Positions 1-64,000 of a stretch of DNA of 64,000 nucleotides are shown here, one piece after another. The notes beneath the pieces are model-generated. The model worked only from the letters and a program-made list of their open reading frames with translations. It had not been told where the DNA came from and searched no databases. The DNA is taken from positions 213,750-277,749 of the forward strand of contig JBGAIB010000005.1 of the NCBI GenBank assembly GCA_044225825.1. Reading direction: 5' to 3'. This DNA is from Chitinophagales bacterium (GTDB lineage: Bacteria; Bacteroidota; Bacteroidia; Chitinophagales; LD1). Within the stretch, counting starts at the first letter, position 1; each line of letters starts with the position of its first letter. The translations under genes were made by a program, and so were the position numbers.

Positions 1-573
1 CTTTTTAATTTCGACACCCAGATCATCATTACTTTTACCCATTATCTTAATGGGTGGTGTGTGACGGCTGTTGAGAATAACCACTGTAAACCCGCCAAAA
101 TGAAGTTCGCGGCCCGGTTCATATAACTGTAGTTGCTTTTCGCTCAACCCCGCTCCCCTGCCGATATTTAAAGTAGAAGTTGAACCGAACAGTTGAGCCC
201 CTGTAAACCGGGCCATGTAAGGGGCATCCATTGCATGGTCGTAATGGGAATGCGCTGTGAACACAGCCATGAGGTGGTGCATATCCAAATCTGCAATCAC
301 TTTTTTTACCAGTACGGTATCACTTTTAATTTTTCCGAATGCAGTTTTAAAAAGACCCGGTCTGCTCACAAACCCATCCATCAACAATTGGGTTTGGCCA
401 TCATCAATCAACATACTTGCTACACCTAAAAAGGTTACCTGCACCTTGCCATTTGTGGTACTGCCACCCTGCAGATAACGCAAGGCATCATAATCGTGCA
501 TTTTTGCCGAAGGAGCACAGCCCATAAAAAACAAGAGGACAGGCAATAAGGTGAACGAGCATATTCGTTTCAT
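1..573 (-). CDS. MBL-fold metallo-hydrolase, probable lipoprotein (C-terminal part runs off the window start)
   Basis: Own translation of the minus strand from ATG (573-571): MKRICSFTLLPVLLFFMGCAPS (lipobox-like FFMGC), later ...MAVFTAHSHYDHAMDAPY with the HxHxDH metal motif of the metallo-beta-lactamase fold. Frame is open to base 1. Absent from the ORF track, presumably because it is truncated. Confidence 0.6.
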   Translation of the reverse strand, partial: MKRICSFTLLPVLLFFMGCAPSAKMHDYDALRYLQGGSTTNGKVQVTFLGVASMLIDDGQTQLLMDGFVSRPGLFKTAFGKIKSDTVLVKKVIADLDMHHLMAVFTAHSHYDHAMDAPYMARFTGAQLFGSTSTLNIGRGAGLSEKQLQLYEPGRELHFGGFTVVILNSRHTPPIKIMGKSNDDLGVEIKK

Positions 574-645
574 ATAGGGTCAAAGCAAAATAAAAAGGCG
601 GAATCCTGTAGAGGAATCCGCCATTGAGTGAGTTATCAAGTTTTA

Positions 646-2499
646 TTAATGTCTTCCGAAATTGCCACCTCCGCCGCGCGGAGCAGGGCTAAAACTTTTG
701 TTTTGTTGAGGGGCCGGTGCCGGCGAACTGTTGAAGTTTTGCTTTGGCTGGCTAAAGTTTTGACGCGGCTGCTCCATTTGACGCGGCTGGCTAAAATCCT
801 GCCGTGGCTGACTTTGCTGTTGTGGCTGACTCCAACCACCACCACGAGGTTGCGGCTGTGTTTGTTGCTGTTGTTGTGGCTGACTCCATTGACGGGGTTG
901 TTCCTGCTGTTGATTTCCTCCCCATTGCTTAGGCTGCTGCTGTGGTTGTTGCTGCTGCGGTTGCGAATATTGCCGCGGCTGCTCCTGCTGCGGTTGACTC
1001 CACTGCTTAGGCTGCTCCTGTTGTTGGTTATTACCCCAACCACGCGGCTGCGGATCTTGTTGTTGCGGTTGCTGGCTCCAGGTTTTAGGCTGTTGTTGCG
1101 GCTGTGTATTAGTAGCTGGCTGCTGGCTTGGTTGATTCCATTGCTTTTGTTCCTGTTCGGTCCAGCCACGCGGCATATTACCCGCCTTAGGCGATTCATT
1201 GTTGCCAGGTTGCGTAGTACCGTAACCTCCGTTCCACTGACCAGGGGTTTGGGTAGCAGGTTTATTATCGGCATTGCCGTTGTTGGTTTTACCCCAATTG
1301 CCTGCGTTTGACGGACCATTGGTAGCAGGCTGGTTTCCGCCCTCAAACTTAGGCTGTAACTCGCCGCGACTGGTGTATTTATCCGAATTACCGGCTTTGC
1401 CTGAGCCATCGCCAATGGTTGATCCCATTGGTACGGTGTTGCTCTTCACATTATCGGTACCCACATTGTTTTTACCTTGCTGCACCGTCACATTTTTACC
1501 GGCCTGGTCGGCAGGCAACCAAGGGCGGGTAACGCCCGATTTAGGTATTTCGATTGGAGTTAATTGCACGGTAGGTTTGCCGCTTGGTCCAACACCCGGT
1601 TCGGTTTTAAACGTAGGGCCGCTGTTATAGTAACCACCATAATTATAGCCGTTACCGTAGTAATTACCGGTATTGCCGTAGGTATACGGGCTGCTGTAAT
1701 AACCATCGTAATAGCCATTCCAGTAGCCATTGTAATAACCATTGTTGTAGCCGTTGTTATAACCGCTCCAATATCCGCCATAACCATAGTTATATCCATT
1801 ACCGTAATAACCGCAGTGGTGACCAAAGCCGCCCCATACAAATGGAGTGCTGCAGAAACTCCAGGTATTATAATAAGTAGGATAGTAAAAACTGTTATAG
1901 TAGCAACTATTTAAGCCCCAGTAATAGCCGTAATAGCTGCTACCCCAGGGATCGTAGCTGTAAACATGGCAGCGGGGACGATTCCAACTCCACCAGCTAT
2001 CGTAATACCAGGGATCGTAGCTGCTGTAATAGCCCGTGTTCCAGTTACTCCAGCCATAGTAATAGCTGGGTGTAAACCAGTAGCTGTAGTAGTTTACCCC
2101 GTAATTTGAGGTGTAATAACGACGCAAACGATTCGTGTAAAAATAGTCTTCATCATTATCGTAGTAGTAGTTATTGGTTACATAGGTATTACCACCATCC
2201 GAATAAGTTGAGCTGTTATCGGCATTATCATAACGATCGGCCGGGTTGCTATACCCATCATTTTGCGAACCCTGGTTACTACCATTGCTATATTGCTGTT
2301 GCGGTGGGCCGGATTGCTGCTGGCCGCTGTAATACTGCGGAACCTGCGACGGGTTATTATATTTTTGGTTGTTGTTCTGCTGGTTATACTGATTTTGGTA
2401 GGCAGGATCCTGACTGGGGTCGTAGGGTTTATCATCCTGCGCCCAGGTATAGGCTACTGCCTGCATCAGCAAAAACAACGTTGACAAAATCCGTTTCAT
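646..2499 (-). CDS. secreted low-complexity protein: Q/N-rich N-region, Tyr/Gly/Asn/Trp-rich core, C-terminal Q-P-x-Q-W-S-Q-P tandem repeats
   Basis: 617-aa ORF with signal peptide MKRILSTLFLLMQAVAYTWAQ. Core has runs such as GYNNGYNNGYYNGYWNGYYDGYY. C-terminal third is repeats like QQQEQPKQWSQPQQEQPRQYSQPQQQQPQQQPKQWGGNQQQEQPRQWSQP. The overlapping ORFs on the other strand and frames are repeat shadows. Confidence 0.7.
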   Translation of the reverse strand: MKRILSTLFLLMQAVAYTWAQDDKPYDPSQDPAYQNQYNQQNNNQKYNNPSQVPQYYSGQQQSGPPQQQYSNGSNQGSQNDGYSNPADRYDNADNSSTYSDGGNTYVTNNYYYDNDEDYFYTNRLRRYYTSNYGVNYYSYWFTPSYYYGWSNWNTGYYSSYDPWYYDSWWSWNRPRCHVYSYDPWGSSYYGYYWGLNSCYYNSFYYPTYYNTWSFCSTPFVWGGFGHHCGYYGNGYNYGYGGYWSGYNNGYNNGYYNGYWNGYYDGYYSSPYTYGNTGNYYGNGYNYGGYYNSGPTFKTEPGVGPSGKPTVQLTPIEIPKSGVTRPWLPADQAGKNVTVQQGKNNVGTDNVKSNTVPMGSTIGDGSGKAGNSDKYTSRGELQPKFEGGNQPATNGPSNAGNWGKTNNGNADNKPATQTPGQWNGGYGTTQPGNNESPKAGNMPRGWTEQEQKQWNQPSQQPATNTQPQQQPKTWSQQPQQQDPQPRGWGNNQQQEQPKQWSQPQQEQPRQYSQPQQQQPQQQPKQWGGNQQQEQPRQWSQPQQQQQTQPQPRGGGWSQPQQQSQPRQDFSQPRQMEQPRQNFSQPKQNFNSSPAPAPQQNKSFSPAPRGGGGNFGRH

Positions 2500-2613
2500 G
2501 GTGTTTTGTGTTTTTCGTTAAGACAAATTTATTCCGAAAGAGTTTAACCGCGGATGATTTTGATATTTTAGCCGCTCTTTTAACAGTATCTAAACATCGT
2601 ACCAATTTTTGTT

Positions 2614-4086
2614 ATGGCAAAAGAAATTACTTCCCGGGTTAACGATTATTCACAATGGTATAACGACCTAGTGCTAAAAGCAGGGCTGGCCGATTACAGC
2701 AGCGTGCGCGGCTGTATGGTTATAAAGCCTTATGGCTACGCCATTTGGGAGAAAATGCGCGACGCCCTGGACAAAATGTTTAAGGACACCGGCCACGTAA
2801 ATGCATATTTCCCCTTATTTATCCCCAAAAGCTTTTTAAGTAAGGAAGCCGCCCACGTAGAAGGCTTTGCTAAAGAATGCGCGGTGGTAACCCATTACCG
2901 CTTAAAAAACGACCCTAACGGCAAAGGTGTAATTGTGGACCCGGAAGCTAAGCTGGAGGAAGAATTAATTGTTCGTCCTACTTCGGAAACTATTATCTGG
3001 AACAGCTACAAAAACTGGATTCAAAGCTACCGCGATCTGCCCTTATTGATCAACCAGTGGGCTAACGTTGTGCGTTGGGAAATGCGCACGCGCCTTTTTC
3101 TGCGCACGGCTGAGTTTTTATGGCAGGAAGGTCATACCGCACATAGCACACCTGCTGAAGCCATTGAAGAAACCGAAAAAATGCTGGATGTATACGCCAC
3201 GTTTGCCGAACAATGGATGGCGATGCCGGTTATACGCGGCCGTAAAACTGCCAATGAACGTTTTGCAGGAGCTGTAGACACCTATTGCATTGAGGCTATG
3301 ATGCAGGATGGCATGGCATTACAAGCCGGCACATCGCACTTTTTAGGTCAGAATTTTGCCAAGGCGTTTGATGTGCAGTTTTTGAATAAAGAAGGCAAGC
3401 AGGAATATGTTTGGGCCACCAGTTGGGGTGTATCAACCCGTTTAATTGGCGCCCTGATTATGGCGCATAGCGATGATGACGGACTGGTGCTTCCTCCCGT
3501 ATTAGCGCCCCTGCAGGTGGTTATTGTGCCTATTTATAAAAGTGAAGATGACCTTGCAAAACTGAGTGCCAAAGCAGAACCGCTGATAAAAGAATTGAAG
3601 GCGAAAGGCATTTCGGTAAAGTTTGACAACGACGAAACCAAGCGTCCCGGCTTTAAATTTGCCGAATATGAATTGAAAGGCGTACCTGTGCGCTTAGCGA
3701 TGGGTATGCGCGACCTTGAAAACGGTACCGTAGAAGTTGCCCGCCGCGATACGAAAGAAAAATCATCGCAGCCTTTTGAGGGTATTGCGGGTTACATCGA
3801 AAATCTGCTGACCGACATTCAACAGAACATTTTTGCAAGAGCAAAATCGTTCCGCGATAGCCATATACGCCAAGCTAACAGCTGGGAGGAATTCAAGCAA
3901 TTGATTGAACAACCCGGATTTATCAGCGCCCATTGGGATGGCACACCTGAAACCGAAGAAAAAATTAAAGAGGAAACCAAGGCTACTATTCGTTGCATCC
4001 CTTTAAATAATGTACAGGAAGAAGGTGCCTGCATCTTTAGCGGCAAACCAAGTAAGGAACGGGTTATTTTTGCCAGAGCTTACTAG
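2614..4086 (+). CDS. proS: proline--tRNA ligase (archaeal/eukaryote-like ~490-aa class II form)
   Basis: 490-aa ORF whose length and sequence ([45 protein letters not shown]-terminal ...RVIFARAY) match the short ProRS type common in Bacteroidota. Followed by a hairpin terminator. Confidence 0.93.
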
Positions 4087-4137
4087 TACGAACAAAGGAT
4101 CGCTGAATGTTACGTTTACTCAGCAGCACAGTAATAC

Positions 4138-4166
4138 AAAGGGAGGCATTGTCCTCCCTTTTTTAT
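4138..4166 (+). terminator. rho-independent terminator after proS (A-run upstream makes it potentially bidirectional)
   Basis: aaa-GGGAGG-cattgt-CCTCCC-tttttt at 4138-4164: 6-bp GC-rich stem, 6-nt loop, T-run. Confidence 0.65.
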
Positions 4167-4205
4167 TGGAGCAGCGAGTACTGCTAAAAAGGGGACCGGC
4201 CCAAA

Positions 4206-4394
4206 CTATAACTTGAAAAACTCCAATGCCTTATAGACCACAAAGCCTGGCCATACAATAGCTTTTAAAAAGCCAAGCACCCCCATCCAGAAACCGGTAG
4301 CGTGCTGAATAAAATAAACGGCTGCGCCGATAAAACCCATACCGTAAACTGCACCTGCGGGATGTACCACCCGTTCTTTTATCTTAGTTTGCAT
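4206..4394 (-). CDS. small hydrophobic membrane protein (62 aa)
   Basis: ORF with two hydrophobic stretches (GAVYGMGFIGAAVYFI; FWMGVLGFLKAIVWPGFVV). No family recognised. Confidence 0.45.
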   Translation of the reverse strand: MQTKIKERVVHPAGAVYGMGFIGAAVYFIQHATGFWMGVLGFLKAIVWPGFVVYKALEFFKL

Positions 4395-4586
4395 ATAACA
4401 GGTTTTAGTGATTGAATACCCAAATGTAAGTTGCCCGTTATTGGTTGTTTATGAGCATGCTTACCGGAATACATGAGGGAACTCACCTTTCTCCCCCAAC
4501 TTTATGGTTGTACTACCCGCCAATTGCAGCCAGGCGATAAAGTCCGCAAAATTCTGCTACTTCGCATTTACACAAGCACTAGCAAT

Positions 4587-4979
4587 ATGAAACAGGAGTT
4601 TATTGATACCCTTAAGAACTGGAACCCCGAAATAAAACTGACCGTTAAAGTGCGCTTCATTAAAAAAGGAAGCGACACGCCCCTGCACGGCAAGCAATAT
4701 ATAGCCCGCTTATACGATCGCGACATCTTTGACGATGACTACCTGGGTAAGTCGGAACTAAACGAAAACGGAGAAGCGCATATTACCTTTTACCCGCACC
4801 AGATCCGTTCGCTTGACTCGCTATTTGAGGACCTGCCGGATTTGTATATCCTGTTGTTTGACGGTGATACCGTACATTTCGAAACACGGGTATGGAAAGA
4901 CGTGGATTTTGACAAACTGGCCAAGCTTGATCATAAAGAAGGTGAAGTGCTGGATTTCGGCACCTTCCTGGTGAGCTGA
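4587..4979 (+). CDS. hypothetical protein (~130 aa)
   Basis: Track ORF 4473-4979. I prefer the internal ATG at 4587 (MKQEFIDTLKNW...) because the upstream extension looks non-coding. No recognisable motif. Confidence 0.45.
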   Translation: MKQEFIDTLKNWNPEIKLTVKVRFIKKGSDTPLHGKQYIARLYDRDIFDDDYLGKSELNENGEAHITFYPHQIRSLDSLFEDLPDLYILLFDGDTVHFETRVWKDVDFDKLAKLDHKEGEVLDFGTFLVS

Positions 4980-5136
4980 ACGCCTCCACGAATCCTCCGG
5001 ACAGCCTCCCACCCCACCACCATTACAGGTTAAAATCATGCGTTTTGCATTGGTTAACAAAGCTTAATGCCTGCTTAAAATCATTTGTTATAACGGATAA
5101 ATGCACCATCTTAGCCAGCTAAACGTATAAAGAACC

Positions 5137-6267
5137 GTGCAGATAGGCGTTCTAAAAGAACCGGAATACGAAAACAGGGTTTCCGTATTACCCGATATAG
5201 TAGCTCAATTACTGAAGCTAAAAGTAGAAGTAAAGATTGAAACCGGTGCCGGTATAAAAGCTTCGGCTGCCGATAGTGCCTACGAAGCTGTTGGGGCAAA
5301 AATTGCAACCCGTGCCGATGTACTGAGCACATCCAACATTCTTTTGGGTATCCATAATATTGGTGAAGGCGAATTCGTTTCAATGAAGCATGGAACCATA
5401 TTGACCGGCGTTTATCAGCCTTTGTTTAATGTGGATACGATGGGTAAGTATGCGGCTGCTAACTTTACCGTGTTTTCGCTGGATATGTTACCCCGCACCA
5501 CCCGGGCCCAGGCTATGGACGGGTTGAGCAGCCAGGCGAATATTGCCGGCTATAAGGCCGAGGTATTGGCGGCCTCGGTGTACCCGCACTATTTTCCGAT
5601 GCTAACTACGGCAGCAGGCAGCATACCGCCTGCCAAGGTGTTGATACTGGGAGCGGGAGTAGCAGGCTTACAGGCTATTGCAACTGCTAAACGATTAGGC
5701 GCAGTGGTAGAGGTTTTTGATACCCGTGCAGCAGCTAAAGAAGAAGTGATGAGTTTAGGTGCCAAGTTTGTAGAAGTAGAAGGTGCTGCAGATGCCAGTA
5801 AAGCCGGTGGCTATGCTGTAACGCAAACCGAGGAATACCAGCAGCGTCAGAAAGCCCGCATTGCGCAGGCTATAGCAAAAGCTGATGTGGTAATAAGCAC
5901 TGCCCAAATACCCGGCAAAAAAGCGCCGGTATTAATTACCGGTGAAATGGTTACTGCTATGAAACCCGGATCCGTGATTATTGACCTGGCTGCGGCTACT
6001 GGCGGCAACTGCGAACTAACCGAAAACAATGCGACTGTAGTAAAACATAGTGTTACCATTATAGGCCAGTCGAACCTGGCAGGAACGGTACCCGTAGATG
6101 CCAGCCGGATGTATGGCAAAAACATATTGAACTTCCTGAAATTGATTATTGACGATAAAGGAGGCCTGAACCTGAATTTTGAAGACGATTTAGTGCTGGG
6201 CGCCTGTATTACGGATAACGGCAAGGTAGTTCACGAACGATTAAAAGGATTGGCAACAAGTAACTAA
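5137..6267 (+). CDS. pntAA: NAD(P) transhydrogenase alpha subunit, part 1 (dI, AlaDH/PNT domain)
   Basis: GTG start. MQIGVLKEPEYENRVS..., Rossmann motif VLILGAGVAGLQAIATAKRLGA. Followed by small membrane alpha-2 and beta subunits in the canonical three-gene order. Confidence 0.9.
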   Translation: MQIGVLKEPEYENRVSVLPDIVAQLLKLKVEVKIETGAGIKASAADSAYEAVGAKIATRADVLSTSNILLGIHNIGEGEFVSMKHGTILTGVYQPLFNVDTMGKYAAANFTVFSLDMLPRTTRAQAMDGLSSQANIAGYKAEVLAASVYPHYFPMLTTAAGSIPPAKVLILGAGVAGLQAIATAKRLGAVVEVFDTRAAAKEEVMSLGAKFVEVEGAADASKAGGYAVTQTEEYQQRQKARIAQAIAKADVVISTAQIPGKKAPVLITGEMVTAMKPGSVIIDLAAATGGNCELTENNATVVKHSVTIIGQSNLAGTVPVDASRMYGKNILNFLKLIIDDKGGLNLNFEDDLVLGACITDNGKVVHERLKGLATSN

Positions 6268-6302
6268 CTGTTGCCGATTTCGTTTTATATAACACTGTTA
6301 AC

Positions 6303-6602
6303 ATGGAAAATCTATCGCATTACATCACCATCCAGACGGTTTACATCGTGCTGCTGATGATTTTTTTAGGCATTGAAGTGATTTCGCACGTGCCTTCGAT
6401 ATTGCATACCCCGCTGATGAGCGGCGCCAATGCCATACACGGTGTGGTTATTATTGGGGCCATTATTGTTATGGGCAAAGCCGATAGCGGTAATTACCTG
6501 GCTTTGACTCTTGGCTTTTTAGCCGTTTTGCTGGGAACACTTAATGTGGTAGGTGGCTTTGTAGTTACCGACCGCATGCTGGAGATGTTTAAAAAGAAAT
6601 AA
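6303..6602 (+). CDS. pntAB: NAD(P) transhydrogenase alpha subunit, part 2 (membrane dII fragment)
   Basis: 99-aa, three hydrophobic helices, sits between pntAA and pntB. Motif PLMSGANAIHG. Confidence 0.85.
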   Translation: MENLSHYITIQTVYIVLLMIFLGIEVISHVPSILHTPLMSGANAIHGVVIIGAIIVMGKADSGNYLALTLGFLAVLLGTLNVVGGFVVTDRMLEMFKKK

Positions 6603-6622
6603 TTGAACGCAACACTCGCTAT

Positions 6623-8017
6623 ATGGATTACATGCAGGATATATTAGCCATAGCCTATTTAATAGGGTCAGTAACATTTGTACTGGGCCTAAAAATGCTG
6701 GGCAAACCGGAAACCGCCCGCCGCGGTAACCTGATTGCCGCTTTTGGTATGACGGTTGCCATTTTCGGCACCATTTTTCTTTACAACGAAGGCGGTACTT
6801 TTCTGGGTAACAAAATCTGGATCTTTAGCGCGCTGATATTGGGTGCTGTGCTTGGAACTTATGCAGCACGCAACGTACAGATGACACAGATGCCTGAAAT
6901 GGTATCGTTGTTTAACGGTATGGGCGGTGCTTGTGCTGCCTTAATTGGTTTAGTAGAAATTAACCGTGCCGGTGTAGAAGAACCTATGAAGATGCTGGCT
7001 ATTGTGGCCGGATTAGTGATAGGCACCATTTCATTTGCAGGTTCCGTAATAGCATGGGGTAAACTGAACGGTCGTATTAAGGATCATTCCTTTAGCGGAC
7101 AGCAGTTTATCAATATTGGCCTGATGGCGATTATACTGGTAGGTGCAGTATTTATCATTTCAGGTAAGGCCAACCCTGCATTTATTTACGGCGAACTTGG
7201 CTTGTGTATACTCTACGGTGTATTATTTGTTATGCCAATTGGTGGCGCTGACATGCCCGTGGTAATTTCGTTACTGAACTCGTTTACCGGCGTTGCAGCC
7301 GCCTGCGGTGGCTTTTTGTACGACAACAAGGTAATGCTGACCGGTGGTATATTGGTAGGTTCAGCAGGCACCATTCTTACCATCTTAATGTGTAAGGCCA
7401 TGAACCGCTCTTTAACCAATGTTATTATCGGTTCATTTGGCGCCAACCAAGCACAAGGACCGGCCGTAGCACATGGCGATAAAGGTAATGTGAAGGAGAT
7501 GTCGCTGACTGATGCTGCTGTGATGATGAGCTACGCGAAAAAAGTGGTGATAGTGCCCGGTTACGGCCTTGCTGTTGCGCAGGCACAACACACCTGCCAT
7601 GAACTGGAAAAAACCCTGGAAGAAAAAGGAGTAGAAGTTAAGTATGCCATACACCCGGTAGCAGGCCGCATGCCTGGCCATATGAACGTATTGCTGGCAG
7701 AAGCTGACGTAGAGTATCCGAAGTTGATGGAAATGGAAGAAGCCAACCTGGAATTCAATACGGCTGATGTAGTAATGATACTTGGCGCAAATGATGTGGT
7801 TAACCCTGCCGCCAAACACGATAAAAGCTCCCCTATTTACGGGATGCCGGTGTTAGAGGTAGAAAATGCAAAGAATGTGCTGGTTAACAAGCGCAGCATG
7901 AATAAAGGCTATGCCGGCATTGAGAACGAGCTTTTCTTCCAACCTAAAACATCGATGATTTTTGGCGATGCCAAAAAGGTATTACAACAATTGATTTCGG
8001 AGATTAAAGCGAATTAG
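6623..8017 (+). CDS. pntB: NAD(P) transhydrogenase beta subunit
   Basis: 464-aa. N-terminal polytopic membrane region plus C-terminal dIII domain (VVIVPGYGLAVAQAQH, HPVAGRMPGHMNVLLAEA, GANDVVNPAA). Confidence 0.92.
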   Translation: MDYMQDILAIAYLIGSVTFVLGLKMLGKPETARRGNLIAAFGMTVAIFGTIFLYNEGGTFLGNKIWIFSALILGAVLGTYAARNVQMTQMPEMVSLFNGMGGACAALIGLVEINRAGVEEPMKMLAIVAGLVIGTISFAGSVIAWGKLNGRIKDHSFSGQQFINIGLMAIILVGAVFIISGKANPAFIYGELGLCILYGVLFVMPIGGADMPVVISLLNSFTGVAAACGGFLYDNKVMLTGGILVGSAGTILTILMCKAMNRSLTNVIIGSFGANQAQGPAVAHGDKGNVKEMSLTDAAVMMSYAKKVVIVPGYGLAVAQAQHTCHELEKTLEEKGVEVKYAIHPVAGRMPGHMNVLLAEADVEYPKLMEMEEANLEFNTADVVMILGANDVVNPAAKHDKSSPIYGMPVLEVENAKNVLVNKRSMNKGYAGIENELFFQPKTSMIFGDAKKVLQQLISEIKAN

Positions 8018-8038
8018 ATTGCGCCAAGTTGTTTGTCC

Positions 8039-8575
8039 TTATTCAATATCGGGATAGCTAAGGCCCTTTTCAGCCTTACGCTCCAGCAGTACATAATCGT
8101 AGGCATAAGCATGTTTTGCATCAACAGGATGATGCTCCAAACTGCGCACGTGCCAATCGCTTTCTTTTATCTCCGGATAGAAAGCGTCTGCATCGTAAAA
8201 GGGCTGTTGTACTTTGGTCAGATAAATACAGTCGGTTAACTCAAAAACCTGCTTGTAAATTTCGCCCCCTCCAATCACCATTAACTCATCTTCGCCATTA
8301 TCAGCAGCAAACCGGATACCTTCTTCTACCGTGGCAACCACTTTGCAACCTTCGGCGATATAACCCGGCTGCCTGCTAACTATAATATTAGCCCTGCCCG
8401 GAAGCGGACGGAATTTAGGTGGAATACTTTCGTAAGTTTTACGGCCCATCAGCACATGATGGCCCATGGTTATCTCTTTAAAGCGCTGCATATCGTTTGG
8501 CAGACGCCACATGAGGTCCCCTCCCCTGCCAATGGCATTGTTTTGTGCAATGGCTACAACGGCTGAAATTTTCAT
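8039..8575 (-). CDS. folA: dihydrofolate reductase
   Basis: 178-aa. MKISAVVAIAQNNAIGRGGDLMWRLPNDMQRFKEITMGHHVLMGRKTYESIP is the classic DHFR N-terminal signature. Confidence 0.92.
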   Translation of the reverse strand: MKISAVVAIAQNNAIGRGGDLMWRLPNDMQRFKEITMGHHVLMGRKTYESIPPKFRPLPGRANIIVSRQPGYIAEGCKVVATVEEGIRFAADNGEDELMVIGGGEIYKQVFELTDCIYLTKVQQPFYDADAFYPEIKESDWHVRSLEHHPVDAKHAYAYDYVLLERKAEKGLSYPDIE

Positions 8576-8624
8576 ACCGTGAAGTTACGGGTTTAAAATG
8601 TAAACTTTTAAGCCGGACTAAATG

Positions 8625-10334
8625 CTAAAAGCTATAGGTGTAGGTAAGATCGCCTTTGTATTCTCGGCGGTCGCCGGTGGCAGCAAAGGTAGCCATCACA
8701 TAATTCATCAGCTTTAAGGAATGATGATTATCGATCCGGTAGCCCACGGAAATACTATTGTTTAGCACCTTACTATTCCAAGCGCCATTATTGCGCCCAG
8801 CAGTAAAAGTGAAGGATACACCCGTCGTAATTTTATTTTTCCAAAATGCCTTACTAACCGCCAGGGTAGGCCCTACATTTAGCAGCTCGAATGTGCTGCC
8901 TTTGCTGTAAAGCACATTGAACGATGGTGAAAACGATAAGGCTATTTTGTTTACAGAAAGTGAATATCCGAGGTTTGCATTTATTGTGGAGTTTTTAGAG
9001 TAACGGCTGGTGATCTTGTTCAAATCGTCCATACGCGAATAGGTAAGGGCGGAGGTAATATTATGCACCATCTTTGTATTGATGATCAGGTAATGCGGGG
9101 CCACTACCACTGTTTGCTGCAGCTGCATAATTTTGGTGGAGTCGTTTAAAGCCTTCAATCCCTTTTGCTGGAAAGTAATGTAGTTGCTGTAGTTGATGGC
9201 AATGCCGAATTTTTGATTCGGGTTGAAATTAACCCCTGCAGTTAGGCCTGCCCGGTTGGTTTTAGCAGCCTTGCGATTATTTAAATCATCGCGCTGGAAG
9301 AATTCGTTCAGACTAACATACACCTTCTTTTTAGCTGCCGGAAAGCTTTGAACCAGGGTAATTTTCTCCTGGTCGTTCATAATGTAATCCAGCCCCATAC
9401 TCTGATATTCCGGCTGCAAGCGATTATAATCGAAGGAGAGTGTAAGCTTCTCGCCTTTATAGGAAAGGTTGGTGTGTGCGGCCCATGCATAGCTTGTGCT
9501 AAGGCGAGGCGGCATTACTACTTTTAAAAAGCGTGTGCCAAAACCATTTCCTAAATCCAGCAACTGCGAATTTAGGTTGCGGGTAATGGCAGAGATGCTG
9601 CCATCCAATTGCCAGGTAATTTTCCTCTTCAAAAAACTTTGGTAACTCATAATGCCGAAGACGGCATTCTCCATCGGATTATAATCAAGTTGATTGAGTG
9701 TATCAGTAGGTACCGGAATGGAACCTGCCACATCTTTTGCTTTCAGAAAAATAAAATCGAAATAGTTGGCTTCGTTACCTACACCTATTTTGAAACCAAA
9801 GCCCCGGCGCTTGTATTGCGGCTGTTGCGGAGCAGGGCCAAACAGGTTTTCCTTGATGGCAGGATTAAACCGCCCGTACATAGCACCAAACCGGAAAAGG
9901 CTTGGATTTATATCTACACCAATACCGAGAAAGGTTTTACCGTTCAATGTGGTTGGGCTCCATTTCATATTCGTCCAACCGGCATATACTTTAATCCATT
10001 TCCAATAGGGATTAATACCAAATTGGGCAAAAGGATTTTTCAGCGATTTGGACCCTTCAGTAAAGGTGAAGTTGAATGGTATCTGAATTCCATAAAGCGA
10101 AATGGTAGGCGCAGCCATAATTGAATACGTATAAGGCTTGCGGGTATTATTAAAACCGCTGCTGGCATAATAGCCAACCATAGCACTGGCGGCCCCGTGA
10201 ATTTCGAAAGGCTTTTGCTTGGTTATCTGACCGATATCCTGTGCCAACGATGCATTCATCAGCAAGGCCGTACATAGAACCGCCAACAACTTTTTAAAGC
10301 CTGCGGAATAAAAAACATTATTGTTTACTTGCAT
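8625..10334 (-). CDS. predicted outer-membrane beta-barrel protein (569 aa), last gene of the giant-protein operon
   Basis: Signal peptide (LLAVLCTALLMNASLAQD), alternating amphipathic beta-strand pattern rich in Y/G/N/T, C-terminal ...DLTYTYSF ending in an aromatic residue as in OMPs. 9-nt gap from the upstream gene. Confidence 0.6.
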   Translation of the reverse strand: MQVNNNVFYSAGFKKLLAVLCTALLMNASLAQDIGQITKQKPFEIHGAASAMVGYYASSGFNNTRKPYTYSIMAAPTISLYGIQIPFNFTFTEGSKSLKNPFAQFGINPYWKWIKVYAGWTNMKWSPTTLNGKTFLGIGVDINPSLFRFGAMYGRFNPAIKENLFGPAPQQPQYKRRGFGFKIGVGNEANYFDFIFLKAKDVAGSIPVPTDTLNQLDYNPMENAVFGIMSYQSFLKRKITWQLDGSISAITRNLNSQLLDLGNGFGTRFLKVVMPPRLSTSYAWAAHTNLSYKGEKLTLSFDYNRLQPEYQSMGLDYIMNDQEKITLVQSFPAAKKKVYVSLNEFFQRDDLNNRKAAKTNRAGLTAGVNFNPNQKFGIAINYSNYITFQQKGLKALNDSTKIMQLQQTVVVAPHYLIINTKMVHNITSALTYSRMDDLNKITSRYSKNSTINANLGYSLSVNKIALSFSPSFNVLYSKGSTFELLNVGPTLAVSKAFWKNKITTGVSFTFTAGRNNGAWNSKVLNNSISVGYRIDNHHSLKLMNYVMATFAATGDRREYKGDLTYTYSF

Positions 10335-10343
10335 GCCGCTGCT

Positions 10344-12356
10344 TTAATCAACCGATATAAATTTCACTTCCGACTTCTCGCTTTCCTGTCCGTCGAAACC
10401 AACGGCTACCAGGTAGTAGAAATAAGCCTTACCCTTAACTGCTTTCGTATCACTGTAGGCATTAAATGTTACAGGTACGGTTGCCAATTTCTCTTCGGCT
10501 TTAGCCCCCTGCTCGGCCCGGTACAACTGAAACTCCTTAACCGGCACGGCATTACCGCGGTTCCAGGTAACGTTTACACCCTCCTTTCCTTTTGCTAAAC
10601 CCAGACCTGTAGGAGGTGATGGCTGCGCGAAGCTTAAGCTAAACTCTGCAATGCCGCCATTAGCCGAATTAGCACCGGAGTTGAGCACCGTTTGAACCGT
10701 ATATTCATATACCAAACCAACAAGCACAGTTGTATCGAAATAAAAATTGGAGGACACCGGTATTAAGGAAGTAGTGAGCTGTTTAAAATCTGATTCGCCT
10801 TTAATCCGACGCAGAATCCGGTAACCATCTACCACTGCATTACCGGCCTGACTTTCCCAAAACAATTGGGCATAACCTCGGACACTTTTTGCTTCCAGTT
10901 TTATTATGGTTGGTGCCTGGTCGGCTTTAACCACCGATTCCACATAGGCGTATTGCGAAGGTGCGCTAAGCACATGACTGGTATTTTGCTGACGCACCAC
11001 ATAGCTGTAACCATAAGGCGAGTTTAAATCAGGACTTTCGTCCAACCAGGTGCTCAATGAGTCCCTGGCAGGTATCATGTCCGATACCAACAAATAATTA
11101 GAATCTAACCCTATTGCGCGGTAGACGAAATAGCCTTCAATGTTTTTATCAGCGGTAGTCCATTGCACCCGCACTTTACCGTTCTCGCTGCTTGCTGTAA
11201 CGTACCGGGGAGGACGTGGTGCATTTACATCCTCCAGCATTCCAAATACGCGAACACTGCGGAACGAATTCTTCTGAAAGCGATCAGTAAGCTGCAAATA
11301 GTAGTAATACAACTTAGCCGGTTGTACATAGGCATCGAAATACGCAGTATCGCGCGGCGTAGCAAAACCAACTGAAGTATATTCTCCATCATAGCTTTCG
11401 CAACGAAAAATCTGAATGCCTGATACTGACATTTCGTTTACCAGTTTCCAGTTCAATTGAATGCCTTTAGGTGTTGCTACCGACTTTGCTATAAGATATT
11501 GGGGAGCAAGTACATCCTTCGTGTTATAGGTTTTAGTGAGTACGGTATCGCTGTTCTGCGAATAATTGCCATAGGCATCGTAGGCCACTACAAAATATGA
11601 ATAGGCAAGATTGGCCCCCACCGATTTATCCCACACCTCCATTTTCATATCGCCCGATTTTTTATCGGTGCTATATCGAGTACTGTTCTCAATCAGTTCA
11701 TAATCACTTAAGGGCTCCAGTTTACGGTAGATCTTAAACATTTTGGTTTTGCTGGCAGTTGGTATAGTAAAATCAATACGAACCGAAAGTTGATCCTGCT
11801 CCGTTTCTCCTGCCTTAGGCTTCCATAAGCCCTGGTTAGAACTGGGGAATGAAACCGTGTTGGTGATTTGAGGATTTGCTAAACTACCGTCGCGTTTTAC
11901 TTCGCTTAACTGGTATTCGTAAGTGCTACCCCGCTGGGCGGTAGTATCCAGATAAATATTACCAAGTGCCAATGCAATTACACGATCGAACAACAGGATA
12001 CCGAGCGAATCCCAACTATAATTTCTATCCAGGTTTTCCCATGCCGGTATAATATTATCGGGCTGGGTAAACTCCGGTGCTAAGGCGTACCCATGCATTT
12101 GGTGATACCATTGGGTAAACTGTGTACGGCTTTCCGGCGTTGCAAAAGTGCCTACGGTTTGCCAGTTACTTTCGCCCTTTTTGCGCCGTTCTACCTTTAC
12201 TTTAACCGCACCATTTTTATTCGGCCGTTTTGCCGAACAAGGTTGGAAGGGGGTATAAATATAGATGCCTGCCGGACCGCCATGTGCTGCATTATTACTT
12301 TGTGCTGAAACACAAAGGCCGCTTAACATCAGTATCGCTATTATTATCTTCTTCAT
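10344..12356 (-). CDS. secreted protein of ~5-6 tandem FN3-like modules (~670 aa)
   Basis: Start moved to MKKIIIAILMLSGLCVSAQS (ATG at 12356). Recurrent module signature x-(I/V/L)-(Y/F)-R ... Y-x-Y-x-V: FKIYRKLEP, IQIFRCESY, GYFVYRAIG, GYRILRRIKG, FQLYRAEQG, each followed by a YxYxh strand (YSYFVVAYDAYGN, YFYYLVAVGFDGQ). Confidence 0.65.
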   Translation of the reverse strand: MKKIIIAILMLSGLCVSAQSNNAAHGGPAGIYIYTPFQPCSAKRPNKNGAVKVKVERRKKGESNWQTVGTFATPESRTQFTQWYHQMHGYALAPEFTQPDNIIPAWENLDRNYSWDSLGILLFDRVIALALGNIYLDTTAQRGSTYEYQLSEVKRDGSLANPQITNTVSFPSSNQGLWKPKAGETEQDQLSVRIDFTIPTASKTKMFKIYRKLEPLSDYELIENSTRYSTDKKSGDMKMEVWDKSVGANLAYSYFVVAYDAYGNYSQNSDTVLTKTYNTKDVLAPQYLIAKSVATPKGIQLNWKLVNEMSVSGIQIFRCESYDGEYTSVGFATPRDTAYFDAYVQPAKLYYYYLQLTDRFQKNSFRSVRVFGMLEDVNAPRPPRYVTASSENGKVRVQWTTADKNIEGYFVYRAIGLDSNYLLVSDMIPARDSLSTWLDESPDLNSPYGYSYVVRQQNTSHVLSAPSQYAYVESVVKADQAPTIIKLEAKSVRGYAQLFWESQAGNAVVDGYRILRRIKGESDFKQLTTSLIPVSSNFYFDTTVLVGLVYEYTVQTVLNSGANSANGGIAEFSLSFAQPSPPTGLGLAKGKEGVNVTWNRGNAVPVKEFQLYRAEQGAKAEEKLATVPVTFNAYSDTKAVKGKAYFYYLVAVGFDGQESEKSEVKFISVD

Positions 12357-12382
12357 ATCATTCAGGTTAATGGCTTTAAAAT

Positions 12383-15300
12383 TTATTCGCAACCGCCGGT
12401 TCCGCAACTTGGTCCGTTAATCGAAAAATCGAACGAGCCCAAGCCACTTGGTGGAATATTGTTTTCATACGACGCACCAAAGTGAATCCAGCAGTGCGCC
12501 GACACACCATCGCTGATACATGGGCAATACCAGTGCCCATCGCAATCGGAATCGCAACAACCGCCACCGATTTCAGCCGAACCGCCCAGGCACATACCTG
12601 TACCCGCAGTAGTGGCCACACTGATATGGTCCTTGCTTATAGAGCCAGCGATCTCCACCTGTTCCTTCACCTCCACGGAGGCATGCACGCAGCCTACTAC
12701 CACCGAAGCACCGGCATAAGCATGCAAATACACATAGCCACCGGCCAGGAACCCAATAGAAGAAGACAAACCATCGTATTTAAATGAGTTGATAATATTC
12801 AGTCCAATCTCATGATCAAGTCCGGCTTGTACAAAACCACCAAGATTCAAATCAATTTGAGGGATTTTAGGAACGGGCATTTTAACGGAGCCCGCGTTTA
12901 TTATGCCTATGTATTCGCTCCCTGAGATATTTGCAGGCAGGGAGTTGCCATCCAGAGAGAAGGACTTAAAGGAACTTAGTATTGTTGGACTAAAACCTGA
13001 TTTAGTATAGCCTAACCACATGGCACCTTTGGTTTCCTTAAACAGGAAGTCAGGCGGATATTTAATGTTACCACTACCGAACACGTACCATTGGTCCTTA
13101 CCCAGCAATAACTCCATATCCATTGTTACCTGCTGCACACCAAGTGCCGATTCAATGTGGGCAGTACCAATTACTGCCTTCTTATTTACATCATATACAA
13201 AGCTCATATTGCCGAGCGGTGTTTCCACGTTCTTCACGCCTATCTGATTGCCGGGATCAGCTACAATATCCCCCTTGATAGTCATGTAAACCTTTTTCTG
13301 GTCAGCCTTCACACCTTCATCCATTCCGGCCAAATCTCCATTAAACGAGAAGTTGTTCCAGCCTGCACCGCTCTTATTCATTGAGCCTTTAATATTGGTG
13401 ACATAACGGGTTCCACCGTTTTCGTAATAGAATCGGTTAGCCGTTCCTATGGCCTCCAGTTTGTAATCGGTTGATGTTTTGGTGAGCTGCACATCAAACT
13501 TATAATTGCTGGCGGCAGGATCCTGGTCCTTCAACTCTCCTTTTAACTGCAACAGGTTATCCTTAAACACATAGGTGCCGTCTGTTGCCGGGAAGGTGGC
13601 CGATATGCCCTTTGTTTTTAGCTTAAACTCACCTGGGTTATTAAAGAATGGAACCACTTTACCGGAGCCATCTTTCATGTATTTAAGGCCGAAGTTAGTT
13701 TGGTAAATTAACTGGGGCACATTAAAATCGATACAGCCCCCAAGCTGGATATAGTCTTTTCCGGCATCCAGCGCCGAAGCCTGGAATTTCGCCACTTTAT
13801 AAATTTCTACCGGAGCAGCATCGTTGACCAGCATTATTTTATTGTTGCTGCCTTTGCTGAACGACCGGATACTGGAAATCTTGAACTGGGAGCCACCGGT
13901 CATACCTTCCAGTGGGCCGAAGGTGGAGCAGACATTTTCGTTTTGCGGCGGCAACACCACCATACTCCAACAACCGCCATAAGTTGAGTTATCGTAACCA
14001 AAGGAAACAACCGAACCGGATTTAACGGATATATCAACTATACCCCCAAGTTTAAGATTGTTTATCTGATATTCACCAAACATCAGGTCCTTGTGATAGA
14101 CGCTCATATTCGTAAAGGGTACCGATATACCGGTGTTGATAGCGCCGGTTTTAAGTACCAGACCTCCCTCTTTGGTTAATGACCATTTAGTGCCGGTTAA
14201 TGACCATTGACCTAACTTGAGCGAAATAGGTGTAGTGCTATTATAAATACCACTGATATCGTTTATGGTAAGGGTAATTAATCCCGGCTTCAACAAAATA
14301 TCGCCATCACCATCCACATGCTGAATGTTGGTATGCAGTGTAATAGGCATATAGAGTTGGTCATTTAACAGCAGCGTGCTGTCTTTATGTGATTCGGCGT
14401 TAGGATAACGACCATAGAGGTTAAATTTAATCGGAGCCCGGCCACCACTTGCATAACTGAAGACGTTAAATCCTTTAAAGCCATATTCCGGCAATGATTT
14501 ATCGGAAGTAATTGCATTAAACACGCCATCGGCAGGGCCACCAGCAGGGGCAAGCAGCATTTGCGACTGGTTGAATTGCACCCCGGACGTGAAGGTGTTA
14601 CCCTGCAATACAAGCATACCCTTAACAACACCTTTATTCCCTGATTTATCCAATTGCAGCCCCGAAAAGAAATTAGGGGTTAACAATCCACTGATTGTTT
14701 TATTGTATAAGGTTGCAGGAATTCCCCAGCAACCTGTCCATACCGGCAATGTAACCGGGTTCATCAACGGCTTACCGCTTGGTCCTTTATCCGCTCCTGC
14801 TTTTACTTCTACATCCACAAATGGGATGGAAGCATCAGTACTTACTTTTACTACATTATTGGAAGGCAGATTAACCAAACGGCCTGTCACTTTTTGAGCA
14901 CCATTTGTGCCGTTTTTAATACCTGTAACCTCCACAGGGAAACCAAGGAAGGTGCTGAGATCAAAGTTGCTTTCTACCAATTCAAAATCGTGCTGGTAAG
15001 CGGCCTCACCTTGCCAGGCCTGCAAGGCATTTGTGTTTGCGCTTAGATCGCCGTTATAATCATAGAAACCGTTTCCACCACCAAATAGATTACCGGTAAC
15101 ATTTCCACCAACAGTCATACCGCCGCCACCTGTTGTTCCACCGGCAGCGCCGCCTCCGCCTAAACCACCTAACCCATAATTGGAAGTCCAGTTATTATTT
15201 GAAAGATTAAAATTACCGCCTGTTACACCCTGTGTAGGATTATAGTAAAATGATCCTCCCGAACTGTTGGTTGGCTTAAAATTGCCAGTGTAATTATCGC

Positions 15301-18300
15301 CCACATAGTTTGAAGGCGATTTAACTGCATGAATAAGTACATTATCCTTCATAGGAATACCACGTAGTTCATAACGGCCATCCGCATCACTAATAGCTTC
15401 TAACGGTATAGAGGTATGTTGTTGGTCGACATACACTTTGGCACCTGCTACAGGTTTTCCGCTGCTCATTACCCGGCCTTTTAATGTAGCCCCGGGATCC
15501 AGGGCTACTTCTACATAGGTGTAATCATCCTTTTGTACATCACTGGTAACCGTAATCACTTTCGGCACATAACTCCTTTTATCATCGTAGCCATAAACAA
15601 TAAACTCAAACTTAGTGGCATTCGACTCGAACTCCAGGTATGGCACGTGCTCCTTGATAGCAAAAGGCATAGGCCCATTGCCGATAGCGGCATTTCTAAG
15701 CTTTTCGTTTTTAACGTTTGCATTCGTTAGCCGAACTGCAGCATAGGAGATATAATGTTCCTCATCGCTGCTGTAAACATAGAAGTCAATCTCGTGGCGC
15801 TTACGTTTAACTTCAATATTGTTCAGCTTCTGGGTACTGCTTTTTACAGTAACCTCAACCGAATCTACACGGTATAAATCCATGTTATCCGGATAGATGT
15901 AAAGTTTAACCTTGCCATAAGGCACCAACAAGGTGGCTTCCTCATCGCAATTTTCTGCAACCACAGCAGGACCCACACCATATGGCCCGGTTGAACCGCC
16001 GTAATTGTTGTAACTGCAATTTTTGGTTTGGGTTTGTGCCCAACTATACCCTTGCCCAACAATAATCTTAGACTTAACTCCAGTTGTAGTTCCTTCCTCC
16101 ACCAATTTGACCTTTACTTCGATTGGCAAGCGTAAATCAAGGAATACAGATTCCTGCTGACCTTTCAACAAGGGAGCTCCTTTGCGTACCAAATACACCT
16201 GATCCAAAAATCCAGCCTTTTGAACCCATAGCAGCCAAATTTTATTATCGGATAAATTCTGAAAGTCGAATTTGCCATCGGCACCGGTGGTAAAGGTTTT
16301 AACGAGCTTGTATTTTTCGTAAGTCGTAAAATAATTTACCCCGTACAGAGCATACACGTCACTTACATCTTTAACCTCCCAAAGTGGCTTTTCATTCACA
16401 CAACCATCATAAGCACTCTTATCCGGCACGCTGAACAACATCACCTTGGCATCCTGTAGGGCCGTAAAAGCCATATTCGATGCAGGGTGTAAGGTGCCGC
16501 GTATTCTTGGTGCCAGCGCTTTTGCTTCAATGTACAGATTTGTCATTTCAGGTGCATCTGCTGGCTGCTGACTGTTATATGTTAGTGGAGTACAGCTTAA
16601 GCATTTGCTTAGACCAATTTCAACAGGATAAGGGGTACTGTAGTTGTTCATCCCTAATTCATCCGGTTGCACCATTACAAAATACGAATCATCGTAAATG
16701 GAGTATTTGCCTTTATCTAAACCTGCAAGGCGGGTAAATGTAAAATAGCCATCCTTATCGGTATTGGTTTCTGCAACCACATCGTAGGAAACACCATCCT
16801 GATCCTTCAGGCTTGGATAGCTAACCGTGCCACTGTTACCCTCATCAGCAGGTATTGATTTTCTCTTGTTCTTACCACGGCACAAATAAACGCGCAAACC
16901 ATTCAAGCCAACCCATTTATCCTGATTGGTCCATTCCTTTGTAATCCGGCCCTGCATACGAGCTTCGCGTACGTTGGCAGTAAGGGTCCCAATATCATAG
17001 TTGTATCCCCCATCCACCACAAAGCTGTTATCGGGACTGTAGTAATAATCGTTAATCACATTTACCCGCAGTACACGATAGACATCTTTACCATTAAAAC
17101 TACCCACCTTACCTAATTTGGTGGAGAGCTTTGAAGAATCGGAGTAAACGTTAAAATCGAACTTAAACTGACCGGCTCCGTCAGTACTGGTAATTGCAAA
17201 AATGCCCCAGTCGCCGGTATTGGTTATGCTTGCAGGTAAATTTTTGGCAATGGTCTCTGTGCCATTAGGATTTTGATATACAAATTCTGCCACTAACATT
17301 ACTGGTGTATTAGCCAATGGCTTATCTGCTTTTACGTTCGGGTCGTCATTTGATTTTAAGTTGCAATTCCAATGGCCTTTTAAAATACCGGTGATTGAAG
17401 TATTGACCAGCAGATCGGGGACTATGGTAATTTTACGGTCGTAGCAGCCAGCGTTAAAATACTTTTCGTAATCGCTGGAAGCCTGGTAAGTTTGGTCGAT
17501 ATTAAATGTATTACAACTTTCATAATCGCTGGTCCGGTATTCCACCGGTGTCATTATCTCTTCCACACCAGCGCTATATTTTGCATACACATAAAACTTA
17601 TCGGTAGCAGGATTCTTGTCGTCGTTAACAACCAGATCTTTAAAATGTGCCGGGATGTTAGTACTTGTTTCCAGGCGACTGATAACGGCATATTGCTTGC
17701 CGGCAATCTGAATCACATCCTCATTCTCATTGCCGCACTCATGGTGAGGTGAATAGGTTTGCGGATACTTTGTTTTACGCAACACGTAGATGATCACCTT
17801 CTTAGGCTGTTGCTCAACGGGCTGGGTTTTATTGTAATAGTTTTTCTTGGGTAATTCTTTAAATGTTACATCCAGGTTAAAGCTTTTAACACGCGCATAG
17901 AAATCCTTTGTTACATTCTTTTGTTCATCAACCATCACATAATTGTCAGGGTCGTTTACATAAGGATTGGTAAAAGTGGTAATCCCGAAGCCATCGTCTG
18001 CCACGCTTATTTTTAAACCCTTTTTGTAGTGATAAGTTACCCCGGCTACTGTTGTATCCTTTATTTCGCCAAGTACAGCACCTGTCTTAAATTCAAAATA
18101 GCCAAGCGCATCCGTATTGGTTGAACCTACCCACTCCCCGATATCTGAAAAAGTAGCTTTCCCATTCACAGCTTTTTCAAACATCATAAAGGCAGTGCCG
18201 TCGAAAGTTACTACGGGACTATTGCCTTCTGTTACAAGGAGCGCTTTATAGAAATTGATTTTTTTATTGGCATACGGATAGCTTCCTCCCTTATCGGAAG

Positions 18301-19729
18301 ACGGCCCACCGGTAGTTATTACATTGGTGGCAATGGCATTCCCAGTCCAGGAAAAAACCGATTGCTTCGGCAAGTGGTAGCTATAATTTACGTGGCCACT
18401 TACGGTATATTGTCCGTAATTTTTCTTCACCTGAAAAGTCCATACATCGCTGAAGTACTTATTATAGGATGCGCTGCCGTTTCCGGTGCCGTGCACATCC
18501 CATACATAATTAACTCCGGGCTTAAAGTCTCCAATGCTCTTATACCTATAAGTAATTGCCGGTAAACTGGATGCAGCTATATTCCCAGCGGGCACATAAA
18601 TGGACTTCACCTGGGTATCAACAGCAAATGCTTGTGCCGGTGTTTGGCCGGTTTTCAGTTCGGCAATACGCAACACATAACCACTAAAAGCATAGCCAGG
18701 TATAGGGGACGGGCGTTTCCATTCAAAAGTATAATGGTCTGCAACCCCGGTTGTAGAAGAAGTTTTATCAATATCTATAGTAGCATGATTAGCCGGTGTT
18801 TTTAGTACAATAGGAGCAGTTGAGGGAGCAGTAGTGTCTGGTCTAACATCAGTTATGCTTGCGGCTTCCATTGTAAAGAAACAAGGTTCGCTGTAACCGG
18901 CATTTTTAAACTGCACAGTGGTAAATGGATCGGTAGCTTTTACGCGCCAAACGTATTTTTTACCGGCGTCAAGCAGCGGATAGGCATTTGTATAAACCAA
19001 AACGTTTGCTGCCATTACCGTTGTGTTAAACAAAACCGGGAAAGCAGCATTTTTTATAACATCGGCAGGGTTCAGTGTGTTAGGGACTTCTTTCAAGGTA
19101 AACTCATATTGAATGGCCCCGGGAGCTGTAGCTGGCGGAGTCCATGAAAACACCAGATTTTGGGGTTGGCTAAATGGCAGAACGGAAGAACAAAATGGTT
19201 GAATGGGCTGGGGCGCATCGATGTAATAAAGACCGAATGGTGCTGTACAACCGGTACCTTCCATACTTAAGGGCTGGCCGGTAGAATAATCCAATGCTCT
19301 TACACAAATAGTGTAGTTGCCCTCGGGTAATGCCTGATTTTGAATAAGTGCAGCCTGTGTTATACCTGTAAGAGCTACATGGTGCGGGTCGAAGTAACCA
19401 CGTGTTTCATCTTTCGTAAAATCGGCGTTGTAGGTGCCAAACGGTGGCAGTATAATAGGATTAGCAGGTGCGAAATCAGGTTTCGTAGTTCCGCTTACTC
19501 CATTATCACCTTCTATACGAACCCATAATTTAATACGCTGCTCAGCATTGGTTTGGTTAACCATGGTAAGCAATACCTTGTTGGGTTGATCAACATATGT
19601 TGAAATATAGGGAGAGTAAGGCGGCACTACCGTGATATTGACCAATACCTGGTTTTGTGCTTGTAGCGAAAAAAAAGCCTGGCAAAAAACAAATACAGCC
19701 AGCAATACCCTTTTCGAATACTTTTTCAT
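12383..19729 (-). CDS. giant secreted surface protein (~2448 aa) with CarboxypepD_reg/Cna-B-like beta-sandwich repeats, a Gly-rich linker and a Cys-dense C-terminal module
   Basis: Uninterrupted 7.4-kb ORF. Start set at MKKYSKRVLLAVFVFCQAFFSLQAQ (ATG 19729). Repeated xTDxxGxFxF motifs (TNTDALGYFEFK, STDGAGQFKFDF, TNTDKDGYFTFTRL, TGADGKFDFQNL, SDADGRYELRGIP). Linker GLGGLGGGGAAGGTTGGGGMTVGG. Last ~107 aa contain 10 Cys (GGGCCDSDCDGHWYCPCISDGVSAHCW...GPSCGTGGCE). Confidence 0.8.
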   Translation of the reverse strand: MKKYSKRVLLAVFVFCQAFFSLQAQNQVLVNITVVPPYSPYISTYVDQPNKVLLTMVNQTNAEQRIKLWVRIEGDNGVSGTTKPDFAPANPIILPPFGTYNADFTKDETRGYFDPHHVALTGITQAALIQNQALPEGNYTICVRALDYSTGQPLSMEGTGCTAPFGLYYIDAPQPIQPFCSSVLPFSQPQNLVFSWTPPATAPGAIQYEFTLKEVPNTLNPADVIKNAAFPVLFNTTVMAANVLVYTNAYPLLDAGKKYVWRVKATDPFTTVQFKNAGYSEPCFFTMEAASITDVRPDTTAPSTAPIVLKTPANHATIDIDKTSSTTGVADHYTFEWKRPSPIPGYAFSGYVLRIAELKTGQTPAQAFAVDTQVKSIYVPAGNIAASSLPAITYRYKSIGDFKPGVNYVWDVHGTGNGSASYNKYFSDVWTFQVKKNYGQYTVSGHVNYSYHLPKQSVFSWTGNAIATNVITTGGPSSDKGGSYPYANKKINFYKALLVTEGNSPVVTFDGTAFMMFEKAVNGKATFSDIGEWVGSTNTDALGYFEFKTGAVLGEIKDTTVAGVTYHYKKGLKISVADDGFGITTFTNPYVNDPDNYVMVDEQKNVTKDFYARVKSFNLDVTFKELPKKNYYNKTQPVEQQPKKVIIYVLRKTKYPQTYSPHHECGNENEDVIQIAGKQYAVISRLETSTNIPAHFKDLVVNDDKNPATDKFYVYAKYSAGVEEIMTPVEYRTSDYESCNTFNIDQTYQASSDYEKYFNAGCYDRKITIVPDLLVNTSITGILKGHWNCNLKSNDDPNVKADKPLANTPVMLVAEFVYQNPNGTETIAKNLPASITNTGDWGIFAITSTDGAGQFKFDFNVYSDSSKLSTKLGKVGSFNGKDVYRVLRVNVINDYYYSPDNSFVVDGGYNYDIGTLTANVREARMQGRITKEWTNQDKWVGLNGLRVYLCRGKNKRKSIPADEGNSGTVSYPSLKDQDGVSYDVVAETNTDKDGYFTFTRLAGLDKGKYSIYDDSYFVMVQPDELGMNNYSTPYPVEIGLSKCLSCTPLTYNSQQPADAPEMTNLYIEAKALAPRIRGTLHPASNMAFTALQDAKVMLFSVPDKSAYDGCVNEKPLWEVKDVSDVYALYGVNYFTTYEKYKLVKTFTTGADGKFDFQNLSDNKIWLLWVQKAGFLDQVYLVRKGAPLLKGQQESVFLDLRLPIEVKVKLVEEGTTTGVKSKIIVGQGYSWAQTQTKNCSYNNYGGSTGPYGVGPAVVAENCDEEATLLVPYGKVKLYIYPDNMDLYRVDSVEVTVKSSTQKLNNIEVKRKRHEIDFYVYSSDEEHYISYAAVRLTNANVKNEKLRNAAIGNGPMPFAIKEHVPYLEFESNATKFEFIVYGYDDKRSYVPKVITVTSDVQKDDYTYVEVALDPGATLKGRVMSSGKPVAGAKVYVDQQHTSIPLEAISDADGRYELRGIPMKDNVLIHAVKSPSNYVGDNYTGNFKPTNSSGGSFYYNPTQGVTGGNFNLSNNNWTSNYGLGGLGGGGAAGGTTGGGGMTVGGNVTGNLFGGGNGFYDYNGDLSANTNALQAWQGEAAYQHDFELVESNFDLSTFLGFPVEVTGIKNGTNGAQKVTGRLVNLPSNNVVKVSTDASIPFVDVEVKAGADKGPSGKPLMNPVTLPVWTGCWGIPATLYNKTISGLLTPNFFSGLQLDKSGNKGVVKGMLVLQGNTFTSGVQFNQSQMLLAPAGGPADGVFNAITSDKSLPEYGFKGFNVFSYASGGRAPIKFNLYGRYPNAESHKDSTLLLNDQLYMPITLHTNIQHVDGDGDILLKPGLITLTINDISGIYNSTTPISLKLGQWSLTGTKWSLTKEGGLVLKTGAINTGISVPFTNMSVYHKDLMFGEYQINNLKLGGIVDISVKSGSVVSFGYDNSTYGGCWSMVVLPPQNENVCSTFGPLEGMTGGSQFKISSIRSFSKGSNNKIMLVNDAAPVEIYKVAKFQASALDAGKDYIQLGGCIDFNVPQLIYQTNFGLKYMKDGSGKVVPFFNNPGEFKLKTKGISATFPATDGTYVFKDNLLQLKGELKDQDPAASNYKFDVQLTKTSTDYKLEAIGTANRFYYENGGTRYVTNIKGSMNKSGAGWNNFSFNGDLAGMDEGVKADQKKVYMTIKGDIVADPGNQIGVKNVETPLGNMSFVYDVNKKAVIGTAHIESALGVQQVTMDMELLLGKDQWYVFGSGNIKYPPDFLFKETKGAMWLGYTKSGFSPTILSSFKSFSLDGNSLPANISGSEYIGIINAGSVKMPVPKIPQIDLNLGGFVQAGLDHEIGLNIINSFKYDGLSSSIGFLAGGYVYLHAYAGASVVVGCVHASVEVKEQVEIAGSISKDHISVATTAGTGMCLGGSAEIGGGCCDSDCDGHWYCPCISDGVSAHCWIHFGASYENNIPPSGLGSFDFSINGPSCGTGGCE

Positions 19730-19891
19730 GCGCGGTAGATTGATATAGTCAAATATGTAAACTATCGGTCTGTCGATAAAAAAATGTTTCCGTATATTCG
19801 GGAAGTTGAAAGGCTTGATTCCATTGCCTACAAGCAACAAATCGTTGATTTTCAAATATTAATACCATTTAACCAATATAAGTCGAACGCC

Positions 19892-21439
19892 ATGAATGAG
19901 CCGGTATTTGCACTGATAAAATCGCTGGATAAGACAGAAAAGGGCTATTTTAAAAAGTTTGCAAGCCGCTATGGCAGCAAGGCAAGCGGTAACGATTACC
20001 TGAAACTGTTCGACCTGTTGGACAAGGCGGACAGCTATGATGAAGAGAAAGTCAAGGCATCCTTCGCCAGGGAAGGCAAGAAATTTAACCTCAGCGCGCA
20101 GAAGAATTATCTGTACGCCCAGCTTTTACGTGCCCTACGCTCCTACTCCAGCGGCAAAAGTGTGATTTATGAAATTACCGAAAGCACACTGGATATACAC
20201 AATTTAATTGACCGCGGTCTGACCGAGCAAGCACTTGACCTGATTACCGAGTGCCAGAATAAAGCAACTACCATTGAAAGTTATGAGTGGTTGCTATCGC
20301 TTAAAACCATTGAAGAATCTGTAAAGTTGCGGATGCTTGGCAGGTATAGTATGGACGACATACAACAATTGAAGAGCGAAGTTCGAGCTATCTTACAGAG
20401 CATAGAGCAGGAAAGAACGCTATCCGATTTGCTGTTTGAAATTAAGCTGCTGGATGATGAACGCGGAGTGACCGAGATTTCGACAGAGGACCTGCAGAAC
20501 CGCGCCGACCGGGTAATGCTGCATCCTTTACTTCAGGATGCAGACAAACTAAGCCGCCGAGGCCGTTTAATGTATTATTCCACTTATCACATCTATGCAG
20601 CCATTTGTAATGATGATAAAACATCGCTGAATTACCTGAAACTGGTTCATGAAGTTTATAAGCAGATGGAGCTAGACGTGCGCACCACATACAGTTACCT
20701 GGCCAATGTAAGCAACGTAATTATGACAGCCTTAAACATAAATGATATAGAAGAGGCGAATCATTACCTGCGCGTATTGGAAAAGCAGCGCTTTAAAGAC
20801 ACTACGCTGGAGATATACCGCAAGCGTGTATATGCCAAAAATTTGCTCATGTGCCTGGTAGTAAACAGCCTTACCGGCAATACCAAAGATGCCGTATATG
20901 ACGCTGAGCAACATTATCTGGCAACCAAGCCAGAAAGTGCCGGCAACAACAACCTGATGAGCAGTTATTACCTTGCCATTTTATTTTACAGCGTAAATGA
21001 ACCAGATAAGGCATTGGAATGGTTAAACACCACTATGGAGCACAAAAAGACCAGCTTTATAAATGTGCAGGCTTATTGCCGCATTGTCTGTGCCCACATA
21101 TATTACGACCTTGACGCTCCCAGTTTAATGGAAAGCTCTCTGCAAAGCGCTCAATATTTTATTAAAAAGAACAACCTGCCCAGCAACTACCTTAAACAAT
21201 GCATTATGCTGCTGAACAAATTAAAAGACTGCCCCAAAGGTGCCGAAACCAGGGCGCAATTGAAAAAAATGCAGGAAACCATCAATGAACTTTATGTTAC
21301 CGAATTGAAAAACGAGAACACCTACTTCCACGATTTTAATTTGGCAGTTTGGTGCAATGCTAAACTGCAGGGCCGCACTTACGGAGAGCAATTAGTATCG
21401 GAACATAAAAAGGAACAAGCAGCAGTGGCAGCCATTTGA
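19892..21439 (+). CDS. hypothetical alpha-helical (TPR-like?) protein, divergent from the giant-protein operon
   Basis: Track ORF 19784-21439. The ATG at 19892 (MNEPVFALIKSLDKTEKGYFKKF...) avoids overlap with the divergent gene. Helix-rich, no catalytic motif seen. Confidence 0.5.
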   Translation: MNEPVFALIKSLDKTEKGYFKKFASRYGSKASGNDYLKLFDLLDKADSYDEEKVKASFAREGKKFNLSAQKNYLYAQLLRALRSYSSGKSVIYEITESTLDIHNLIDRGLTEQALDLITECQNKATTIESYEWLLSLKTIEESVKLRMLGRYSMDDIQQLKSEVRAILQSIEQERTLSDLLFEIKLLDDERGVTEISTEDLQNRADRVMLHPLLQDADKLSRRGRLMYYSTYHIYAAICNDDKTSLNYLKLVHEVYKQMELDVRTTYSYLANVSNVIMTALNINDIEEANHYLRVLEKQRFKDTTLEIYRKRVYAKNLLMCLVVNSLTGNTKDAVYDAEQHYLATKPESAGNNNLMSSYYLAILFYSVNEPDKALEWLNTTMEHKKTSFINVQAYCRIVCAHIYYDLDAPSLMESSLQSAQYFIKKNNLPSNYLKQCIMLLNKLKDCPKGAETRAQLKKMQETINELYVTELKNENTYFHDFNLAVWCNAKLQGRTYGEQLVSEHKKEQAAVAAI

Positions 21440-21500
21440 AGTTAGTAAGCCCACCATGCAATTAAGTAATTCTATCCTGGAGAAACTACCAAGAGTAGAA

Positions 21501-23525
21501 TCAGGTTTTCCAGAAACGCAATAAGGCCGTTTCGGTAGCCAGAAAAACCAAGGTCAAAATCAGACATAGTTTCCATAAAGGAGTGCCGCGATCCAGTTCT
21601 TTTACCACAGCGGCAACTTCCGCCTTTGCACCATCCACTATATTAATATTGGCCCCTTCATACTGTTTTCGTAAATCGGCTGCGGTATAAAACTCAAGGT
21701 CCGATTCGCGGCGGTCGAAATTCAACGCAAGGGGTTCTGCCGTTCCTGCCCCTTCCAGCGATAAGGAATAAAAGCCGGCCTTTTTAACCTGTCCACTTAA
21801 TCCGAGCAATATTTTATTGCCCGCCGTAAACTGTTCCGGTACCAATTCCAGGTTATCACCTTTAATTTTGTATACATGTTCTCCGGATGTTTTAGGCGCT
21901 TCCATTTCAATGCGCGTTTTATCGCCAATAAAATAGGCAATGCCGGAGGTTGGCACGCTTAAAACAGCCATTTTGTATAACATGGGTACAAAAATGGCAT
22001 GTACGGGCAGGTCGCTGGCCGCTTTCTCTAACGGAGAGGCACAAACGTATAGCGATCCGGTTTGAGCAGGGTAGCGGCTTAAAAACACATTACCATCACG
22101 CAATGTCAGTATACTTTCCTGACGAGAAGCGGTAGTGCTGGCAAAGGTGTAAAACCTGCGCACCTGAGGAAGGTTCATGTTTTCCGGAATGCGCTCAAAC
22201 ACATCGCGGAATACATTTTGCTGTAAGTTGATGCCGGCTAAATCCTGTGTTTGTTCACTAAATCCTGTAATTGAATTAGCCTGCAGATTATTTAAAAAAC
22301 GATTGTAGGCTTCCATCTCACATTTCTCACCGGGAAAAACCACAATCGCCCCTCCCTCCGTTAAATAACTGTTAGCAGCAGCTGTTAAAGCAGGTGATAT
22401 ACTTTTCAGGTTATCGAAAACAATCAATTGCTTGCCCTTTAACAAATCGGGCTGTACCGTAGCAGCAAGCGTGGATGTGTATTCAAACTCCGGCTGGTTT
22501 TTAAACAAAGCATCCAAAAAGCTATTTGAACGGTTCTCGCTTATCGCCAGTACATTCAACTTGTCAATCACGTTAAATGTCACATAGTAATTATCGTCGT
22601 AAGTTATAGGATAGTCACTGACAGCCAACTCAGCCTTATTCCATCCACTTTGGGATGCAACAAAGCTAAGTGTATCGTAAACAAAAGCCCCTGGTTCAAT
22701 ATTCAACTCGGCCATACTTTTAGTTTGGCCATTCAACTTCAGTACCAAGCGATTGTTCTCCGAGGTCTTTTCGCCGCTGTTGCGAACCTTAACAATCAGA
22801 TTAACCGGTTGATTTATCAATTGTACAGGTTCATTCAGCCAACAGGTATCAATATAAATATTCGATTGCGCATCGGCTGCTAATGGAATGAGATTATATG
22901 AATAGGAAGAATCCGGACTGATACCCCCCATGTTCTTTTGATAATCGGACAAAACATAAACAATCTTAGCACCGGCATTCTCCCGGCTCAGCGCATCCTT
23001 CTGGCGTTGCAATACTTCGTTAAGAGATCGCACTGCAGGAGAAATTTCAAGTTCATCCAGCATTGTAATAAACTCATCCTTACTTACCAAACGTTGATGC
23101 CTTCCTTCAAAATCATTAGTCAGCAATTGAAATTGGTCGTCGGCTGAGTAGTTACGCGCAATTTCACGGGCTGTAAGCCTAGCCTTTTCAAACAGGCTTT
23201 TACCGCCATTTACCGCATTCATCGAAAAGGAATTATCGATATAGATACTCACTGTTTTGCGTCCACTGCTCCCCTCTTGTTTTTTGCCCGGTATAAAAGG
23301 CTGGGCGAAAGCGAATACTAAAAACAATACTGCCAGTAAGCGCGATGCCAGCACCAATAGGTGCTTTACTTTGCTGCGGTTAGATGTTTCCTCCTTTACT
23401 TCGCGCAAAAACTTAACATTGCTGAAATAAACAGTTTTGAACCGGCGGAAATTAAACAGGTGTATGATAACCGGAACAGCCAAGGCGGCAAGGGCCCACA
23501 AAAACCAGGGAAACAAAAATTGCAT
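21501..23525 (-). CDS. BatA-like membrane protein: N-terminal double-TM anchor + vWA-like domain + C-terminal TM
   Basis: N-terminus MQFLFPWFLWALAALAVPVIIHLFNFRR matches the Bacteroidota aerotolerance BatA-type double-transmembrane anchor. DxSxS MIDAS-like motif (IYIDNSFSM). C-terminal TM LCLILTLVFLATETALL. Confidence 0.7.
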   Translation of the reverse strand: MQFLFPWFLWALAALAVPVIIHLFNFRRFKTVYFSNVKFLREVKEETSNRSKVKHLLVLASRLLAVLFLVFAFAQPFIPGKKQEGSSGRKTVSIYIDNSFSMNAVNGGKSLFEKARLTAREIARNYSADDQFQLLTNDFEGRHQRLVSKDEFITMLDELEISPAVRSLNEVLQRQKDALSRENAGAKIVYVLSDYQKNMGGISPDSSYSYNLIPLAADAQSNIYIDTCWLNEPVQLINQPVNLIVKVRNSGEKTSENNRLVLKLNGQTKSMAELNIEPGAFVYDTLSFVASQSGWNKAELAVSDYPITYDDNYYVTFNVIDKLNVLAISENRSNSFLDALFKNQPEFEYTSTLAATVQPDLLKGKQLIVFDNLKSISPALTAAANSYLTEGGAIVVFPGEKCEMEAYNRFLNNLQANSITGFSEQTQDLAGINLQQNVFRDVFERIPENMNLPQVRRFYTFASTTASRQESILTLRDGNVFLSRYPAQTGSLYVCASPLEKAASDLPVHAIFVPMLYKMAVLSVPTSGIAYFIGDKTRIEMEAPKTSGEHVYKIKGDNLELVPEQFTAGNKILLGLSGQVKKAGFYSLSLEGAGTAEPLALNFDRRESDLEFYTAADLRKQYEGANINIVDGAKAEVAAVVKELDRGTPLWKLCLILTLVFLATETALLRFWKT

Positions 23526-23632
23526 GGCCCTAAAATATTCTTTTAGTCCATAAGATGCAGACTCCAGGTGGAGGATTGTATGCCCATCTTAACATCCGTT
23601 CACACTCTTATCTGTAAAACGGTGATTCCTTC

Positions 23633-24520
23633 TTAGAAATGTCCGCCACTCTCAGGGCGGTTCAGAAAATAAAGATGTTTTTCCTTCTGTACGTCAAAAG
23701 GCAGTTTCATCACCTTAATTTCATAAAAATCAACCGGAAAAATATAATTATCCCAGGTAATGATTTTAGCTATATCAAATAAATTCTGAAAGTCGTTGGA
23801 GATGGTTAAATGCTCAAACTCTCCTACCTTAACTTCAGGGGTTTTTACAAACAACACCAAAAAGTTTAAGCGCCGCATAACCTTCAGCACCTCATACAAA
23901 TCAGCCACCTGATAGCAGTATGCATCGTTTATAGCCTTTACAATTGCATCTATTTTAGCCCCATCTTCCGGTGTTGGTGCTTCACGCTTAAATAAATCCT
24001 TTATATAGAGCATTCCTCCCGGCCTCAATACCTTCCAGGCTTGCTCAATAAGCCGTGCCTTATCGTTTGAATGACCAAATGATTCCAGGAACATTACCCG
24101 ATCGAAGCGCTCCGGACCGTAAATGGTTTCTAAATCGTGATAATCGCCTAATTGGATATTAACCTTACCTTTTAATTGCCGCGCGGAAACAATTTCCTTC
24201 GACTTCTCGACCTGATACGGGGAAATAGTAAGTCCTTCCACCTCTACATCCAATCTGGATGCAAAATAAGTAGCCGGACCTCCCACACCGCAACCGGCAT
24301 CTAATATTCTCAACCCATCTTTTAACTCCGCATTCTGAACAGTATAGTCCAGGTAAACCGAAATATCGGTTGTGCGGAAAGCCTGAATGATTTCGCCATA
24401 TACTTCCAGGAACTTATCGGTATGCTGATTATAGAAATTGCCGACCTCTGCTGGCTTAGAGCCTTGCTGCCTGCCCGCTTCTTCCTTTCCTCCTCCCAAT
24501 ATTTTTGTTAACCATCCCAT
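23633..24520 (-). CDS. class I SAM-dependent methyltransferase
   Basis: Motif I ILDAGCGVGGPATYF, followed by post-I acidic and motif II/III-like spacing. 4-nt gap from the upstream GT-C gene, so same operon. Confidence 0.8.
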   Translation of the reverse strand: MGWLTKILGGGKEEAGRQQGSKPAEVGNFYNQHTDKFLEVYGEIIQAFRTTDISVYLDYTVQNAELKDGLRILDAGCGVGGPATYFASRLDVEVEGLTISPYQVEKSKEIVSARQLKGKVNIQLGDYHDLETIYGPERFDRVMFLESFGHSNDKARLIEQAWKVLRPGGMLYIKDLFKREAPTPEDGAKIDAIVKAINDAYCYQVADLYEVLKVMRRLNFLVLFVKTPEVKVGEFEHLTISNDFQNLFDIAKIITWDNYIFPVDFYEIKVMKLPFDVQKEKHLYFLNRPESGGHF

Positions 24521-24524
24521 AAAA

Positions 24525-27275
24525 TTATTTTGAGCCTGCTTTTAGCCTTGTTATGGCATCCTGAATAGCTTTACTTGAAGGATCTAATTGTTGCGCCAAA
24601 TTGTAATAATACAGCGCGCTATCGGTGCGGTTTATAACTGCAAACGTTTGAGCAATATTGGAAGGAAAGTCCACTTTGCCAGGAAACAATCGCATACCTT
24701 CTTTATTCACCACGTTCGCCGAGTCGTATTTAGCCTCCAGAAAATACGTAAAACTAAGTTGTACATAAAATGCAGGATCGTTTTTAATGGTATCCATGGC
24801 TAACAGATAATACGATCGCGCCTGTCGCGGTTGTTTACGCATCAGTGCCAATTCGCCCGCGCTTAACCATGCTGTAGCATAGGCAGGATTTAATTTAGCG
24901 GCCTCTACAAAATTCGCCTCAGCTTCTGTGTTTTTACCCAGCAGGTTTTGCGTACGTGCCAGATCGTACCAGGCATTAAAGAACGGAGGGAATAGTTCTA
25001 CCGCTTTTTTGAAATGCAATTCCGCAGTGGCGCGCATTTGCTGCTGTTTCGCCACATCGGTTTCTTTAAACGAATATTTCATTAACTGCACAGCATAGAG
25101 ATTATTAGCCTGTGCGGAATTACTGATGTGATTAATATCGGCAGAAAAAAGAGTGAGGTGATTTTCCCATTGGTTGTTGCGCCAAACGGTCAATATCGAA
25201 TACCCAACTAAAAGCCCCAGCAGTGCACCTTTCAGCGAAGTAGGCCATTGTTGCCAGTTCCAGTTGATGCTTTTGCCATCCAAAACTCCGGTAAAGCGCA
25301 TTAGCAACCAGGCCAACAACAAAACAAATCCCAGCGAAGGCACAAACAGAAACCTATCCGCCATCATTCCCGGAACGGGCATCAGATAATTGGAATAAAT
25401 GCCGATGCCTATCAGATAAATCAATAAACCTGCTGCTACCACTGCCTGTCTCCGGGCTAGAAACAATGCCAAAAGCAAGAGTGCAGCAAAGACGAACAGT
25501 GTTAGAATATTGGCAGCTGTAAATACCGGTTGCCGGTCGATTTCCTTATAGCCATAATAAAAAGCCATGGGATAAGGCAACAACGTCAAGCGGAAGTAAC
25601 TACGGAATACCTGTGCCGCAGTACCAAGTTTTTCGTTTGTAGATGATTTAGGCGTAGTAACCGCTTCGGCTATGCTTATGGGACGGTCAATTTTAGACAC
25701 CTCAATAACTTGCGGAATTTCCTTGTTGGCTATAGCATTCACCCTACCACTTACATCCACAAACGAACCCTGGCGATTGCTGATAAAAACCATCGCAATT
25801 ATACCCAGGGCCGCAGGCAACCATAAGAAACGCCTTAGGGCCGGAAGAATAGCAAAAACAATAACCACCAAAACATTCAGAATATCCAGTGTATAAACCT
25901 CTTCAGCAACAAAACGGGAAGGACTGCTGAATACAAAAAACAGGTTAGAAAGAAGCACGATAGCCCCCACAATATAGCCGGCAATATTTTTACGTGGTAA
26001 CCATATTACCGCTGACAAAACAGCCAATATTACAGCCACCACATTTAAGGTGGCAACCGTATGGCGCGTTGCCAGGCCTGCAACAAATATTAAAGGCAAT
26101 ACGATGTAGAAAATCGTACGATAATAGCATGTTGCCAACAACAAATACACCATAAATGCAGCTACCAAACCATCGCAAGGCCAAAACAGTAAACAAGCCA
26201 GCACCCCAACAACCGTAACGAGAGCAAATGCATAGGGGCGTAATTTTGCGGCTACTATGTATGGCAATAGTAAAAGCAAGCTCAATGGCACAAAATAAAA
26301 TGGCTTATTATAGAGATATAGTATTGCTGAGCTCAAGAGCAAAACTGCCATTACACCAATTGCCGGGAACAGTTTAACTTCGAAACTCAAAAAATTGACA
26401 GTACTTGTATCAGATTCTTTTGCAGCAACCGCCGGTAATTTTAGAAATGCCGGAAGAAATAAACGATCGTAATGTCTGGTAATATATACCCCTATTACCA
26501 ACAATAACATAAACACCAAAAACAGAGTGGAGGCAAAAAAAGTAGCCAAAGGCGATAAAGGCAGGTAAATCAATGTGGCAACCAATGCAAATATTACCGG
26601 AATTCGCCAGTTGACAGAAGTCAACAGCACTAATACTATAGGAATCAGTACCGCCCATGCTATAATAGTTTGCTTGGATAACAAGGCCAGTGCAAACAGC
26701 ATAAGTGCAAGTGATAAATTGAGGATGGCCTTCCCCACGGTAGCCTTATAGGCGAACCTAAGTGAGAACAGTGCAAACAAGAGCGCCAGAATCTCGTCGC
26801 GGTTTTTAAGGCTGGCTACCACCTCGGTATGCAACGGAAAGGCAGTAAACAATAGCGTAGCAATCAAAGGTAGCAAAGGATTAAATCCAGATAACACGAA
26901 CGTTAAAGTCCATAGTAATACCAGACATAGTACCCCATAAAGCAGCGCGTTTATAAAGTGACTGGCATGGACATTGCCACCAGTTAATGTTCGTTCTATG
27001 GCATAAGTGGAGAGCACTATTGGCCGATAATCATAGGCATAGCCCGAAGCATCTTTATAGTAAGGTTCCGTAAAAATGTCGGGTATGGCACCAATACCCT
27101 GGGCCGTTATGCGGTGCGGGTATTGTTCGTCTGTTGTAGTTACCAATTCATCATCCAGGTTAAACTGGTTGGGTATAGTATTAGCATACAACAAAAAAGC
27201 GAACAGAAATACCAAAAGGTATTTATATCGTTCCAATGCCGGAACGGCTTGTAACTTTTGTTGTTTGGGGGCCAT
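24525..27275 (-). CDS. TMTC-like GT-C membrane glycosyltransferase with C-terminal TPR repeats (916 aa)
   Basis: First-loop acidic motif NQFNLDDELV, then YDYRPIVLSTYAIE...HASHFINALLYG (resembles the TMTC/DUF1736 pattern YRPL...H..N.LLH). >15 hydrophobic helices. C-terminal ~250 aa are TPR-like (AWYDLARTQNLLGKNTEAEANFVEAAKLNPAYATAW...). Confidence 0.7.
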   Translation of the reverse strand: MAPKQQKLQAVPALERYKYLLVFLFAFLLYANTIPNQFNLDDELVTTTDEQYPHRITAQGIGAIPDIFTEPYYKDASGYAYDYRPIVLSTYAIERTLTGGNVHASHFINALLYGVLCLVLLWTLTFVLSGFNPLLPLIATLLFTAFPLHTEVVASLKNRDEILALLFALFSLRFAYKATVGKAILNLSLALMLFALALLSKQTIIAWAVLIPIVLVLLTSVNWRIPVIFALVATLIYLPLSPLATFFASTLFLVFMLLLVIGVYITRHYDRLFLPAFLKLPAVAAKESDTSTVNFLSFEVKLFPAIGVMAVLLLSSAILYLYNKPFYFVPLSLLLLLPYIVAAKLRPYAFALVTVVGVLACLLFWPCDGLVAAFMVYLLLATCYYRTIFYIVLPLIFVAGLATRHTVATLNVVAVILAVLSAVIWLPRKNIAGYIVGAIVLLSNLFFVFSSPSRFVAEEVYTLDILNVLVVIVFAILPALRRFLWLPAALGIIAMVFISNRQGSFVDVSGRVNAIANKEIPQVIEVSKIDRPISIAEAVTTPKSSTNEKLGTAAQVFRSYFRLTLLPYPMAFYYGYKEIDRQPVFTAANILTLFVFAALLLLALFLARRQAVVAAGLLIYLIGIGIYSNYLMPVPGMMADRFLFVPSLGFVLLLAWLLMRFTGVLDGKSINWNWQQWPTSLKGALLGLLVGYSILTVWRNNQWENHLTLFSADINHISNSAQANNLYAVQLMKYSFKETDVAKQQQMRATAELHFKKAVELFPPFFNAWYDLARTQNLLGKNTEAEANFVEAAKLNPAYATAWLSAGELALMRKQPRQARSYYLLAMDTIKNDPAFYVQLSFTYFLEAKYDSANVVNKEGMRLFPGKVDFPSNIAQTFAVINRTDSALYYYNLAQQLDPSSKAIQDAITRLKAGSK

Positions 27276-27413
27276 GCTTTAACTTCTGATATCACGAATA
27301 TAACCGAATCCGCCACAGTTGGTAAGCACAGAATTGTTACCAAAGCAGCAACAATAATCCCAAACGGGCCAACGTTGGCCAAACCATCTAAATACGGTAT
27401 TATTGATAGCTTG

Positions 27414-29048
27414 ATGAGCTATGACCGTATGTTGCCCCATTTTTACATAAAACCCCGAATCCGGCTGGCGGCATTCATTACGGCTTTCACCGCAATTGCA
27501 GGTTTCTTTATTACCCTGAACAGTTCATCGCTTAACAACCCCGAAACTTGCACTTGTAACCACGGCTACGGCATTGACCCGTTTGAATACCACTTGATAG
27601 CGGTCAACCTTGCTGTGTATCATCAATTCCCGGTTTATGGATTTATAGGAGACCCCAAAGATTACAACATCTGCCCGGAGAATACTGCTGCCCGGCCTTA
27701 TCTCAATGATCTTCAAAAAGCCGGACCAGTTTTGTTTACAGGCAGGCCGCCTGTATTCCCTTTGTTGCTGGCCTTCGCCTATTCTTTATTCGGTATTAAC
27801 CTACAGGTATTTATCGTTTTGTGCGCCTTATGTTCGGCGCTTTTAGTTGGGCTGATGCCCTACACCGGTTACCGGCTCTGGGGCACCAAGGGCTTATGGA
27901 CGGGCCTGATTGCCGCCCTACTGTTTCTTGCATTTAAAAATACCGGCAGCACAGCAATCAATGCTGAATATTTTACAAAGCTGATGGCTTTTCTACTCTT
28001 CCTTTGCTTAGCAATAGCCATTAAGGAAAAGAAAAACACCGCCTATTTTACAACAGGTATAGTACTAGCCATAACGTTACTTACTAAAGGCACATTTATT
28101 TTTATCCCGATCTTCCTTAGCATTGGCTTGCTTACAAATGCAGTTAAGGAAAGGAATTTTACCCCGTTGAGGAATTTGCTTTTGTTGGCAGCAGGTGCAT
28201 TGCTAACAATTGCTCCCTGGTCGCTTTTTATCAATTGGGAAGTGCATCAACAAAAACAAAGCATGCACGCCTGGGCACAAAGGTTTGCGGCAACCATGCC
28301 GGTTATTTCAGTAAGCAAAGCCTCAGAATTGGTTGTAAATGGCGTATATAACCCTAAGGCCATTGACTACTTCAACAAGTCGCAGCAGGTGGTATATACC
28401 GGTAATGCAGGTCTTATTCTGCTTACCAATCAGGTAGATACAGAAATTCTGCGCTCTGTAAACAACGAGTTTTGTTTAGACGGTGATATACATCCAGAAT
28501 GGAAACTGATTCAATCCTCCTTATATAACAGCAGGTATGCCCACCTTTCAGGCAGCAGTCAAATCTTTCATTTCTATATTGACAATCCCGCTTTGGGCCT
28601 GAAAATACTGAAGGCAAAAATTATCAATTGCTCCGGTGAAAAGCCCGTTCTGTTTCTGGCGACCGGAGCGCTCTGGGCGCTATATATGCTGCTGCTAGCT
28701 TTAAACAGAAGCAACCGCCTGTCAGAAATTCCAATCCGCATACTTTTGTTGTTAGCCTTAGTTACAATAGTTTTTTTGGGATTCAGCCCAGTGCTTGCAG
28801 CAGCCCCATTAATTTTGATCGCCATTTTTTTGGCGGGTGCCTGTTTTATAAACCAATCGGGAGCCGCGCCGTGGGCAACATTGGCAGCAGTGTTTAGCTT
28901 CAATTTTCTACTGTTGATTCTGGTCATCTACGGCGACGTACGCTTTGTGGCCAATATTGACGCTGTTGCTGTATTTGCATTCACAGGTCTGGTGTTTCGG
29001 ATTATACAAGAACTGGTTTTTAAGCCCAATGCAATACCTGCATCATAG
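27414..29048 (+). CDS. polytopic GT-C-like (ArnT/PMT_2-like) membrane glycosyltransferase
   Basis: Track ORF 27258-29048 overlaps the divergent gene start, so I prefer ATG 27414 (MSYDRMLPHF...). Motif GRPPVFPLLLAFAYSLFG after the first periplasmic loop and >10 TM helices, as in ArnT/PMT_2-type enzymes. Assignment by pattern only. Confidence 0.55.
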   Translation: MSYDRMLPHFYIKPRIRLAAFITAFTAIAGFFITLNSSSLNNPETCTCNHGYGIDPFEYHLIAVNLAVYHQFPVYGFIGDPKDYNICPENTAARPYLNDLQKAGPVLFTGRPPVFPLLLAFAYSLFGINLQVFIVLCALCSALLVGLMPYTGYRLWGTKGLWTGLIAALLFLAFKNTGSTAINAEYFTKLMAFLLFLCLAIAIKEKKNTAYFTTGIVLAITLLTKGTFIFIPIFLSIGLLTNAVKERNFTPLRNLLLLAAGALLTIAPWSLFINWEVHQQKQSMHAWAQRFAATMPVISVSKASELVVNGVYNPKAIDYFNKSQQVVYTGNAGLILLTNQVDTEILRSVNNEFCLDGDIHPEWKLIQSSLYNSRYAHLSGSSQIFHFYIDNPALGLKILKAKIINCSGEKPVLFLATGALWALYMLLLALNRSNRLSEIPIRILLLLALVTIVFLGFSPVLAAAPLILIAIFLAGACFINQSGAAPWATLAAVFSFNFLLLILVIYGDVRFVANIDAVAVFAFTGLVFRIIQELVFKPNAIPAS

Positions 29049-29090
29049 CGCAAGCCGAAATATTGCTTAAGTTTGAAAACAGCTCATGCA

Positions 29091-29894
29091 ATGAACAGCG
29101 GTTTAAAATTGCCTTTTCAGTTTGTTTACAAGCCTTTGTGGAACCGCGTAAAACTAGGTGAGGGCGGGCTTGTTGTTTTCAATCTTTTTCATGCCGCCTT
29201 CTACACCCGCAGCATAACTGCAACCATTCTCGAAACAGCGTTTTCGATGCTGGTAATTACCTTGCTGTATGGATTTAATGATTACCAGGACCGTGAGGTC
29301 GATCGTTGCAATCCTAAAAAGGAAAAGACCTTTGTGGAAGCCATAAACCAGCATAGCAAATTTTATCTCGGCCTGCATATCGGTATAAGCTTGCTTTGCT
29401 TACTGACCGCATTTTTCTGGGGTGGAGTAAACAAGGGAATCGTACTTATTGCGCTGTTTGCAGTTAACATTATTTATTCACTTTGGCTAAAAGCATTTCT
29501 GATTGGTGATTTATTGATCGTAATTCTATGGGGAGGCTTATTTGCGCTGCTTGCCGGTCCTTCCAATGCTATACTTGCAACAATTACCGGCTTGATGACT
29601 GGCATGGCGCATATCTTTCAAATGAAAACCGACCAACCCTACGACCAGGCTAATAATGTACAAACCACCGCTGTGCGATTTCCTGCTGTTATCCCCGCTT
29701 TGTTTGCGGCATTATGTCTAACTACGGGGATATTGCTTAACAGGCAATTGAATCTTTGGTGGGGACTTTCAGCTGCTCTGCCCTTATTTTTTTATCTTGT
29801 AGGTAGTAATCTTTCACTTGCCTGGCATGCGGCGAGGCTGTATTTTTTTATATGCTGGATAATGTTGCTTAATACGGTTTATGGAGGCTTTTAA
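29091..29894 (+). CDS. UbiA-family membrane prenyltransferase / polyprenyl-phosphate transferase
   Basis: First Asp-rich motif NDYQDREVD (NDxxDxxxD) in YGFNDYQDREVDRCN. ~8 hydrophobic helices. ATG at 29091 preferred over the TTG at 29073. 14-nt overlap with the next gene. Confidence 0.75.
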   Translation: MNSGLKLPFQFVYKPLWNRVKLGEGGLVVFNLFHAAFYTRSITATILETAFSMLVITLLYGFNDYQDREVDRCNPKKEKTFVEAINQHSKFYLGLHIGISLLCLLTAFFWGGVNKGIVLIALFAVNIIYSLWLKAFLIGDLLIVILWGGLFALLAGPSNAILATITGLMTGMAHIFQMKTDQPYDQANNVQTTAVRFPAVIPALFAALCLTTGILLNRQLNLWWGLSAALPLFFYLVGSNLSLAWHAARLYFFICWIMLLNTVYGGF

Positions 29895-30882
29895 ACTTGC
29901 ACAACTGGCACTGGCTTATGGTCAAAGTCTGCTGGCGTATAAAGCGAGTGGTTCTCCACGCCCATTTTCTGCATCCTTTGTGGTTTCCAACAGGTGTAAC
30001 ATACATTGCCACTACTGTAACTTCCCCAATTTAAAGGAACCGGAGCTTAATCTTGCCGAAATTGATCTTCTATTCGGTCGCTTAAGGAAATTAGGGGTGA
30101 AACGTCTTGGTTTGTTGGGTGGCGAACCATTATTGCGCAAAGACATTCTGGAAATTATAGCGCTAGCACGGGAACACCGTTTTTTTATCAGCCTCAACAC
30201 CAATCTCCTGTTGTATGATAGATATAAGGAGCAATTGCAGGCAGTAGACTACTTTTTCACGAGCCTGGACGGCACCCGCGAAAGGCACCTTGCGAACAGG
30301 GGCAAACAAAATTACGAACAAATCATAGAGGCCATTCGCGATTTAAAAGAACGTGGTAAAAAATTAACAGCCATTAGCGTGATAACTGAACCCGACTACC
30401 CATCAGTGGATTACCTGCTTGACTTCGCGAACAAAGAAAATATTCAAATTCATTTTCAGCCGGAATGCTATGACACCGAGATTGTGCTACGTTCGGCACC
30501 AACCATGGTTGACAGTGAGTTGCGCACCTTCTGGAAACACCTGGCAGATAAAAAAAAGGAAGGCGCTCCTATTGCCAGTTCGCAAGCCTATTTGAATTAC
30601 ATTGCTAATTGGAATGATTACCGAACTTCCTCGCTGTTGGAAGCAAATAATCGTTGTGCCGCCGGCTCCGGTTATTTATTCATTGATTCGGCAGGTTTTG
30701 CATACCCGTGTGCTTTTACAAAAGGTAAAACTGAAGGCGTGCGTATGCTCAGGGAAAATTGGGAGGATAGTTTCACAGGGAATACCCCTTGTACCAAATG
30801 CATTGTAGGCCCTATGCTAGAGTTCAACCTTCTATTTCAACAACCTGTTCAAGCCCTCACCAGCAGTTTGGTTCACTTATAA
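29881..30882 (+). CDS. radical SAM enzyme with Cys-rich (SPASM/twitch-like) C-terminus
   Basis: CxxxCxxC cluster motif in SNRCNIHCHYCNF. GGEPLL glycine-rich SAM motif. C-terminal cysteines NNRCAAGSGYLFIDSAGFAYPCAF...GNTPCTKCIVGP. Confidence 0.8.
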   Translation: MEAFKLAQLALAYGQSLLAYKASGSPRPFSASFVVSNRCNIHCHYCNFPNLKEPELNLAEIDLLFGRLRKLGVKRLGLLGGEPLLRKDILEIIALAREHRFFISLNTNLLLYDRYKEQLQAVDYFFTSLDGTRERHLANRGKQNYEQIIEAIRDLKERGKKLTAISVITEPDYPSVDYLLDFANKENIQIHFQPECYDTEIVLRSAPTMVDSELRTFWKHLADKKKEGAPIASSQAYLNYIANWNDYRTSSLLEANNRCAAGSGYLFIDSAGFAYPCAFTKGKTEGVRMLRENWEDSFTGNTPCTKCIVGPMLEFNLLFQQPVQALTSSLVHL

Positions 30883-30932
30883 CGTCCTAATTGAATGCAG
30901 TTCGCCTATATTCGTTAGCGTAAGTACGGTCA

Positions 30933-32624
30933 ATGGTTTCAGCTTTAAACAAAAGACATTTCATACTAGCGCCGCTTGTGCTGCTTTTTATCGGCTTGTT
31001 GTATGTAATGCTGGGACTTTACTACGAGGACAATCAAAATATCGTTGCCTCTATCGATTATGGCGAACTAGGAACCAGCCCTTCTGACCAATGGATCAAT
31101 GACTTCGATTTTTTATTAACCCCCTTCTTCGGCTGGTTATGCAAAACACTACCCCAAGTGCCGGTTTACGGCTATTGGCTATTAGCGCAGTTGTTTTTGT
31201 GGCTCTTTGGATTGATCAACTTCGCTTGGGTGTTTTTCCGTAGGCAACAGCAATTGCCACTTACCTCGGTTTTATTGTTTCTGCTGCTGGTTTTCTTCTT
31301 AACGCTTGATTCCATCACCAGTCAACATTGCGTTCGTAATTCTATTTTGTTATCCTATACCGGACTTCTATATCTATATTATAGCAGTCGACCCACACAC
31401 GGCCGTTATTTATTTTCCCTGCTGCTATTTATCGTAGCGCTTGTGGTGCGCATTCATTCGGCAGTTATCGTGTTGTTATTTTTCCTTGCGCTTCAATTCC
31501 TGGCTAATCAAAGAAAGTTTAGCTCCTTCAAAAAATACACTTTACACGCAGCAATTGGCTTTTTAGCCATCGGTATTTATCATGTAAACGGCGCGCTTAC
31601 CACCAACCAAGGTAAAATAATAGAAACCCGCTATGAGTGGGCCTTGTTCGACAAAAGCTCCTTGTACCCTCTCGGGGGAATGCATACGCACCGCGATAGC
31701 GTAAAATATATGGCCTTAAAAGCCATCTTGATTTCGGACTCAGCCGAAATGACGCCGGAATTTTTAAAGCGAACCGTGGACCTACGCTACGAGTATAGCG
31801 GCTTGTTCAACCCCGAAAACATTCATAACTTTTTCCACGAGATAAAGCGGTCTCTATCGGAACATTGGGAAGCTTTTGCCCTCATCTCTCTGCTATTTCT
31901 ACTTTGGGCTGTACACCGCTTACGCGACTGGCCAACCGGCAAAACGGTCCTCTCGCTGCTCTTTTTGTATACCGGTATCCTTACGGCGTTGCTAATAAAC
32001 CTGGTAAGCGACCTTAAGGACAGGCTCTTCGCGCCTTTAACGGCCATGGTGGTCTTACATTTGGCGCTGCTGTTCATACCTGTAATCGTTTCAGAATACC
32101 GCAGGCGAATTCAATTGACCTTGCTTTTATTGTTTACGTTGGCTTGCGCTTTCCTTTTTAAAGACCAATTGAACGTAACAACTGCTTGGGCCGCAACAGA
32201 ACAAACTGCCTTAAAAAACCAGGCACTGCTGAGGCAATATAGCAGCAACCACCGCCTGTTCGGCACCGTAAACACTGACCTGCCCATGACACGCGATATT
32301 TTTTATCGTGCTACCCAAAATCCCTTTTACAAGTTGGGTTATATTGATGCAGGCTACATGGTTTATTACAGTTACATGTATCAAAAATATGTAGCGCTTT
32401 TTGGGTATAGCCCGCTTAACTATAGGGCTTTTCTCCAGGCCATTCCGCATAATCCCGACTACAGGATGTATGCTTCCGAAGAGCGGATGAAGTTATTTCA
32501 GCAATACTTTGCAGGAGTATACACCACTACAGTAGTTGCCACATTGGATAGTAGCACTCCTAACTGGTCGCTTAATGCCCGGGGATGGAAGCTGGCAATC
32601 GCAGATACCATTCCTACGCCTTAA
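30933..32624 (+). CDS. polytopic membrane protein (563 aa), possible GT-C/polymerase-like
   Basis: ~12 hydrophobic helices followed by a soluble C-terminal part. No diagnostic motif recognised. Function inferred only from context. Confidence 0.45.
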   Translation: MVSALNKRHFILAPLVLLFIGLLYVMLGLYYEDNQNIVASIDYGELGTSPSDQWINDFDFLLTPFFGWLCKTLPQVPVYGYWLLAQLFLWLFGLINFAWVFFRRQQQLPLTSVLLFLLLVFFLTLDSITSQHCVRNSILLSYTGLLYLYYSSRPTHGRYLFSLLLFIVALVVRIHSAVIVLLFFLALQFLANQRKFSSFKKYTLHAAIGFLAIGIYHVNGALTTNQGKIIETRYEWALFDKSSLYPLGGMHTHRDSVKYMALKAILISDSAEMTPEFLKRTVDLRYEYSGLFNPENIHNFFHEIKRSLSEHWEAFALISLLFLLWAVHRLRDWPTGKTVLSLLFLYTGILTALLINLVSDLKDRLFAPLTAMVVLHLALLFIPVIVSEYRRRIQLTLLLLFTLACAFLFKDQLNVTTAWAATEQTALKNQALLRQYSSNHRLFGTVNTDLPMTRDIFYRATQNPFYKLGYIDAGYMVYYSYMYQKYVALFGYSPLNYRAFLQAIPHNPDYRMYASEERMKLFQQYFAGVYTTTVVATLDSSTPNWSLNARGWKLAIADTIPTP

Positions 32625-33397
32625 ATCTTTCTCAACTTTTTATACAGCGCCGCAGTCCATGCAACAGGTAGTTTCCAACTACGTGCCCACCAGAAACTTA
32701 CTGCCATAGATTCTTCCTCGTTTCGTAGATGATGCCACCAAAAACTGGGCAAAAAGAGTGTTTCCCCTGCAGAAAGTTCCACCAGGTAAGGCTGCGCATT
32801 TTTGAGCGCCGGGAAGCGTGTATAATCAGGTTTCAGCGGATCAACCTGCGCATGATTAGGCAACTTTGAAAATCGTGAATTGGGATATACCGGTGCCGAA
32901 GGTTCAAAAAGTATAATTGTTTTTTTCCCCTTCACCATTACATACAAATTCTCAAACAAATCCTGGTGCAACGAAGTGATAGTATGCTTAGGGCCCAGAA
33001 AAACCCGCGACCGCAGGAAACTACTATGCGCACAATACGAAGGGACTCTGTAATCCTCTTTAATCCACTCCGGAAAAACATCCAATGGCGAAGCTACCGC
33101 CAGGCCATTATCTGTTCTACCTGCGTTAATGGCTCTAACGGTTTCGCCTACAGATATATAATCGAGCCGGGAGCCAGTAAAATTGTTTAAGTCGCATTCG
33201 CCATCCTTCAGGCGAACTACTCCTGCTTTTGTTTCACCAAAATTTTGGCCGAAATAGTCCATATTCCATTTGGAAAGTGCCGGCCAATCGTTCACCATAC
33301 CAGTTATAATAACCGGCTTATTAGCCTTCAGATAGTTCTTTTCAAACTCCTCCTGCGTTGGTGGCGTAATACGTTTTACAGGGATGGGGGCAAGCAT
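32621..33397 (-). CDS. JmjC/cupin-like Fe(II)/2OG oxygenase
   Basis: HxD in TSLHQDLFENLYVMVKGKK, distal His in LPSFWWHHLRNEE. The overall pattern resembles Cupin_8/JmjC hydroxylases. Only minus-strand gene inside a plus-strand operon. Stop codons overlap the convergent gene by 4 nt. Confidence 0.7.
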   Translation of the reverse strand: MLAPIPVKRITPPTQEEFEKNYLKANKPVIITGMVNDWPALSKWNMDYFGQNFGETKAGVVRLKDGECDLNNFTGSRLDYISVGETVRAINAGRTDNGLAVASPLDVFPEWIKEDYRVPSYCAHSSFLRSRVFLGPKHTITSLHQDLFENLYVMVKGKKTIILFEPSAPVYPNSRFSKLPNHAQVDPLKPDYTRFPALKNAQPYLVELSAGETLFLPSFWWHHLRNEEESMAVSFWWARSWKLPVAWTAALYKKLRKI

Positions 33398-33463
33398 ACA
33401 GCAAGGTATTAATTAATCAGCAAAAAGTAGCAAATATGACGTTCATTTGCTTTTACGCTGCCT

Positions 33464-34510
33464 ATGACAGAAATTGAATCCTCCATTACTTCTCAGAAAA
33501 CGGAACAGGCACCACGCAGCAAATTGTGGAGTCTGATACGAAGCCTTGCAGGATTTGCCATAAGTGGATTTTTGCTTTGGCTTACCCTCCGCAGCAGCAA
33601 TTTACAATGGCACGATCTAAAACTCAGCACTACCGGCATGCTGTATTTTGCTGCCTCTATTATTCCGTTTATTCTGGCCGTTATCATCCAGTCGCACAGA
33701 ACCCAATATTTTTGGACAGGCACCAGGCACCACATGGTAGCTACGTACGACAGTTTAATAATCGGTAACTTTTACAATGCGCTGTTGCCAGGCAACCTGG
33801 GTGAAGGAGTAAGGGCACTACACCAAAGCCGCCGGAATCTGCTACCATTTATACAATCCTTTACGGTTGTACTTACAGAAAAGTGGCTTGATAGTATTGT
33901 ATTTGTCGTACTGGTTGCACTTCTCTTTGCTGGTAAACATCCTATCAACAATCCGGTTTATAAAGCATTACTAGGCGTTGCTGCAGGTGCATTGCTATTG
34001 CATGTAATTTACTTAACCATGCGTGTTTACCGGCCTGCTGAAAAAGCTATTTGGAAAATTGTATTGCGCATCTGGTGGCCGGGCAAATTAATCTTTCGCC
34101 TTTATGCACATGTAAACCTGCACCTACAGCATCTGCGTATACATCATAAGTTAAGCAGGTATGCCTACCTGTCCTTAGTAATGTTATTCCTCAATTGCTT
34201 ACAATACTATCTGCTGTTGTTTGCGGCAGGTGTTCCTCTACAACTATGTACGTTTTACATCGCGTATCTGGCTGCGGTGAGTATGATGGTAGTGGTCTTC
34301 ATCCCTTCTGCTCCAGGTAACATCGGCGTAATACATTACGGCATGTATCTGGTGCTGATCTTTGCGGCCCAACTGTATGGAGTAACACCTACTGCCGATG
34401 CCTTGCGTAGCTTTGCCCTTTTTGGAACCTTTCTTCACTTTTCGTGTTTTATACCTGAAGTGGTTTTAGGGTTGCTGTTTGTAATTAAGAACCGGAAATT
34501 CTTGTTTTGA
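33464..34510 (+). CDS. flippase-like / LPG_synthase_TM-family membrane protein
   Basis: 8 or so TM helices and the family-typical loop GNFYNALLPGNLGEGVRAL (P-x-x-x-GE-x-x-R). Confidence 0.6.
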   Translation: MTEIESSITSQKTEQAPRSKLWSLIRSLAGFAISGFLLWLTLRSSNLQWHDLKLSTTGMLYFAASIIPFILAVIIQSHRTQYFWTGTRHHMVATYDSLIIGNFYNALLPGNLGEGVRALHQSRRNLLPFIQSFTVVLTEKWLDSIVFVVLVALLFAGKHPINNPVYKALLGVAAGALLLHVIYLTMRVYRPAEKAIWKIVLRIWWPGKLIFRLYAHVNLHLQHLRIHHKLSRYAYLSLVMLFLNCLQYYLLLFAAGVPLQLCTFYIAYLAAVSMMVVVFIPSAPGNIGVIHYGMYLVLIFAAQLYGVTPTADALRSFALFGTFLHFSCFIPEVVLGLLFVIKNRKFLF

Positions 34511-34594
34511 TTACTTTTTTAGCATTTTCGGACGAATGGGACCTACACGCCGTAATAGCCCAAACCGTATATTTGGTTAACTTAGTTCAGCGAT

Positions 34595-36142
34595 ATGAAA
34601 GTTTGCCTGATTAACCCTTCCCGGCTAATGAAACCCATGAGCTTCGCCATGAAGCCATCTCCTCCCCTGGGGTTGGCATTTATTGCAGCTGTACTCCGCA
34701 AAATGGGACATACGGTTCAGGTAATTGATGCAATGGCAGAGGGTGCTGAACAATACGTAACTTTTAAGGACGACATCATTCTTAATGGGCTAACCGAAAA
34801 ACAGGTGGCCGCCCGGATTGCACCAGATACAGATGTTATTGGGTTTAGCCTGATGTTTAGCGGCAACTGGCTGCACCACCGCGAATTGGTGAACTACATA
34901 GGCGAGCAATTCCCAAATGCAGTGCTGATTGCGGGTGGAGAACATCTGACAGCTGTTCCGGAATTTTGTATGCAACAGGCTAAACGCCTTACCGTTTGTG
35001 TTTTGGGCGAAGGAGAAGAAGCCGTTGCGGGCTTGTTTAAAGCACTGGAGAATAACACCCTATTAACAGAGGTTCCAGGCCTTGCAATTCAAAACGCGGA
35101 CGGCAGCTTTACACGTACTTCAACCAAACAACGCATCCGAGAACTGGAGGAAATTCCATGGCCAGCCTGGGAATTATTTCCGTTAGATAAATACAAGGAA
35201 CATGGCATAAGCCTAGGTGTAGAACGAGACATCTATTCCCTACCTGTTATGGCCACCAGGGGTTGCCCTTATGAATGCACCTTTTGCAGTTCGCCGCAAA
35301 TGTGGGGGACCCGTTACTTTATGCGCAGCCCCGCCGATGTAGCGAATGAGATCGAACACATGAAAAACAAATTCGGCCATACGAATTTTGACTTTTACGA
35401 CCTGACAGCCATTATCAATAAAAACTGGATTATTGATTTTGCAAAAGAACTGATTGCAAGAGACCTGAATATAACCTGGCAAATTCCGGCAGGCACACGC
35501 AGCGAAGCAATTGATCAGGAAGTAGCACATTACCTCTACAAATCAGGATGTCGCAACATCACTTATGCGCCTGAGTCGGGTAGCCCGGAAGTATTAAAGT
35601 TCATCGGCAAAAAGGTATCACTTCCTAAAATGCTTCAGTCTATTGCTTATTCCTCCAGGGAGAAAATGAACATAAAAATAAATATGATCATTGGCTTTCC
35701 GGACGAACGGCAAAAGAACATCTGGGAGACCATAGTCTTCCTTGTAAAAGCCAGTTGGCATGGTGTGAACGATATGTCACCTTCAGTTTTTTCCCCTTAT
35801 CCCGGCAGCAGCTTGTTTAAGCGCTTGAAGGACGAAGGCAAGATTAACATGGAGAATGATCAATACTTCTACCAGATCATTTACGTTGATACTTTCTTTA
35901 ACAACTACTTTTACAACAGCCGTATAAACAAACACCTGTTGCGCTTTTATCTATTAAGCTACCTGTTTGTATTCTACTCTACCAACTACCTGTTTAATCC
36001 GGGCCGCCTGTTACGTACCATCCGCAATTTATTTACCAATCGATTTGAATCGCGGGCAGAAATGGCCTTAAGTGAACTGGTAAAACGCAGTAAAATACGT
36101 GTAGTTACTGCCGAGCAGGTATCGTTAAAAGAAGTGGCCTAG
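34595..36142 (+). CDS. B12-binding-domain radical SAM enzyme (class B-like)
   Basis: N-terminal Rossmann-like B12-binding region (PPLGLAFIAAVLRKMGHTVQVIDA...DVIGFSLMF) followed by the CxxxCxxC motif ATRGCPYECTFCSSP. Confidence 0.8.
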   Translation: MKVCLINPSRLMKPMSFAMKPSPPLGLAFIAAVLRKMGHTVQVIDAMAEGAEQYVTFKDDIILNGLTEKQVAARIAPDTDVIGFSLMFSGNWLHHRELVNYIGEQFPNAVLIAGGEHLTAVPEFCMQQAKRLTVCVLGEGEEAVAGLFKALENNTLLTEVPGLAIQNADGSFTRTSTKQRIRELEEIPWPAWELFPLDKYKEHGISLGVERDIYSLPVMATRGCPYECTFCSSPQMWGTRYFMRSPADVANEIEHMKNKFGHTNFDFYDLTAIINKNWIIDFAKELIARDLNITWQIPAGTRSEAIDQEVAHYLYKSGCRNITYAPESGSPEVLKFIGKKVSLPKMLQSIAYSSREKMNIKINMIIGFPDERQKNIWETIVFLVKASWHGVNDMSPSVFSPYPGSSLFKRLKDEGKINMENDQYFYQIIYVDTFFNNYFYNSRINKHLLRFYLLSYLFVFYSTNYLFNPGRLLRTIRNLFTNRFESRAEMALSELVKRSKIRVVTAEQVSLKEVA

Positions 36143-36148
36143 TTAGCT

Positions 36149-37900
36149 ATGGCACTATCTAACGAATATGCCCACTCCAATCACCCGGCGATAAAGCCAC
36201 TAGCATTACTTTGCATTTCGGCTGTTTTTAGTTCGCTATTATGTGCTGCCACCTGGTTGCTCTGCCCACCCGAATGGGATTTTTACGACAGCTTTGTAGC
36301 CCATCTCTGCAGTGGGATAGCCACGCGCAATCAACTAACTCACTTCTTTATATATGGCTTCTACGCTATATCAAAACCTATCATCTGGCTGCAAACCAAT
36401 TTTAAGCAGGTTCCCTGGATGGGATTGCTGATAACGGGCTGCCTGCTTATAAGTAATACCCTGTTCACTTATCTGCTGTTGCGTAGATTTATGCAAGTAG
36501 CAAGCGCCTCCTTAAAATATAGTTTGTTGGCCTTGCTGCCATTGCTTGCTGCTACACAGATATACGGATATTACCGCCTCAGCATGACAGGTACAGGTTT
36601 GCTAATGACCGGCTGCGCTTTTCTGCTATCGCTTGAATTACCGTTTAATGGCAAGCGCAGTTGGATCTTTGCTATTGCCATTGTTGCCTGGTGCCTGTTA
36701 GCCACCTGCATCCGTTTCGAAACGCTTGGTGGCGGTTTAATTATTGCCCTTTATGGGCTTTGTAACCTCAGCACTGCTTATCCGGGCAAGGATTTAGTAT
36801 CACTGATTAAAAGGTGCTTACTCCCCGGCTTACCGGCCCTTGCCCTTGTACTGCTTATAACCAGCGGCTTGCAAAACGAGCCCTTTCTGAAGCAGACAGA
36901 AGTGGACTTGTATATTGCGGCAGATGGCAACTCAGCCGATCGCGAAATTGCAGCTGTAACGCCAGAGGACAGCATTAAGGAAGTAGCCATCAAACGCTTC
37001 TTTTTAAACGATGAAACGGCACTGACACCCGCTTATATTCATCAGCTGGCACTCACCACTATCAGCAACAAACAAAAGCTGGCCGGCCATTCCGATCAAT
37101 TTATGCAGCGGTTATGGCGGTTAGCCTCTCCCACCCTCCTATCACATTGGCCTTATGCTGTACTTAGCACGCTGCTGTTGTTGTTTGCGCTCCTTCTCTC
37201 GTTAAAGGCCTCTATGCGGATGCTTGTTTACCAACTGCTTTTTTGGCTTGTTATATTCTCACTGGCCTACCTCGTTAAGCTGGAGGACCGTCATTACCTC
37301 TACCTGGTTCAACTGTTTACCTACGGCAACCTACTGCTGTTCTTTAAAATTACGCAGGGCAAAAACCTGGTTCCATTAAGTGCGGCCGGTTACCTCTTTG
37401 CGGGCTTTGCGGTTTACAACATTCATAGCCATCAACCCGGGGTAAGCCAACGGTTACAGCATCTGCACCTGGCTGAACAGGAGATAAACTCCTTAACCAA
37501 AGGCAAAATTCTGTTACTGGATGGCGAATCAAAAGATGTGTTCCTTGGAACGCCATTTACACTACGCAGGTTTGCCCCAGCCCGTGATATTGTTTTCTAC
37601 GACATGGGTCAAATGCCTGTTATTACTGAGTACCGTCAACATCTTGATACCCTGTGCCAATGTAACTCGCGCAACATAACTGAATTCTACAGCTACCTGC
37701 TAAGCCATAAAAATGAGCTGTGCATCATCTCCACCGAAGAGCGGGTAACCTTTATAACTACCTATTTGCAACTGATCCACCAAAAATGCTTACCAATTCA
37801 TAAACAATTTGGTGATTTTGAAATTGAAAAAATTGAGCGAAATACAGGTAAATTGCATTACTACACATTAACTGATTCATCATGGCAGCAAATCCGGTAG
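36149..37900 (+). CDS. polytopic membrane protein (583 aa) with soluble C-terminal domain
   Basis: ~12 hydrophobic helices. No diagnostic motif. 19-nt overlap with the downstream hydroxylase gene. Confidence 0.45.
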   Translation: MALSNEYAHSNHPAIKPLALLCISAVFSSLLCAATWLLCPPEWDFYDSFVAHLCSGIATRNQLTHFFIYGFYAISKPIIWLQTNFKQVPWMGLLITGCLLISNTLFTYLLLRRFMQVASASLKYSLLALLPLLAATQIYGYYRLSMTGTGLLMTGCAFLLSLELPFNGKRSWIFAIAIVAWCLLATCIRFETLGGGLIIALYGLCNLSTAYPGKDLVSLIKRCLLPGLPALALVLLITSGLQNEPFLKQTEVDLYIAADGNSADREIAAVTPEDSIKEVAIKRFFLNDETALTPAYIHQLALTTISNKQKLAGHSDQFMQRLWRLASPTLLSHWPYAVLSTLLLLFALLLSLKASMRMLVYQLLFWLVIFSLAYLVKLEDRHYLYLVQLFTYGNLLLFFKITQGKNLVPLSAAGYLFAGFAVYNIHSHQPGVSQRLQHLHLAEQEINSLTKGKILLLDGESKDVFLGTPFTLRRFAPARDIVFYDMGQMPVITEYRQHLDTLCQCNSRNITEFYSYLLSHKNELCIISTEERVTFITTYLQLIHQKCLPIHKQFGDFEIEKIERNTGKLHYYTLTDSSWQQIR

Positions 37901-38640
37901 AAGAGCGCTTGTATTTTTTGAAAGAAGAAACCTATACCGGTTCACACAACTTCTTTTATAATAGCAGCGATTTCCCCTCCATAAAGGTTCTTCAGGACAA
38001 CTGGATGGTTATACGCGAAGAGATAATGGGGCTTATTACCGGTGAGGAAGAAATTGAAGTTAAAAATCTCAATCCGCCTTACCTCTCCTCTCCCGATGCC
38101 TGGAAGAACATCTACTTCTACAATTTTGGTTGGCAAAAGCACAGCAACTGTAAACGTTTCCCTAAAACATTTGCCCTTTTGCAACAGGTGCCCGATTTAA
38201 TTTTTGCAGGCATTACTGTGCTTGAACCTCATTCGCGGGTGCTACCGCACAATGGTGAAACTAATACTACTATCCGCTGTCACCTTGGATTGCAGGTTCC
38301 TGCCCCACTGCCCTTATGTGGGGTGCGCGTAGGCACCGAAGAACAAAGCTGGGCAAACGGACAAATTATGATGTTCAGCGATGCGCACTACCATACCACC
38401 TGGAATGAAAGCAACGAACGGCGCTTTGTGCTGGTATTTGACATTGTAAGACCCGAGTATGCACATGATAAACATAGTGTTTGTGCCAATGTACTGGGAG
38501 CCCTTTCGCTCAAGTTCTTCTATGCAAAGTGGCCCGGTTTGAAAAATGCGCCTTACGCGCTTATAAAAGGTGTTCATAGGTTATTTACTTCCTTTTGGTA
38601 TGTCTATCTTCCCCTGCAACAAAGGCTTGGTCTTCCCTAG
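37882..38640 (+). CDS. aspartyl/asparaginyl beta-hydroxylase-family Fe(II)/2OG oxygenase (LpxO/OlsC-type family)
   Basis: Family signature LEPHSRVLPHNGETNTTIRCHLGLQVP ... MMFSDAHYHTTWNESNERRFVLVFD. Confidence 0.75.
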   Translation: MAANPVEERLYFLKEETYTGSHNFFYNSSDFPSIKVLQDNWMVIREEIMGLITGEEEIEVKNLNPPYLSSPDAWKNIYFYNFGWQKHSNCKRFPKTFALLQQVPDLIFAGITVLEPHSRVLPHNGETNTTIRCHLGLQVPAPLPLCGVRVGTEEQSWANGQIMMFSDAHYHTTWNESNERRFVLVFDIVRPEYAHDKHSVCANVLGALSLKFFYAKWPGLKNAPYALIKGVHRLFTSFWYVYLPLQQRLGLP

Positions 38641-38731
38641 CACTAAAATCAATCCGTATTCTTAACAGCAAAACCTGTATTTTAATTTAAACAATCATCA
38701 ACTTTGATACTGTTGCTTCAATTTGCTGACA

Positions 38732-39613
38732 ATGGAAGAAAATTATACCGCCGTTATTGAGCACCGTAAACAACTGACCACTCACCGTTTGCTAAAGGAT
38801 GAAGCCTTAAATGATTTTTTCCTTACCAATGGCTATGTGGTTATCCCTAACCTGCTAACCACTGAAGAAGTACAAGACCTGCGCCACTGGTATCTTCAAC
38901 ACTTTGAAACCGGCCCCGGCATGTATGTAAGCCACACCGGACCCGATTATAACCGCAACAAACAAACCAGCGAGAAGATCTACAGCATTCAAAAAAGAGG
39001 ACTGGATGAATACCTGGCCCCCTATCGCCAGATGGTATCGCTGTTTGCTGCGAAGAGACCCGGCGGCGGTAACGCTTTCAAACTTCACCAGGACTGGTGT
39101 ATTGCCGACGAAGCCAACTATGCCATTGCGCAGGTATGGATAGCCCTGGCGGACCTTACCGCCAACGATGGCACCCTTATAGCAGTACCCGGCTCGCATC
39201 TCTATTTTCACAACCATCGTTCCGGTTCGTGTGGTATTAAATTTTTGGAGCACGATGCACGCTTTAATAACATTATAAAAACATTTGAGGTTAAAGCAGG
39301 CACCGCCGTGCTTTATCATCCTTCCCTCTTTCATGGCTCGCTGGATAATCATTCCACTGCCGACCGCCTTGCTACTATTACTGCTGTATGCCACCCGGAA
39401 GCTTCGTTACTTTATTACCATAAAAACGGCACTACACTCGAAACCTACGAACTTACCGATGAGGATCTGTTTAGCCGCTTAGAACCTTTAGCGCAAGGTG
39501 CCCTGCCCAAAGGCAAGCTACTGCACACTGAGCAAAACTTTCATAACATCAACGACGATATAACGGAAGAGTTGTTTATTAACCGGTATCAAAACCAGGC
39601 GCATGCTAACTAA
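38732..39613 (+). CDS. PhyH-family Fe(II)/2OG dioxygenase (paralogue 1)
   Basis: ATG 38732 preferred over TTG 38723. N-box LNDFFLTNGYVVIPNL, HxD box FKLHQDWCIADE, WIALADL, distal LFHGSLDNHSTADRLA. Confidence 0.75.
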   Translation: MEENYTAVIEHRKQLTTHRLLKDEALNDFFLTNGYVVIPNLLTTEEVQDLRHWYLQHFETGPGMYVSHTGPDYNRNKQTSEKIYSIQKRGLDEYLAPYRQMVSLFAAKRPGGGNAFKLHQDWCIADEANYAIAQVWIALADLTANDGTLIAVPGSHLYFHNHRSGSCGIKFLEHDARFNNIIKTFEVKAGTAVLYHPSLFHGSLDNHSTADRLATITAVCHPEASLLYYHKNGTTLETYELTDEDLFSRLEPLAQGALPKGKLLHTEQNFHNINDDITEELFINRYQNQAHAN

Positions 39614-41525
39614 AGCCGGCGCTGCGGTCCTTACCTGTTCCAACATCGGGAAAACCTACCGGCTTGCCGCTGGTAACCGAACCGTATTGTCCGATGTTAG
39701 CTTCGACCTTAAGAAGGGCGAAGTGCTGGGTATTATCGGGGCTAACGGTGCCGGTAAAAGCACTTTATTAAAAATACTTTCCGGCATTGTAAAACCAAGC
39801 GAAGGCCGTGTTGAACTATACGGCAGCAGCGCTTCGGTACTTGACCTGGGCCAGAACTTCCACCCTGACTTAACAGGCACAGAGAACGTGCTGATGAACC
39901 TGAAAGTTAACGGTGTTACCTCCGAGAACACAGCAGCCAAACTCGCCGAGATCACGGCCTTCAGCGAATTGCAGGAGTATATGAACGAACCGGTGAAGCA
40001 TTACTCCAGCGGTATGTTGCTGCGCCTTGGCTTTGCCCTTTATACCCACCTGGATGCCGACATCATTCTGCTGGATGAAATCATCTCGGTTGGCGATTTT
40101 AACTTCCGCAAAAAGTGCAGTGATAAAATTCAAGAGTTGGTTAAGAAAGGCGTATCGTTCCTTATCACTTCGCACGATCTGGACGCCATTCATTACTTAA
40201 CCGAACGCTGCATACTTTTGCAACACGGCGCAGCACATGTGGGCTACACATCGCAGGTAATTGAAAGCTATTTATCCAATCAAACACCTGTTGCACCTGT
40301 AACACCAACGGCAGATGGCCCCTCTGTTCTACTGACCAATGCCTTTACTGAACCGGCACTTAACGGATTAAATTCAGAAAGCGCCATTCAATTACATTTC
40401 CATTTCCAGGTATTGCAGCCCACCGAACTTGCGCTAAGCATCAACATGTTCTTCGATCAGTCGTTGCGGTTACTTAGCAGCAGCCCTGTATTTTATAAGC
40501 CCGACGCAGCACATTTATATGCGCCTGGTAACTACAAAGCCATGGTGCAATTACCGGCCCAAACATTCGCCCCCGGACTGTACGATATTGATGTGGTGTT
40601 CCACAACGGCCGAGGACGCATTTATGGCACTCATAAAAAGGCCATCAGCTTTAGCCTGGCATCCAATCCGCACTGGAACAATCTGCTGAACCAAAGTAAT
40701 ACCCCCTGGGCATTGCTGCCAAACCTGCCCTGGCAAATTGAAAGCCATACGCAGGAGGAGCCGGTGATTATTAAAGATGCCCGACTGCAGCAACAACTTA
40801 CCGAAGAGGGGTACACCTTTTTTCCGCCGGTTCCCGAAGCAACTATTGATGCCCTTGCAGCTTATATCAGTTCGCAAATGCACCACTTTACTCCCGAAAC
40901 CATATCCTGTGTTTCGGTTACACACCCCGATGCCTTGTTCCGGCAACAGTGCCAGGAGGTGATATACCGCGAGCTTGATGAATACCTGCAGCAGCATTTC
41001 AAAGACTACCAATGCGTGCTGGGCACTTTTTTTGTAAAACGCCCCAGCAACATCAGCAGCGTTGGCTACCACCAGGATCCTACCTTCTGCGATCCGGAGC
41101 TATACCCGGATTTAACCTTGTGGATACCGCTGGAAGACATTGGTGCCGGTGATGGCGAACTGGTTGTAGTAGAAGGCACACACCGCAGCTACAATAAACT
41201 TAACCTGCTTACCTACACCCCCGATTATATCCATCAATACAAGGACGGGGACGGTAAGGTACTTTACCAGCAGAAAGGCTACCCGGTATTGTTTTATAAC
41301 CACCTGCTGCATGCTTCGCGGCCCGTTGTAAACAAACAGGTACGGTTAGCAATTTCTTTAAAGCTGGCACATAAAGATGCCTTGCTGTATTCCTATTATA
41401 AGAGCACCGTACCCGGTATGGCTGAGCGATACAAGCAATCACCTAACTTTTTCCTTTCGCAGGACTGGCAGCCATTCGACCGGCCACAGCAATCGAAATT
41501 TGATAAAGAAATCCCTATCCGGTAA
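39603..41525 (+). CDS. Wzt/TagH-type ABC ATPase fused to a beta-rich middle (Wzt_C-like?) domain and a C-terminal PhyH dioxygenase domain
   Basis: Walker A GANGAGKSTLLK, signature YSSGMLLRLGFA (Wzt/TagH/KpsT variant), Walker B IILLDE. Residues ~390-640 carry the N-box DARLQQQLTEEGYTFFPPV, HxD VGYHQDPTFCD, WIPLEDI, distal LLHASRPVVNKQVRLA. Confidence 0.85.
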   Translation: MLTKAGAAVLTCSNIGKTYRLAAGNRTVLSDVSFDLKKGEVLGIIGANGAGKSTLLKILSGIVKPSEGRVELYGSSASVLDLGQNFHPDLTGTENVLMNLKVNGVTSENTAAKLAEITAFSELQEYMNEPVKHYSSGMLLRLGFALYTHLDADIILLDEIISVGDFNFRKKCSDKIQELVKKGVSFLITSHDLDAIHYLTERCILLQHGAAHVGYTSQVIESYLSNQTPVAPVTPTADGPSVLLTNAFTEPALNGLNSESAIQLHFHFQVLQPTELALSINMFFDQSLRLLSSSPVFYKPDAAHLYAPGNYKAMVQLPAQTFAPGLYDIDVVFHNGRGRIYGTHKKAISFSLASNPHWNNLLNQSNTPWALLPNLPWQIESHTQEEPVIIKDARLQQQLTEEGYTFFPPVPEATIDALAAYISSQMHHFTPETISCVSVTHPDALFRQQCQEVIYRELDEYLQQHFKDYQCVLGTFFVKRPSNISSVGYHQDPTFCDPELYPDLTLWIPLEDIGAGDGELVVVEGTHRSYNKLNLLTYTPDYIHQYKDGDGKVLYQQKGYPVLFYNHLLHASRPVVNKQVRLAISLKLAHKDALLYSYYKSTVPGMAERYKQSPNFFLSQDWQPFDRPQQSKFDKEIPIR

Positions 41526-41526
41526 T

Positions 41527-42387
41527 ATGGCACCACTATTCCGCAATGCGCAGTTACAGCAACAATTCGAGCAGAAAGGCTATACCAAATTTCCGGCAAT
41601 AGATGCCGCTGTTGTTGATGAGTTGCTACAGCTATATAACAGCTACGAAAAAGAACACCGCGAAGGTATAAATACCAGTTTCCATAGTACCAGCCATACT
41701 GAAAACGAAGCCTTGATTCACCGGATAAGCTATGCCATTATTGACAAGCTTAAGCCTGAACTGGATAAACACCTGCAGCACTACAAGTTTGTAGCAGGCA
41801 ACTTTTTAATAAAAGATAAGAACGCTGACGAAGAAGTGCCACCCCACCAGGACTGGACTTATGTTGAAGAACCAGCCCATTGGTCGGCCAATATTTGGAT
41901 TGCCCTACGCGATGTACCGGTAGAAAATGGCGCCCTGTTTTTTATTGACGGCAGCCACCGCATGGCACCCTCGATGCGCTCCTCGCCCGGTAACGGCTGG
42001 ATGTATGCCGGCGCTACCGAAGCCATGCAACAGTTGCGCATCGTAGTACCGTTAAAAGCCGGCGAAGGATTGTTGTTCAACAACGCCACTATACACGGAT
42101 CGGTGGCCAACACCCTGCAACGCGAACGGGTAGCCGCCGTGGTTGGTTTGTATGATGCCGAAAGCCCGCTTTATCATTATTACCAGGAAAAAGGCAGTAA
42201 CGAAATTACGCGTTACACCATTTCGCAGGACGATTTCATAAAACTTAAGTTCGGCAAACGGCCCGAACATTACCAGCAGGTTGAACAGCCTTATACCTTT
42301 ATCTACAAGCCGGTAACTAACGAGGAGTTTAAAGCCCTTTACAAAAAAACCAACGGAAATTGGTGGAGCAGGCTTTTGCATAAGTGA
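41527..42387 (+). CDS. PhyH-family Fe(II)/2OG dioxygenase (paralogue 3)
   Basis: ATG 41527, 1 nt after the upstream stop (the track ORF 41377 extension overlaps the previous gene). MAPLFRNAQLQQQFEQKGYTKFPAI, PPHQDWTYVEE, WIALRDV, TIHGSVANTLQRERVA, tail NWWSRLLHK. Confidence 0.75.
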   Translation: MAPLFRNAQLQQQFEQKGYTKFPAIDAAVVDELLQLYNSYEKEHREGINTSFHSTSHTENEALIHRISYAIIDKLKPELDKHLQHYKFVAGNFLIKDKNADEEVPPHQDWTYVEEPAHWSANIWIALRDVPVENGALFFIDGSHRMAPSMRSSPGNGWMYAGATEAMQQLRIVVPLKAGEGLLFNNATIHGSVANTLQRERVAAVVGLYDAESPLYHYYQEKGSNEITRYTISQDDFIKLKFGKRPEHYQQVEQPYTFIYKPVTNEEFKALYKKTNGNWWSRLLHK

Positions 42388-42390
42388 AAC

Positions 42391-42558
42391 CAGAGAGCAG
42401 AAAGCAGAGATCAGAAATCAGACAAGGCAGTTAGCGCTGTCTGTAACTTTACACTTCTTTACACTTTTTGAAAGCAGAGAGCAGAAAACAGAGAACAGAA
42501 AGCAGACAAAGCAGTTAGCGCTCGCTGTAACTTTACACTCCTTTACAGTTTTTTTTTG
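42391..42558. repeat. 2 x 84-bp tandem direct repeat immediately after the PhyH stop codon
   Basis: Unit 1 is 42391-42474 and unit 2 is 42475-42558, both cagagagcagaaa(g/a)cagaga(t/a)cagaaa(t/g)cagacaa(g/a)gcagttagcgct(g/c)(t/g)ctgtaactttacac... Unit 1 contains cagaca...tgtctg inverted arms around the agcgct palindrome. Confidence 0.8.
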
Positions 42559-42646
42559 TTGCGCACAGATTAGAGAAAAATCCATGTGATGAATTTTCCT
42601 GTTAAATCAGCCTGAATCCTGTGGCTCCATCCAATCCGCTTCCGCC

Positions 42647-42687
42647 ATTTGTGCACATTTGTGCACTTGATTTTGCAGTGCACAAAT
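42647..42687. repeat. three copies of the 10-mer ATTTGTGCAC (two direct, one inverted), operator-like
   Basis: atttgtgcac (42647-56), atttgtgcac (42657-66), gtgcacaaat (42678-87). Each contains the GTGCAC palindrome. Confidence 0.7.
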
Positions 42688-43227
42688 CGGAAAAAATTTA
42701 AAGTGTTTGGAGAAGTGCATGGTGGGGACGTATACGGTTATTAGCCCGGTGCGGTTTCGGTAAAAGGTTTACATTGACGTGTAAACTTTTTGATGGAGGG
42801 GCAAACACAGCCGGGCAAATGCCTTTACCGCCGGCATGGTTCCGCCATTACATCCTTTACGCACTGCGGCGATTTCAAAGAACTGGTTCAGGCTATAAAT
42901 ATACGTATTTAGATTTTATTTTTCAATTTTTATTCTTTTTAATTGCAGCGTAGGTGAAGATTTAACATTTGGGGGCGGGGTGGCCGTTGTCTGAACTAAG
43001 ATTCGTAGGATTAGGGGATGGTAGGATGAATACAAAAAAGGGAGTTTTTGAGTATGTATAGGAGACGGCACTAAACTCCGAACCAGCATGGAGCTAAAAA
43101 AGCGTAAAAAACACCCCTAAAACACGCACTATTTTGGCATTTTATGACATATTTAGAGCCAATTTTGTTCTTTGAAATGCGCTGAAATTCAGCGCCGTAT
43201 CCACAGTTCCGTTACCATCCCTTTGGG

Positions 43228-44220
43228 ATGCTAATGCCGGGGCGCATATATACTTCAAATACATATCGTTATGGGTTTAATGGAAAGGAAAAGGATGATG
43301 ATGTAAAGGGCAGTAGCGCACAGTATGATTATGGTTTTCGTATCTATGACCCTAGATTAGGAAAATTTTTAAGTGAGGACCCCTTAACTGAATCTTATCC
43401 CTGGTATTCGCCATATCATTTCGCCGGAAACACACCGATAATGGCAATAGATGTTGATGGGTTAGAGCCGCAGGTTGTTATTGACAAAGCCAATGAATAC
43501 ATTGGCACACTATATGAATGGGGTGGAAAAAGTCCTACAGCAAATTGGAAAGGAATTGGAATAAAGTTAAGAACAATAAGTGACGGCGATGTTAATTCTT
43601 TTTTATCAAAAATATCATTGAAGTTTAAAGATTCAAACCCTTCCGACAAACCCAAAATATATGATGAAATAAATGAAGGGATTTTCTTGGATGGATATAA
43701 AGTAAAATATGGAAATGGAACCTTTGGAATAGATTGCTCTGGTTTAGCTACGGCCAGCTTTAATGCTGATCAAGAAAAAATAATGAATAACTTTAATCCT
43801 GGAATTGCCTCAGCGCAAATGCAATACAATATATTTAGTCAGGCAACTTTAGAAGGGAAAGGCATTTTGCACCGTGACTTTAACAGTATCGGGAAAGGAG
43901 ATTTAGTTTTTCATAAAAACGGAAAAAAGGTGCATCATGTAATGGTGGCAACAGGCAATGTTTCATTGGATAAAAACGGGAATGTCAATAAATTTGAAGT
44001 AATACATGCCCCGGAAAGCGGAAAACAGGTAAGAACTGAATGGATGACGCCTAAGAAAGGACACTCCATTGGCCATACTTATCGGAATGGTGACATTTTG
44101 ACCCCCATAAATTTAGACGATCTACAGAGTTTTGAAGATTTAAAAGCTATCGAACAGAAGATGGAGCAAAATATAGAAAAATTCAAAAATGAAAATCAAC
44201 ACGTGGTTACACCTGAATAG
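43228..44220 (+). CDS. orphan Rhs-core-tip fragment fused to an NlpC/P60-like peptidoglycan hydrolase toxin domain (cassette A)
   Basis: MLMPGRIYTSNTYRYGFNGKEKDDD...YDYGFRIYDPRLGKFLSEDPL...IMAIDVDGLEP is the last ~80 aa of an RHS-associated core including the DPxGL-type tip. Then YEWGGKSP, GIDCSGL, GDLVFH and HHVMVATG are NlpC/P60 hallmarks (catalytic Cys/His). Confidence 0.8.
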   Translation: MLMPGRIYTSNTYRYGFNGKEKDDDVKGSSAQYDYGFRIYDPRLGKFLSEDPLTESYPWYSPYHFAGNTPIMAIDVDGLEPQVVIDKANEYIGTLYEWGGKSPTANWKGIGIKLRTISDGDVNSFLSKISLKFKDSNPSDKPKIYDEINEGIFLDGYKVKYGNGTFGIDCSGLATASFNADQEKIMNNFNPGIASAQMQYNIFSQATLEGKGILHRDFNSIGKGDLVFHKNGKKVHHVMVATGNVSLDKNGNVNKFEVIHAPESGKQVRTEWMTPKKGHSIGHTYRNGDILTPINLDDLQSFEDLKAIEQKMEQNIEKFKNENQHVVTPE

Positions 44221-44755
44221 TAGCTGGTCAATTCTAATAGTAATTGGTTTGTTATGGAGCTGTGATTCAATTTCGGTAAGTAACGTTAAAACGACAAAAC
44301 AGCATTCTATCTACCAAGATTCTTTGCAAAAGAATGGCTTTTTCGAATTTCAAAGTTACTTTGTACATCTTGATAGTAGTTCTACTGAAGATAAACAGAG
44401 AATTCCGTTTGAGGTAGCAATTCGTTTTTTGGGGAATGAGCTTGATAGTGTAAATGGCGTATATGAAATACTACCTGTTGCTTATTTTAAAAACAATAAT
44501 GGTCATTTCTTCATTGTACAACTTGATTGTGGAGCAGGTGGAGATTGTGCTTTTTTCTATTTGTTAAGTTTTAATAGTAATTTGGGGTTTAATAATAAAA
44601 AGCTAATAGGGAGAGAAGTCGGAGAGCTATCTACCTCAACATTCTTTGAGTATTATAGAGGGGCAGACTCATTATTAGTTGTAAACGAGATTCTATATGA
44701 CAATAATAATGATACATATATAGATACCATCATGACTAAAATTTTGCTAAAGTGA
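44189..44755 (+). CDS. cognate immunity candidate, lipoprotein (cassette A)
   Basis: Overlaps the toxin 3' end by 32 nt. Signal/lipobox SILIVIGLLWSCDS. A periplasm-facing immunity protein is as expected for a cell-wall-targeting toxin. Confidence 0.6.
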   Translation: MKINTWLHLNSSWSILIVIGLLWSCDSISVSNVKTTKQHSIYQDSLQKNGFFEFQSYFVHLDSSSTEDKQRIPFEVAIRFLGNELDSVNGVYEILPVAYFKNNNGHFFIVQLDCGAGGDCAFFYLLSFNSNLGFNNKKLIGREVGELSTSTFFEYYRGADSLLVVNEILYDNNNDTYIDTIMTKILLK

Positions 44756-44920
44756 TACCTGTAGAGCGGTTACTGGTTGAATCGTCTGATAGGTCACGAA
44801 CCTGGAGGACAAGTAATGCCCCTCTGTTAGTTTCAGATCTTCAAAATTGACCTTTTAATTTATCAGGAGCAAGTATAAGAAGGATGAGTGGGAGCATAAC
44901 CAACCATATCTAGTAAGTTT

Positions 44921-45358
44921 TCAGTTAAGATTAATTGAATCGACAATTGATTGTAACTCCTCCACCTTCCAATATATACGAGGGTGTTGGTCAATAATCA
45001 CTCTATCACCAATCATGATTTTCAAAAATGATCTGTCATACTTCGTAAAAGGTTCGCGCCTCATGAATACAGAAATCTCATCTATGTTTGTCTTGCATAT
45101 GATTTCGTTAGAGTATAAATATCCAATGATATAAATATAGCCATTGGAAATTTTAAAACTCTTTAAGCAATATTTCTGATAATATGCACTGCTAATTAAA
45201 GAAAGAAATAAAACTAATACGGGTATGGCAAATATAATTGGTGAAACTGGTCCTTTAAATAAGTAGACAAAAAAGATTATAATAAATATAACTATAAAAT
45301 AATACGATATACTAAAAAAGTCTTTTATTACTCGAGTATAATATTTGGGGGTACTGTT
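44921..45358 (-). other. 145-codon open frame downstream of toxin B (immunity position) with two TM helices but no ATG/GTG/TTG start
   Basis: Own translation: NSTPKYYTRVIKDFFSISYYFIVIFIIIFFVYLFKGPVSPIIFAIPVLVLFLSLISS...IYWKVEELQSIVDSINLN*. The first canonical start is an ATG ~100 codons in. Not in the ORF track. Confidence 0.3.
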
Positions 45359-46264
45359 TTATAGAGATCAATGTCCTTATCTGGGTTTGTTTTCATTATC
45401 TTTCTTTTTTAAATTATCATTTTGTTCTACTAACGTGATTACCAGATTTACGGATGAAAGTCCTTTATCCATTCCGTCCAAGAAATTTTTAGGCAATTCC
45501 GTAGGATTAAGGGTCATTACACCATCAACAACGTTTACAACAGCAGTAACAGTTTTATTTTCCTTTCCCTTTGTAATCGACAATGTAACTTTGTAAGCAC
45601 CATCCAACAAGTTGGTGGGTACATTATCTGACTTTTCATAATCACCTTTCAAATCAAAAATAAGCTTGCTTGATCCTCCTAGAACAGCTACTGTGCTTGA
45701 GGTAAATGTAAAGGCCGCAAGAAATCCAGAAGCACCACCAGTAGCCAGAATAGAGACTACAGCACCTGATATGAGTATCACATCTTTAGTTACTTTGGTT
45801 TCTTTAGGAGAATTATATCCGCTATTACCTGGATCATAACTACCTTCCAAACTTTCTGAATGTTCCGCCAACCTAGCTAGTGTATAAAATCTACTATAGT
45901 CATTATAGTAAGGATTTCCGCTCCAATCTGTTGCTTTATATCTTCCAATGTTAGTCCAATTGCGCCGTTCAGTTTCATTTAATTTTATAGGCCACCCGTG
46001 GGGATGCTCTTCAATTTTACCTGTTATATTATTTTGATAAAAATCATCTCCATTGGGATCAACATTTAGGATAGGATTAAGACCCAATATCGCATAATTG
46101 CTGCGATACTGCTTATATCTAGGATCAGAGTTCCATCTCCGCGCCAACCTTGTGTCGTACTCCCAAAATTTAGCGTTTAGAGTGTTCCCGCATCCACTTA
46201 GCTCGTCATCTTTTACCTGTCCATTTGTAGGCTTCCCTGTTATTAGGCCAGCTATTAGTTGATT

Positions 46265-47105
46265 TTACGAATATACAATATCAGGTAAAAGATCAGCAGG
46301 GGTTAGGTAGTTCAAAGCTTTATGTGGGCGGTGATTGTTGTAATCTATCATCCATTCTTCTGCCTTCTCCCTTACATCCAGTGATTTAAATACATAAGCA
46401 TTCAGGAGTTCACGGCGTATTGCCGTTACATCTTTCTATATATCCATTTTGCATAGGCTTACCGGGTTGAATAAAGGTTAGTTGTATCTGGTGTTCCTGC
46501 CTACATGTCCAGTTGGAGAGATAAACTCAGGGCCATTATCTACTCTTATCATAACGGGTAAGCCTCTGAATTCTTTTAAGTATTCCAAGGTTCGTATGAG
46601 CCTCAGTGTGGGTAAAGACAGGTCTGCTTCTATAGCCAATACTTCGCGGTTATAATCATCAATAATATTCAGTAAGCGGAACCTTCTGCCATCCCACAAG
46701 GTATCGCTCATGTAATCAATACTCCATACCTGGTTAACGCCCTCTGGCCTGAATAGAGCCTGTTTTTTACACGGGCAGGCAGCCTCTTACGGTACCCGCC
46801 TGCGGATATTGAGTTTTAAGTCTGTATACACCCTATACACCTTTTTATGGTTCCAGATAAATCCCTGTCGCCTGATGCGGTAGAAGCATTGCCAAAAGCC
46901 AATGGCCGGGTGCTTTTTTCCACAAGCACCTGTAGTTGTTCTATAACCTTGCTATCGTCCTTAATTACCGGCCGGTAATTTTGACTGCTTCGCGGTATGT
47001 GCAGCGCTTTACAAGCCTGACGGATGCTTACGCCATGTTCTTCAATCATGTGTTTCGCAAGCTCGCGCTTCTCATCAGGCTCTATAGCTTTTTTTCTACT
47101 GCGTC
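46265..47105 (-). pseudogene. IS3-family transposase OrfB (rve integrase core), disrupted
   Basis: Pieces in three frames: ...HPAIGFWQCFYRIRRQGFIWNHKKVYRVY...RRRVP* ; [34 protein letters not shown]...RVDNGPEF ; QPGKPMQNGYIER ; EKAEEWMIDYNNHRPHKALNYLTPADL. At least two extra frameshifts and one in-frame stop beyond the programmed -1 site. Confidence 0.75.
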
Positions 47106-47348
47106 TTTCAAAGCATGGTGCACAAGGCTCAGCTCCGCATACATGCGCTTTAAACGGGAGTTTTTCGCTTCTAATTCCTTTACACGCTTTAATTCCGCTA
47201 CTTCCATGCCGCCGTAACGTTGCCGCCATTTGTAAAAGGCACCGGTGGTAATACCTAACTCCCGGCAAATGTCCTTGGCATCACGGCCTTTTTCATGTTC
47301 CTGGATGGCCTTGATAATCTGGGTTTCTGTGAAGTTTGACTTTTTCAT
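47082..47348 (-). CDS. IS3-family transposase OrfA (HTH)
   Basis: [73 protein letters not shown] is the typical IS3/IS911 OrfA with a leucine zipper. Start at ATG 47348. Confidence 0.8.
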
Positions 47349-47479
47349 AATTGAGCTTTTTAAAGTTGTGAAAAATTTGTCCTTTTTCAACTTTTAACTG
47401 GCTCAATTTTCAGGGGAGCTTACACATTAAACCCATAACGGTATGTAGCTGAGGAGTATATGCGCCCCGGCATTAGCAT

Positions 47480-47692
47480 CCCGAAGGGATAGTGGTATTT
47501 TTCAAAGAACTATGTATAAATATAACCGCTTTCTTTGGCTGGTAGTAATGTAATTTTCGATAAAGGTCAGTTACAATTGAAGGGGATTGCAAAGGCATTA
47601 CAAATTCCAAACCAGTCACATCCTCGTCCCCTAACCATTGGCCAGGCTACAGACAAGGACGAGTTGGGGGTTAACTATCGTGTGCTGTTAAG
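47480..47692 (-). repeat. conserved non-coding cassette leader, copy B
   Basis: Near-identical to 49005-49220 over ~165 nt (gggatagtggtatttttcaaagaactatgtataaatataac...ggtagtaatgta...gttacaattgaa...gattgcaa.ggcattacaaat.ccaaaccagt.acatcctcgtcc), then a ctcgtcc/ggacgag stem. A stop codon lies just upstream of the YHYPFG coding homology. Confidence 0.8.
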
Positions 47693-47717
47693 AGTTACTA
47701 AATACTGTGCTTAACAA

Positions 47718-48035
47718 CTAATCCTTATATCCTTTACTTTCGATGAATTGGTTAAACAAGTCAGCAAACATTTCTCTCGTATGAGAATCTGAACCTGAAT
47801 ACAAACGTATTAGTTTAACCCAATCAAAATTGTCTTTGTGTTCATAACGATGATTAACAAACTCTCGGAATTCCACCATAAATTGGGTAAGAAGCTCATT
47901 TTCCTCCTTTTCGAAAATGGCATATTTGTATCCTAAAATTACCAAACCCATTTCTTCCACTCTATTGACACCATACATCCCGGGTCTTTCATTAATGGCG
48001 TTAATAAACTTTATAAAATGATTAATCCGTTTCAT
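47718..48035 (-). CDS. cognate immunity candidate (cassette C, 105 aa)
   Basis: ATG directly abuts the toxin stop (TAAATG). Cytoplasmic-looking. Contains ERPGMYGV. Confidence 0.6.
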   Translation of the reverse strand: MKRINHFIKFINAINERPGMYGVNRVEEMGLVILGYKYAIFEKEENELLTQFMVEFREFVNHRYEHKDNFDWVKLIRLYSGSDSHTREMFADLFNQFIESKGYKD

Positions 48036-49004
48036 TTACTCGACTTTTGTAGAAAATTCTTGAATTAATTTTTCACCTGATATTGATACGGTTCCACCTT
48101 TATCGTAACGTACACCACCCATTTCTTGCATATATTTACTCATTTCAATTCCCTTTGTATAGAAATTATCAAAAACTGTGGTCACACCATCTTTGGTAAC
48201 CGTTGTATATTCATGTATACCGGTGTTTGCAAGCTGTTTTTCAAAATTCCCAATAAGACCACTACCATCCTTTAAATCAATTCGATAATGCGCAACTGTT
48301 GCTCCTTCTTTCTCTAAAGCAGGAGCAACTCGTTTCATAAAATCAGCCGCAAAATCCATGCAAGCAGTTCCTCCAATTTTCCCTGCGCCTTTAAGCAATA
48401 ACTCTCCACCGGGACCTATTAATCTTGTTAAAGGGCCAACAACCTTACCCAGCTTAAAGAAAGGAATTATACCCAAAGCTTCAATGATATAGTCCTTCTT
48501 AGTAATTTTTTCGTTTTGAGCTTTTTTATAAGCCAACGTTGAGCCTGGTACAATCAATTTAATCATCTCAACCTGGTTGTTGATAACCATTTGGCCCTCC
48601 GGACTTCCGTATAGCCCAGTGCCTCGAATTTCTGGTTGCGGTGCAACAATCTGTAGCACAGGCTGAGGTTTTATCTGGATGTCAAGGGGCTTCCTATACA
48701 AATTACCAATATCACCAGATCCCATATATTGACGCCCTAAGCCAATGTCTATCCATCCACTTTCTCTGCCATCAATGTCCACAAACTGAACAGGATCATT
48801 TTCTGCAAACTGGTATACAGTTAGCCACGGGTAATTCATTGCTAAAGGATCAACGCTTAAAAACCTCCCAAGCCTTGGATCATACACTCTAAAGCCATAA
48901 TCCTGCTGGCTTCCGGTTATACCCTTAGCCTCATCGTCATTTTCCTTTCCATTAAACCCATAACGATATGTATTTGAAGTATATATGCGCCCCGGCATTA
49001 GCAT
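48036..49004 (-). CDS. orphan Rhs-core-tip fragment + unassigned toxin domain (cassette C)
   Basis: MLMPGRIYTSNTYRYGFNGKENDDEAKG...YGFRVYDPRLGRFLSVDPL...VQFVDIDGRES, then a ~240-aa variable C-terminus with no motif I can assign. Confidence 0.75.
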   Translation of the reverse strand: MLMPGRIYTSNTYRYGFNGKENDDEAKGITGSQQDYGFRVYDPRLGRFLSVDPLAMNYPWLTVYQFAENDPVQFVDIDGRESGWIDIGLGRQYMGSGDIGNLYRKPLDIQIKPQPVLQIVAPQPEIRGTGLYGSPEGQMVINNQVEMIKLIVPGSTLAYKKAQNEKITKKDYIIEALGIIPFFKLGKVVGPLTRLIGPGGELLLKGAGKIGGTACMDFAADFMKRVAPALEKEGATVAHYRIDLKDGSGLIGNFEKQLANTGIHEYTTVTKDGVTTVFDNFYTKGIEMSKYMQEMGGVRYDKGGTVSISGEKLIQEFSTKVE

Positions 49005-49220
49005 CCCAAAGGGATAGTGGTATTTTTCAAAGAACTATGTATAAATATAACTGCTTTCTGTAGCTGGTAGTAATGTACCTTTCGATGTAGACAAGTTACA
49101 ATTGAAATAGGATTGCAAGGCATTACAAATGCCAAACCAGTTACATCCTCGTCCGCTTAGCTGAACCCTTGGCTTAAGACGAGGACGAGCTGGGGTATAC
49201 GGGTTCGCTTGCTGTTAGAA
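49005..49220 (-). repeat. conserved non-coding cassette leader, copy C
   Basis: See copy B. Contains the ggcattacaaatgcc hairpin (49119-49133) and the tcctcgtc (49146-53) / gacgagga (49178-85) stem. Confidence 0.8.
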
Positions 49221-49323
49221 ATATAATAAACCGGCACCTTATTGAACTGGACATCTCAGGTAATTGAACCATCAGTAACCCGCAATCATATTCCTGAGCG
49301 GCTTCACATTTTTGGTATGAACA

Positions 49324-49884
49324 CTACCGAAATATGACGCTAATGGGATTAGAGAGAGAGTCATTTAGATACAAACTTGCATGTTTTACTTTTTCAATAT
49401 TTCTAAAGTGACCTGGAAGTGAATGTACAACTTGATATCTATCAACAAAGGTGTTCAAATTTTTCGTATTCGTGATTGGTAAAATATATTTGGACATGTG
49501 TGTTCCACCAGGCAAAAGCAACACACATAACGGAGAATTTGCATCGGCTACTACTATTGCTGAAGAAAAATAGCTAGGCTGAATCTTATAGTAGGCTCGG
49601 ATTAGTATAGGATCAATGACAGAATCTATGGAAATATACGATACAAACAAAGAATCATATACTATTGCCTTTTTATGCACATTGCCCAAAGTCACTAACG
49701 TATCTAGTGAAATATTAGTTTTTATTACTGTCAATAGAATACATTTTTTTTTGACTTCAAAAGTATACTTTGATTGAATGTAATTATCCCTATAATAAAA
49801 TATTTTATGAGTAGAGCCAAGGCTTGTAAAATTAATTGAACATACACATAAAAGTAGGGCAAACAATATCTTTCTTGTAATCAT
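49324..49884 (-). CDS. cognate immunity candidate with signal peptide (cassette D)
   Basis: Track ORF starts at TTG 49917. ATG 49884 gives a clean signal peptide MITRKILFALLLCVCSINFTSLGS. Confidence 0.55.
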   Translation of the reverse strand: MITRKILFALLLCVCSINFTSLGSTHKIFYYRDNYIQSKYTFEVKKKCILLTVIKTNISLDTLVTLGNVHKKAIVYDSLFVSYISIDSVIDPILIRAYYKIQPSYFSSAIVVADANSPLCVLLLPGGTHMSKYILPITNTKNLNTFVDRYQVVHSLPGHFRNIEKVKHASLYLNDSLSNPISVIFR

Positions 49885-49955
49885 ATTTTTCCTGTTTTCA
49901 AACTGATCATGCACCAATCTTTTTAAACCACCATAACCTATACCATTTTTGTTTA

Positions 49956-50933
49956 CTATTTATCAGCACCTTGTTTTGGACCAGGTTCAAAATTCCAATC
50001 ATCATTTTTCGATGGCTCTAGCGGTGAGCCACTTGTTCCTTCCGGTTTACTAGAATAATCATCAGGAAGAGGAGAGTTCCACTGATAATCTGTACCGGGT
50101 ACGTTTGGAAGCCCCTTCAATACTTGATTTTGAGGATATGGCCCCTTGTAGTGTGAAGGATCATTATCAACACCCGGATTAATATGATCGGAACCATCTC
50201 TAAGTTTTTTATGGAACAACTTTCTTACCAAATTTTCAAATCCAACTGCCCATTGATGCTGATCGTTAGCGTTAAAATACAGATAGCCAATTGGATGTCC
50301 TAACTCATGCCAAAATACAAAAAATTTTGACTGAAAGTAACCTGCCTGTGCATATCCAAAGTTTGAACCAATGCCTGTTGCTGCATACAATGTTTGTCCA
50401 GCATAGCCCATAGGGGTTGTTGCATTAGCCTCGTCAACCACATACTGCTTCCGGTCTGCACTCCATGTGAAGTTGGTCAAATCAAATCCCATAAATTCAT
50501 AATGCATGTTGATATTATTTACAACCTTAGCAATGAAATAATCTAAAATAATTTTACGATTCCCCGTAAAATGCATGTTTTGTCCATTATGCACTAGCTG
50601 ATTGCCATTAAAACTAAAACCATTATCCTTTCCAAACGTCCGTCTAAGTATTCTTAGTATAGTCTTCTGGCTTGAAGCATTAAAACAAAAAAAGTCCTCT
50701 CCTCCTTTATCCATGAACAATATCGGAGAGTTGCCGCCAAAACTATAGGGTGCTAAGTAAGGATAGGATGCTGATAAAGGATCTATGCTCAACCATCTTC
50801 CTAACCTATTATCAAAAATCCTCGCACCAAAATCCAAACTATTGCCATCTTCTTTTATTTCATTATCCTTTTCCATACCATTGAAGCCATAACGATATGT
50901 ATTTGAGGAGTATATACGCCCTGGCATTAGCAT
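49956..50933 (-). CDS. orphan Rhs-core-tip fragment + HExxH zinc-metallopeptidase-like toxin domain (cassette D)
   Basis: MLMPGRIYSSNTYRYGFNGMEKDNE...FGARIFDNRLGRWLSIDPL...ILFMDKGGEDF, then the C-terminal domain with FFVFWHELGHPIGY (HExxH). Confidence 0.7.
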   Translation of the reverse strand: MLMPGRIYSSNTYRYGFNGMEKDNEIKEDGNSLDFGARIFDNRLGRWLSIDPLSASYPYLAPYSFGGNSPILFMDKGGEDFFCFNASSQKTILRILRRTFGKDNGFSFNGNQLVHNGQNMHFTGNRKIILDYFIAKVVNNINMHYEFMGFDLTNFTWSADRKQYVVDEANATTPMGYAGQTLYAATGIGSNFGYAQAGYFQSKFFVFWHELGHPIGYLYFNANDQHQWAVGFENLVRKLFHKKLRDGSDHINPGVDNDPSHYKGPYPQNQVLKGLPNVPGTDYQWNSPLPDDYSSKPEGTSGSPLEPSKNDDWNFEPGPKQGADK

Positions 50934-51080
50934 CCCAAAGGGATAGAGATATTTTCAAAGAACTACATATAAATATAAACATTCCTTCGTTAGCAGGCAG
51001 TGAAATTGTTTTTGCTATAAATTGACGACACAGATGATAGAGTAATCGGGCATTACAAATGCTGGCCTCGGACGAGATTG
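50934..51080 (-). repeat. conserved non-coding cassette leader, copy D (more diverged)
   Basis: Shares gggatag..tattttcaaagaacta.atataaatataa, then gggcattacaaatgc and ggacgag blocks with copies B and C. Confidence 0.6.
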
Positions 51081-51244
51081 TTATGAAATTTAGCAGAGCC
51101 TTTTAATTTCCTCTTATCGCTTCTGATTTTTAGGGGTGTTTGTATGTCAAGTATTAGGATATGCCATTTTTAAAAAGTTTCGACCATGATAATATGAGCA
51201 TATAACAAAGGGCGTCTTGAAGAAATCATGAGCATCTTTTTCAC

Positions 51245-51670
51245 TCATTTCGAGACATAAATGATTCTATCATATACATCCGTAGTTATATAAGCCTCAG
51301 GATGATTTAAAGAAGACAAAACGAAATACTGATTTCCAGGATAAATTCGGAACCGACTTGGACCTAATGTATCGCTTACTTCATCTATTACCAATCCTGT
51401 CGTATCTATCTGTCTTAAAAGATCAATTGCCTTCTTCTTCTCTATCGAATCTCCGATGGAAAAAAAATTATCCTCATCTGTTGGTCCTACTCTTAGAATG
51501 ATTCGCTTTATTCTAGAAGCAAGTATCATAGAGTCGCTTGGGCTTGAGCCTTTATTGCAATCTCTTATTTTTACCATACCCCAAGAAAATATAATACCAC
51601 AGATCCCGATTACAACTCGTCCTCGCATTGACCATACAGCCCTTCTATATAGTTGCCTTGATGTTATCAT
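51245..51670 (-). CDS. cognate immunity candidate (cassette E, 141 aa)
   Basis: ATG overlaps the toxin stop in an ATGA arrangement (51667-51670). One N-terminal hydrophobic helix (VVIGICGIIFSWGMV). Confidence 0.6.
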   Translation of the reverse strand: MITSRQLYRRAVWSMRGRVVIGICGIIFSWGMVKIRDCNKGSSPSDSMILASRIKRIILRVGPTDEDNFFSIGDSIEKKKAIDLLRQIDTTGLVIDEVSDTLGPSRFRIYPGNQYFVLSSLNHPEAYITTDVYDRIIYVSK

Positions 51671-52644
51671 TCCTGTTCGTCTTGTTTATTTTGCTGTTTT
51701 TTCTTATTCGCATCTTCAAATGCAGAATCAAGCTCATTAGCAGCCTGAATACGTGCATTGTTCATGATCTTTTCGATTTTCTTTTTAACCATTTCTTGGG
51801 GTTTGTATAGATATAAGGTTTCACCAAATTTGACATTTTTAGCATTAGGATCATTTTTAACATCATCAGCGCTTTTCTTATGCTCCTCATCGAGCCATTT
51901 CTTGTTGAATGTAAATGTTCCATTCTCATCTACCTCACCTATCCCTTCGGTTTGTAAAATCTGAACTGCTTTTGCGTCAAGCAATAGTTGATAATAATCG
52001 GTTTTTTTAAATTCTGTATATTGATCTGCAGAAAAAGATGCCGTAGATATCATTAATTCTAAAGCTACGGCGGCATCAACTTTTCCAAGTTGCTCTAATG
52101 AACTACCTACCTTCATGCCAATCACTCCTAAACCTATACCTAACCAATCACTGAACCCGAAGCTTACGCTATTATCTTTGCCTGCTAGGATTGCCTTTGT
52201 AAAGGTCGCACTCCAACTAATTTCAGGTAAAAAGGGTACACATCCAGCGATGTTTAGTGCCTTCAAATCAGATATTTTAGTAACTTTTATTTGTGCTGAA
52301 GAAATCTTATGAAAACCTTCATGGCCTTGTTTACCTAGTGGACACGTTCCAATATAGCATAATGTACTTTCAATCCAGTAATTGCCATCTATTTCGACAT
52401 TTTTTATGGGCGAGTTAGAAACAAAAGCAAAGGGTGAAACATCAGGATAATCCTTATTCAATGGATCTACTGATAACCATTTGGCAATCCGGCTATCGTA
52501 TATTCTTGCACCTGCATCAAAGCTGTTTGTCGTGCCATTTATTTCTCCATCACTTTCCTTTCCATTAAACCCATAACGGTATGTATCTGAGGAGTATATG
52601 CGCCCTGGCATTAGCATCCCAAACGGATAGTAATGCATTTTCAA
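51667..52644 (-). CDS. orphan Rhs-core-tip fragment + unassigned toxin domain (cassette E)
   Basis: MKMHYYPFGMLMPGRIYSSDTYRYGFNGKESDGE...AGARIYDSRIAKWLSVDPL...IKNVEIDGNYW, then a variable C-terminus with a hydrophobic Gly-rich stretch (FSDWLGIGLGVIGMKVGSS). Confidence 0.75.
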   Translation of the reverse strand: MKMHYYPFGMLMPGRIYSSDTYRYGFNGKESDGEINGTTNSFDAGARIYDSRIAKWLSVDPLNKDYPDVSPFAFVSNSPIKNVEIDGNYWIESTLCYIGTCPLGKQGHEGFHKISSAQIKVTKISDLKALNIAGCVPFLPEISWSATFTKAILAGKDNSVSFGFSDWLGIGLGVIGMKVGSSLEQLGKVDAAVALELMISTASFSADQYTEFKKTDYYQLLLDAKAVQILQTEGIGEVDENGTFTFNKKWLDEEHKKSADDVKNDPNAKNVKFGETLYLYKPQEMVKKKIEKIMNNARIQAANELDSAFEDANKKKQQNKQDEQE

Positions 52645-52680
52645 AGAACATTAGGCTAATATATGATATTATGGTTTAAG

Positions 52681-52703
52681 TAGTCCCGACAGGAATCGAA
52701 CCC
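52681..52703 (-). other. tRNA 3'-end-like fragment (T-loop + acceptor 3' strand), possible old att remnant
   Basis: The minus strand reads GGGTTCGATTCCTGTCGGGACTA: GTTCGATTC T-loop consensus plus a 7-nt acceptor-like strand. The sequence 5' of it does not fold into a cloverleaf. Confidence 0.35.
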
Positions 52704-52798
52704 TTATTGATGGATTACGCCCTAATAGCTATATGTGCCGGAAAGATGAATTACTTATAGCTCTCTTAAAATAAAGTTGGTTACAATTATCAATGCCC

Positions 52799-53500
52799 CT
52801 ACTTCCCCAACCTACCCTTAAACCTACGCACCACTCCTATCAAATTTAAAGTTTCGCTGATGGCCTGTAGGACAGTTTTAAGAGAGCCGCCTTTGGGGGC
52901 ACCGGCCATGCGCGACATATAAACGGAGGGTAGTTGTTTTACCTGCGCACCGGCCTTTAGCAGTTTGGCTGCCAGTTCGCTTTCTACCAGTGAGCTGTGT
53001 AGTTCGATACCGGTAAAGCTGAGTTGCTCTTTACGATACACCTTTATCCAGTTTACATCGTGCAGGGTGATGCCTAAAAAGATGCGGTTAAAGAAGCGGT
53101 TGGAGCGGTGCAGGATGGTGCGGTAGAAATTGTAATCGGGTTGCGGGCGGTAGAAACTGTAGAACATGGTGTTGGCAAAAGGTTCTACCTTTTCCAGTTC
53201 CCAGATATCGAATTGCCCGTCGCCGGGCACGGCGCATACATAATCGTATTGCGCAGTAAGGTAACCGCTGCGCAGTGCTTCGCCGATGCCTTTGTTAAGT
53301 TGGTGGCGGATTACTTTTAAGGTGCTTATCTGTTGTTGTAACACCTCGGCAATAGCGGGTGTTTTATCGGTGCTGCCGTCATCTACCAGGATGATTTCCC
53401 AATCGCCGGCATTTTTGGTTAAGAACTCAGCAACCTGATTGACCGTTTTGGCCAGGGCACCTTCTTCGTTATAGGCAAATACAATGATAGACCAGTTCAC
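52799..53500 (-). CDS. GT2-family glycosyltransferase, polyprenyl-phosphate sugar synthase-like (soluble, 233 aa)
   Basis: GTG start. IIVFAYNEEGALAKTV...EIILVDDGSTDKT (GT-A DxD region) resembles Dpm1/ArnC/GtrB-type enzymes. Last gene of the minus-strand PhyH operon. Confidence 0.75.
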   Translation of the reverse strand: MNWSIIVFAYNEEGALAKTVNQVAEFLTKNAGDWEIILVDDGSTDKTPAIAEVLQQQISTLKVIRHQLNKGIGEALRSGYLTAQYDYVCAVPGDGQFDIWELEKVEPFANTMFYSFYRPQPDYNFYRTILHRSNRFFNRIFLGITLHDVNWIKVYRKEQLSFTGIELHSSLVESELAAKLLKAGAQVKQLPSVYMSRMAGAPKGGSLKTVLQAISETLNLIGVVRRFKGRLGK

Positions 53501-53515
53501 GTGCGGGTTACTTAT

Positions 53516-54385
53516 TTAGCGCCACAATTTAGCCAGCCGGGCAAAGAATCCCTGCGTTGGGGCCTTTAGTGTTTTATACTTTAGGAGGTTGGTAAGCGCT
53601 GCAGTGTCCAGTTGATACGCTGGTTGCGGAAATACCTTTACCTGTGTTAAGCGTTTGTTACCTTCCTGTATGTTTCCTTCTAAAAAGAAATCGACATTGC
53701 TTTCATACACTTCTACCTGTGCGTTATTGCCATAGTAGTAATACATAGTGGCGGTTTGGGGTATGATGCCATAAACAGCCGCCAGGCGCAGGCCGTTGCT
53801 GCGATTGGGGTCGCTGGCATGGATAAGGCGATGGTCGTAGATGAGGGCTTCGCCGGCCTTCATGTAAAGCGGTTTCATCTGGGCCCATATTTCGTTCTGC
53901 ACGGGCTGGTATACATCGGGTAAGCCCGGACCGCGATAGGTTTTAAGCCAGGCATGGCTTTGCGGTGTAACCTTTATTACGCCGTTGTTACCGTTTAAAT
54001 CAACCAAAGGCACCCAGATGTTGAAGGAGCGGAAGACATCTTCATCCACAATGTTCCAGTCCTGATGGGGGTTCAGTTTATCCTGTTGGGTGGGCCCTTT
54101 TACCACAAATGAACCGCCCAGGGGTTGGCACTGGTTAAAGTAATGCGCAATAGGTTCGGCGAATACTTCCCGTATCTTTTGATTCATCTGCTTGCGGAAA
54201 GCGATATCGGTAACATGGGCTGTGGCGTAAAAGCCGTTGACGCCCTGCGGGTGGTGGGCATTAAAAAATGCTACTAAATCCTGCACGGCGGCCTGGTTTA
54301 AAAAGGGCACTACCACATAACCTTCGGCAAGCAGTTGCTGATCTAATTCGGGATTGTGTAAAATGGGTGCTGTATAGGGTTGCAA
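53516..54385 (-). CDS. PhyH-family Fe(II)/2OG dioxygenase (paralogue 4)
   Basis: TTG start 2 nt after the upstream stop. HNPELDQQLLAEGYVVVPFL, NPHQDWNIVDE, WVPLVDL, LIHASDPNRSNGLRLA, tail QGFFARLAKLWR. Confidence 0.75.
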   Translation of the reverse strand: MQPYTAPILHNPELDQQLLAEGYVVVPFLNQAAVQDLVAFFNAHHPQGVNGFYATAHVTDIAFRKQMNQKIREVFAEPIAHYFNQCQPLGGSFVVKGPTQQDKLNPHQDWNIVDEDVFRSFNIWVPLVDLNGNNGVIKVTPQSHAWLKTYRGPGLPDVYQPVQNEIWAQMKPLYMKAGEALIYDHRLIHASDPNRSNGLRLAAVYGIIPQTATMYYYYGNNAQVEVYESNVDFFLEGNIQEGNKRLTQVKVFPQPAYQLDTAALTNLLKYKTLKAPTQGFFARLAKLWR

Positions 54386-54387
54386 GA

Positions 54388-55320
54388 TTACCTGAATAAG
54401 TTTTGAAGAAATTTACGGATAGGATTTGCAGGAACCGATGCGGGAGGCACTGATGCCTTTGTTTTTAGTGCGAAGCCTGCACCGGTTTTCATCCGGGCTA
54501 ACTCTACCATTAAAGCATCGCCGGTAAGTTGCTTCAAGGAGTAAGGTATAGTACCCACCGAACGGCCCATTTTGGGGCGTTGGCCGATATCGTTCATAAA
54601 ATCGCTGAAGCGAATGAGGAAGTCATCGTCCATTTCAAACACTTCCAGTTCCTGCTTATCCGGTACCTTGTAATGAAAGCGCATTTGTGCTCCCTTACTT
54701 TTAATACCTGCCGTAATTGCTTTGCGTACGGCATTACTTGTATTGGGCGGCGAATAATGTATTACACTTTGGTTGAGTATAACAGCCGTGCCTGCTTTTA
54801 CGAGCATGGGCTCCAACTCGGCTAATACAAGTTCATCGCTGCCACTGAAGAAGAAAGGCAGGGTTGGTGCACGTATAACGTGGCGGTTAGCACACTGGCT
54901 ACCGGGCATTATTTCGATTGGGCCGTTATCGGCCGTTATATCGCAGAGCGGCACCCAGCAGTTGAGTGCTACATCGGTTGTTTCATTCACTATGGTCCAG
55001 TCCTGATGCGGGGCCAGGGCGCTGTTGGGGCCGGGCACTTTATAAAGGAATGCTCCACCGAAAGGGGTATAGTCCACAAACAAACTTTCGTACGCGCGGG
55101 TAAACACTTTTACAATTTCATCGCTGGCCGCTTTTTTATAGTCGTAATCGGGACTGTAACTGCCGCTAAAAAAACCACCAGTGCCTAAGTTGGGGTGCAG
55201 TTCATCGAAACGTTTATTCAGATGCGCTACTTCTTCTGCATTGATAAAAGGCAGCACAATAAAGCCCTGCTTATCGAACAGTTGCTGATGTGCCTCGCTT
55301 TTAAATATGCGTGTACCCAT
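54388..55320 (-). CDS. PhyH-family Fe(II)/2OG dioxygenase (paralogue 5)
   Basis: SEAHQQLFDKQGFIVLPFI, APHQDWTIVNE, WVPLCDI, VIHYSPPNTSNAVRKA, tail IRKFLQNLFR. TAATG 1-nt overlap with the upstream gene. Confidence 0.78.
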   Translation of the reverse strand: MGTRIFKSEAHQQLFDKQGFIVLPFINAEEVAHLNKRFDELHPNLGTGGFFSGSYSPDYDYKKAASDEIVKVFTRAYESLFVDYTPFGGAFLYKVPGPNSALAPHQDWTIVNETTDVALNCWVPLCDITADNGPIEIMPGSQCANRHVIRAPTLPFFFSGSDELVLAELEPMLVKAGTAVILNQSVIHYSPPNTSNAVRKAITAGIKSKGAQMRFHYKVPDKQELEVFEMDDDFLIRFSDFMNDIGQRPKMGRSVGTIPYSLKQLTGDALMVELARMKTGAGFALKTKASVPPASVPANPIRKFLQNLFR

Positions 55321-56303
55321 TAGCTTAACCGATCTAACAAGCGTTGTAAAAAACTTTTGCGCACAGCAGGCTCTACCGCCGCAGGCTGCTGCACCGGTTG
55401 CTGCACCACTTTGGCCACAGCAGGCCGTGCATCGGCAAGTAATTGACGGGCATTGGTTTTAGTAAACCTGCTTTCTAAAAACTGCTTATCGATTGTAGGG
55501 AAGTTATAAGGTATGGTACCCAGCGAATGACCTACTTTGGGACGCTCGTGTATGTTTTCGCCAAACTGTTCGAAGTTGGTCATAAAATCATCGTCCTGTG
55601 CAAAGGCCTCTACACATTCCTTGTGATTGACCTTATCGAAATAATAGGTACGGAATTCGGTAGTTTTATGGGTAAAGTAGGTATTGGTTACAATGCGGAT
55701 TTTATCGGAAAAATTAGGCGGAGAAAAGTGAATAATGCTTTGATCGAAAAATACGGCCTGACCGGCCTTTACCAATACGGGCTGCAGGTAATCGACTATA
55801 TCTTCCATTACCGGACCGAAAAATTCAGGAATACTGCTACCACGGTAAGTTGGTATCAGGCGGTGGCTGCCGGGCAGTACGAATAATCCTCCGTTTTCAA
55901 CCGTGAGGTCCACCAAGGGCACCCAAATGTTAATGCCGGTGTATTTGCTTTCATCTACCAGGCTCATATCCTGGTGCACACACATGCCGCTATCAGGGCC
56001 GGGACTTTTAACGATGAAGGAGCCGCACACCACCTTGATATCAATACAGTAATTATCAATGGAACGCTGGCATATACGGCGAATTTCGCGGTCGGCTTCG
56101 TAGCGGTAATTGATGTCGCGCGAGAAGGTGCTGGGGAAGAAGCCTTTTTCATCCTGCGGATGCAGGCGGTGATAGAGTGCCTCCAACTCCGCAATTTCAT
56201 CGGGGGTATAAAACGGCAATATCACAAAGCCGTTCTTCTCGAACTCCTGCTGGTGTTTATCGTCCTTAAACACCTTCAACATCTTTTCAGGAAACTGAAA
56301 CAT
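55320..56303 (-). CDS. PhyH-family Fe(II)/2OG dioxygenase (paralogue 6)
   Basis: DDKHQQEFEKNGFVILPFY, CVHQDMSLVDE, WVPLVDL, IIHFSPPNFSDKIRIV, tail RKSFLQRLLDRLS. Confidence 0.78.
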   Translation of the reverse strand: MFQFPEKMLKVFKDDKHQQEFEKNGFVILPFYTPDEIAELEALYHRLHPQDEKGFFPSTFSRDINYRYEADREIRRICQRSIDNYCIDIKVVCGSFIVKSPGPDSGMCVHQDMSLVDESKYTGINIWVPLVDLTVENGGLFVLPGSHRLIPTYRGSSIPEFFGPVMEDIVDYLQPVLVKAGQAVFFDQSIIHFSPPNFSDKIRIVTNTYFTHKTTEFRTYYFDKVNHKECVEAFAQDDDFMTNFEQFGENIHERPKVGHSLGTIPYNFPTIDKQFLESRFTKTNARQLLADARPAVAKVVQQPVQQPAAVEPAVRKSFLQRLLDRLS

Positions 56304-56313
56304 ACACAGTGAT

Positions 56314-58230
56314 TTAGCTGCCTACCAGGCGGTGTTTAATTTCGCGGTAAATATTTAGCGGTGTATAGATCTGGAAGAAGGACCGCTTATCCACCACTTC
56401 CACTTTGGGCTCTTCTACCGGCGCACTTTCGGTAACCGGGGGAGCTTCCGTAACAGTTTCTTCTTTTTTTGCAGTACCCGCATTACCGAATAAAAGCGCC
56501 AGTTTCTCAGTCATTGGCACATTCCAGGTGTTGCCTGCCGCCTTTATTATTTCTACCAATTCTTCACTGGAATATTCGGGGCACACATACGGCACCTCTT
56601 CAGGCTCGCCATACCCTTCAATCAATTTACCTTCGTTGTACATACGCGAGAGCGTAGCATTTTCGTATTTCAGGTAAAAGTCCTCGTCCACGTTATACCG
56701 CAGCAGGGTTTTAAATTGCCCGTCGGGTTTCAGGTAATAATGCACCAGTTTGGCATCGCTTTGCATGATGCCCACACCGGCAGCCAGACGAATAGCGTTG
56801 GTTGTATTCGGAGGCGAGGCATGGAAGGTGCGGTTATCGAACATCAGCACCTCACCGGCTTTCATCTCTATAACCTGCAGGTAAGGGAATATACTATACA
56901 TATGCGCGCTAAGCGGCACCGGTGTTTGCGGAGAAGGCGAAGGCCGGTGATTTTGCATAAACTTATGGCTGCCACGTATAACACCCAGCGCGCCATTATC
57001 GAGCGTGGTATCCTGCAAGGCTATCCAACAGGTGATGGAGGTGTTCCCTTCTTCCTCTTTATCGGCAAAGCTCCAATCCTGGTGAGCAGGAACTACACCT
57101 TGCGGGTTTGGGTCTTTGGCTACAAAACTGGCAACAAATGGCTTAAAGTCTTTCAGGCGCTCAGCAAGCTTAGGTACCGCTATGCCCCATATTTTATCGC
57201 GCACGCGGCGGCAAAGTTCTTTATCCGTACTATCCATGCTTACATAAAAACCGTAGCCTTTCTCGTCCTTTAAGGCCAGCGAGTTGTAGAACGATTTCAG
57301 GTCATTTACTTCATCGGCACTCAGCAGCGGGAAAACACTATATCCTTCGCGTTCAAAAAACACCTGCTGTTCCGCATCTTTAAAAATTGGCTTCATCTTA
57401 TACATGGCTTCGTTCTTTTTAATTTCAAATGCAATTTTTTGCCTGCGGTATTCAGCAAGGCTGATGCTTTCAGGTTTATACGAAATTACTTCTTTTAGCG
57501 TGGCACCCACCGGACGATCGCCAATGCGCGTATTATACTGGTTAAAGAAGTCGGCATTGGTTTCATACACCTCTACTTCCGTATCGTTTTTGGGGAAGTA
57601 AAATTTCAGCGGAGCTTTGGCCTCTATCAAGCCATAAGTAACAACCACCCGGGAATCGTTACTTAAGTTTGGCGGCGATGCGTGCCATAAGGCATGACTG
57701 AAAATAAACGCTTCACCGGCCTTCATGGGCAAGGTCTTCAGGTCGTTGCGCACATCGGCCTGTATGGCATTAAAAGCAGCAGGCATACCGGGTGAACGAA
57801 GCGCTTTGGTAAACCGATGGCTACCGTCTATAACCTGTATAGCGCCGTTTTGTTCATCCACATCCTGCAGGGGAATCCAAATAGTAACCGAATCGTATGT
57901 TGGCTCATCGGTAATGGTCCAATCCTGATGTATGGGCATTTCGCTTACAGCGCCGGGCTTTTTATTTAAAAAGCAACTGCCCATTTTTTTAATCTGCCCG
58001 AATGTACCGGCCACCTGCGTATGCAGTAAGCTTTCAATATAAGCGCCGATCTGTTCTTTTACGTCTTTGGCTTTACTGAAACTACTGGAATAAAAACCCT
58101 CGGGGACTTCGGTATGTGTGTCAAAAAAAAGTTTCCGTAACTGCTCACAGTTCTGCTGCGGTAAAAACGGGATTACCACATAACCATATAGGTCGAATTT
58201 TTTTTGCAGTTCCGGATCTTTAAAAAGCAT
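56314..58230 (-). CDS. tandem double PhyH-domain Fe(II)/2OG dioxygenase (paralogues 7+8, 638 aa)
   Basis: Domain 1: KDPELQKKFDLYGYVVIPFL, PIHQDWTITDE, WIPLQDV, LWHASPPNLSNDSRVV. Domain 2 starts ~aa 285: KDAEQQVFFEREGYSVFPLL, PAHQDWSFADK, WIALQDT, TFHASPPNTTNAIRLA. Confidence 0.8.
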   Translation of the reverse strand: MLFKDPELQKKFDLYGYVVIPFLPQQNCEQLRKLFFDTHTEVPEGFYSSSFSKAKDVKEQIGAYIESLLHTQVAGTFGQIKKMGSCFLNKKPGAVSEMPIHQDWTITDEPTYDSVTIWIPLQDVDEQNGAIQVIDGSHRFTKALRSPGMPAAFNAIQADVRNDLKTLPMKAGEAFIFSHALWHASPPNLSNDSRVVVTYGLIEAKAPLKFYFPKNDTEVEVYETNADFFNQYNTRIGDRPVGATLKEVISYKPESISLAEYRRQKIAFEIKKNEAMYKMKPIFKDAEQQVFFEREGYSVFPLLSADEVNDLKSFYNSLALKDEKGYGFYVSMDSTDKELCRRVRDKIWGIAVPKLAERLKDFKPFVASFVAKDPNPQGVVPAHQDWSFADKEEEGNTSITCWIALQDTTLDNGALGVIRGSHKFMQNHRPSPSPQTPVPLSAHMYSIFPYLQVIEMKAGEVLMFDNRTFHASPPNTTNAIRLAAGVGIMQSDAKLVHYYLKPDGQFKTLLRYNVDEDFYLKYENATLSRMYNEGKLIEGYGEPEEVPYVCPEYSSEELVEIIKAAGNTWNVPMTEKLALLFGNAGTAKKEETVTEAPPVTESAPVEEPKVEVVDKRSFFQIYTPLNIYREIKHRLVGS

Positions 58231-58245
58231 AAAGGTGGGGTTGCG

Positions 58246-59169
58246 TCAGGAAGCAAAAACCTGTTTGAGCCGTTGCATGAATCCAACTTTTACAGGCTGT
58301 TCATCAAAGCGCGGCGCTTTCATACGCTGTTTAAATTCCTGCTCGGTTAAAGGGTGGAATTTATACGGTATATGCCCTACCTTCTTTGCGTTTTCCGGTT
58401 TCTTCCAGGGGTTGAACTGCATGTAAAAATCAACATCCACTTCTAACACATCCACATCGGTCATACTTACCGAAGGGTCCATGTGGTAATGAATGGAAGG
58501 CATTTCGGCTGGAATACAGATAAGCTGAATAGCCAGGCGCAGTTCATTTGTTTTATTCAGCGCCGAATAGTGCACAATGCTATCATCCAAAATTACACAA
58601 TCGCCGGCGCGTGTTTCCAGCGGCACCAGGTAGTTATCAATAATTATTTCCTTAATGCCGTCCAGTTCCCAGGGTATCATAGGTCCGCGTACTTCGCCGA
58701 AGCGTTTGTGGCTACCGGGTACTACTTGTAAAGTGCCGTTCTCAACTGTTGAATCAACAAGGGGGCACCAAATAGAAACGGTGCAGCATTTACGTTCATC
58801 GGCAAAGGCCCAGTTTTCGTGCAAGGGCACCTCGCCGGTGTCGGTTTTTTTGCGAATGTAGTTGGCAATAACCGGACGGTAATCGGCCAACAGACGATCC
58901 ATATGCGGTTTGAAGTAGGTAGTTATAATGTCAAACACCTGCCGCTTATAGTCAATATTTTTATCGATAAAGGTGAAGTCGTAGGTAACAAGGCGGCTGT
59001 TTTCCACGCCGGTTTCATCGGCGCTGATCTGCCCGCCACTGGCAGGAAGCGAATCGAAAAACTTTTGCTTCAGTTCTGCTACTTCCTGTGGTGTAATAAA
59101 AGGTACACGCACATAACCATCACGCTGAAACTGTTCTTCCAGTGCCTCATCGCGCAATACTTTACGCAT
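58246..59169 (-). CDS. PhyH-family paralogue 9 with HEN in place of the HxD iron motif
   Basis: DEALEEQFQRDGYVRVPFI, VPLHENWAFADE (Asn where the eight other domains have Asp), WCPLVDS, IVHYSALNKTNELRLA, tail VGFMQRLKQVFAS. Confidence 0.75.
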   Translation of the reverse strand: MRKVLRDEALEEQFQRDGYVRVPFITPQEVAELKQKFFDSLPASGGQISADETGVENSRLVTYDFTFIDKNIDYKRQVFDIITTYFKPHMDRLLADYRPVIANYIRKKTDTGEVPLHENWAFADERKCCTVSIWCPLVDSTVENGTLQVVPGSHKRFGEVRGPMIPWELDGIKEIIIDNYLVPLETRAGDCVILDDSIVHYSALNKTNELRLAIQLICIPAEMPSIHYHMDPSVSMTDVDVLEVDVDFYMQFNPWKKPENAKKVGHIPYKFHPLTEQEFKQRMKAPRFDEQPVKVGFMQRLKQVFAS

Positions 59170-59210
59170 ATAGTTTCTATTTTCTTTAAAGAAATAATCT
59201 GCAAGGCGCG

Positions 59211-60047
59211 TTAAGCGCTGTCCACCAGTTTATCTTCCACCTTCATCAGATACACTAAACCGGCAAAGCCTAAAAGTACGCAAAATATCGGGGCTATAAA
59301 AAATTGCCATTCAGGAAACTCTGTTCCTAAAAGAGAGAAACGAATGCCTTTGATAATACCTGCCATAGGATTGAACCAAAGCAAGAACCGGTATTGATCA
59401 GGGATAAGCGTGGTGGGGTAAAACACCGGAGTAAACCATACCGCCATACCAATAAGTGCCGGCACCAATTGGTTTAAATCGCGGAAGCGGATGTTAAGTG
59501 CTGTCATCCAAACGGCTATCATAAAACCACAGGCGATTATTAAGAGCAAAAACAGCGGTAACAGGACAATACCTACATGAATACCCGTGCCGCTGATCAG
59601 TATCATAACAAACAGGATGGCGAGTGAAATGCCCATTTCCAAGCCCGAAACCACCACCTTAACCAGCAGCAGTACAACCTTGGGGAAATACATTTTACGG
59701 ATGAGCTGTTGTTGCTGCACAATTGCCGTGGAACCTGTAATAGCTATCTGCGAAAAATAATTCCAGGCAAGCATACCGCTAAAGGCAAAAAGGTAATAAG
59801 GTACAGGAGTTTCAACATGCAGTAACAGCCGGAACAACACGGTAAAAATGAGGAGAATGATGAGCGGACGAAGCACCGCCCAGGCAAGGCCGAAAAAGGT
59901 TTGGGCGTAGGTGCTTTTGATCTCCTGCCAGGCAAATACGCCAATAAGATGTCTGTACCGATATACCTCCTTTAAATACGAAGCTGCAAACGGTGGTTTT
60001 GCATTAATAACTTTAACAGGTTGTAGCTCCGCTTGCATGCTCCTCAT
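59211..60047 (-). CDS. ABC-2-type (Wzm/TagG-like) exporter permease
   Basis: Start moved to MRSMQAELQ (ATG 60047; MQAELQ at 60038 is also possible) to clear the upstream terminator. Six hydrophobic helices. N-terminal YLKEVYRYRHLIGVFAWQEIKSTYAQTFFGLAWAVLRP is typical of Wzm/TagG ABC-2 permeases. Confidence 0.78.
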   Translation of the reverse strand: MRSMQAELQPVKVINAKPPFAASYLKEVYRYRHLIGVFAWQEIKSTYAQTFFGLAWAVLRPLIILLIFTVLFRLLLHVETPVPYYLFAFSGMLAWNYFSQIAITGSTAIVQQQQLIRKMYFPKVVLLLVKVVVSGLEMGISLAILFVMILISGTGIHVGIVLLPLFLLLIIACGFMIAVWMTALNIRFRDLNQLVPALIGMAVWFTPVFYPTTLIPDQYRFLLWFNPMAGIIKGIRFSLLGTEFPEWQFFIAPIFCVLLGFAGLVYLMKVEDKLVDSA

Positions 60048-60113
60048 CCCCTTTTGGCAGGTATTCAAATATATCAAAAAGGCAGGCGGAATCGTACTGT
60101 GACCGGTACCAGG

Positions 60114-60143
60114 CAATAAAAAAGGCCGGTGCAAACCGGCCTT
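60114..60143 (-). terminator. rho-independent terminator after the DsrE-like gene, insulating it from the ABC/PhyH operon
   Basis: The minus strand reads AGGCCGG-tttgca-CCGGCCT-ttttttatt (stem 60123-29 / 60136-42 on plus coordinates). Confidence 0.7.
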
Positions 60144-60162
60144 ATCTATTTGTATGTAAAGG

Positions 60163-60645
60163 TTAGATGAACAACATATGTGTGCCTTCACCTTTGCCCT
60201 GATTGTAAAAGCCGCCGACAGTTAAAACACCATCCAGGCCATCGTACATATCTTCTTTCTTATAGTGGAACATATCCATGGCTAGTTTGCAGGCCCACAG
60301 TTTAACGCCTGATTCCTTTAGAATATCCAGGAATTCGTGCACACCGGGCATATCCAGTTTTTCCATTTCTTTTTTCATCATGCTGGTAGCGAAGGCTTCC
60401 ATACCGGGCAAGCCGCCTAACATGGTTGGCAAGTGCATAGCAGGGTTACCGACTGTAGCTACGTGCAGGTGTTCCAGTTTCTCTTTATGGAGTGCTTCCA
60501 AACCAAAAAAGGTAAAGAATATTTCAGCCTGTATACCTTCCATACGGGCACCATTGGCCAACACAAATGCAGCATACACATTTTCGAGTGTTGCCTTGGA
60601 AAGTATGATCATCATCTTTTTGATATCGCCTTTATTATCGCTCAT
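60163..60645 (-). CDS. DsrE/DsrF-like family protein
   Basis: 160-aa. IILSKATLENVYAAFVLANGARMEG...FFTFFGLEAL...LWACKLAMDMF pattern of DsrE-like sulfur-carrier-fold proteins. Sits next to TusE/DsrC-like and FAD oxidoreductase genes. Confidence 0.6.
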   Translation of the reverse strand: MSDNKGDIKKMMIILSKATLENVYAAFVLANGARMEGIQAEIFFTFFGLEALHKEKLEHLHVATVGNPAMHLPTMLGGLPGMEAFATSMMKKEMEKLDMPGVHEFLDILKESGVKLWACKLAMDMFHYKKEDMYDGLDGVLTVGGFYNQGKGEGTHMLFI

Positions 60646-60666
60646 AACTTAAATTTTAAGTGGTTA

Positions 60667-60975
60667 TTAAATGCAACTGGCAGGCTTAGGAATACCCGCA
60701 ATTTTAGCGGAGGTTTTCAGCGGACCTTCGGGATATAGTTCGTAGAACTCCTTGATATCGATTACACCGCTGGTGCGGATTTTGCGAATGCTTAGAGGAA
60801 TATCCTTGGTGTATTGATCCTGCAGGTAATTGATAACTGTCCAGTGGCGGTCAGTCATGTTAATACCAGCTTCGGTAGCCAGGGCTTCGCCTATTTCGCG
60901 ACTCCACTGTTTATAATTGGTCATGTAACCTTCTTCGTTTACGTCGATGGTTTTTCCGGCAATTGTCTTTTCCAT
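60667..60975 (-). CDS. TusE/DsrC/DsvC-family sulfur relay protein
   Basis: 102-aa. VNEEGYMTNYKQWSREIGEALA...HWTVINYLQDQY... with C-terminal ...GIPKPASCI carrying the conserved penultimate-region Cys. Confidence 0.75.
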   Translation of the reverse strand: MEKTIAGKTIDVNEEGYMTNYKQWSREIGEALATEAGINMTDRHWTVINYLQDQYTKDIPLSIRKIRTSGVIDIKEFYELYPEGPLKTSAKIAGIPKPASCI

Positions 60976-60992
60976 TATCTAAAATTTATGGG

Positions 60993-62228
60993 TTAGTTAA
61001 AGTTCTTTCCTTCTTCCTGCATGGTAGCAGTAACAAACGGGATATGGGTACCCTTAAGCAGCATATTCCAGTAAATCCAGCGGAAGGCCAGTTTCCCCAT
61101 GTGGTTCATGCGGCTTTCTTTCAATAACCGCAGCGGTCCTATGCCCGGGAATGGGAAGGTGCCTTCCACCGGCTCGTGGGTGTAGTTAAAATCGATCAGC
61201 AGTGCTTTACCTCCTCCTGTTTCCACAAAACAGTTGGCGTGGCCATCAAACTCCTCTTTTAAAGGTTCGCCTTTTACAAAGCGGAGCACATTTTCAGTAA
61301 GTATTTCTGCTTCAAAGTGTGCAACTGAGCCAGCTTTAGAGGCAGCGATATTGGTAGCATCGCCGATTACGAAAATGTTTTTGAAGGCATTGCTTTGCAG
61401 CGTAGCTTTGTTGGTAGGCACAAAATTAAGGTCGTCGCCCAGGCCGGAGCGTGCAATTAATTCATCGCCTTTGTTAGTTGGTACGGTAACCAACAAATCG
61501 AAAGGCACTTCCTTACCGCCATAGTCAATAATTTTCTTGTTCTCGTTATCCACCTGCTCAATGGCAAAATCGCTTACGATATTGATGTGCTTTTCGTGCA
61601 GGAGATGGTCGAGGGTGGCAGTGGCTTTAGGCTTGGTAAAGGCCCCGCTTAACGGAGTAACGTAGGTTATCTCCACTTTATCGCGCAGGTTATTATGCTT
61701 GAAATAACTATCCGCTAAAAATGCAAACTCCAGTGGCGCAACCGGGCATTTTATAGGCATCTCGGTTATGTGTACCACCAATTTACCACCCTGCCATTCA
61801 CGCAATTTATTGCGCAGGGCCAGTGCCCCTTCAAAGGTGTAAAAATCAAACACACTCTTTTGCCATTCGGCACCGTTCATGCCTTCCACTTCTTCGGGCG
61901 CAATTTTGGCACCGGTAGCGATTATCAGAATATCGTAACTAAGCCGGTCGCCGTTCATCATCTGCACGTAATTTTCGGCAGCTACAACACGGTCAATCCG
62001 TTCGCTTATTAAGTTAACACCCTTAGGCATAAACTCGCGGATGGGCTTTACAATGTCCTCGGGCTCATAAATAGAGAATGGTAAAAAGAGGAAGCCGGGC
62101 TGGTAGTAGTGCTCTTCGCGTTCGTCGATGATGTCAATCTCCCATTCGTTGGCGGGTAATTCCTTGTGGAGGTGGTTAGCCATCATTGTGCCGCCCGTTC
62201 CTGCCCCTAGTATCAGTAATCTTTTCAT
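60993..62228 (-). CDS. FAD-dependent pyridine-nucleotide-disulfide oxidoreductase, sulfide:quinone oxidoreductase-like
   Basis: N-terminal Rossmann motif MKRLLILGAGTGGTMMANHL, later FVIGDATN FAD motif. ~410 aa as in SQR-type enzymes. Confidence 0.65.
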   Translation of the reverse strand: MKRLLILGAGTGGTMMANHLHKELPANEWEIDIIDEREEHYYQPGFLFLPFSIYEPEDIVKPIREFMPKGVNLISERIDRVVAAENYVQMMNGDRLSYDILIIATGAKIAPEEVEGMNGAEWQKSVFDFYTFEGALALRNKLREWQGGKLVVHITEMPIKCPVAPLEFAFLADSYFKHNNLRDKVEITYVTPLSGAFTKPKATATLDHLLHEKHINIVSDFAIEQVDNENKKIIDYGGKEVPFDLLVTVPTNKGDELIARSGLGDDLNFVPTNKATLQSNAFKNIFVIGDATNIAASKAGSVAHFEAEILTENVLRFVKGEPLKEEFDGHANCFVETGGGKALLIDFNYTHEPVEGTFPFPGIGPLRLLKESRMNHMGKLAFRWIYWNMLLKGTHIPFVTATMQEEGKNFN

Positions 62229-62357
62229 TCTTATGGGTTATTGGTTAATTCAACAGCAAAGCTACCGGGGCGCCAGGCCTGATTGGGTGATGATTGTCAC
62301 ATAGAAGACATGATTAAAATCAAAATACGATGTGCTGCCATAGTTGTAACTAAGCGC

Positions 62358-62690
62358 CTATTCAACCAGTAAAATGTGCAATAAACCGTCCCGGTAATTC
62401 AATTGGATTTTACCCGGACTTACAGGATGATCCATCAGATAAGACCAGGAGAAGGAACGGCAACAATATTGGCGGAGGGTATGATCGTGCTGCTGCTCTT
62501 CGGTTCGGTCTTCCATTTTGGCATCCACTATAAGCATCCCATCCTCTACTTTAAGTTTAAAGTCATCAGATTGCCAGCCCGGGGCCGATAAAATTATCTC
62601 CCGACCGGTGGCAGTTTCTCGGATATCCACTAATACCGGTGCACCGGCTGAGTGGTGGGCACTGCTGCAGGAATTATCAATAACAGGCAT
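62358..62690 (-). CDS. small Hsp20/alpha-crystallin-like protein (~110 aa)
   Basis: ATG 62690 preferred (MPVIDNS...). Core VDIRETATGREIILSAPGWQSDDFKLKVEDGMLIVDAK...IQLNYRDGLLHILL resembles the ACD beta-sandwich. Confidence 0.5.
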   Translation of the reverse strand: MPVIDNSCSSAHHSAGAPVLVDIRETATGREIILSAPGWQSDDFKLKVEDGMLIVDAKMEDRTEEQQHDHTLRQYCCRSFSWSYLMDHPVSPGKIQLNYRDGLLHILLVE

Positions 62691-62874
62691 TATATAAGCC
62701 GGTTTTATACCTAAGGCTGAGGGTAAGTTCGTCCAACATTTTATAAACCACATACCATATCAATTTGTGCTTACGCGTTTATCAAATATCGATTGCGATG
62801 AGGGCATTTATATTGAGCATGCTTAATGCTATTAATGACAGTGCTCACGTTTTATTACCACGGCCGTTATGTGC

Positions 62875-63249
62875 TTAGCCTTTAACATTATTAAGGCAGT
62901 CGGCGGTTACCTTTAATAGTTGATTGCCTTCGAAAGGTTTTGGTAAAAAGCCTGAAGCACCTAGTTCCAGCGCGGCAGCCTCCAAATGCTGCTCGGCTTT
63001 TGCTGTAATAATTATAAAAGGGATGCTGCCCGTATGTGGTTGATGACGGATAGCCTTTAACACCTGCCAGCCATCCATTTCGGGCATGGCAATATCCGAT
63101 ATAATTAAATCAGGTTTAATCAACATAGCCAACTCAATACCCAGGGAGCCATTTGCTGCGGTCACCACATCATAGTGTGCCAGTTGCAGTATTTCCACAA
63201 TGTTTTCCCGCATTTCGGTGTTGTCTTCAATCACCAGTATGGAACTCAT
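62875..63249 (-). CDS. single-domain response regulator (receiver only)
   Basis: MSSILVIEDNTEMRENI...PDLIISDIAMPEMDGWQVLKAIR...IPFIIITAK: canonical REC with phospho-acceptor Asp (SDIAMP) and conserved Lys. Confidence 0.88.
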   Translation of the reverse strand: MSSILVIEDNTEMRENIVEILQLAHYDVVTAANGSLGIELAMLIKPDLIISDIAMPEMDGWQVLKAIRHQPHTGSIPFIIITAKAEQHLEAAALELGASGFLPKPFEGNQLLKVTADCLNNVKG

Positions 63250-63349
63250 GACGTTGCGCTTAACTGTATTAAAATACTTTACCAGATAAAGGTAAGGGAG
63301 GTATACCTTGCCAACAGTTGATTTCGGTCAATTGAAACGGTATAGTTGC

Positions 63350-64000
63350 TCAATGAAGCGGCAGACGTACGGTAAATGTGGTTCCCACGTTCAGCTTGCT
63401 GGTAAAGGAAATTTTTCCACCCATTATATCCATATATTTTTTTACGATATGTAAACCCATGCCTGTACCCTGGATATTGGTTACGTTATTGGCCCTAAAG
63501 AACGTTTGGAATAAATGCGGCTGATCCTCGGGCGGGATACCGATACCGGCATCTTTCACCGAAACTCGTAAAATGTTTTTATTGAGTTGGGCACTTAACT
63601 GAATTTGTTTGCCCTGCCCGGAATACTTTACCGCATTGCTTAAAAGGTTGAGCAATACGTTTTTGAAGTGTTGTTTATCCAGCGTAACCTCACCCTCAAT
63701 GTTTTTGCAGTTTAATTTTATGGACTGACCATCCTTGAGATAATTCTGCATTTCATCAATAATTTCCAAAAGCAGGCTCCTTAACTCTACCGGCACCGGC
63801 GTATTGCGCACACCGCCTTCCTCAATCTTACCAAGCGAAAGAAAATCGTTTAGGATATCAGTAAGGTTATTTACCGACTGCTTAATCCTGCTCAGGTGTT
63901 TCTCGCGTTTAGATTCGTCATCAGGGTCGGTGTATTTACCAACCAGGTAAGCTGAACTTAAAATAGTACTTAAAGGAGTTCGGAATTCGTGGGAAGCGAT
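63350..64000 (-). CDS. sensor histidine kinase, C-terminal part (N-terminus outside window)
   Basis: The frame is open to base 64000. Own translation of the end gives the H-box IASHEFRTPL. HATPase_c N/G boxes LLNLLSNAVKYS, DAGIGIP, GTGMGLHIV. Confidence 0.88.
   Translation of the reverse strand: MASHEFRTPLSTILSSAYLVGKYTDPDDESKREKHLSRIKQSVNNLTDILNDFLSLGKIEEGGVRNTPVPVELRSLLLEIIDEMQNYLKDGQSIKLNCKNIEGEVTLDKQHFKNVLLNLLSNAVKYSGQGKQIQLSAQLNKNILRVSVKDAGIGIPPEDQPHLFQTFFRANNVTNIQGTGMGLHIVKKYMDIMGGKISFTSKLNVGTTFTVRLPLH

Follow-up and report, generated by a model that had tools for sequence, protein, structure and literature searches.

A conserved array of PhyH-type oxygenases linked to a Wzm/Wzt-type exporter in uncultured Bacteroidota

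We found that nine PhyH-type Fe(II)/2-oxoglutarate (2OG) oxygenase domains, encoded in a 64,000-nucleotide stretch of Chitinophagales DNA (the window), are tied to a Wzm/Wzt-type exporter, and that the core of this set recurs in fixed order in related genomes. The combination appears to be undescribed: as supposed in an initial annotation, which knew of no export locus with such a density of oxygenases, we found no characterization of an oxygenase array-exporter system in the literature and no NCBIfam equivalog. We consider it about an even chance that the system is a conserved envelope-glycoconjugate pathway of uncultured Bacteroidota, in which one lipid-linked saccharide would undergo multi-step, membrane-associated tailoring, export by Wzm/Wzt and periplasmic transfer.

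Nine PhyH domains in two convergent operons

A Pfam profile search of the window's open reading frames placed nine PhyH (PF05721) domains above the gathering cut-off (Table 1), one of them at the C-terminus of the ABC ATPase, together with one AspH-type oxygenase, one Cupin_8/JmjC-type oxygenase, an ABC-2 permease and a Wzt-type ATPase. The PhyH-type paralogs, the AspH-family reading frame and the JmjC/cupin reading frame of the initial annotation are thereby confirmed. Its single locus at 37882-60047 is instead two convergent operons about 10.4 kb apart, split between 42.4 and 52.8 kb by an unrelated island of Rhs-type toxin cassettes (GC 0.34-0.42), and the functional neighborhood reaches upstream to about 23.6 kb. 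The earlier inventory had captured the oxygenases and the exporter, and had overlooked this island and the GT-C-like, UbiA, flippase-like, radical-SAM and GT2 partners. The array operon is densely packed, with intergenic gaps of -1 to 41 nt.

Table 1. Coordinates of the array, the exporter and the partner genes within the window
Feature	Position	Strand	Evidence
Class I SAM methyltransferase (CMAS-like)	23633..24520	-	Pfam CMAS E 2.4e-18; Methyltransf_11
916-aa polytopic membrane protein, C-terminal TPR	24525..27275	-	~15-20 hydrophobic segments; TPR aa 750-905
PMT_2-type (ArnT/PMT-like, GT-C) membrane glycosyltransferase	27258..29048	+	Pfam PMT_2 E 3.9e-09; 9 hydrophobic segments
UbiA-family polyprenyl-utilizing transferase	29073..29894	+	Pfam UbiA E 3.9e-10
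Radical SAM enzyme	29881..30882	+	Pfam Radical_SAM E 6.7e-23
563-aa polytopic membrane protein, uncharacterized family	30933..32624	+	8 hydrophobic segments
Cupin_8/JmjC-type 2OG oxygenase	32621..33397	-	Pfam Cupin_8 E 5.4e-45; H-Q-D at aa 144
Flippase-like polytopic protein	33464..34510	+	Pfam LPG_synthase_TM E 1.3e-24; TIGR00374 43.7 bits (cut-off 43.2)
Cobalamin-dependent (class B) radical SAM enzyme	34595..36142	+	Pfam B12-binding and Radical_SAM
583-aa polytopic membrane protein, uncharacterized family	36149..37900	+	No Pfam/NCBIfam match
AspH/LpxO-family 2OG oxygenase, two-His type	37882..38640	+	Pfam Asp_Arg_Hydrox E 7.5e-41; H123-N-G
PhyH paralog P1	about 38732..39613	+	Pfam PhyH E 6.5e-24; H-Q-D, distal H, R present
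Wzt-type ABC ATPase + Wzt_C-like + PhyH P2	39603..41525	+	ABC_tran E 2.3e-20, aa 29-160; PhyH
PhyH paralog P3	41527..42387	+	Pfam PhyH E 2e-21
233-aa GT2 glycosyltransferase	52799..53500	-	Pfam Glycos_transf_2 E 1.2e-22
PhyH paralog P4	53516..54385	-	Pfam PhyH E 2e-17
PhyH paralog P5	54388..55320	-	Pfam PhyH E 2e-20
PhyH paralog P6 (H-Q-D-M)	55320..56303	-	Pfam PhyH E 4.9e-22
Double PhyH protein P7+P8	56314..58230	-	Pfam PhyH, two stretches, E 7.3e-49
PhyH paralog P9, H-E-N iron-site variant	58246..59169	-	Pfam PhyH E 2.5e-20
Wzm-type ABC-2 permease	59211..60047	-	Pfam ABC2_membrane E 1e-13

Alignment of the nine domains shows that the G and P of the N-terminal box, W..L.D, the distal H-x-S and the Arg are invariant, in agreement with the shared boxes first proposed. 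The proposed H-Q-D box fails in P9, where H-E-N replaces H-x-D; P9 therefore lacks a carboxylate ligand, and of the 2-His-1-carboxylate triad plus Arg claimed for all nine domains, it keeps the distal His and the Arg. The variant is no sequence error, since all 45 sequences of the P9 orthogroup read H-(Q/E)-N, and 54 of the 251 domains in 149 representative relatives also carry H-x-N. Orthogroup alignments retain H-Q-D-W, H and R in all 33 P4 sequences (window copy included) and the triad in every P5 (45/45) and P6 (48/48) sequence.

The nearest solved relatives of the PhyH domains include the sugar-tailoring enzymes SnoK (E 4.7e-12), SnoN, EvdO2, HygX and KanJ, and the terpenoid-tailoring enzymes SptF, AndA, TlxIJ and PtlH. 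P7+P8 has more than 120 full-length homologs with 53-77% identity; its AF2 model (pLDDT 86.4) shows two DSBH domains and, after a disordered linker (583-613), a terminal helix (618-636), and structure comparison matches its fold to MysH, SnoK, SnoN, KanJ and EvdO2.

Conserved order and fusions of the paralogs

The order permease-P9-[P7+P8]-P6-P5-P4 is collinear in about 45 species-level metagenome-assembled genomes (MAGs) besides the window, indicating that the array is more than a chance arrangement; every carrier is a MAG. Pairwise identity among the nine window domains is 18-38%, whereas orthologs of the array paralogs are 38-96% identical. As judged from these comparisons, the array is a fixed, collinear and anciently diverged paralog set, stable and vertically conserved over an order-level clade. 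Its surroundings, counted over 53 loci with flanks of ±10 kb, are variable. P1-like genes precede Wzt in L010, L040 and L058, and P3-like genes are present in L015, L017, L040 and L058.

Fusions recur throughout the family. P7 and P8 are fused everywhere, P6 and P5 are fused in L043, L046, L047, L049 and L052, and the 149 representative relatives include 80 two-domain and 11 three-domain PhyH proteins, with PhyH joined to Asp_Arg_Hydrox in P0186 and P0240. The presence of a separate ortholog for each paralog, the fixed order and the repeated fusions favor a series of reactions on a single substrate, or a complex, over one paralog per substrate variant.

It is accordingly very improbable, in our view, that the paralogs are redundant alternatives for different substrate variants or conditions, or that some of them, notably P9, are inactive scaffolds. 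P9 lacks its carboxylate ligand in all orthologs, and hydroxylases are reported generally not to tolerate loss of the iron-ligand Asp (PMC2767507); the number of extra PhyH copies also differs among loci, from 1 to 11 within 20 kb. However, 44-45 of 45 P9 orthologs retain the 2OG-binding Arg and the distal His and Ser, a retention that speaks for a functional cofactor site, the six core domains each keep their own ortholog and order in about 45 genomes, and the fusion of core paralogs in many lineages would be expected of obligate co-action rather than of alternatives.

A glycan-type exporter and its partner genes

The ATPase-P2 protein comprises an ATPase (aa 1-225), a beta-sandwich Wzt_C-like domain (about aa 240-355) and P2 (about aa 385-640), the last matching Pfam PhyH over aa 457-582 (28.6 bits; cut-off 22). 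The best solved relatives of the ATPase are A. aeolicus Wzt (E 7.6e-48), TagH/TarH and mycobacterial RfbE, and 369-377 columns of the fusion model, which is of moderate quality (pLDDT 64.5), align to full-length Wzt with its carbohydrate-binding domain included. The exporter is thus of the glycan type, as the earlier TagH/Wzt-type assignment implied. Pfam Wzt_C was not detected on the middle domain of the window's own Wzt at E<0.01; Wzt-Wzt_C-PhyH fusions make up six protein clusters with identities as low as 35%, three of which carry PF14524, and H490-Q-D492, H570 and R581 of P2 are invariant in Wzt-PhyH fusions.

The permease reading frame spans 59211-60191, and the proposed start at 60047 is likely the true one; its best NCBIfam match, scoring below the cut-off, is a galactan Wzm/RfbD permease. 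The permease adjoins P9 in 31 of 53 loci, and this adjacency and the Wzt-Wzt_C-PhyH fusions make the link between array and exporter real. In about 40% of loci no permease lies within the ±10 kb flank, so that its co-location with the paralog set is frequent rather than obligate. The ATPase lies within 10 kb of the array in just 13 of 53 loci, and the window's Wzm and Wzt occupy separate operons 18 kb apart.

The ABC pair had been taken for the sole transport genes; a flippase-like protein (LPG_synthase_TM/TIGR00374) is also encoded, with an equivalent position in L058 and L060. The place of the 583-aa polytopic protein, between the B12-dependent radical SAM enzyme and the oxygenases, is conserved in the same two loci; a word-index search found 2 homologs only, and no relationship to PDB entries or PMT_2 was detected. 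The 563-aa protein, its paralog, clusters with the 583-aa family and matches neither Pfam nor NCBIfam. The 916-aa protein is GT-C-like by architecture only, and its orthologs adjoin the permease or P5 in L005, L007, L008, L013, L014 and L023. The B12-dependent enzyme is probably a C-methyltransferase; a 58%-identical ortholog holds the equivalent position in L058, and the family occurs in 12 loci. L016 encodes a 63%-identical ortholog of the other radical SAM enzyme beside UbiA, Cupin_8, the flippase-like protein and the PhyH array, and Cupin_8 orthologs also lie near the array in L005 and L014. Methyltransferase orthologs flank the array in 14 loci. The UbiA-family enzyme weakly matches NCBIfam prenyltransferase and decaprenyl-phosphate phosphoribosyltransferase models, and the GT2, of the size and type of polyprenyl-phosphate-sugar synthases, has weak matches including ArnC, PpgS and dolichyl-P-hexose transferases and adjoins the array in L002, L015, L017, L024, L027 and L030. 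A lipid substrate fits the UbiA, CMAS-like methyltransferase, LpxO/OlsC-like AspH and HpnJ/HpnR-like B12-dependent radical SAM matches equally well.

These genes also bear on a quite unlikely alternative, a secondary-metabolite cluster that makes a heavily oxidized and methylated oligosaccharide, aminoglycoside-like compound or peptide, with the ABC-2 system as an export or self-resistance pump instead of an envelope-assembly transporter. Natural products are exported by ABC-2 pumps such as DrrAB, and the ATPase matches the NCBIfam drrA subfamily (E 2.3e-30); the toolkit of PhyH-type oxygenases, class-B radical SAM enzymes, GFO/IDH/MocA, DegT, SAM methyltransferases, WelO5-type oxygenases and rSAM-SPASM proteins matches that of aminoglycoside and orthosomycin tailoring, and the array's flanks vary. 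In contrast, the ATPase resembles Wzt and TagH more closely than DrrA and includes a Wzt_C-like domain, and genes for a PKS, an NRPS, a cyclitol synthase or a precursor peptide are missing from the window's operons, whose tight packing leaves no room for them. The presence of four large polytopic GT-C-like proteins, a flippase-like protein and a GT2 of the polyprenyl-P-sugar type speaks for envelope assembly, and the array is vertically stable over an order-level clade, unlike typical, patchy biosynthetic clusters.

A candidate tailoring and export pathway

In the envelope-glycoconjugate pathway, the saccharide would be assembled on the cytoplasmic side of the inner membrane while attached to a polyprenyl (di)phosphate carrier, with the small GT2 and the UbiA-type enzyme as candidate initiators. 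A battery of distinct PhyH-type oxygenases would work stepwise on the carrier-bound saccharide, the six-domain core (P9, P7+P8, P6, P5, P4) being encoded beside the Wzm permease and P1, P2 and P3 next to, or in fusion with, the Wzt ATPase; the AspH-type and JmjC-type oxygenases, the class-B radical-SAM enzymes and the SAM methyltransferase would act further. Each paralog may perform one C-H oxidation of its own, either a hydroxylation or a keto oxidation leading to deamination, epimerization or cyclization, by analogy with the sugar-tailoring relatives KanJ, SnoK/SnoN and EvdO/HygX. KanJ and class-B radical-SAM enzymes are established in aminoglycoside-sugar tailoring (PMC5461906), and EvdO and HygX have oligosaccharide substrates (PMC13374393). 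The finished lipid-linked product would leave via Wzm/Wzt, and its onward transfer in the periplasm would fall to the flippase-like protein together with the four large polytopic (GT-C-like) proteins.

The enzymes would probably form one membrane-associated assembly near the transporter. No hydrophobic segments were found in P1, P3-P6, P9, AspH or Cupin_8, the separately encoded oxygenases examined, and the oxygenases are predicted to be cytoplasmic. Possible tethers are basic amphipathic C-terminal tails, conserved in P6, the terminal helix of P7+P8 and the TM helix that ends some fused relatives, such as the triple fusion P0129; P2, fused directly behind the Wzt carbohydrate-binding domain, is a further candidate. 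The tail signal is modest: the median hydrophobic moment is 0.49-0.64, and the 95th percentile of the background is 0.62-0.71.

Such membrane association would also suit a lipid substrate, an unlikely reading in which C-methylation, multiple hydroxylation and then glycosylation of a polyprenyl/isoprenoid or long acyl chain yield a polyhydroxylated glycolipid for export by the ABC-2 system. Each regiospecific PhyH paralog, or the LpxO/OlsC-like AspH enzyme, would hydroxylate one position, and the CMAS-like methyltransferase and B12-dependent radical SAM enzyme would methylate. The substrate hydroxylated by the founding PhyH enzyme is an isoprenoid acyl chain. The operon encodes a UbiA-family enzyme, and in P0274 a UbiA domain is fused with a methyltransferase and two PhyH domains; CMAS-like methyltransferase-PhyH fusions occur in four relatives (P0180, P0194, P0198, P0227). 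In NCBIfam the AspH enzyme matches OlsC and LpxO best, the B12-dependent enzyme partially matches HpnJ/HpnR and lipid radical SAM families, and some loci encode ACP, KASIII, SDR and acyl-CoA dehydrogenase. Cytoplasmic polymerizing glycosyltransferases are few in the window and most related loci, which is unusual compared with ABC-dependent polysaccharide pathways. However, all lipid-family matches score far below curated cut-offs, the CMAS match covers the SAM-binding core alone, and ACP and KASIII occur in just 8 of 53 loci. A carbohydrate-binding-domain-like module sits on the Wzt-type ATPase, and sugar-nucleotide genes are often neighbors, the sugar-context genes of related loci comprising DegT, FdtA, GFO/IDH/MocA, GNAT, GT2, GT32, GT87 and GDSL.

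Two operons, a conserved oxygenase array and its exporter

An ORF listing and Pfam scans of the window reproduce the gene map of the initial annotation, including its Asp_Arg_Hydrox (AspH), Cupin_8 and ABC-2 permease genes. Its view of 37882-60047 as a single locus gives way to two tightly packed, convergent operons with a low-GC island in between. Neighboring genes of the plus-strand operon are separated by gaps of -19 to 91 nt, one slot excepted, which the antisense Cupin_8 gene fills; in the minus-strand operon, the gaps are -1 to 41 nt. All nine PhyH domains (P1-P9) exceed the PF05721 gathering score (22 bits): P2 scores lowest, with 28.6 bits, and the E-values of the others range from 2e-17 to 7e-49. 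Among curated NCBIfam names, the TIGR00374 flippase-like domain alone passes, and the other locus proteins fall below the equivalog cut-offs.

Table. Positions of the features in the window. PF05721 marks Pfam matches above the gathering score.
Position (nt)	Strand	Unit and gene order	Feature
8625-19855	-	Upstream region	2490-aa protein with CarboxypepD_reg/transthyretin-like repeats, then 687-aa fn3 protein, then 569-aa protein without matches
23633-24520	-	Divergent from plus-strand operon	CMAS-like methyltransferase
24525-27275	-	Divergent from plus-strand operon	916-aa polytopic TPR protein (TPR916)
27258 (operon start)	+	Plus-strand operon, 1	PMT_2 (GT-C) protein
	+	Plus-strand operon, 2	UbiA-family enzyme
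	+	Plus-strand operon, 3	Radical SAM enzyme
30933-32624	+	Plus-strand operon, 4	563-aa polytopic protein
32621-33397	-	Antisense, in gap of plus-strand operon	Cupin_8
	+	Plus-strand operon, 5	Flippase-like LPG_synthase_TM protein
34595-36142	+	Plus-strand operon, 6	B12-radical SAM enzyme (B12-rSAM)
36149-37900	+	Plus-strand operon, 7	583-aa polytopic protein
37882-38640	+	Plus-strand operon, 8	AspH (Asp_Arg_Hydrox)
38723-39613	+	Plus-strand operon, 9	P1 (PF05721)
39603-41525	+	Plus-strand operon, 10	Wzt-type ATPase with C-terminal P2 (PF05721)
41527-42387	+	Plus-strand operon, 11	P3 (PF05721)
43228-44220	+	Island	Rhs/YD-type stub ORF
48036-49004	-	Island	Rhs/YD-type stub ORF
49956-50933	-	Island	Rhs/YD-type stub ORF
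51667-52644	-	Island	Rhs/YD-type stub ORF
	-	Minus-strand operon, last gene	233-aa GT2
53516-54385	-	Minus-strand operon	P4 (PF05721)
54388-55320	-	Minus-strand operon	P5 (PF05721)
55320-56303	-	Minus-strand operon	P6 (PF05721)
56314-58230	-	Minus-strand operon	P7+P8 (PF05721, twice)
58246-59169	-	Minus-strand operon	P9 (PF05721)
59211-60047	-	Minus-strand operon	ABC-2 permease
60163-62228		Directly upstream of permease	DsrE-family protein and sulfide:quinone-oxidoreductase-like flavoprotein

More than 120 full-length homologs of the double-domain protein P7+P8 were found (53-77% identity), all in metagenomes or metagenome-assembled genomes (MAGs). A scan of one genome per species yielded 53 loci, every one titled as a MAG, mostly from Chitinophagales, Flavobacteriales or 'Bacteroidetes' of lakes and sludge; the closest relative is the Chitinophagales MAG STL-BAC32 (L024). 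We mapped orthology by comparing each locus with the window proteins (blastp). The order permease, P9, P7+P8, P6, P5, P4 recurs in about 45 of the 53 loci, every paralog is matched by its own ortholog (38-96% identity), and in five loci a single fused gene encodes P6 and P5. A median of 6 and a maximum of 11 PhyH domains lie within +/-10 kb. The nine window domains are 18-38% identical to each other in their alignment; consequently, they are old paralogs, and a recent duplication of the PhyH genes is ruled out. The PhyH set is fixed, collinear, anciently diverged and often fused.

The genes of the PhyH set are also linked to those of a Wzt/Wzm-type exporter, and part of this coupling is physical. 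The permease adjoins the array in 31 of the 53 loci, and 13 have a Wzt-type ATPase within 10 kb; in about 40% of the loci, no permease was seen in the flank and housekeeping genes abut one side of the array. The nucleotide-binding domain (NBD) of the window ATPase has as its best solved relatives A. aeolicus Wzt (6amx, E 7.6e-48), TagH/TarH (6e-40) and mycobacterial RfbE (2.5e-37), and the NCBIfam TagH and Wzt models rank first for it, below their equivalog cut-offs (151 bits versus 538; 148 versus 400). The permease matches ABC2_membrane (Pfam, E 1e-13), and its best NCBIfam match, Wzm/RfbD, scores 56.9 bits versus 380, which makes this a family-level assignment only. The two exporter genes are 18 kb apart in the window, and share a ±10-kb stretch, not side by side, in loci L002, L058 and L060. 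By analogy, they are presumed to transport a polyprenyl-PP-linked polymer.

The physical coupling is the fusion of the ATPase to P2. Its region behind the NBD, together with the PhyH domain, has five further homologs (35-64% identity), all of them fusions of ~640 aa with an invariant PhyH triad and Arg; PF14524 (Wzt_C) is precomputed on three of the five, and the window protein has no Pfam Wzt_C match at E<0.01. The moderate-confidence model of the window fusion (pLDDT 64.5) contains an eight-strand all-beta segment at aa 242-353, and Foldseek aligns it with full-length A. aeolicus Wzt over 369-377 columns at an rmsd of ~10 A. An assembly artifact is ruled out, because the same fusion occurs in an independent Logan assembly and in the five further clusters. 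Around the homologous fusions, genes for a flippase-like protein and for B12-rSAM enzymes (one to three) come first, then those for a 555-558-aa membrane protein, PhyH proteins (three or four), WelO5 and the Wzt fusion; further PhyH genes, sugar genes and an ABC-2 permease follow. These loci repeat the operon logic of the window.

AspH, methyltransferase, UbiA and B12-rSAM partners are likewise coupled to the set. Neighbor counts from greedy gene calling place the CMAS-like methyltransferase in 14 of the 53 loci, a small GT2 in 16 and B12-rSAM in 12, and an exhaustive phmmer search with P9 (2945 representative clusters, 250 at E<=1e-30) revealed covalent links. Among the best 149 of the 2945 relatives, 80 have two domains and 11 have three. 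PhyH is joined to Asp_Arg_Hydrox in P0186 and P0240, to a CMAS-like methyltransferase in P0180, P0194, P0198 and P0227, and to both a methyltransferase and UbiA in P0274, which carries two PhyH domains; P0129 is a P9+P7+P8 triple fusion that ends in a hydrophobic, TM-like helix. Such fusions tie the AspH, methyltransferase, UbiA and Wzt genes to the PhyH battery beyond proximity. P0133, P0136 and P0137 are also multi-domain 'Rosetta-stone' relatives, and P0143 has a 100-aa C-terminal extension that resembles the start of a GT4/GT5 glycosyltransferase and has no Pfam match.

The remaining neighbors vary and are sugar- or acyl-related (DegT, GNAT, ACP/KASIII, SDR, GFO/IDH/MocA, FdtA, GT32, GT87 in one related locus, GDSL, rSAM-SPASM and WelO5-type oxygenases). 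Genes of the WelO5 family (PF22814, the carrier-independent halogenase type) lie at 12792-13631 in L037, 9051-9950 in L058 and 9070-9966 in L060. In L058 and L060, this gene directly precedes the Wzt-PhyH fusion; the window contains no member of the family.

Fold and iron sites of the oxygenases

The DSBH (double-stranded beta-helix) fold was checked on the AlphaFold model of P7+P8, P2 being modeled at moderate confidence only. The P7+P8 model (pLDDT 86.4, pTM 0.71) comprises two DSBH domains; residues 583-613 form a disordered linker, and the chain ends in a helix (618-636). Foldseek matches it to MysH, SnoK, SnoN, SyrB2, KanJ and PHYHD1 (E 2e-11 to 2e-9), as well as to TlxIJ, SptF, FtmOx1, EvdO2 and HygX; all are PhyH-like, and a sequence-profile search agrees. 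Because these relatives are only 13-22% identical, P7+P8 belongs to a distinct subfamily without a close characterized member. No hydrophobic segments were found in P1, P3-P6, P9, AspH or Cupin_8, the proteins covered by this test. The C-terminal tails of the P6, P8 and P9 orthologs are basic and amphipathic, a modest signal.

The initial annotation described four sequence boxes common to the nine domains. All four are present in the alignment, but in the second P9 reads H-E-N-W where the other domains read H-Q-D. P1-P8 carry the iron triad H-x-D/E ... H, which is invariant in 33-55 orthologs each; within orthogroups P4-P8, the sole exception is one H-to-N change in a P7 ortholog. The Arg that binds the 2OG C5-carboxylate, after the distal His, is invariant in the nine domains and in all orthologs. 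A redundant or scaffold role of the paralogs is very improbable.

P9 is a PhyH-fold protein with a predicted non-canonical metal site. It reads H-(Q/E)-N in 45 of 45 orthogroup sequences and keeps the distal His, the Ser and the 2OG-binding Arg. This speaks for a functional cofactor site in which one ligand has changed, rather than for a decayed gene. The motif H-x-N occurs in 54 of the 251 domains of the best 149 of 2945 relatives, high-GC non-Bacteroidota proteins among them. This conserved, widespread H-x-N variant of the PhyH iron site is a new feature: we came across no published 2-His-1-Asn PhyH subfamily, and a literature search for an Asn variant of the facial triad gave only the AspH two-His and P4H stringency work. 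P9 does not fit the halogenases of the SyrB2/WelO5 type, in which H-x-A/G leaves a halide site, since it carries Asn there; the remaining eight domains carry Asp, and matches to the TIGR01762 'chlorinating enzyme' model reach 16-49 bits versus a cut-off of 226.

The first metal-ligand position of AspH reads H-N-G, so that two of the locus's eleven oxygenases lack the canonical carboxylate. This corresponds to the two-His site reported in human AspH (PMC10915816, PMC13168262) and falls short of a full triad.

A candidate tailoring and export pathway

We propose that the enzymes would tailor a polyprenyl-(di)phosphate-linked saccharide at the cytoplasmic face, that Wzm/Wzt would export the finished lipid-linked saccharide, and that polytopic proteins would then hand it over in the periplasm. 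This mechanism, which is built by analogy, has in our estimate about an even chance of being correct. The locus would resemble an ABC-transporter-dependent glycoconjugate pathway that includes tailoring enzymes, and its components all come from known superfamilies. The novelty lies in how large and how fixed the oxygenase battery is and in its coupling to Wzm/Wzt, including the covalent Wzt-Wzt_C-PhyH fusion; our literature search returned no paper describing a PhyH battery coupled to a Wzm/Wzt-type exporter. The initial annotation had asked whether the paralogs modify many positions on one substrate or serve one substrate variant each; the fixed set and its fusions favor the view that they act on one substrate, in sequence or jointly.

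Among the nearest counterparts are the O-antigen ABC transporters with a C-terminal carbohydrate-binding domain, of the A. aeolicus Wzm-Wzt or E. coli O9a type. Like them, the locus combines an ABC-2 permease with a Wzt-type NBD, and export of a lipid-linked polymer is presumed here; a predicted beta-sandwich behind the NBD aligns with full-length A. aeolicus Wzt and is called Wzt_C in homologous fusions. In contrast to those transporters, the putative binding domain is followed by a fused PhyH oxygenase, there is no WbdD-like kinase/methyltransferase terminator, Wzm and Wzt belong to separate operons, and 6-11 oxygenase domains stand alongside.

Mycobacterial arabinogalactan provides a precedent for oxidizing a lipid-linked sugar. 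It combines a UbiA-type DPPR synthase, DprE1/DprE2, which tailor a polyprenyl-P-sugar, Wzm/Wzt for galactan export, and GT-C transferases; lipid-linked sugars are also tailored in the DPA and Ara4N pathways. The locus shares with the mycobacterial system a UbiA-family enzyme, a small GT2, a Wzm/Wzt-type exporter (RfbE and galactan models are among its best matches) and large polytopic transferase-like proteins. However, the window's UbiA matches are weak, no DprE1/DprE2 homologs were seen, the oxidizing enzymes belong to the 2OG oxygenases and are far more numerous, and the host belongs to the Bacteroidota.

Candidates for the hand-over include the 563-aa and 583-aa proteins, a paralogous polytopic pair from a fast-evolving family of ~570 aa. 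They have no Pfam or NCBIfam match, and only two word-index homologs were found. A profile of ten family members has no PDB match and reaches an hhalign probability of 0.2 against the PMT_2 protein; therefore, their membership in GT-C is based on architecture only. R189, E251, D274 and D288 are invariant in the ten members, and in the Wzt-side operon one member always separates a B12-radical SAM gene from the oxygenases. A search of solved structures returned no matches for the PMT_2 or UbiA protein, and TPR matches only for TPR916.

In the main rival model, which we consider unlikely, the product is an isoprenoid or acyl lipid that is methylated and hydroxylated at many positions. The UbiA, CMAS-like and LpxO/OlsC-like matches fit a lipid equally well, and polymerizing glycosyltransferases are scarce. 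LpxO (lipid A), KdoO (Kdo) and OlsC (ornithine lipid) carry out Fe(II)/2OG oxidation of envelope lipids or glycolipids at the cytoplasmic face, and the locus holds a member of the AspH/LpxO family. This AspH, which has no predicted hydrophobic segment, scores 101.3 bits versus 450 for OlsC and 81.9 versus 500 for LpxO; consequently, it belongs to the Asp_Arg_Hydrox family only and is not an equivalog of either. Unlike those single enzymes, the oxygenases here are dominated by PhyH.

A further analogy for the proposed saccharide tailoring comes from natural-product pathways, whose sugar-tailoring PhyH-like oxygenases KanJ, SnoK/SnoN, EvdO1/EvdO2, AviO1 and HygX have the same fold and cofactor site and are among the nearest solved relatives in both sequence and structure. 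The KanJ group acts on saccharides, often with class-B rSAM, dehydrogenase and aminotransferase partners, and such PhyH-like and class-B rSAM enzymes work in aminoglycoside and orthosomycin pathways (PMC5461906; PMC13374393). Yet these enzymes are 13-22% identical to the window proteins, and their pathways employ one to three soluble enzymes for secreted antibiotics, whereas here 6-11 fixed-order paralogs are tied to an envelope exporter. A secreted natural product as the output of the locus is quite improbable, and two further product classes were rejected. A RiPP or precursor peptide is ruled out by the short intergenic gaps, the Cupin_8 slot excepted, and by the lack of a peptidase. A phosphonate, suggested by weak PhnY*-like and P-methyltransferase-like matches, is ruled out because neither the window nor the loci contain a PEP mutase; the single 'PEP_mutase' match covers a stretch of a Dus protein and stays below threshold.

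A bolder version, improbable as a whole, is that the paralogs form a membrane-docked, hetero-oligomeric 'oxidation station' at the cytoplasmic mouth of Wzm/Wzt, where at least six different Fe/2OG sites would modify each lipid-linked chain unit entering the channel and the conserved 2-His-1-Asn site would perform non-hydroxylase chemistry, or else that the isoprene units of the carrier lipid itself are hydroxylated, one by each site. In TlxI/TlxJ, two paralogous PhyH-fold subunits make one heteromeric enzyme (7vbq is among the top structural matches), but this is a fungal meroterpenoid enzyme with only two subunits. If true, either form would establish a new principle, the export-coupled, multi-site C-H functionalization of an envelope polymer, and would imply that abundant Bacteroidota of fresh water and sludge make a polyhydroxylated or oxidized surface molecule not seen before.

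Envelope glycoconjugates are usually diversified by glycosyl-, acyl- and methyltransferases, and to our knowledge oxygenases contribute only as single accessory enzymes (LpxO, KdoO, OlsC). Here, an abundant, uncultured clade of freshwater and activated-sludge Bacteroidota keeps 6-11 distinct 2OG oxygenases and radical-SAM enzymes in physical and genetic association with Wzm/Wzt. If the proposed saccharide tailoring is correct, its carriers would display a heavily C-H-oxidized surface molecule of an undescribed type, which would matter for how phages and grazers recognize these cells and for organic-matter chemistry. The locus would then offer a panel of regiospecific oxygenases for one scaffold and a natural 2-His-1-Asn iron site for mechanistic study.

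The island and the flanking genes

The GC content is 34-42% between 42.4 and 52.8 kb and 44-48% in both flanks. The four stub ORFs of the island have a common Rhs-type N-terminus of ~95 aa (51-60% identical; MLMPGRIYxSNTYRYGFNGKE...DPL..YPW), their C-termini are unrelated (NlpC/P60, Tox-PL-2), and a small ORF follows each; no full-length Rhs gene was seen within the window. By its gene content, the island looks like an orphan polymorphic-toxin/immunity cassette array placed between two convergent operons. Two independent assemblies (L001, from the same organism, and L024) end exactly at its edges, 42388 and 52798, which suggests strain-level variability or repeats there.

On the far side of the permease, the DsrE ORF overlaps an over-extended GTG start of the permease ORF. 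The DsrE and flavoprotein pair is kept beside the permease in L024 only (91-94% identity) and is therefore probably unrelated to the system. At the other end of the window, the genes for the 2490-aa protein and its two neighbors may constitute a large surface-protein operon.

Follow-up and report, generated by a model that had tools for sequence, protein, structure and literature searches.

A variable island of orphan Rhs C-terminal cassettes at a fixed chromosomal site in a Chitinophagales bacterium, a probable detached toxin/immunity reservoir

We found that five cassettes, each joining the end of an Rhs protein to a different toxin domain, make up a 9.7-kb island (43.0-52.8 kb of the window, the 64-kb stretch of DNA that was analysed) in a Chitinophagales genome. 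The island is probably a horizontally acquired, hypervariable collection of orphan Rhs C-terminal modules at a fixed hot spot, with a GT2 gene on one side and a PhyH gene on the other, and it probably serves as a detached toxin/immunity reservoir, mainly as an immunity bank. The sequence-only reading had proposed either a remote reservoir for an rhs gene elsewhere or short proteins expressed on their own. We favour the former and add the immunity-bank role, given that detached arrays are found at 11 of the 21 scorable Bacteroidota loci and that, on a complete Winogradskyella chromosome, a main rhs and an orphan lying 31 kb apart share a perfect common block of 158 nt.

Content of the island

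The low GC content of the island points to a foreign origin. At the same site in two related genomes (L076 and L077), the left-hand homology to the window breaks off at 43038-43042 and the right-hand homology at 52759-52800. The five Rhs-tip ORFs lie where they had been placed, with one (c1, plus strand) facing the other four (c2 to c5, minus strand), and four of the five cassettes (c1, c3, c4 and c5) are intact and carry an immunity ORF.

43040-52760, no strand: variable island rich in AT (GC 0.33-0.42; flanks 0.44-0.50)
43228-44220, plus: c1 toxin, Rhs tip (43213-43470) and C-terminal NlpC/P60 domain (PF00877, 2.6e-07) with DCSG and HH motifs
44189-44755, plus: c1 immunity candidate, 188 aa, N-terminal hydrophobic segment, LLWSC, lipoprotein-like
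44756-45376, no strand: gap at the expected position of the c2 immunity gene
45377-46221, minus: 3' part of the c2 toxin, divergent tip subtype (FWEYDTRLARRWNSDP), glycine-rich hydrophobic segment
46226-47424, minus: IS3-family element, 1199 bp, inverted repeats TGTAAGCTCCCCTG.. and ..CAGGGAAGCCTACA
47425-47479, minus: 5' part of the c2 toxin (MLMPGRIYSSATYRYGFN), with MLMPGR, severed by the IS
47718-48035, minus: c3 immunity candidate, 105 aa, hydrophobic segment absent, homologue adjoining the P0002 toxin in locus L075
48036-49004, minus: c3 toxin, Rhs tip and Tox-PL-2-like papain-fold domain
49324-49917, minus: c4 immunity candidate, 197 aa from a TTG start, N-terminal hydrophobic segment
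49956-50933, minus: c4 toxin, Rhs tip and HExxH (HELGH) domain without family match
51245-51670, minus: c5 immunity candidate, 141 aa, N-terminal hydrophobic segment
51667-52617 (from the MLMPGR Met), minus: c5 toxin, Rhs tip and C-terminal domain without family match

Each cassette opens with the last ~85 aa of the RHS core (TIGR03696), homologous to the same part of full-length Rhs proteins, and then continues into a different toxin; the shell and delivery domain are absent. When the N-terminal regions were checked against TIGR03696, c1, c3, c4 and c5 scored 50.1, 53.5, 38.7 and 41.4 bits, all above the curated cut-off of 32.5 bits, and the tips align with the last part of the cocoon in TcdB2-TccC3 and YenC2. 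The same tip occurs at 49-72% identity in full-length Rhs proteins of 1062-4046 aa, where roughly 60-400 aa follow the matched stretch (~200-280 aa in six detailed comparisons). Moreover, the nearest relative of the c3 toxin and immunity pair stands in another genome, as first orphan after a 4172-aa Rhs. These matches bear out the earlier identification of orphan Rhs C-terminal toxin/immunity modules. The absence of a full-length rhs nearby was likewise confirmed, as no Rhs shell is present within the 64-kb window and the window matches of six full-length Rhs proteins are confined to the tips.

Beyond the tips, the C-terminal domains all differ, as had been suggested. The Tox-PL-2-like match of c3 reaches 23.6 bits, below the cut-off of 25, and c3 homologues carry PF15643; no family match was obtained for the C-terminal domains of c2 and c5. 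The four toxin ORFs of c1, c3, c4 and c5 (316-330 aa) are fully open, an observation that speaks against a purely silent reserve and for which recent acquisition is an alternative cause. Expression of the orphan Rhs-CTs of Salmonella from an internal promoter (PMC7043789) also counts against a silent reserve.

The cassette c2 had been taken as intact at 45377-46147, with a small ORF coupled to it. Instead, it is split by the IS3-family element, and its displaced 5' end was missing from the earlier list of conserved blocks. The element (orfA intact, orfB broken) is flanked by the target duplication AATG (46222-46225 and 47425-47428), and its removal in silico gives a single open c2 frame of 299 codons, whose product scored 23.4 bits against TIGR03696, under the cut-off. 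In the gap that follows, the longest ORF on the c2 strand does not exceed 47 aa. We infer that c2 is a dead copy. The tight coupling of toxin and small ORF holds for c1 (32-nt overlap), c3 (abutting) and c5 (4-nt overlap); c2 lacks such an ORF, and the immunity ORF of c4 does not overlap its toxin gene, starting 38 nt past the toxin stop.

Judging from their sequences, the N-terminal hydrophobic segments in three of the four immunity proteins (c1, c4 and c5) may mediate export or membrane anchoring, and the c3 protein appears to be cytoplasmic. If the former are indeed exported or anchored, the corresponding toxins would act outside the cytoplasm and would be inert when simply made inside the cell.

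Exchange at a shared block

All copies share a sharply bounded block of ~90 nt, 80-93% identical from -12 to +80 and 24-54% identical beyond, so that near-identical DNA gives way to unrelated sequence downstream. The block GGGATGCTAATGCCRGGGCGYATATA occurs five times, against 0.00 expected, and spans the opening ~25 codons of the RHS-associated core domain (YPFGMLMPGRIY..YRYGFNG); what remains of the tip moves with the toxin. Between c1 and c3, a perfect inverted match of 76 nt (43217-43292 and 48940-49015, 5.6 kb apart) indicates recent recombination. The 3' ends of the perfect blocks are scattered, at about 65, 90-100 and 143 nt past the ATG, which fits gene-conversion tracts and does not fit a fixed crossover point.

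Three related Chitinophagales genomes each have different contents at this chromosomal site, with breaks at the block. L001 carries two different convergent cassettes, and its homology to the window stops 62-160 nt into the tips; L077 holds one cassette and a run of five small toxin-less ORFs, among them a homologue of the c4 immunity protein at 35% identity; and L076 has no cassettes at the site. The locus is kept across these four genomes, whose flanking DNA differs by about 13-18%, with its contents replaced and not merely eroded.

Conservation had been thought to start at the ATG. However, a conserved 11-mer, AGTTCTTTGAA, precedes every copy:

42842-42883, minus: terminal stub made up of an isolated 11-mer (42874-42883) and the degraded beginning of a tip (..GGATGTAATGGC..), situated in the conserved left-hand flank
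43167-43176, plus: c1 11-mer (GTTCTTTGAA), long-spacing class, 51 nt before the tip
47501-47510, minus: c2 11-mer, within a spacer (47425-47632) 87% identical to the pre-c3 spacer (48950-49157)
49026-49035, minus: c3 11-mer, in frame TAG TTC TTT GAA
50954-50963, minus: c4 11-mer, cassette frame GTT CTT TGA
52640-52649, minus: c5 11-mer, cassette frame TGT TCT TTG AAA, the GT2 gene ending ~150 nt upstream

The same terminal stub is found in L001, L076 (twice) and L077. The 11-mer is kept as DNA in all three reading frames, across genera, and also inside main rhs genes; its distance to the start codon downstream is 24-33 nt or about 52-62 nt, and to the CCnTTyGGnATG block 15-24 or 43-53 nt. The mechanical start of the c5 ORF, a TTG at 52644, falls inside it. 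Such conservation before every cassette hints at a function that the reservoir model does not need.

An XerC/D-like enzyme encoded elsewhere might insert, excise and invert the cassettes at the tip block or the 11-mer, in the manner of an integron or shufflon. We regard such a site-specific system as unlikely, even though it would account for the common 5' boundary of the cassettes and for their lying in two orientations. Also in its favour, every cassette and the terminal stub have the 11-mer, and the YPFGM codons form a 13-nt palindrome (ATCCCTTTGGGAT). Homologues of a ~345-aa XerC/D-like recombinase (PF00589), 35-46% identical, are present in 15 of the related loci and none in the window; in at least seven loci the gene is divergent from a short orphan, 100-145 nt from the orphan start, and it often stands in arrays facing a main rhs. 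XerC/D genes have also been noted beside polyimmunity loci (Zhang et al. 2012, PMC3482391) and rAID arrays (10.1101/471110). On the other hand, we found neither a recombinase nor a remnant of one within the 64-kb window, and the genes tabulated for the three sister loci include neither a recombinase nor a full-length rhs. Furthermore, the variable 3' ends of the perfect blocks fit gene-conversion tracts, synonymous block positions vary between genera, joining at the 11-mer breaks the rhs frame in two of the three frame classes, and recombinase-led arrays showed no repeats other than the tip blocks.

Activity of the cassettes

The cassettes could also be autonomous toxin-antitoxin modules acting inside the producer, the 11-mer being part of an internal promoter. 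We consider this quite improbable. It follows the example of the Salmonella orphan Rhs-CT, with its conserved internal promoter P2 and toxin-antitoxin behaviour (PMC7043789), and would agree with the intact toxin ORFs, the apparently cytoplasmic c3 immunity protein and an 11-mer conserved as DNA in three frames at the distances to the start given above. However, the 11-mer is not the canonical Bacteroidota -7 box TAnnTTTG and lacks a companion box at constant spacing, and none of the start codons has such a -7 box within 150 nt. On our reading of the hydrophobic segments of the c1, c4 and c5 immunity proteins, and with a peptidoglycan-hydrolase-type domain in c1, these toxins should be inert in the cytoplasm; in the sister genomes, moreover, toxins were dropped and small ORFs kept. 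A retained ATG with an upstream stop had been put forward for autonomous expression, and a stop codon does lie 7-14 codons 5' of the MLMPGR Met in all copies. This Met, however, is a conserved residue of the core motif YYPFGM, found in 39 of the 41 long-ORF rhs copies examined (those with >200 aa upstream) and not a dedicated start, so the argument is weak. The hydrophobic immunity segments, the missing -7 box and the nature of this Met lead us to disfavour expression of the short proteins on their own.

We find it very unlikely that the island is what is left of an rhs locus that lost its main gene, now decaying and of no present function. The IS-split c2 with its lost immunity gene, the decayed stub at the left edge and the loss of all cassettes in L076 would suit such a relic, but the toxin and immunity ORFs, four of each, are open at a GC content of 31-40%, at which stop codons are common, and both the replacement of contents in a locus persisting in four genomes and the recent c1/c3 recombination argue against it.

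Short forms far outnumber long ones among the homologues, and the best 120 are all 180-554 aa long, 81 of 116 starting at the MLMPGR-type core Met. By analogy with TcB/TcC, whose cocoons accept C subunits from distant loci, such tip-plus-toxin proteins might provide plug/autoprotease and cargo in trans to a tip-less shell elsewhere, and the cassettes keep nearly all of the TIGR03696 unit, which corresponds to the end of TccC3 that closes the cocoon; yet this is extremely improbable, as every full-length Rhs seen has its own tip and toxin, none is a tip-less shell, the second autoprotease motif deviates in c4 and c5, and the remote 'orphan' C subunits functional in Yersinia entomophaga (PMC11067744) are complete subunits of ~970 aa and not 85-aa stubs.

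Known systems and the proposed reservoir

A detached orphan toxin/immunity reservoir is an arrangement of a known kind, poorly described. In shufflons and invertible hsdS-type loci, copies in opposite orientations share a short identical block. The island is similar in that one copy faces several inverted ones with such a block and, in related loci, a tyrosine recombinase stands beside the array, facing the full-length gene; however, the window lacks both an expressed full-length gene and a recombinase, and we saw no inversion isomers.

Orphan rhs-CT/rhsI modules and C-terminal displacement have been described in Enterobacteriaceae (Jackson 2009, PMC2935791; Poole 2011, PMC3150448; Koskiniemi 2014, PMC3967940). 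As in those arrays, a 5'-truncated rhs fragment keeps the core end, whose homology would be the recombination handle, and is followed by a unique toxin and then an immunity gene. In contrast, the island does not follow a main rhs (none in 64 kb), its cassettes face both ways, all its copies are truncated at YPFGM with the same 11-mer before each, and its host is a Chitinophagales bacterium whose sister sites never hold a main rhs.

Stand-alone toxin cassettes with adjacent immunity genes, varying between close strains, also recall polymorphic-toxin arrays and polyimmunity loci. The latter are by definition never interrupted by toxin cassettes (PMC3482391), whereas the island consists mostly of toxin and immunity pairs, and a toxin-less run appears only in the sister locus L077. 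With the orphan immunity arrays (AID/rAID-1) of Bacteroidales (Ross et al., bioRxiv 10.1101/471110), the island shares AT richness (GC <=41%), hypervariability, a repeated intergenic motif, a Bacteroidota host and, as likely benefit, protection from neighbours' toxins. It differs in that the window holds no recombinase with which the array could be co-directional, intact toxin ORFs stand beside the immunity genes, and the dead IS is the only mobile element with genes in the window. Finally, the Salmonella Rhs-CT toxin-antitoxin modules (Starsta et al. 2020, PMC7043789) likewise combine a short Rhs-CT lacking the delivery part with immunity, and the CT of main and orphan copies alike is preceded by a conserved DNA element; there, however, the promoter is experimentally defined, whereas the 11-mer lacks a promoter-like partner box, and most immunity proteins of the island are apparently exported or membrane-anchored.

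In the reservoir that we favour, a cassette would comprise the recombination block, a variable toxin with the remaining tip and the immunity gene behind it, and cassettes would be gained, lost and swapped through homologous recombination within the block, or through gene conversion there. The toxin halves may form a silent reserve, deliverable only once recombined onto a full-length rhs elsewhere in the genome. The immunity genes, possibly transcribed by read-through from the co-oriented GT2/PhyH operon, would be the selected part, protecting the cell from the Rhs toxins of its neighbours. Since the layout is common in the phylum, the island would represent an ordinary toxin/immunity reservoir.

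The toxin cassettes and the missing rhs gene

The island at ~43.0-52.8 kb of the window is, we conclude, a true array of orphan Rhs toxin/immunity cassettes and belongs to a known kind. ORF listing and translation place an Rhs tip, the last ~85 residues of an RHS core, on the toxin ORF of each of its five cassettes (c1 to c5):

43228-44220, plus strand: c1 toxin ORF with Rhs tip
45377-46147, minus strand: c2 toxin ORF with Rhs tip, as first listed
48036-49004, minus strand: c3 toxin ORF with Rhs tip
49956-50933, minus strand: c4 toxin ORF with Rhs tip
51667-52644, minus strand: c5 toxin ORF with Rhs tip

The sequence-only reading had taken these tips to be RHS core, and the profile search bears this out: against TIGR03696 (RHS repeat-associated core, NCBIfam; 76 positions, curated cut-off 32.5 bits), c1, c3, c4 and c5 score 50.1, 53.5, 38.7 and 41.4 bits, with matches running from model positions 1-13 to positions 75-76 of 76. 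The c1 tip also aligns, by sequence, with the terminal portion of the cocoon in TcdB2-TccC3, YenC2 and the mosquito protein SGS1. Beyond the tip, the complete divergence noted earlier is confirmed, since the C-terminal halves of c1 to c5 are mutually unrelated and comprise an NlpC/P60 domain in c1, a Tox-PL-2-like domain in c3 (just below the Pfam cut-off, its homologues carrying PF15643) and a domain with an HELGH motif in c4. The domain search returned no family for the C-terminal domains of c2, c4 and c5, no PDB sequence matched the toxin domains of c4 and c5, and PADLOC matched none of the proteins. Judged from sequence only, the autoproteolysis motif PxxxxD-x-D/N-G is kept in c1 (PIMAIDVDG), c2 (PILNVDPNG) and c3 (PVQFVDIDG) and deviates in c4 (PILFMDKGG) and c5 (PIKNVEIDG). 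As in orphan rhs-CT/rhsI modules, we are dealing with rhs fragments that lack their 5' part but retain the core's 3' end, to which a distinct C-terminal domain is fused. The GC content of the island is 0.33-0.42 (cassette genes 0.31-0.40) versus 0.44-0.50 in the flanks.

Five tip ORFs do lie where five cassettes had been described, but c2 has been knocked out by an insertion. The inserted element (1199 bp, 46226-47424) has the hallmarks of the IS3 family, namely TG..CA inverted repeats (TGTAAGCTCCCCTG.. and ..CAGGGAAGCCTACA), a target duplication within the 3-4 bp range (4 bp, AATG), an intact orfA with HTH_Tnp_1 (PF01527, 8.9e-20) and an rve orfB, here broken into rve and rve_3 fragments spread over at least three frames. 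Both halves of the interrupted toxin ORF are still fully open, and repeat finding recovered a sixth copy of the conserved tip-start block at 47406-47501. Excision of the element and one duplication copy joins 47479-47425 to 46221-45377 in one open frame of 299 codons, starting MLMPGRIYSSATYRYGFNGQVKDDE. On TIGR03696, the 3' part alone scores 14.6 bits and the rejoined protein 23.4 bits (E 6.4e-05, model positions 2-75), a significant match although below the cut-off of 32.5. Its tip belongs to a divergent subtype, ..FWEYDxRxxRRWNxDP, that also ends long Rhs proteins elsewhere.

Two tip subtypes, NGKE..YDPRxGRFLSxDP and NGQEK..FWEYDxRxGRRWNxDP, occur within the same arrays, with only the first ~25 codons in common, and both are also found on long Rhs proteins. 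Examples of the divergent subtype, among many others, are:

window, c2
L077 (a sister-genome contig), 9296-10222
L068 (a related locus in another genome), ~12982

A small ORF, the candidate immunity gene, lies 3' of the toxin in c1, c3, c4 and c5. The tight coupling ascribed to every cassette holds for c1 (32-nt overlap), c3 (abutting) and c5 (4-nt overlap), but not for c4, with its 38-nt gap, nor for c2, which has no such ORF (nothing longer than 47 aa on the c2 strand in 44756-45376). An N-terminal hydrophobic segment is found in the candidate immunity proteins of c1 (where it includes LLWSC), c4 and c5 but not in that of c3, and the envelope appears to be the target of three of the four toxins. 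The c3 toxin and immunity genes are kept as a pair in the related locus L075, and the closest relative of this pair occupies the first orphan position behind an Rhs protein of 4172 aa.

The rest of an rhs gene is absent. Six Rhs proteins (1958-4046 aa) compared with the 64-kb window by tblastn matched only at the ~85-aa tips and nowhere through their YD-repeat shell, so the earlier statement that no full-length rhs lies near the cassettes extends to the whole window. Orphan modules of the usual layout follow a full-length rhs on the same strand; here, no rhs was found in the window or at the same site in the sister contigs L001, L076 and L077. The cassette proteins begin at the core tip, with no N-terminal export or delivery domain (signal peptide, DUF6443, PAAR); long Rhs relatives have DUF6443 or, in several cases, signal-peptide-like N-termini. 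The scanned genome and metagenome contig collections gave no exact match to the tip block, exact look-ups of the c3 protein and of two further proteins returned no record, and carriage of the tips by phage is unsupported, as IMG/VR contains no tip relatives. The toxins would be a reserve, for whose delivery a full-length rhs would be needed.

A 2490-aa ORF (12383-19855, minus strand) was considered as an Rhs gene and rejected, its domains being CarboxypepD_reg and transthyretin-like. It adjoins BatA/VWA and TPR genes in an arrangement resembling an aerotolerance operon, with a second range at 21501-27275 (minus strand).

A constant block at a site of cassette replacement

The tips share a sharply bounded constant block at their start, GGGATGCTAATGCCRGGGCGYATATA, which occurs five times in the window versus 0.00 expected. 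Its five copies are 80-93% identical from -12 to +80 relative to the ATG and 24-54% identical thereafter (ungapped). PFGMLMPGRI and TYRYGFNG are invariant in all seven copies compared, two of them from a sister genome. Since identity is confined to the 5' end, with these motifs unchanged, the constant part amounts to no more than ~25 codons at the start of the tip; the remainder co-varies with the toxin. Between c1 and c3, which are inverted and 5.6 kb apart, the block includes a perfect run of 76 nt (43217-43292 = 48940-49015). Perfect tracts vary in where they end (about 65, 90-100 and 143 nt), a pattern that favors conversion tracts over a fixed crossover point. Cassettes would accordingly move through homologous recombination or gene conversion within the block.

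A ~200-nt inter-cassette spacer with inverted repeats (CTCGTCC..GGACGAG and GGCATTTGTAATGCC) is itself repeated in the island (47425-47632 and 48950-49157) and in sister genomes (L077 9145-9369, 11025-11097 and 12142-12220; L076 15602-15679).

The island is flanked by a GT2 and a PhyH gene, and the GT2 protein is 98% identical to MFN8300340.1 of a Chitinophagales MAG. In three syntenic contigs (L001, L076 and L077), the flanking DNA matches the window at 82-88% identity and the content of the site differs. L001 has only two cassettes (334 + 111 aa and 294 + 80 aa), which converge and encode different toxins; homology to the window enters their tips from both flanks and ends 62-160 nt after the start. 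L077 carries five small co-oriented ORFs (137-171 aa) without toxins, one of which matches the c4 immunity protein at 35% identity. Behind this run come a single cassette of the c2 type, the remnant of a tip truncated at its 5' end, and an ORF of 299 aa. L076 has no Rhs tip at the site but unrelated membrane protein, beta-lactamase-like, RimK-like and acetyltransferase genes, together with spacer and stub remnants. A full-length rhs or a recombinase is present at this site in none of the three. Such differing contents at a shared site indicate a long-lived hot spot where cassettes have been replaced, and not just eroded. The toxin-less run of L077, together with the pairing of envelope-type toxins with immunity proteins that appear to be exported, suggests that the immunity genes would be the selected cargo.

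At least eight PhyH-domain (PF05721) paralogues surround the island (37882-42387 and 53516-59169), in a cluster that includes double-PhyH proteins, an ABC-ATPase-PhyH fusion, GT2, an ABC-2 permease and DsrE/DsrC-like genes and is kept in three sister genomes. Two tandem 84-nt repeats (42385-42552, 89% identical, CAGARA-rich) lie right after the stop of one PhyH gene (41377-42387).

The upstream 11-mer, a recombinase family and expression

An 11-mer, AGTTCTTTGAA (word GTTCTTTGAA), precedes the block in every copy and occurs six times in the window versus 0.18 expected, at 43167, 47501, 49026, 50954, 52640 and 42874. The copy at 42874-42883 stands alone in the left flank and is followed by a decayed tip start. 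Among 54 non-identical orphan upstream regions drawn from many genomes (L002-L077), conservation is limited to a single element, A-GTTCTTTGA-A/T, whose distance to the following CCnTTyGGnATG is 15-24 or 43-53 nt. It is kept as DNA across genera, being read in all three frames (TAG TTC TTT GAA in c3, GTT CTT TGA in c4, TGT TCT TTG in c5); in full-length rhs genes the same word encodes K-F-F-E of KFFELSNHLGNV, ~140 nt 5' of YYPFGM. It may be a promoter element, a recombination element or the relic of a common deletion derivative. It does not match the canonical Bacteroidota -7 box, and the 54 regions contain no partner or fixed -33-like box 5' of it. Nor is a hairpin or attenuator general in the stretch separating 11-mer and tip, where only 3 of 11 sequences beat shuffles (z below -1.9). 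A tRNA 3' end (att site) at GGTTCGATTCC..CCA 5' of c5 was dropped because ARAGORN predicted no tRNA in the window and Rfam returned nothing at E up to 1.

Elsewhere, arrays of this kind are headed by a recombinase. Homologues of a ~345-aa XerC/D-like tyrosine recombinase (PF00589), 35-46% identical, occur in 15 related loci, typically in a head-to-head arrangement in which the gene diverges from the first orphan at a distance of 100-145 nt from the orphan start. Examples of these genes are:

L018, 8801-9874
L019, 8819-9892
L009, 6837-7913
L010, 5528-6589
L071, 8838-9872
L004, 5352-6407
L068, 13229-14308
L075, 12973-14013

The recombinase-headed array often faces a full-length rhs, as in L068, L071 and L010. 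This combination of recombinase, intact Rhs cassettes and facing main gene suggests a putative shufflon- or integron-like system, the enzyme of which the window lacks: tblastn with 14 homologues (E below 1) found no recombinase in or beside the island or elsewhere in the window, and the 840-nt non-coding stretch left of c1 holds no remnant of one. XerC/D genes beside polyimmunity loci were reported in 2012 (PMC3482391), and rAID-1 is defined by XerC/D genes (10.1101/471110). Like rAID-1, the island has at least two co-oriented short genes with a GC content of at most 41% (0.31-0.40) and a repeated intergenic motif (the 11-mer), but it lacks the XerD-like tyrosine recombinase that heads rAID-1 arrays.

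Rhs tips of Bacteroidota (Chitinophagaceae, Sphingobacteriaceae, Flavobacteriaceae) could then be standard mobile cassettes, collected, inverted and loaded onto rhs genes by a dedicated XerC/D-like family, with our island as a recombinase-less satellite array serviced in trans; we consider this unlikely. The standard cassette would begin with the 11-mer and a short stub, continue with a constant block of ~80 nt and a variable tip plus toxin, and close with an immunity gene. If true, this would represent an integron-like or shufflon-like system for contact-dependent toxins. The recombinase-led arrays yielded neither extra repeats nor att-like sites. The 11-mer and the recombinase pattern leave our verdict on the window unchanged. 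However, the cross-genome pattern is the part that deserves a dedicated study, as the 11-mer and the head-to-head recombinase family could reveal how toxin tips are exchanged in the phylum.

That the short Rhs-CT proteins are expressed autonomously as TA modules, as are Salmonella orphan Rhs-CTs, whose transcription is driven by a conserved internal promoter (PMC7043789), seems highly improbable, because three of the four toxins appear envelope-directed and the 11-mer comes with no canonical -7 or partner box. The Salmonella type II modules combine an internal promoter with a cytoplasmic toxin; three of the four immunity proteins here have N-terminal hydrophobic segments. None of the cassette start codons has a TAnnTTTG promoter within 150 nt, and a sigma-70 scan did no better than shuffles. 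The in-frame ATG (MLMPGR) with an upstream stop, to which the sequence-only reading had drawn attention, is indeed present in every cassette, with stops 7-14 codons 5' of the Met. As a sign of expression, however, it is weak, since this Met belongs to the core and is found in 39 of 41 copies within long ORFs (>200 aa upstream). The cassettes c5 to c2 lie downstream of the GT2/PhyH operon in the same orientation and no terminator-like site is predicted on their strand, so that read-through could express them.

Detached arrays across Bacteroidota

The best 120 homologues of c3 are all short (180-554 aa), and 81 of the 116 motif-bearing proteins among them begin at the Met of FGM or right beside it. 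An exhaustive representative search returned, among its best 150 matches, ten proteins longer than 1000 aa (1062-4046 aa) with the same tip at 49-72% identity (66-72% in nine of the ten). These extend roughly 60-400 aa beyond the matched stretch, and ~200-280 aa in the six examined further.

We surveyed the arrangement of 73 loci in GTDB species genomes, mostly from Chitinophagaceae but also from Mucilaginibacter, Pedobacter and Flavobacteriia. All layouts are represented: a main rhs with same-strand orphans, a main rhs facing an orphan, and arrays without a main gene. Among the 21 scorable loci (window excluded), six are same-strand and main-linked, four convergent with a main gene and 11 detached. 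Therefore, the absence of a main gene near the array is normal for the phylum. A complete Winogradskyella chromosome provides a direct case of an orphan that has stayed in register with a distant main gene:

NZ_OZ245845.1, L033 10016 and L014 10016: main rhs and orphan, ~31 kb apart, opposite orientations

The two share a perfect block of 158 nt, which begins exactly at the orphan homology boundary, GATTACTATCC.

Orphan Rhs toxin/immunity modules are a textbook phenomenon of enterobacteria. Our analysis now places them in soil Chitinophagales, where the main-less form is frequent and sits at a stable hot spot, with turnover between sister genomes. Altogether, the frequency of the detached form and the turnover at the hot spot speak for arrays of this kind being maintained chiefly to bank immunity genes and keep toxins in reserve, a role in which they are akin in spirit to the AID systems of gut Bacteroidales.
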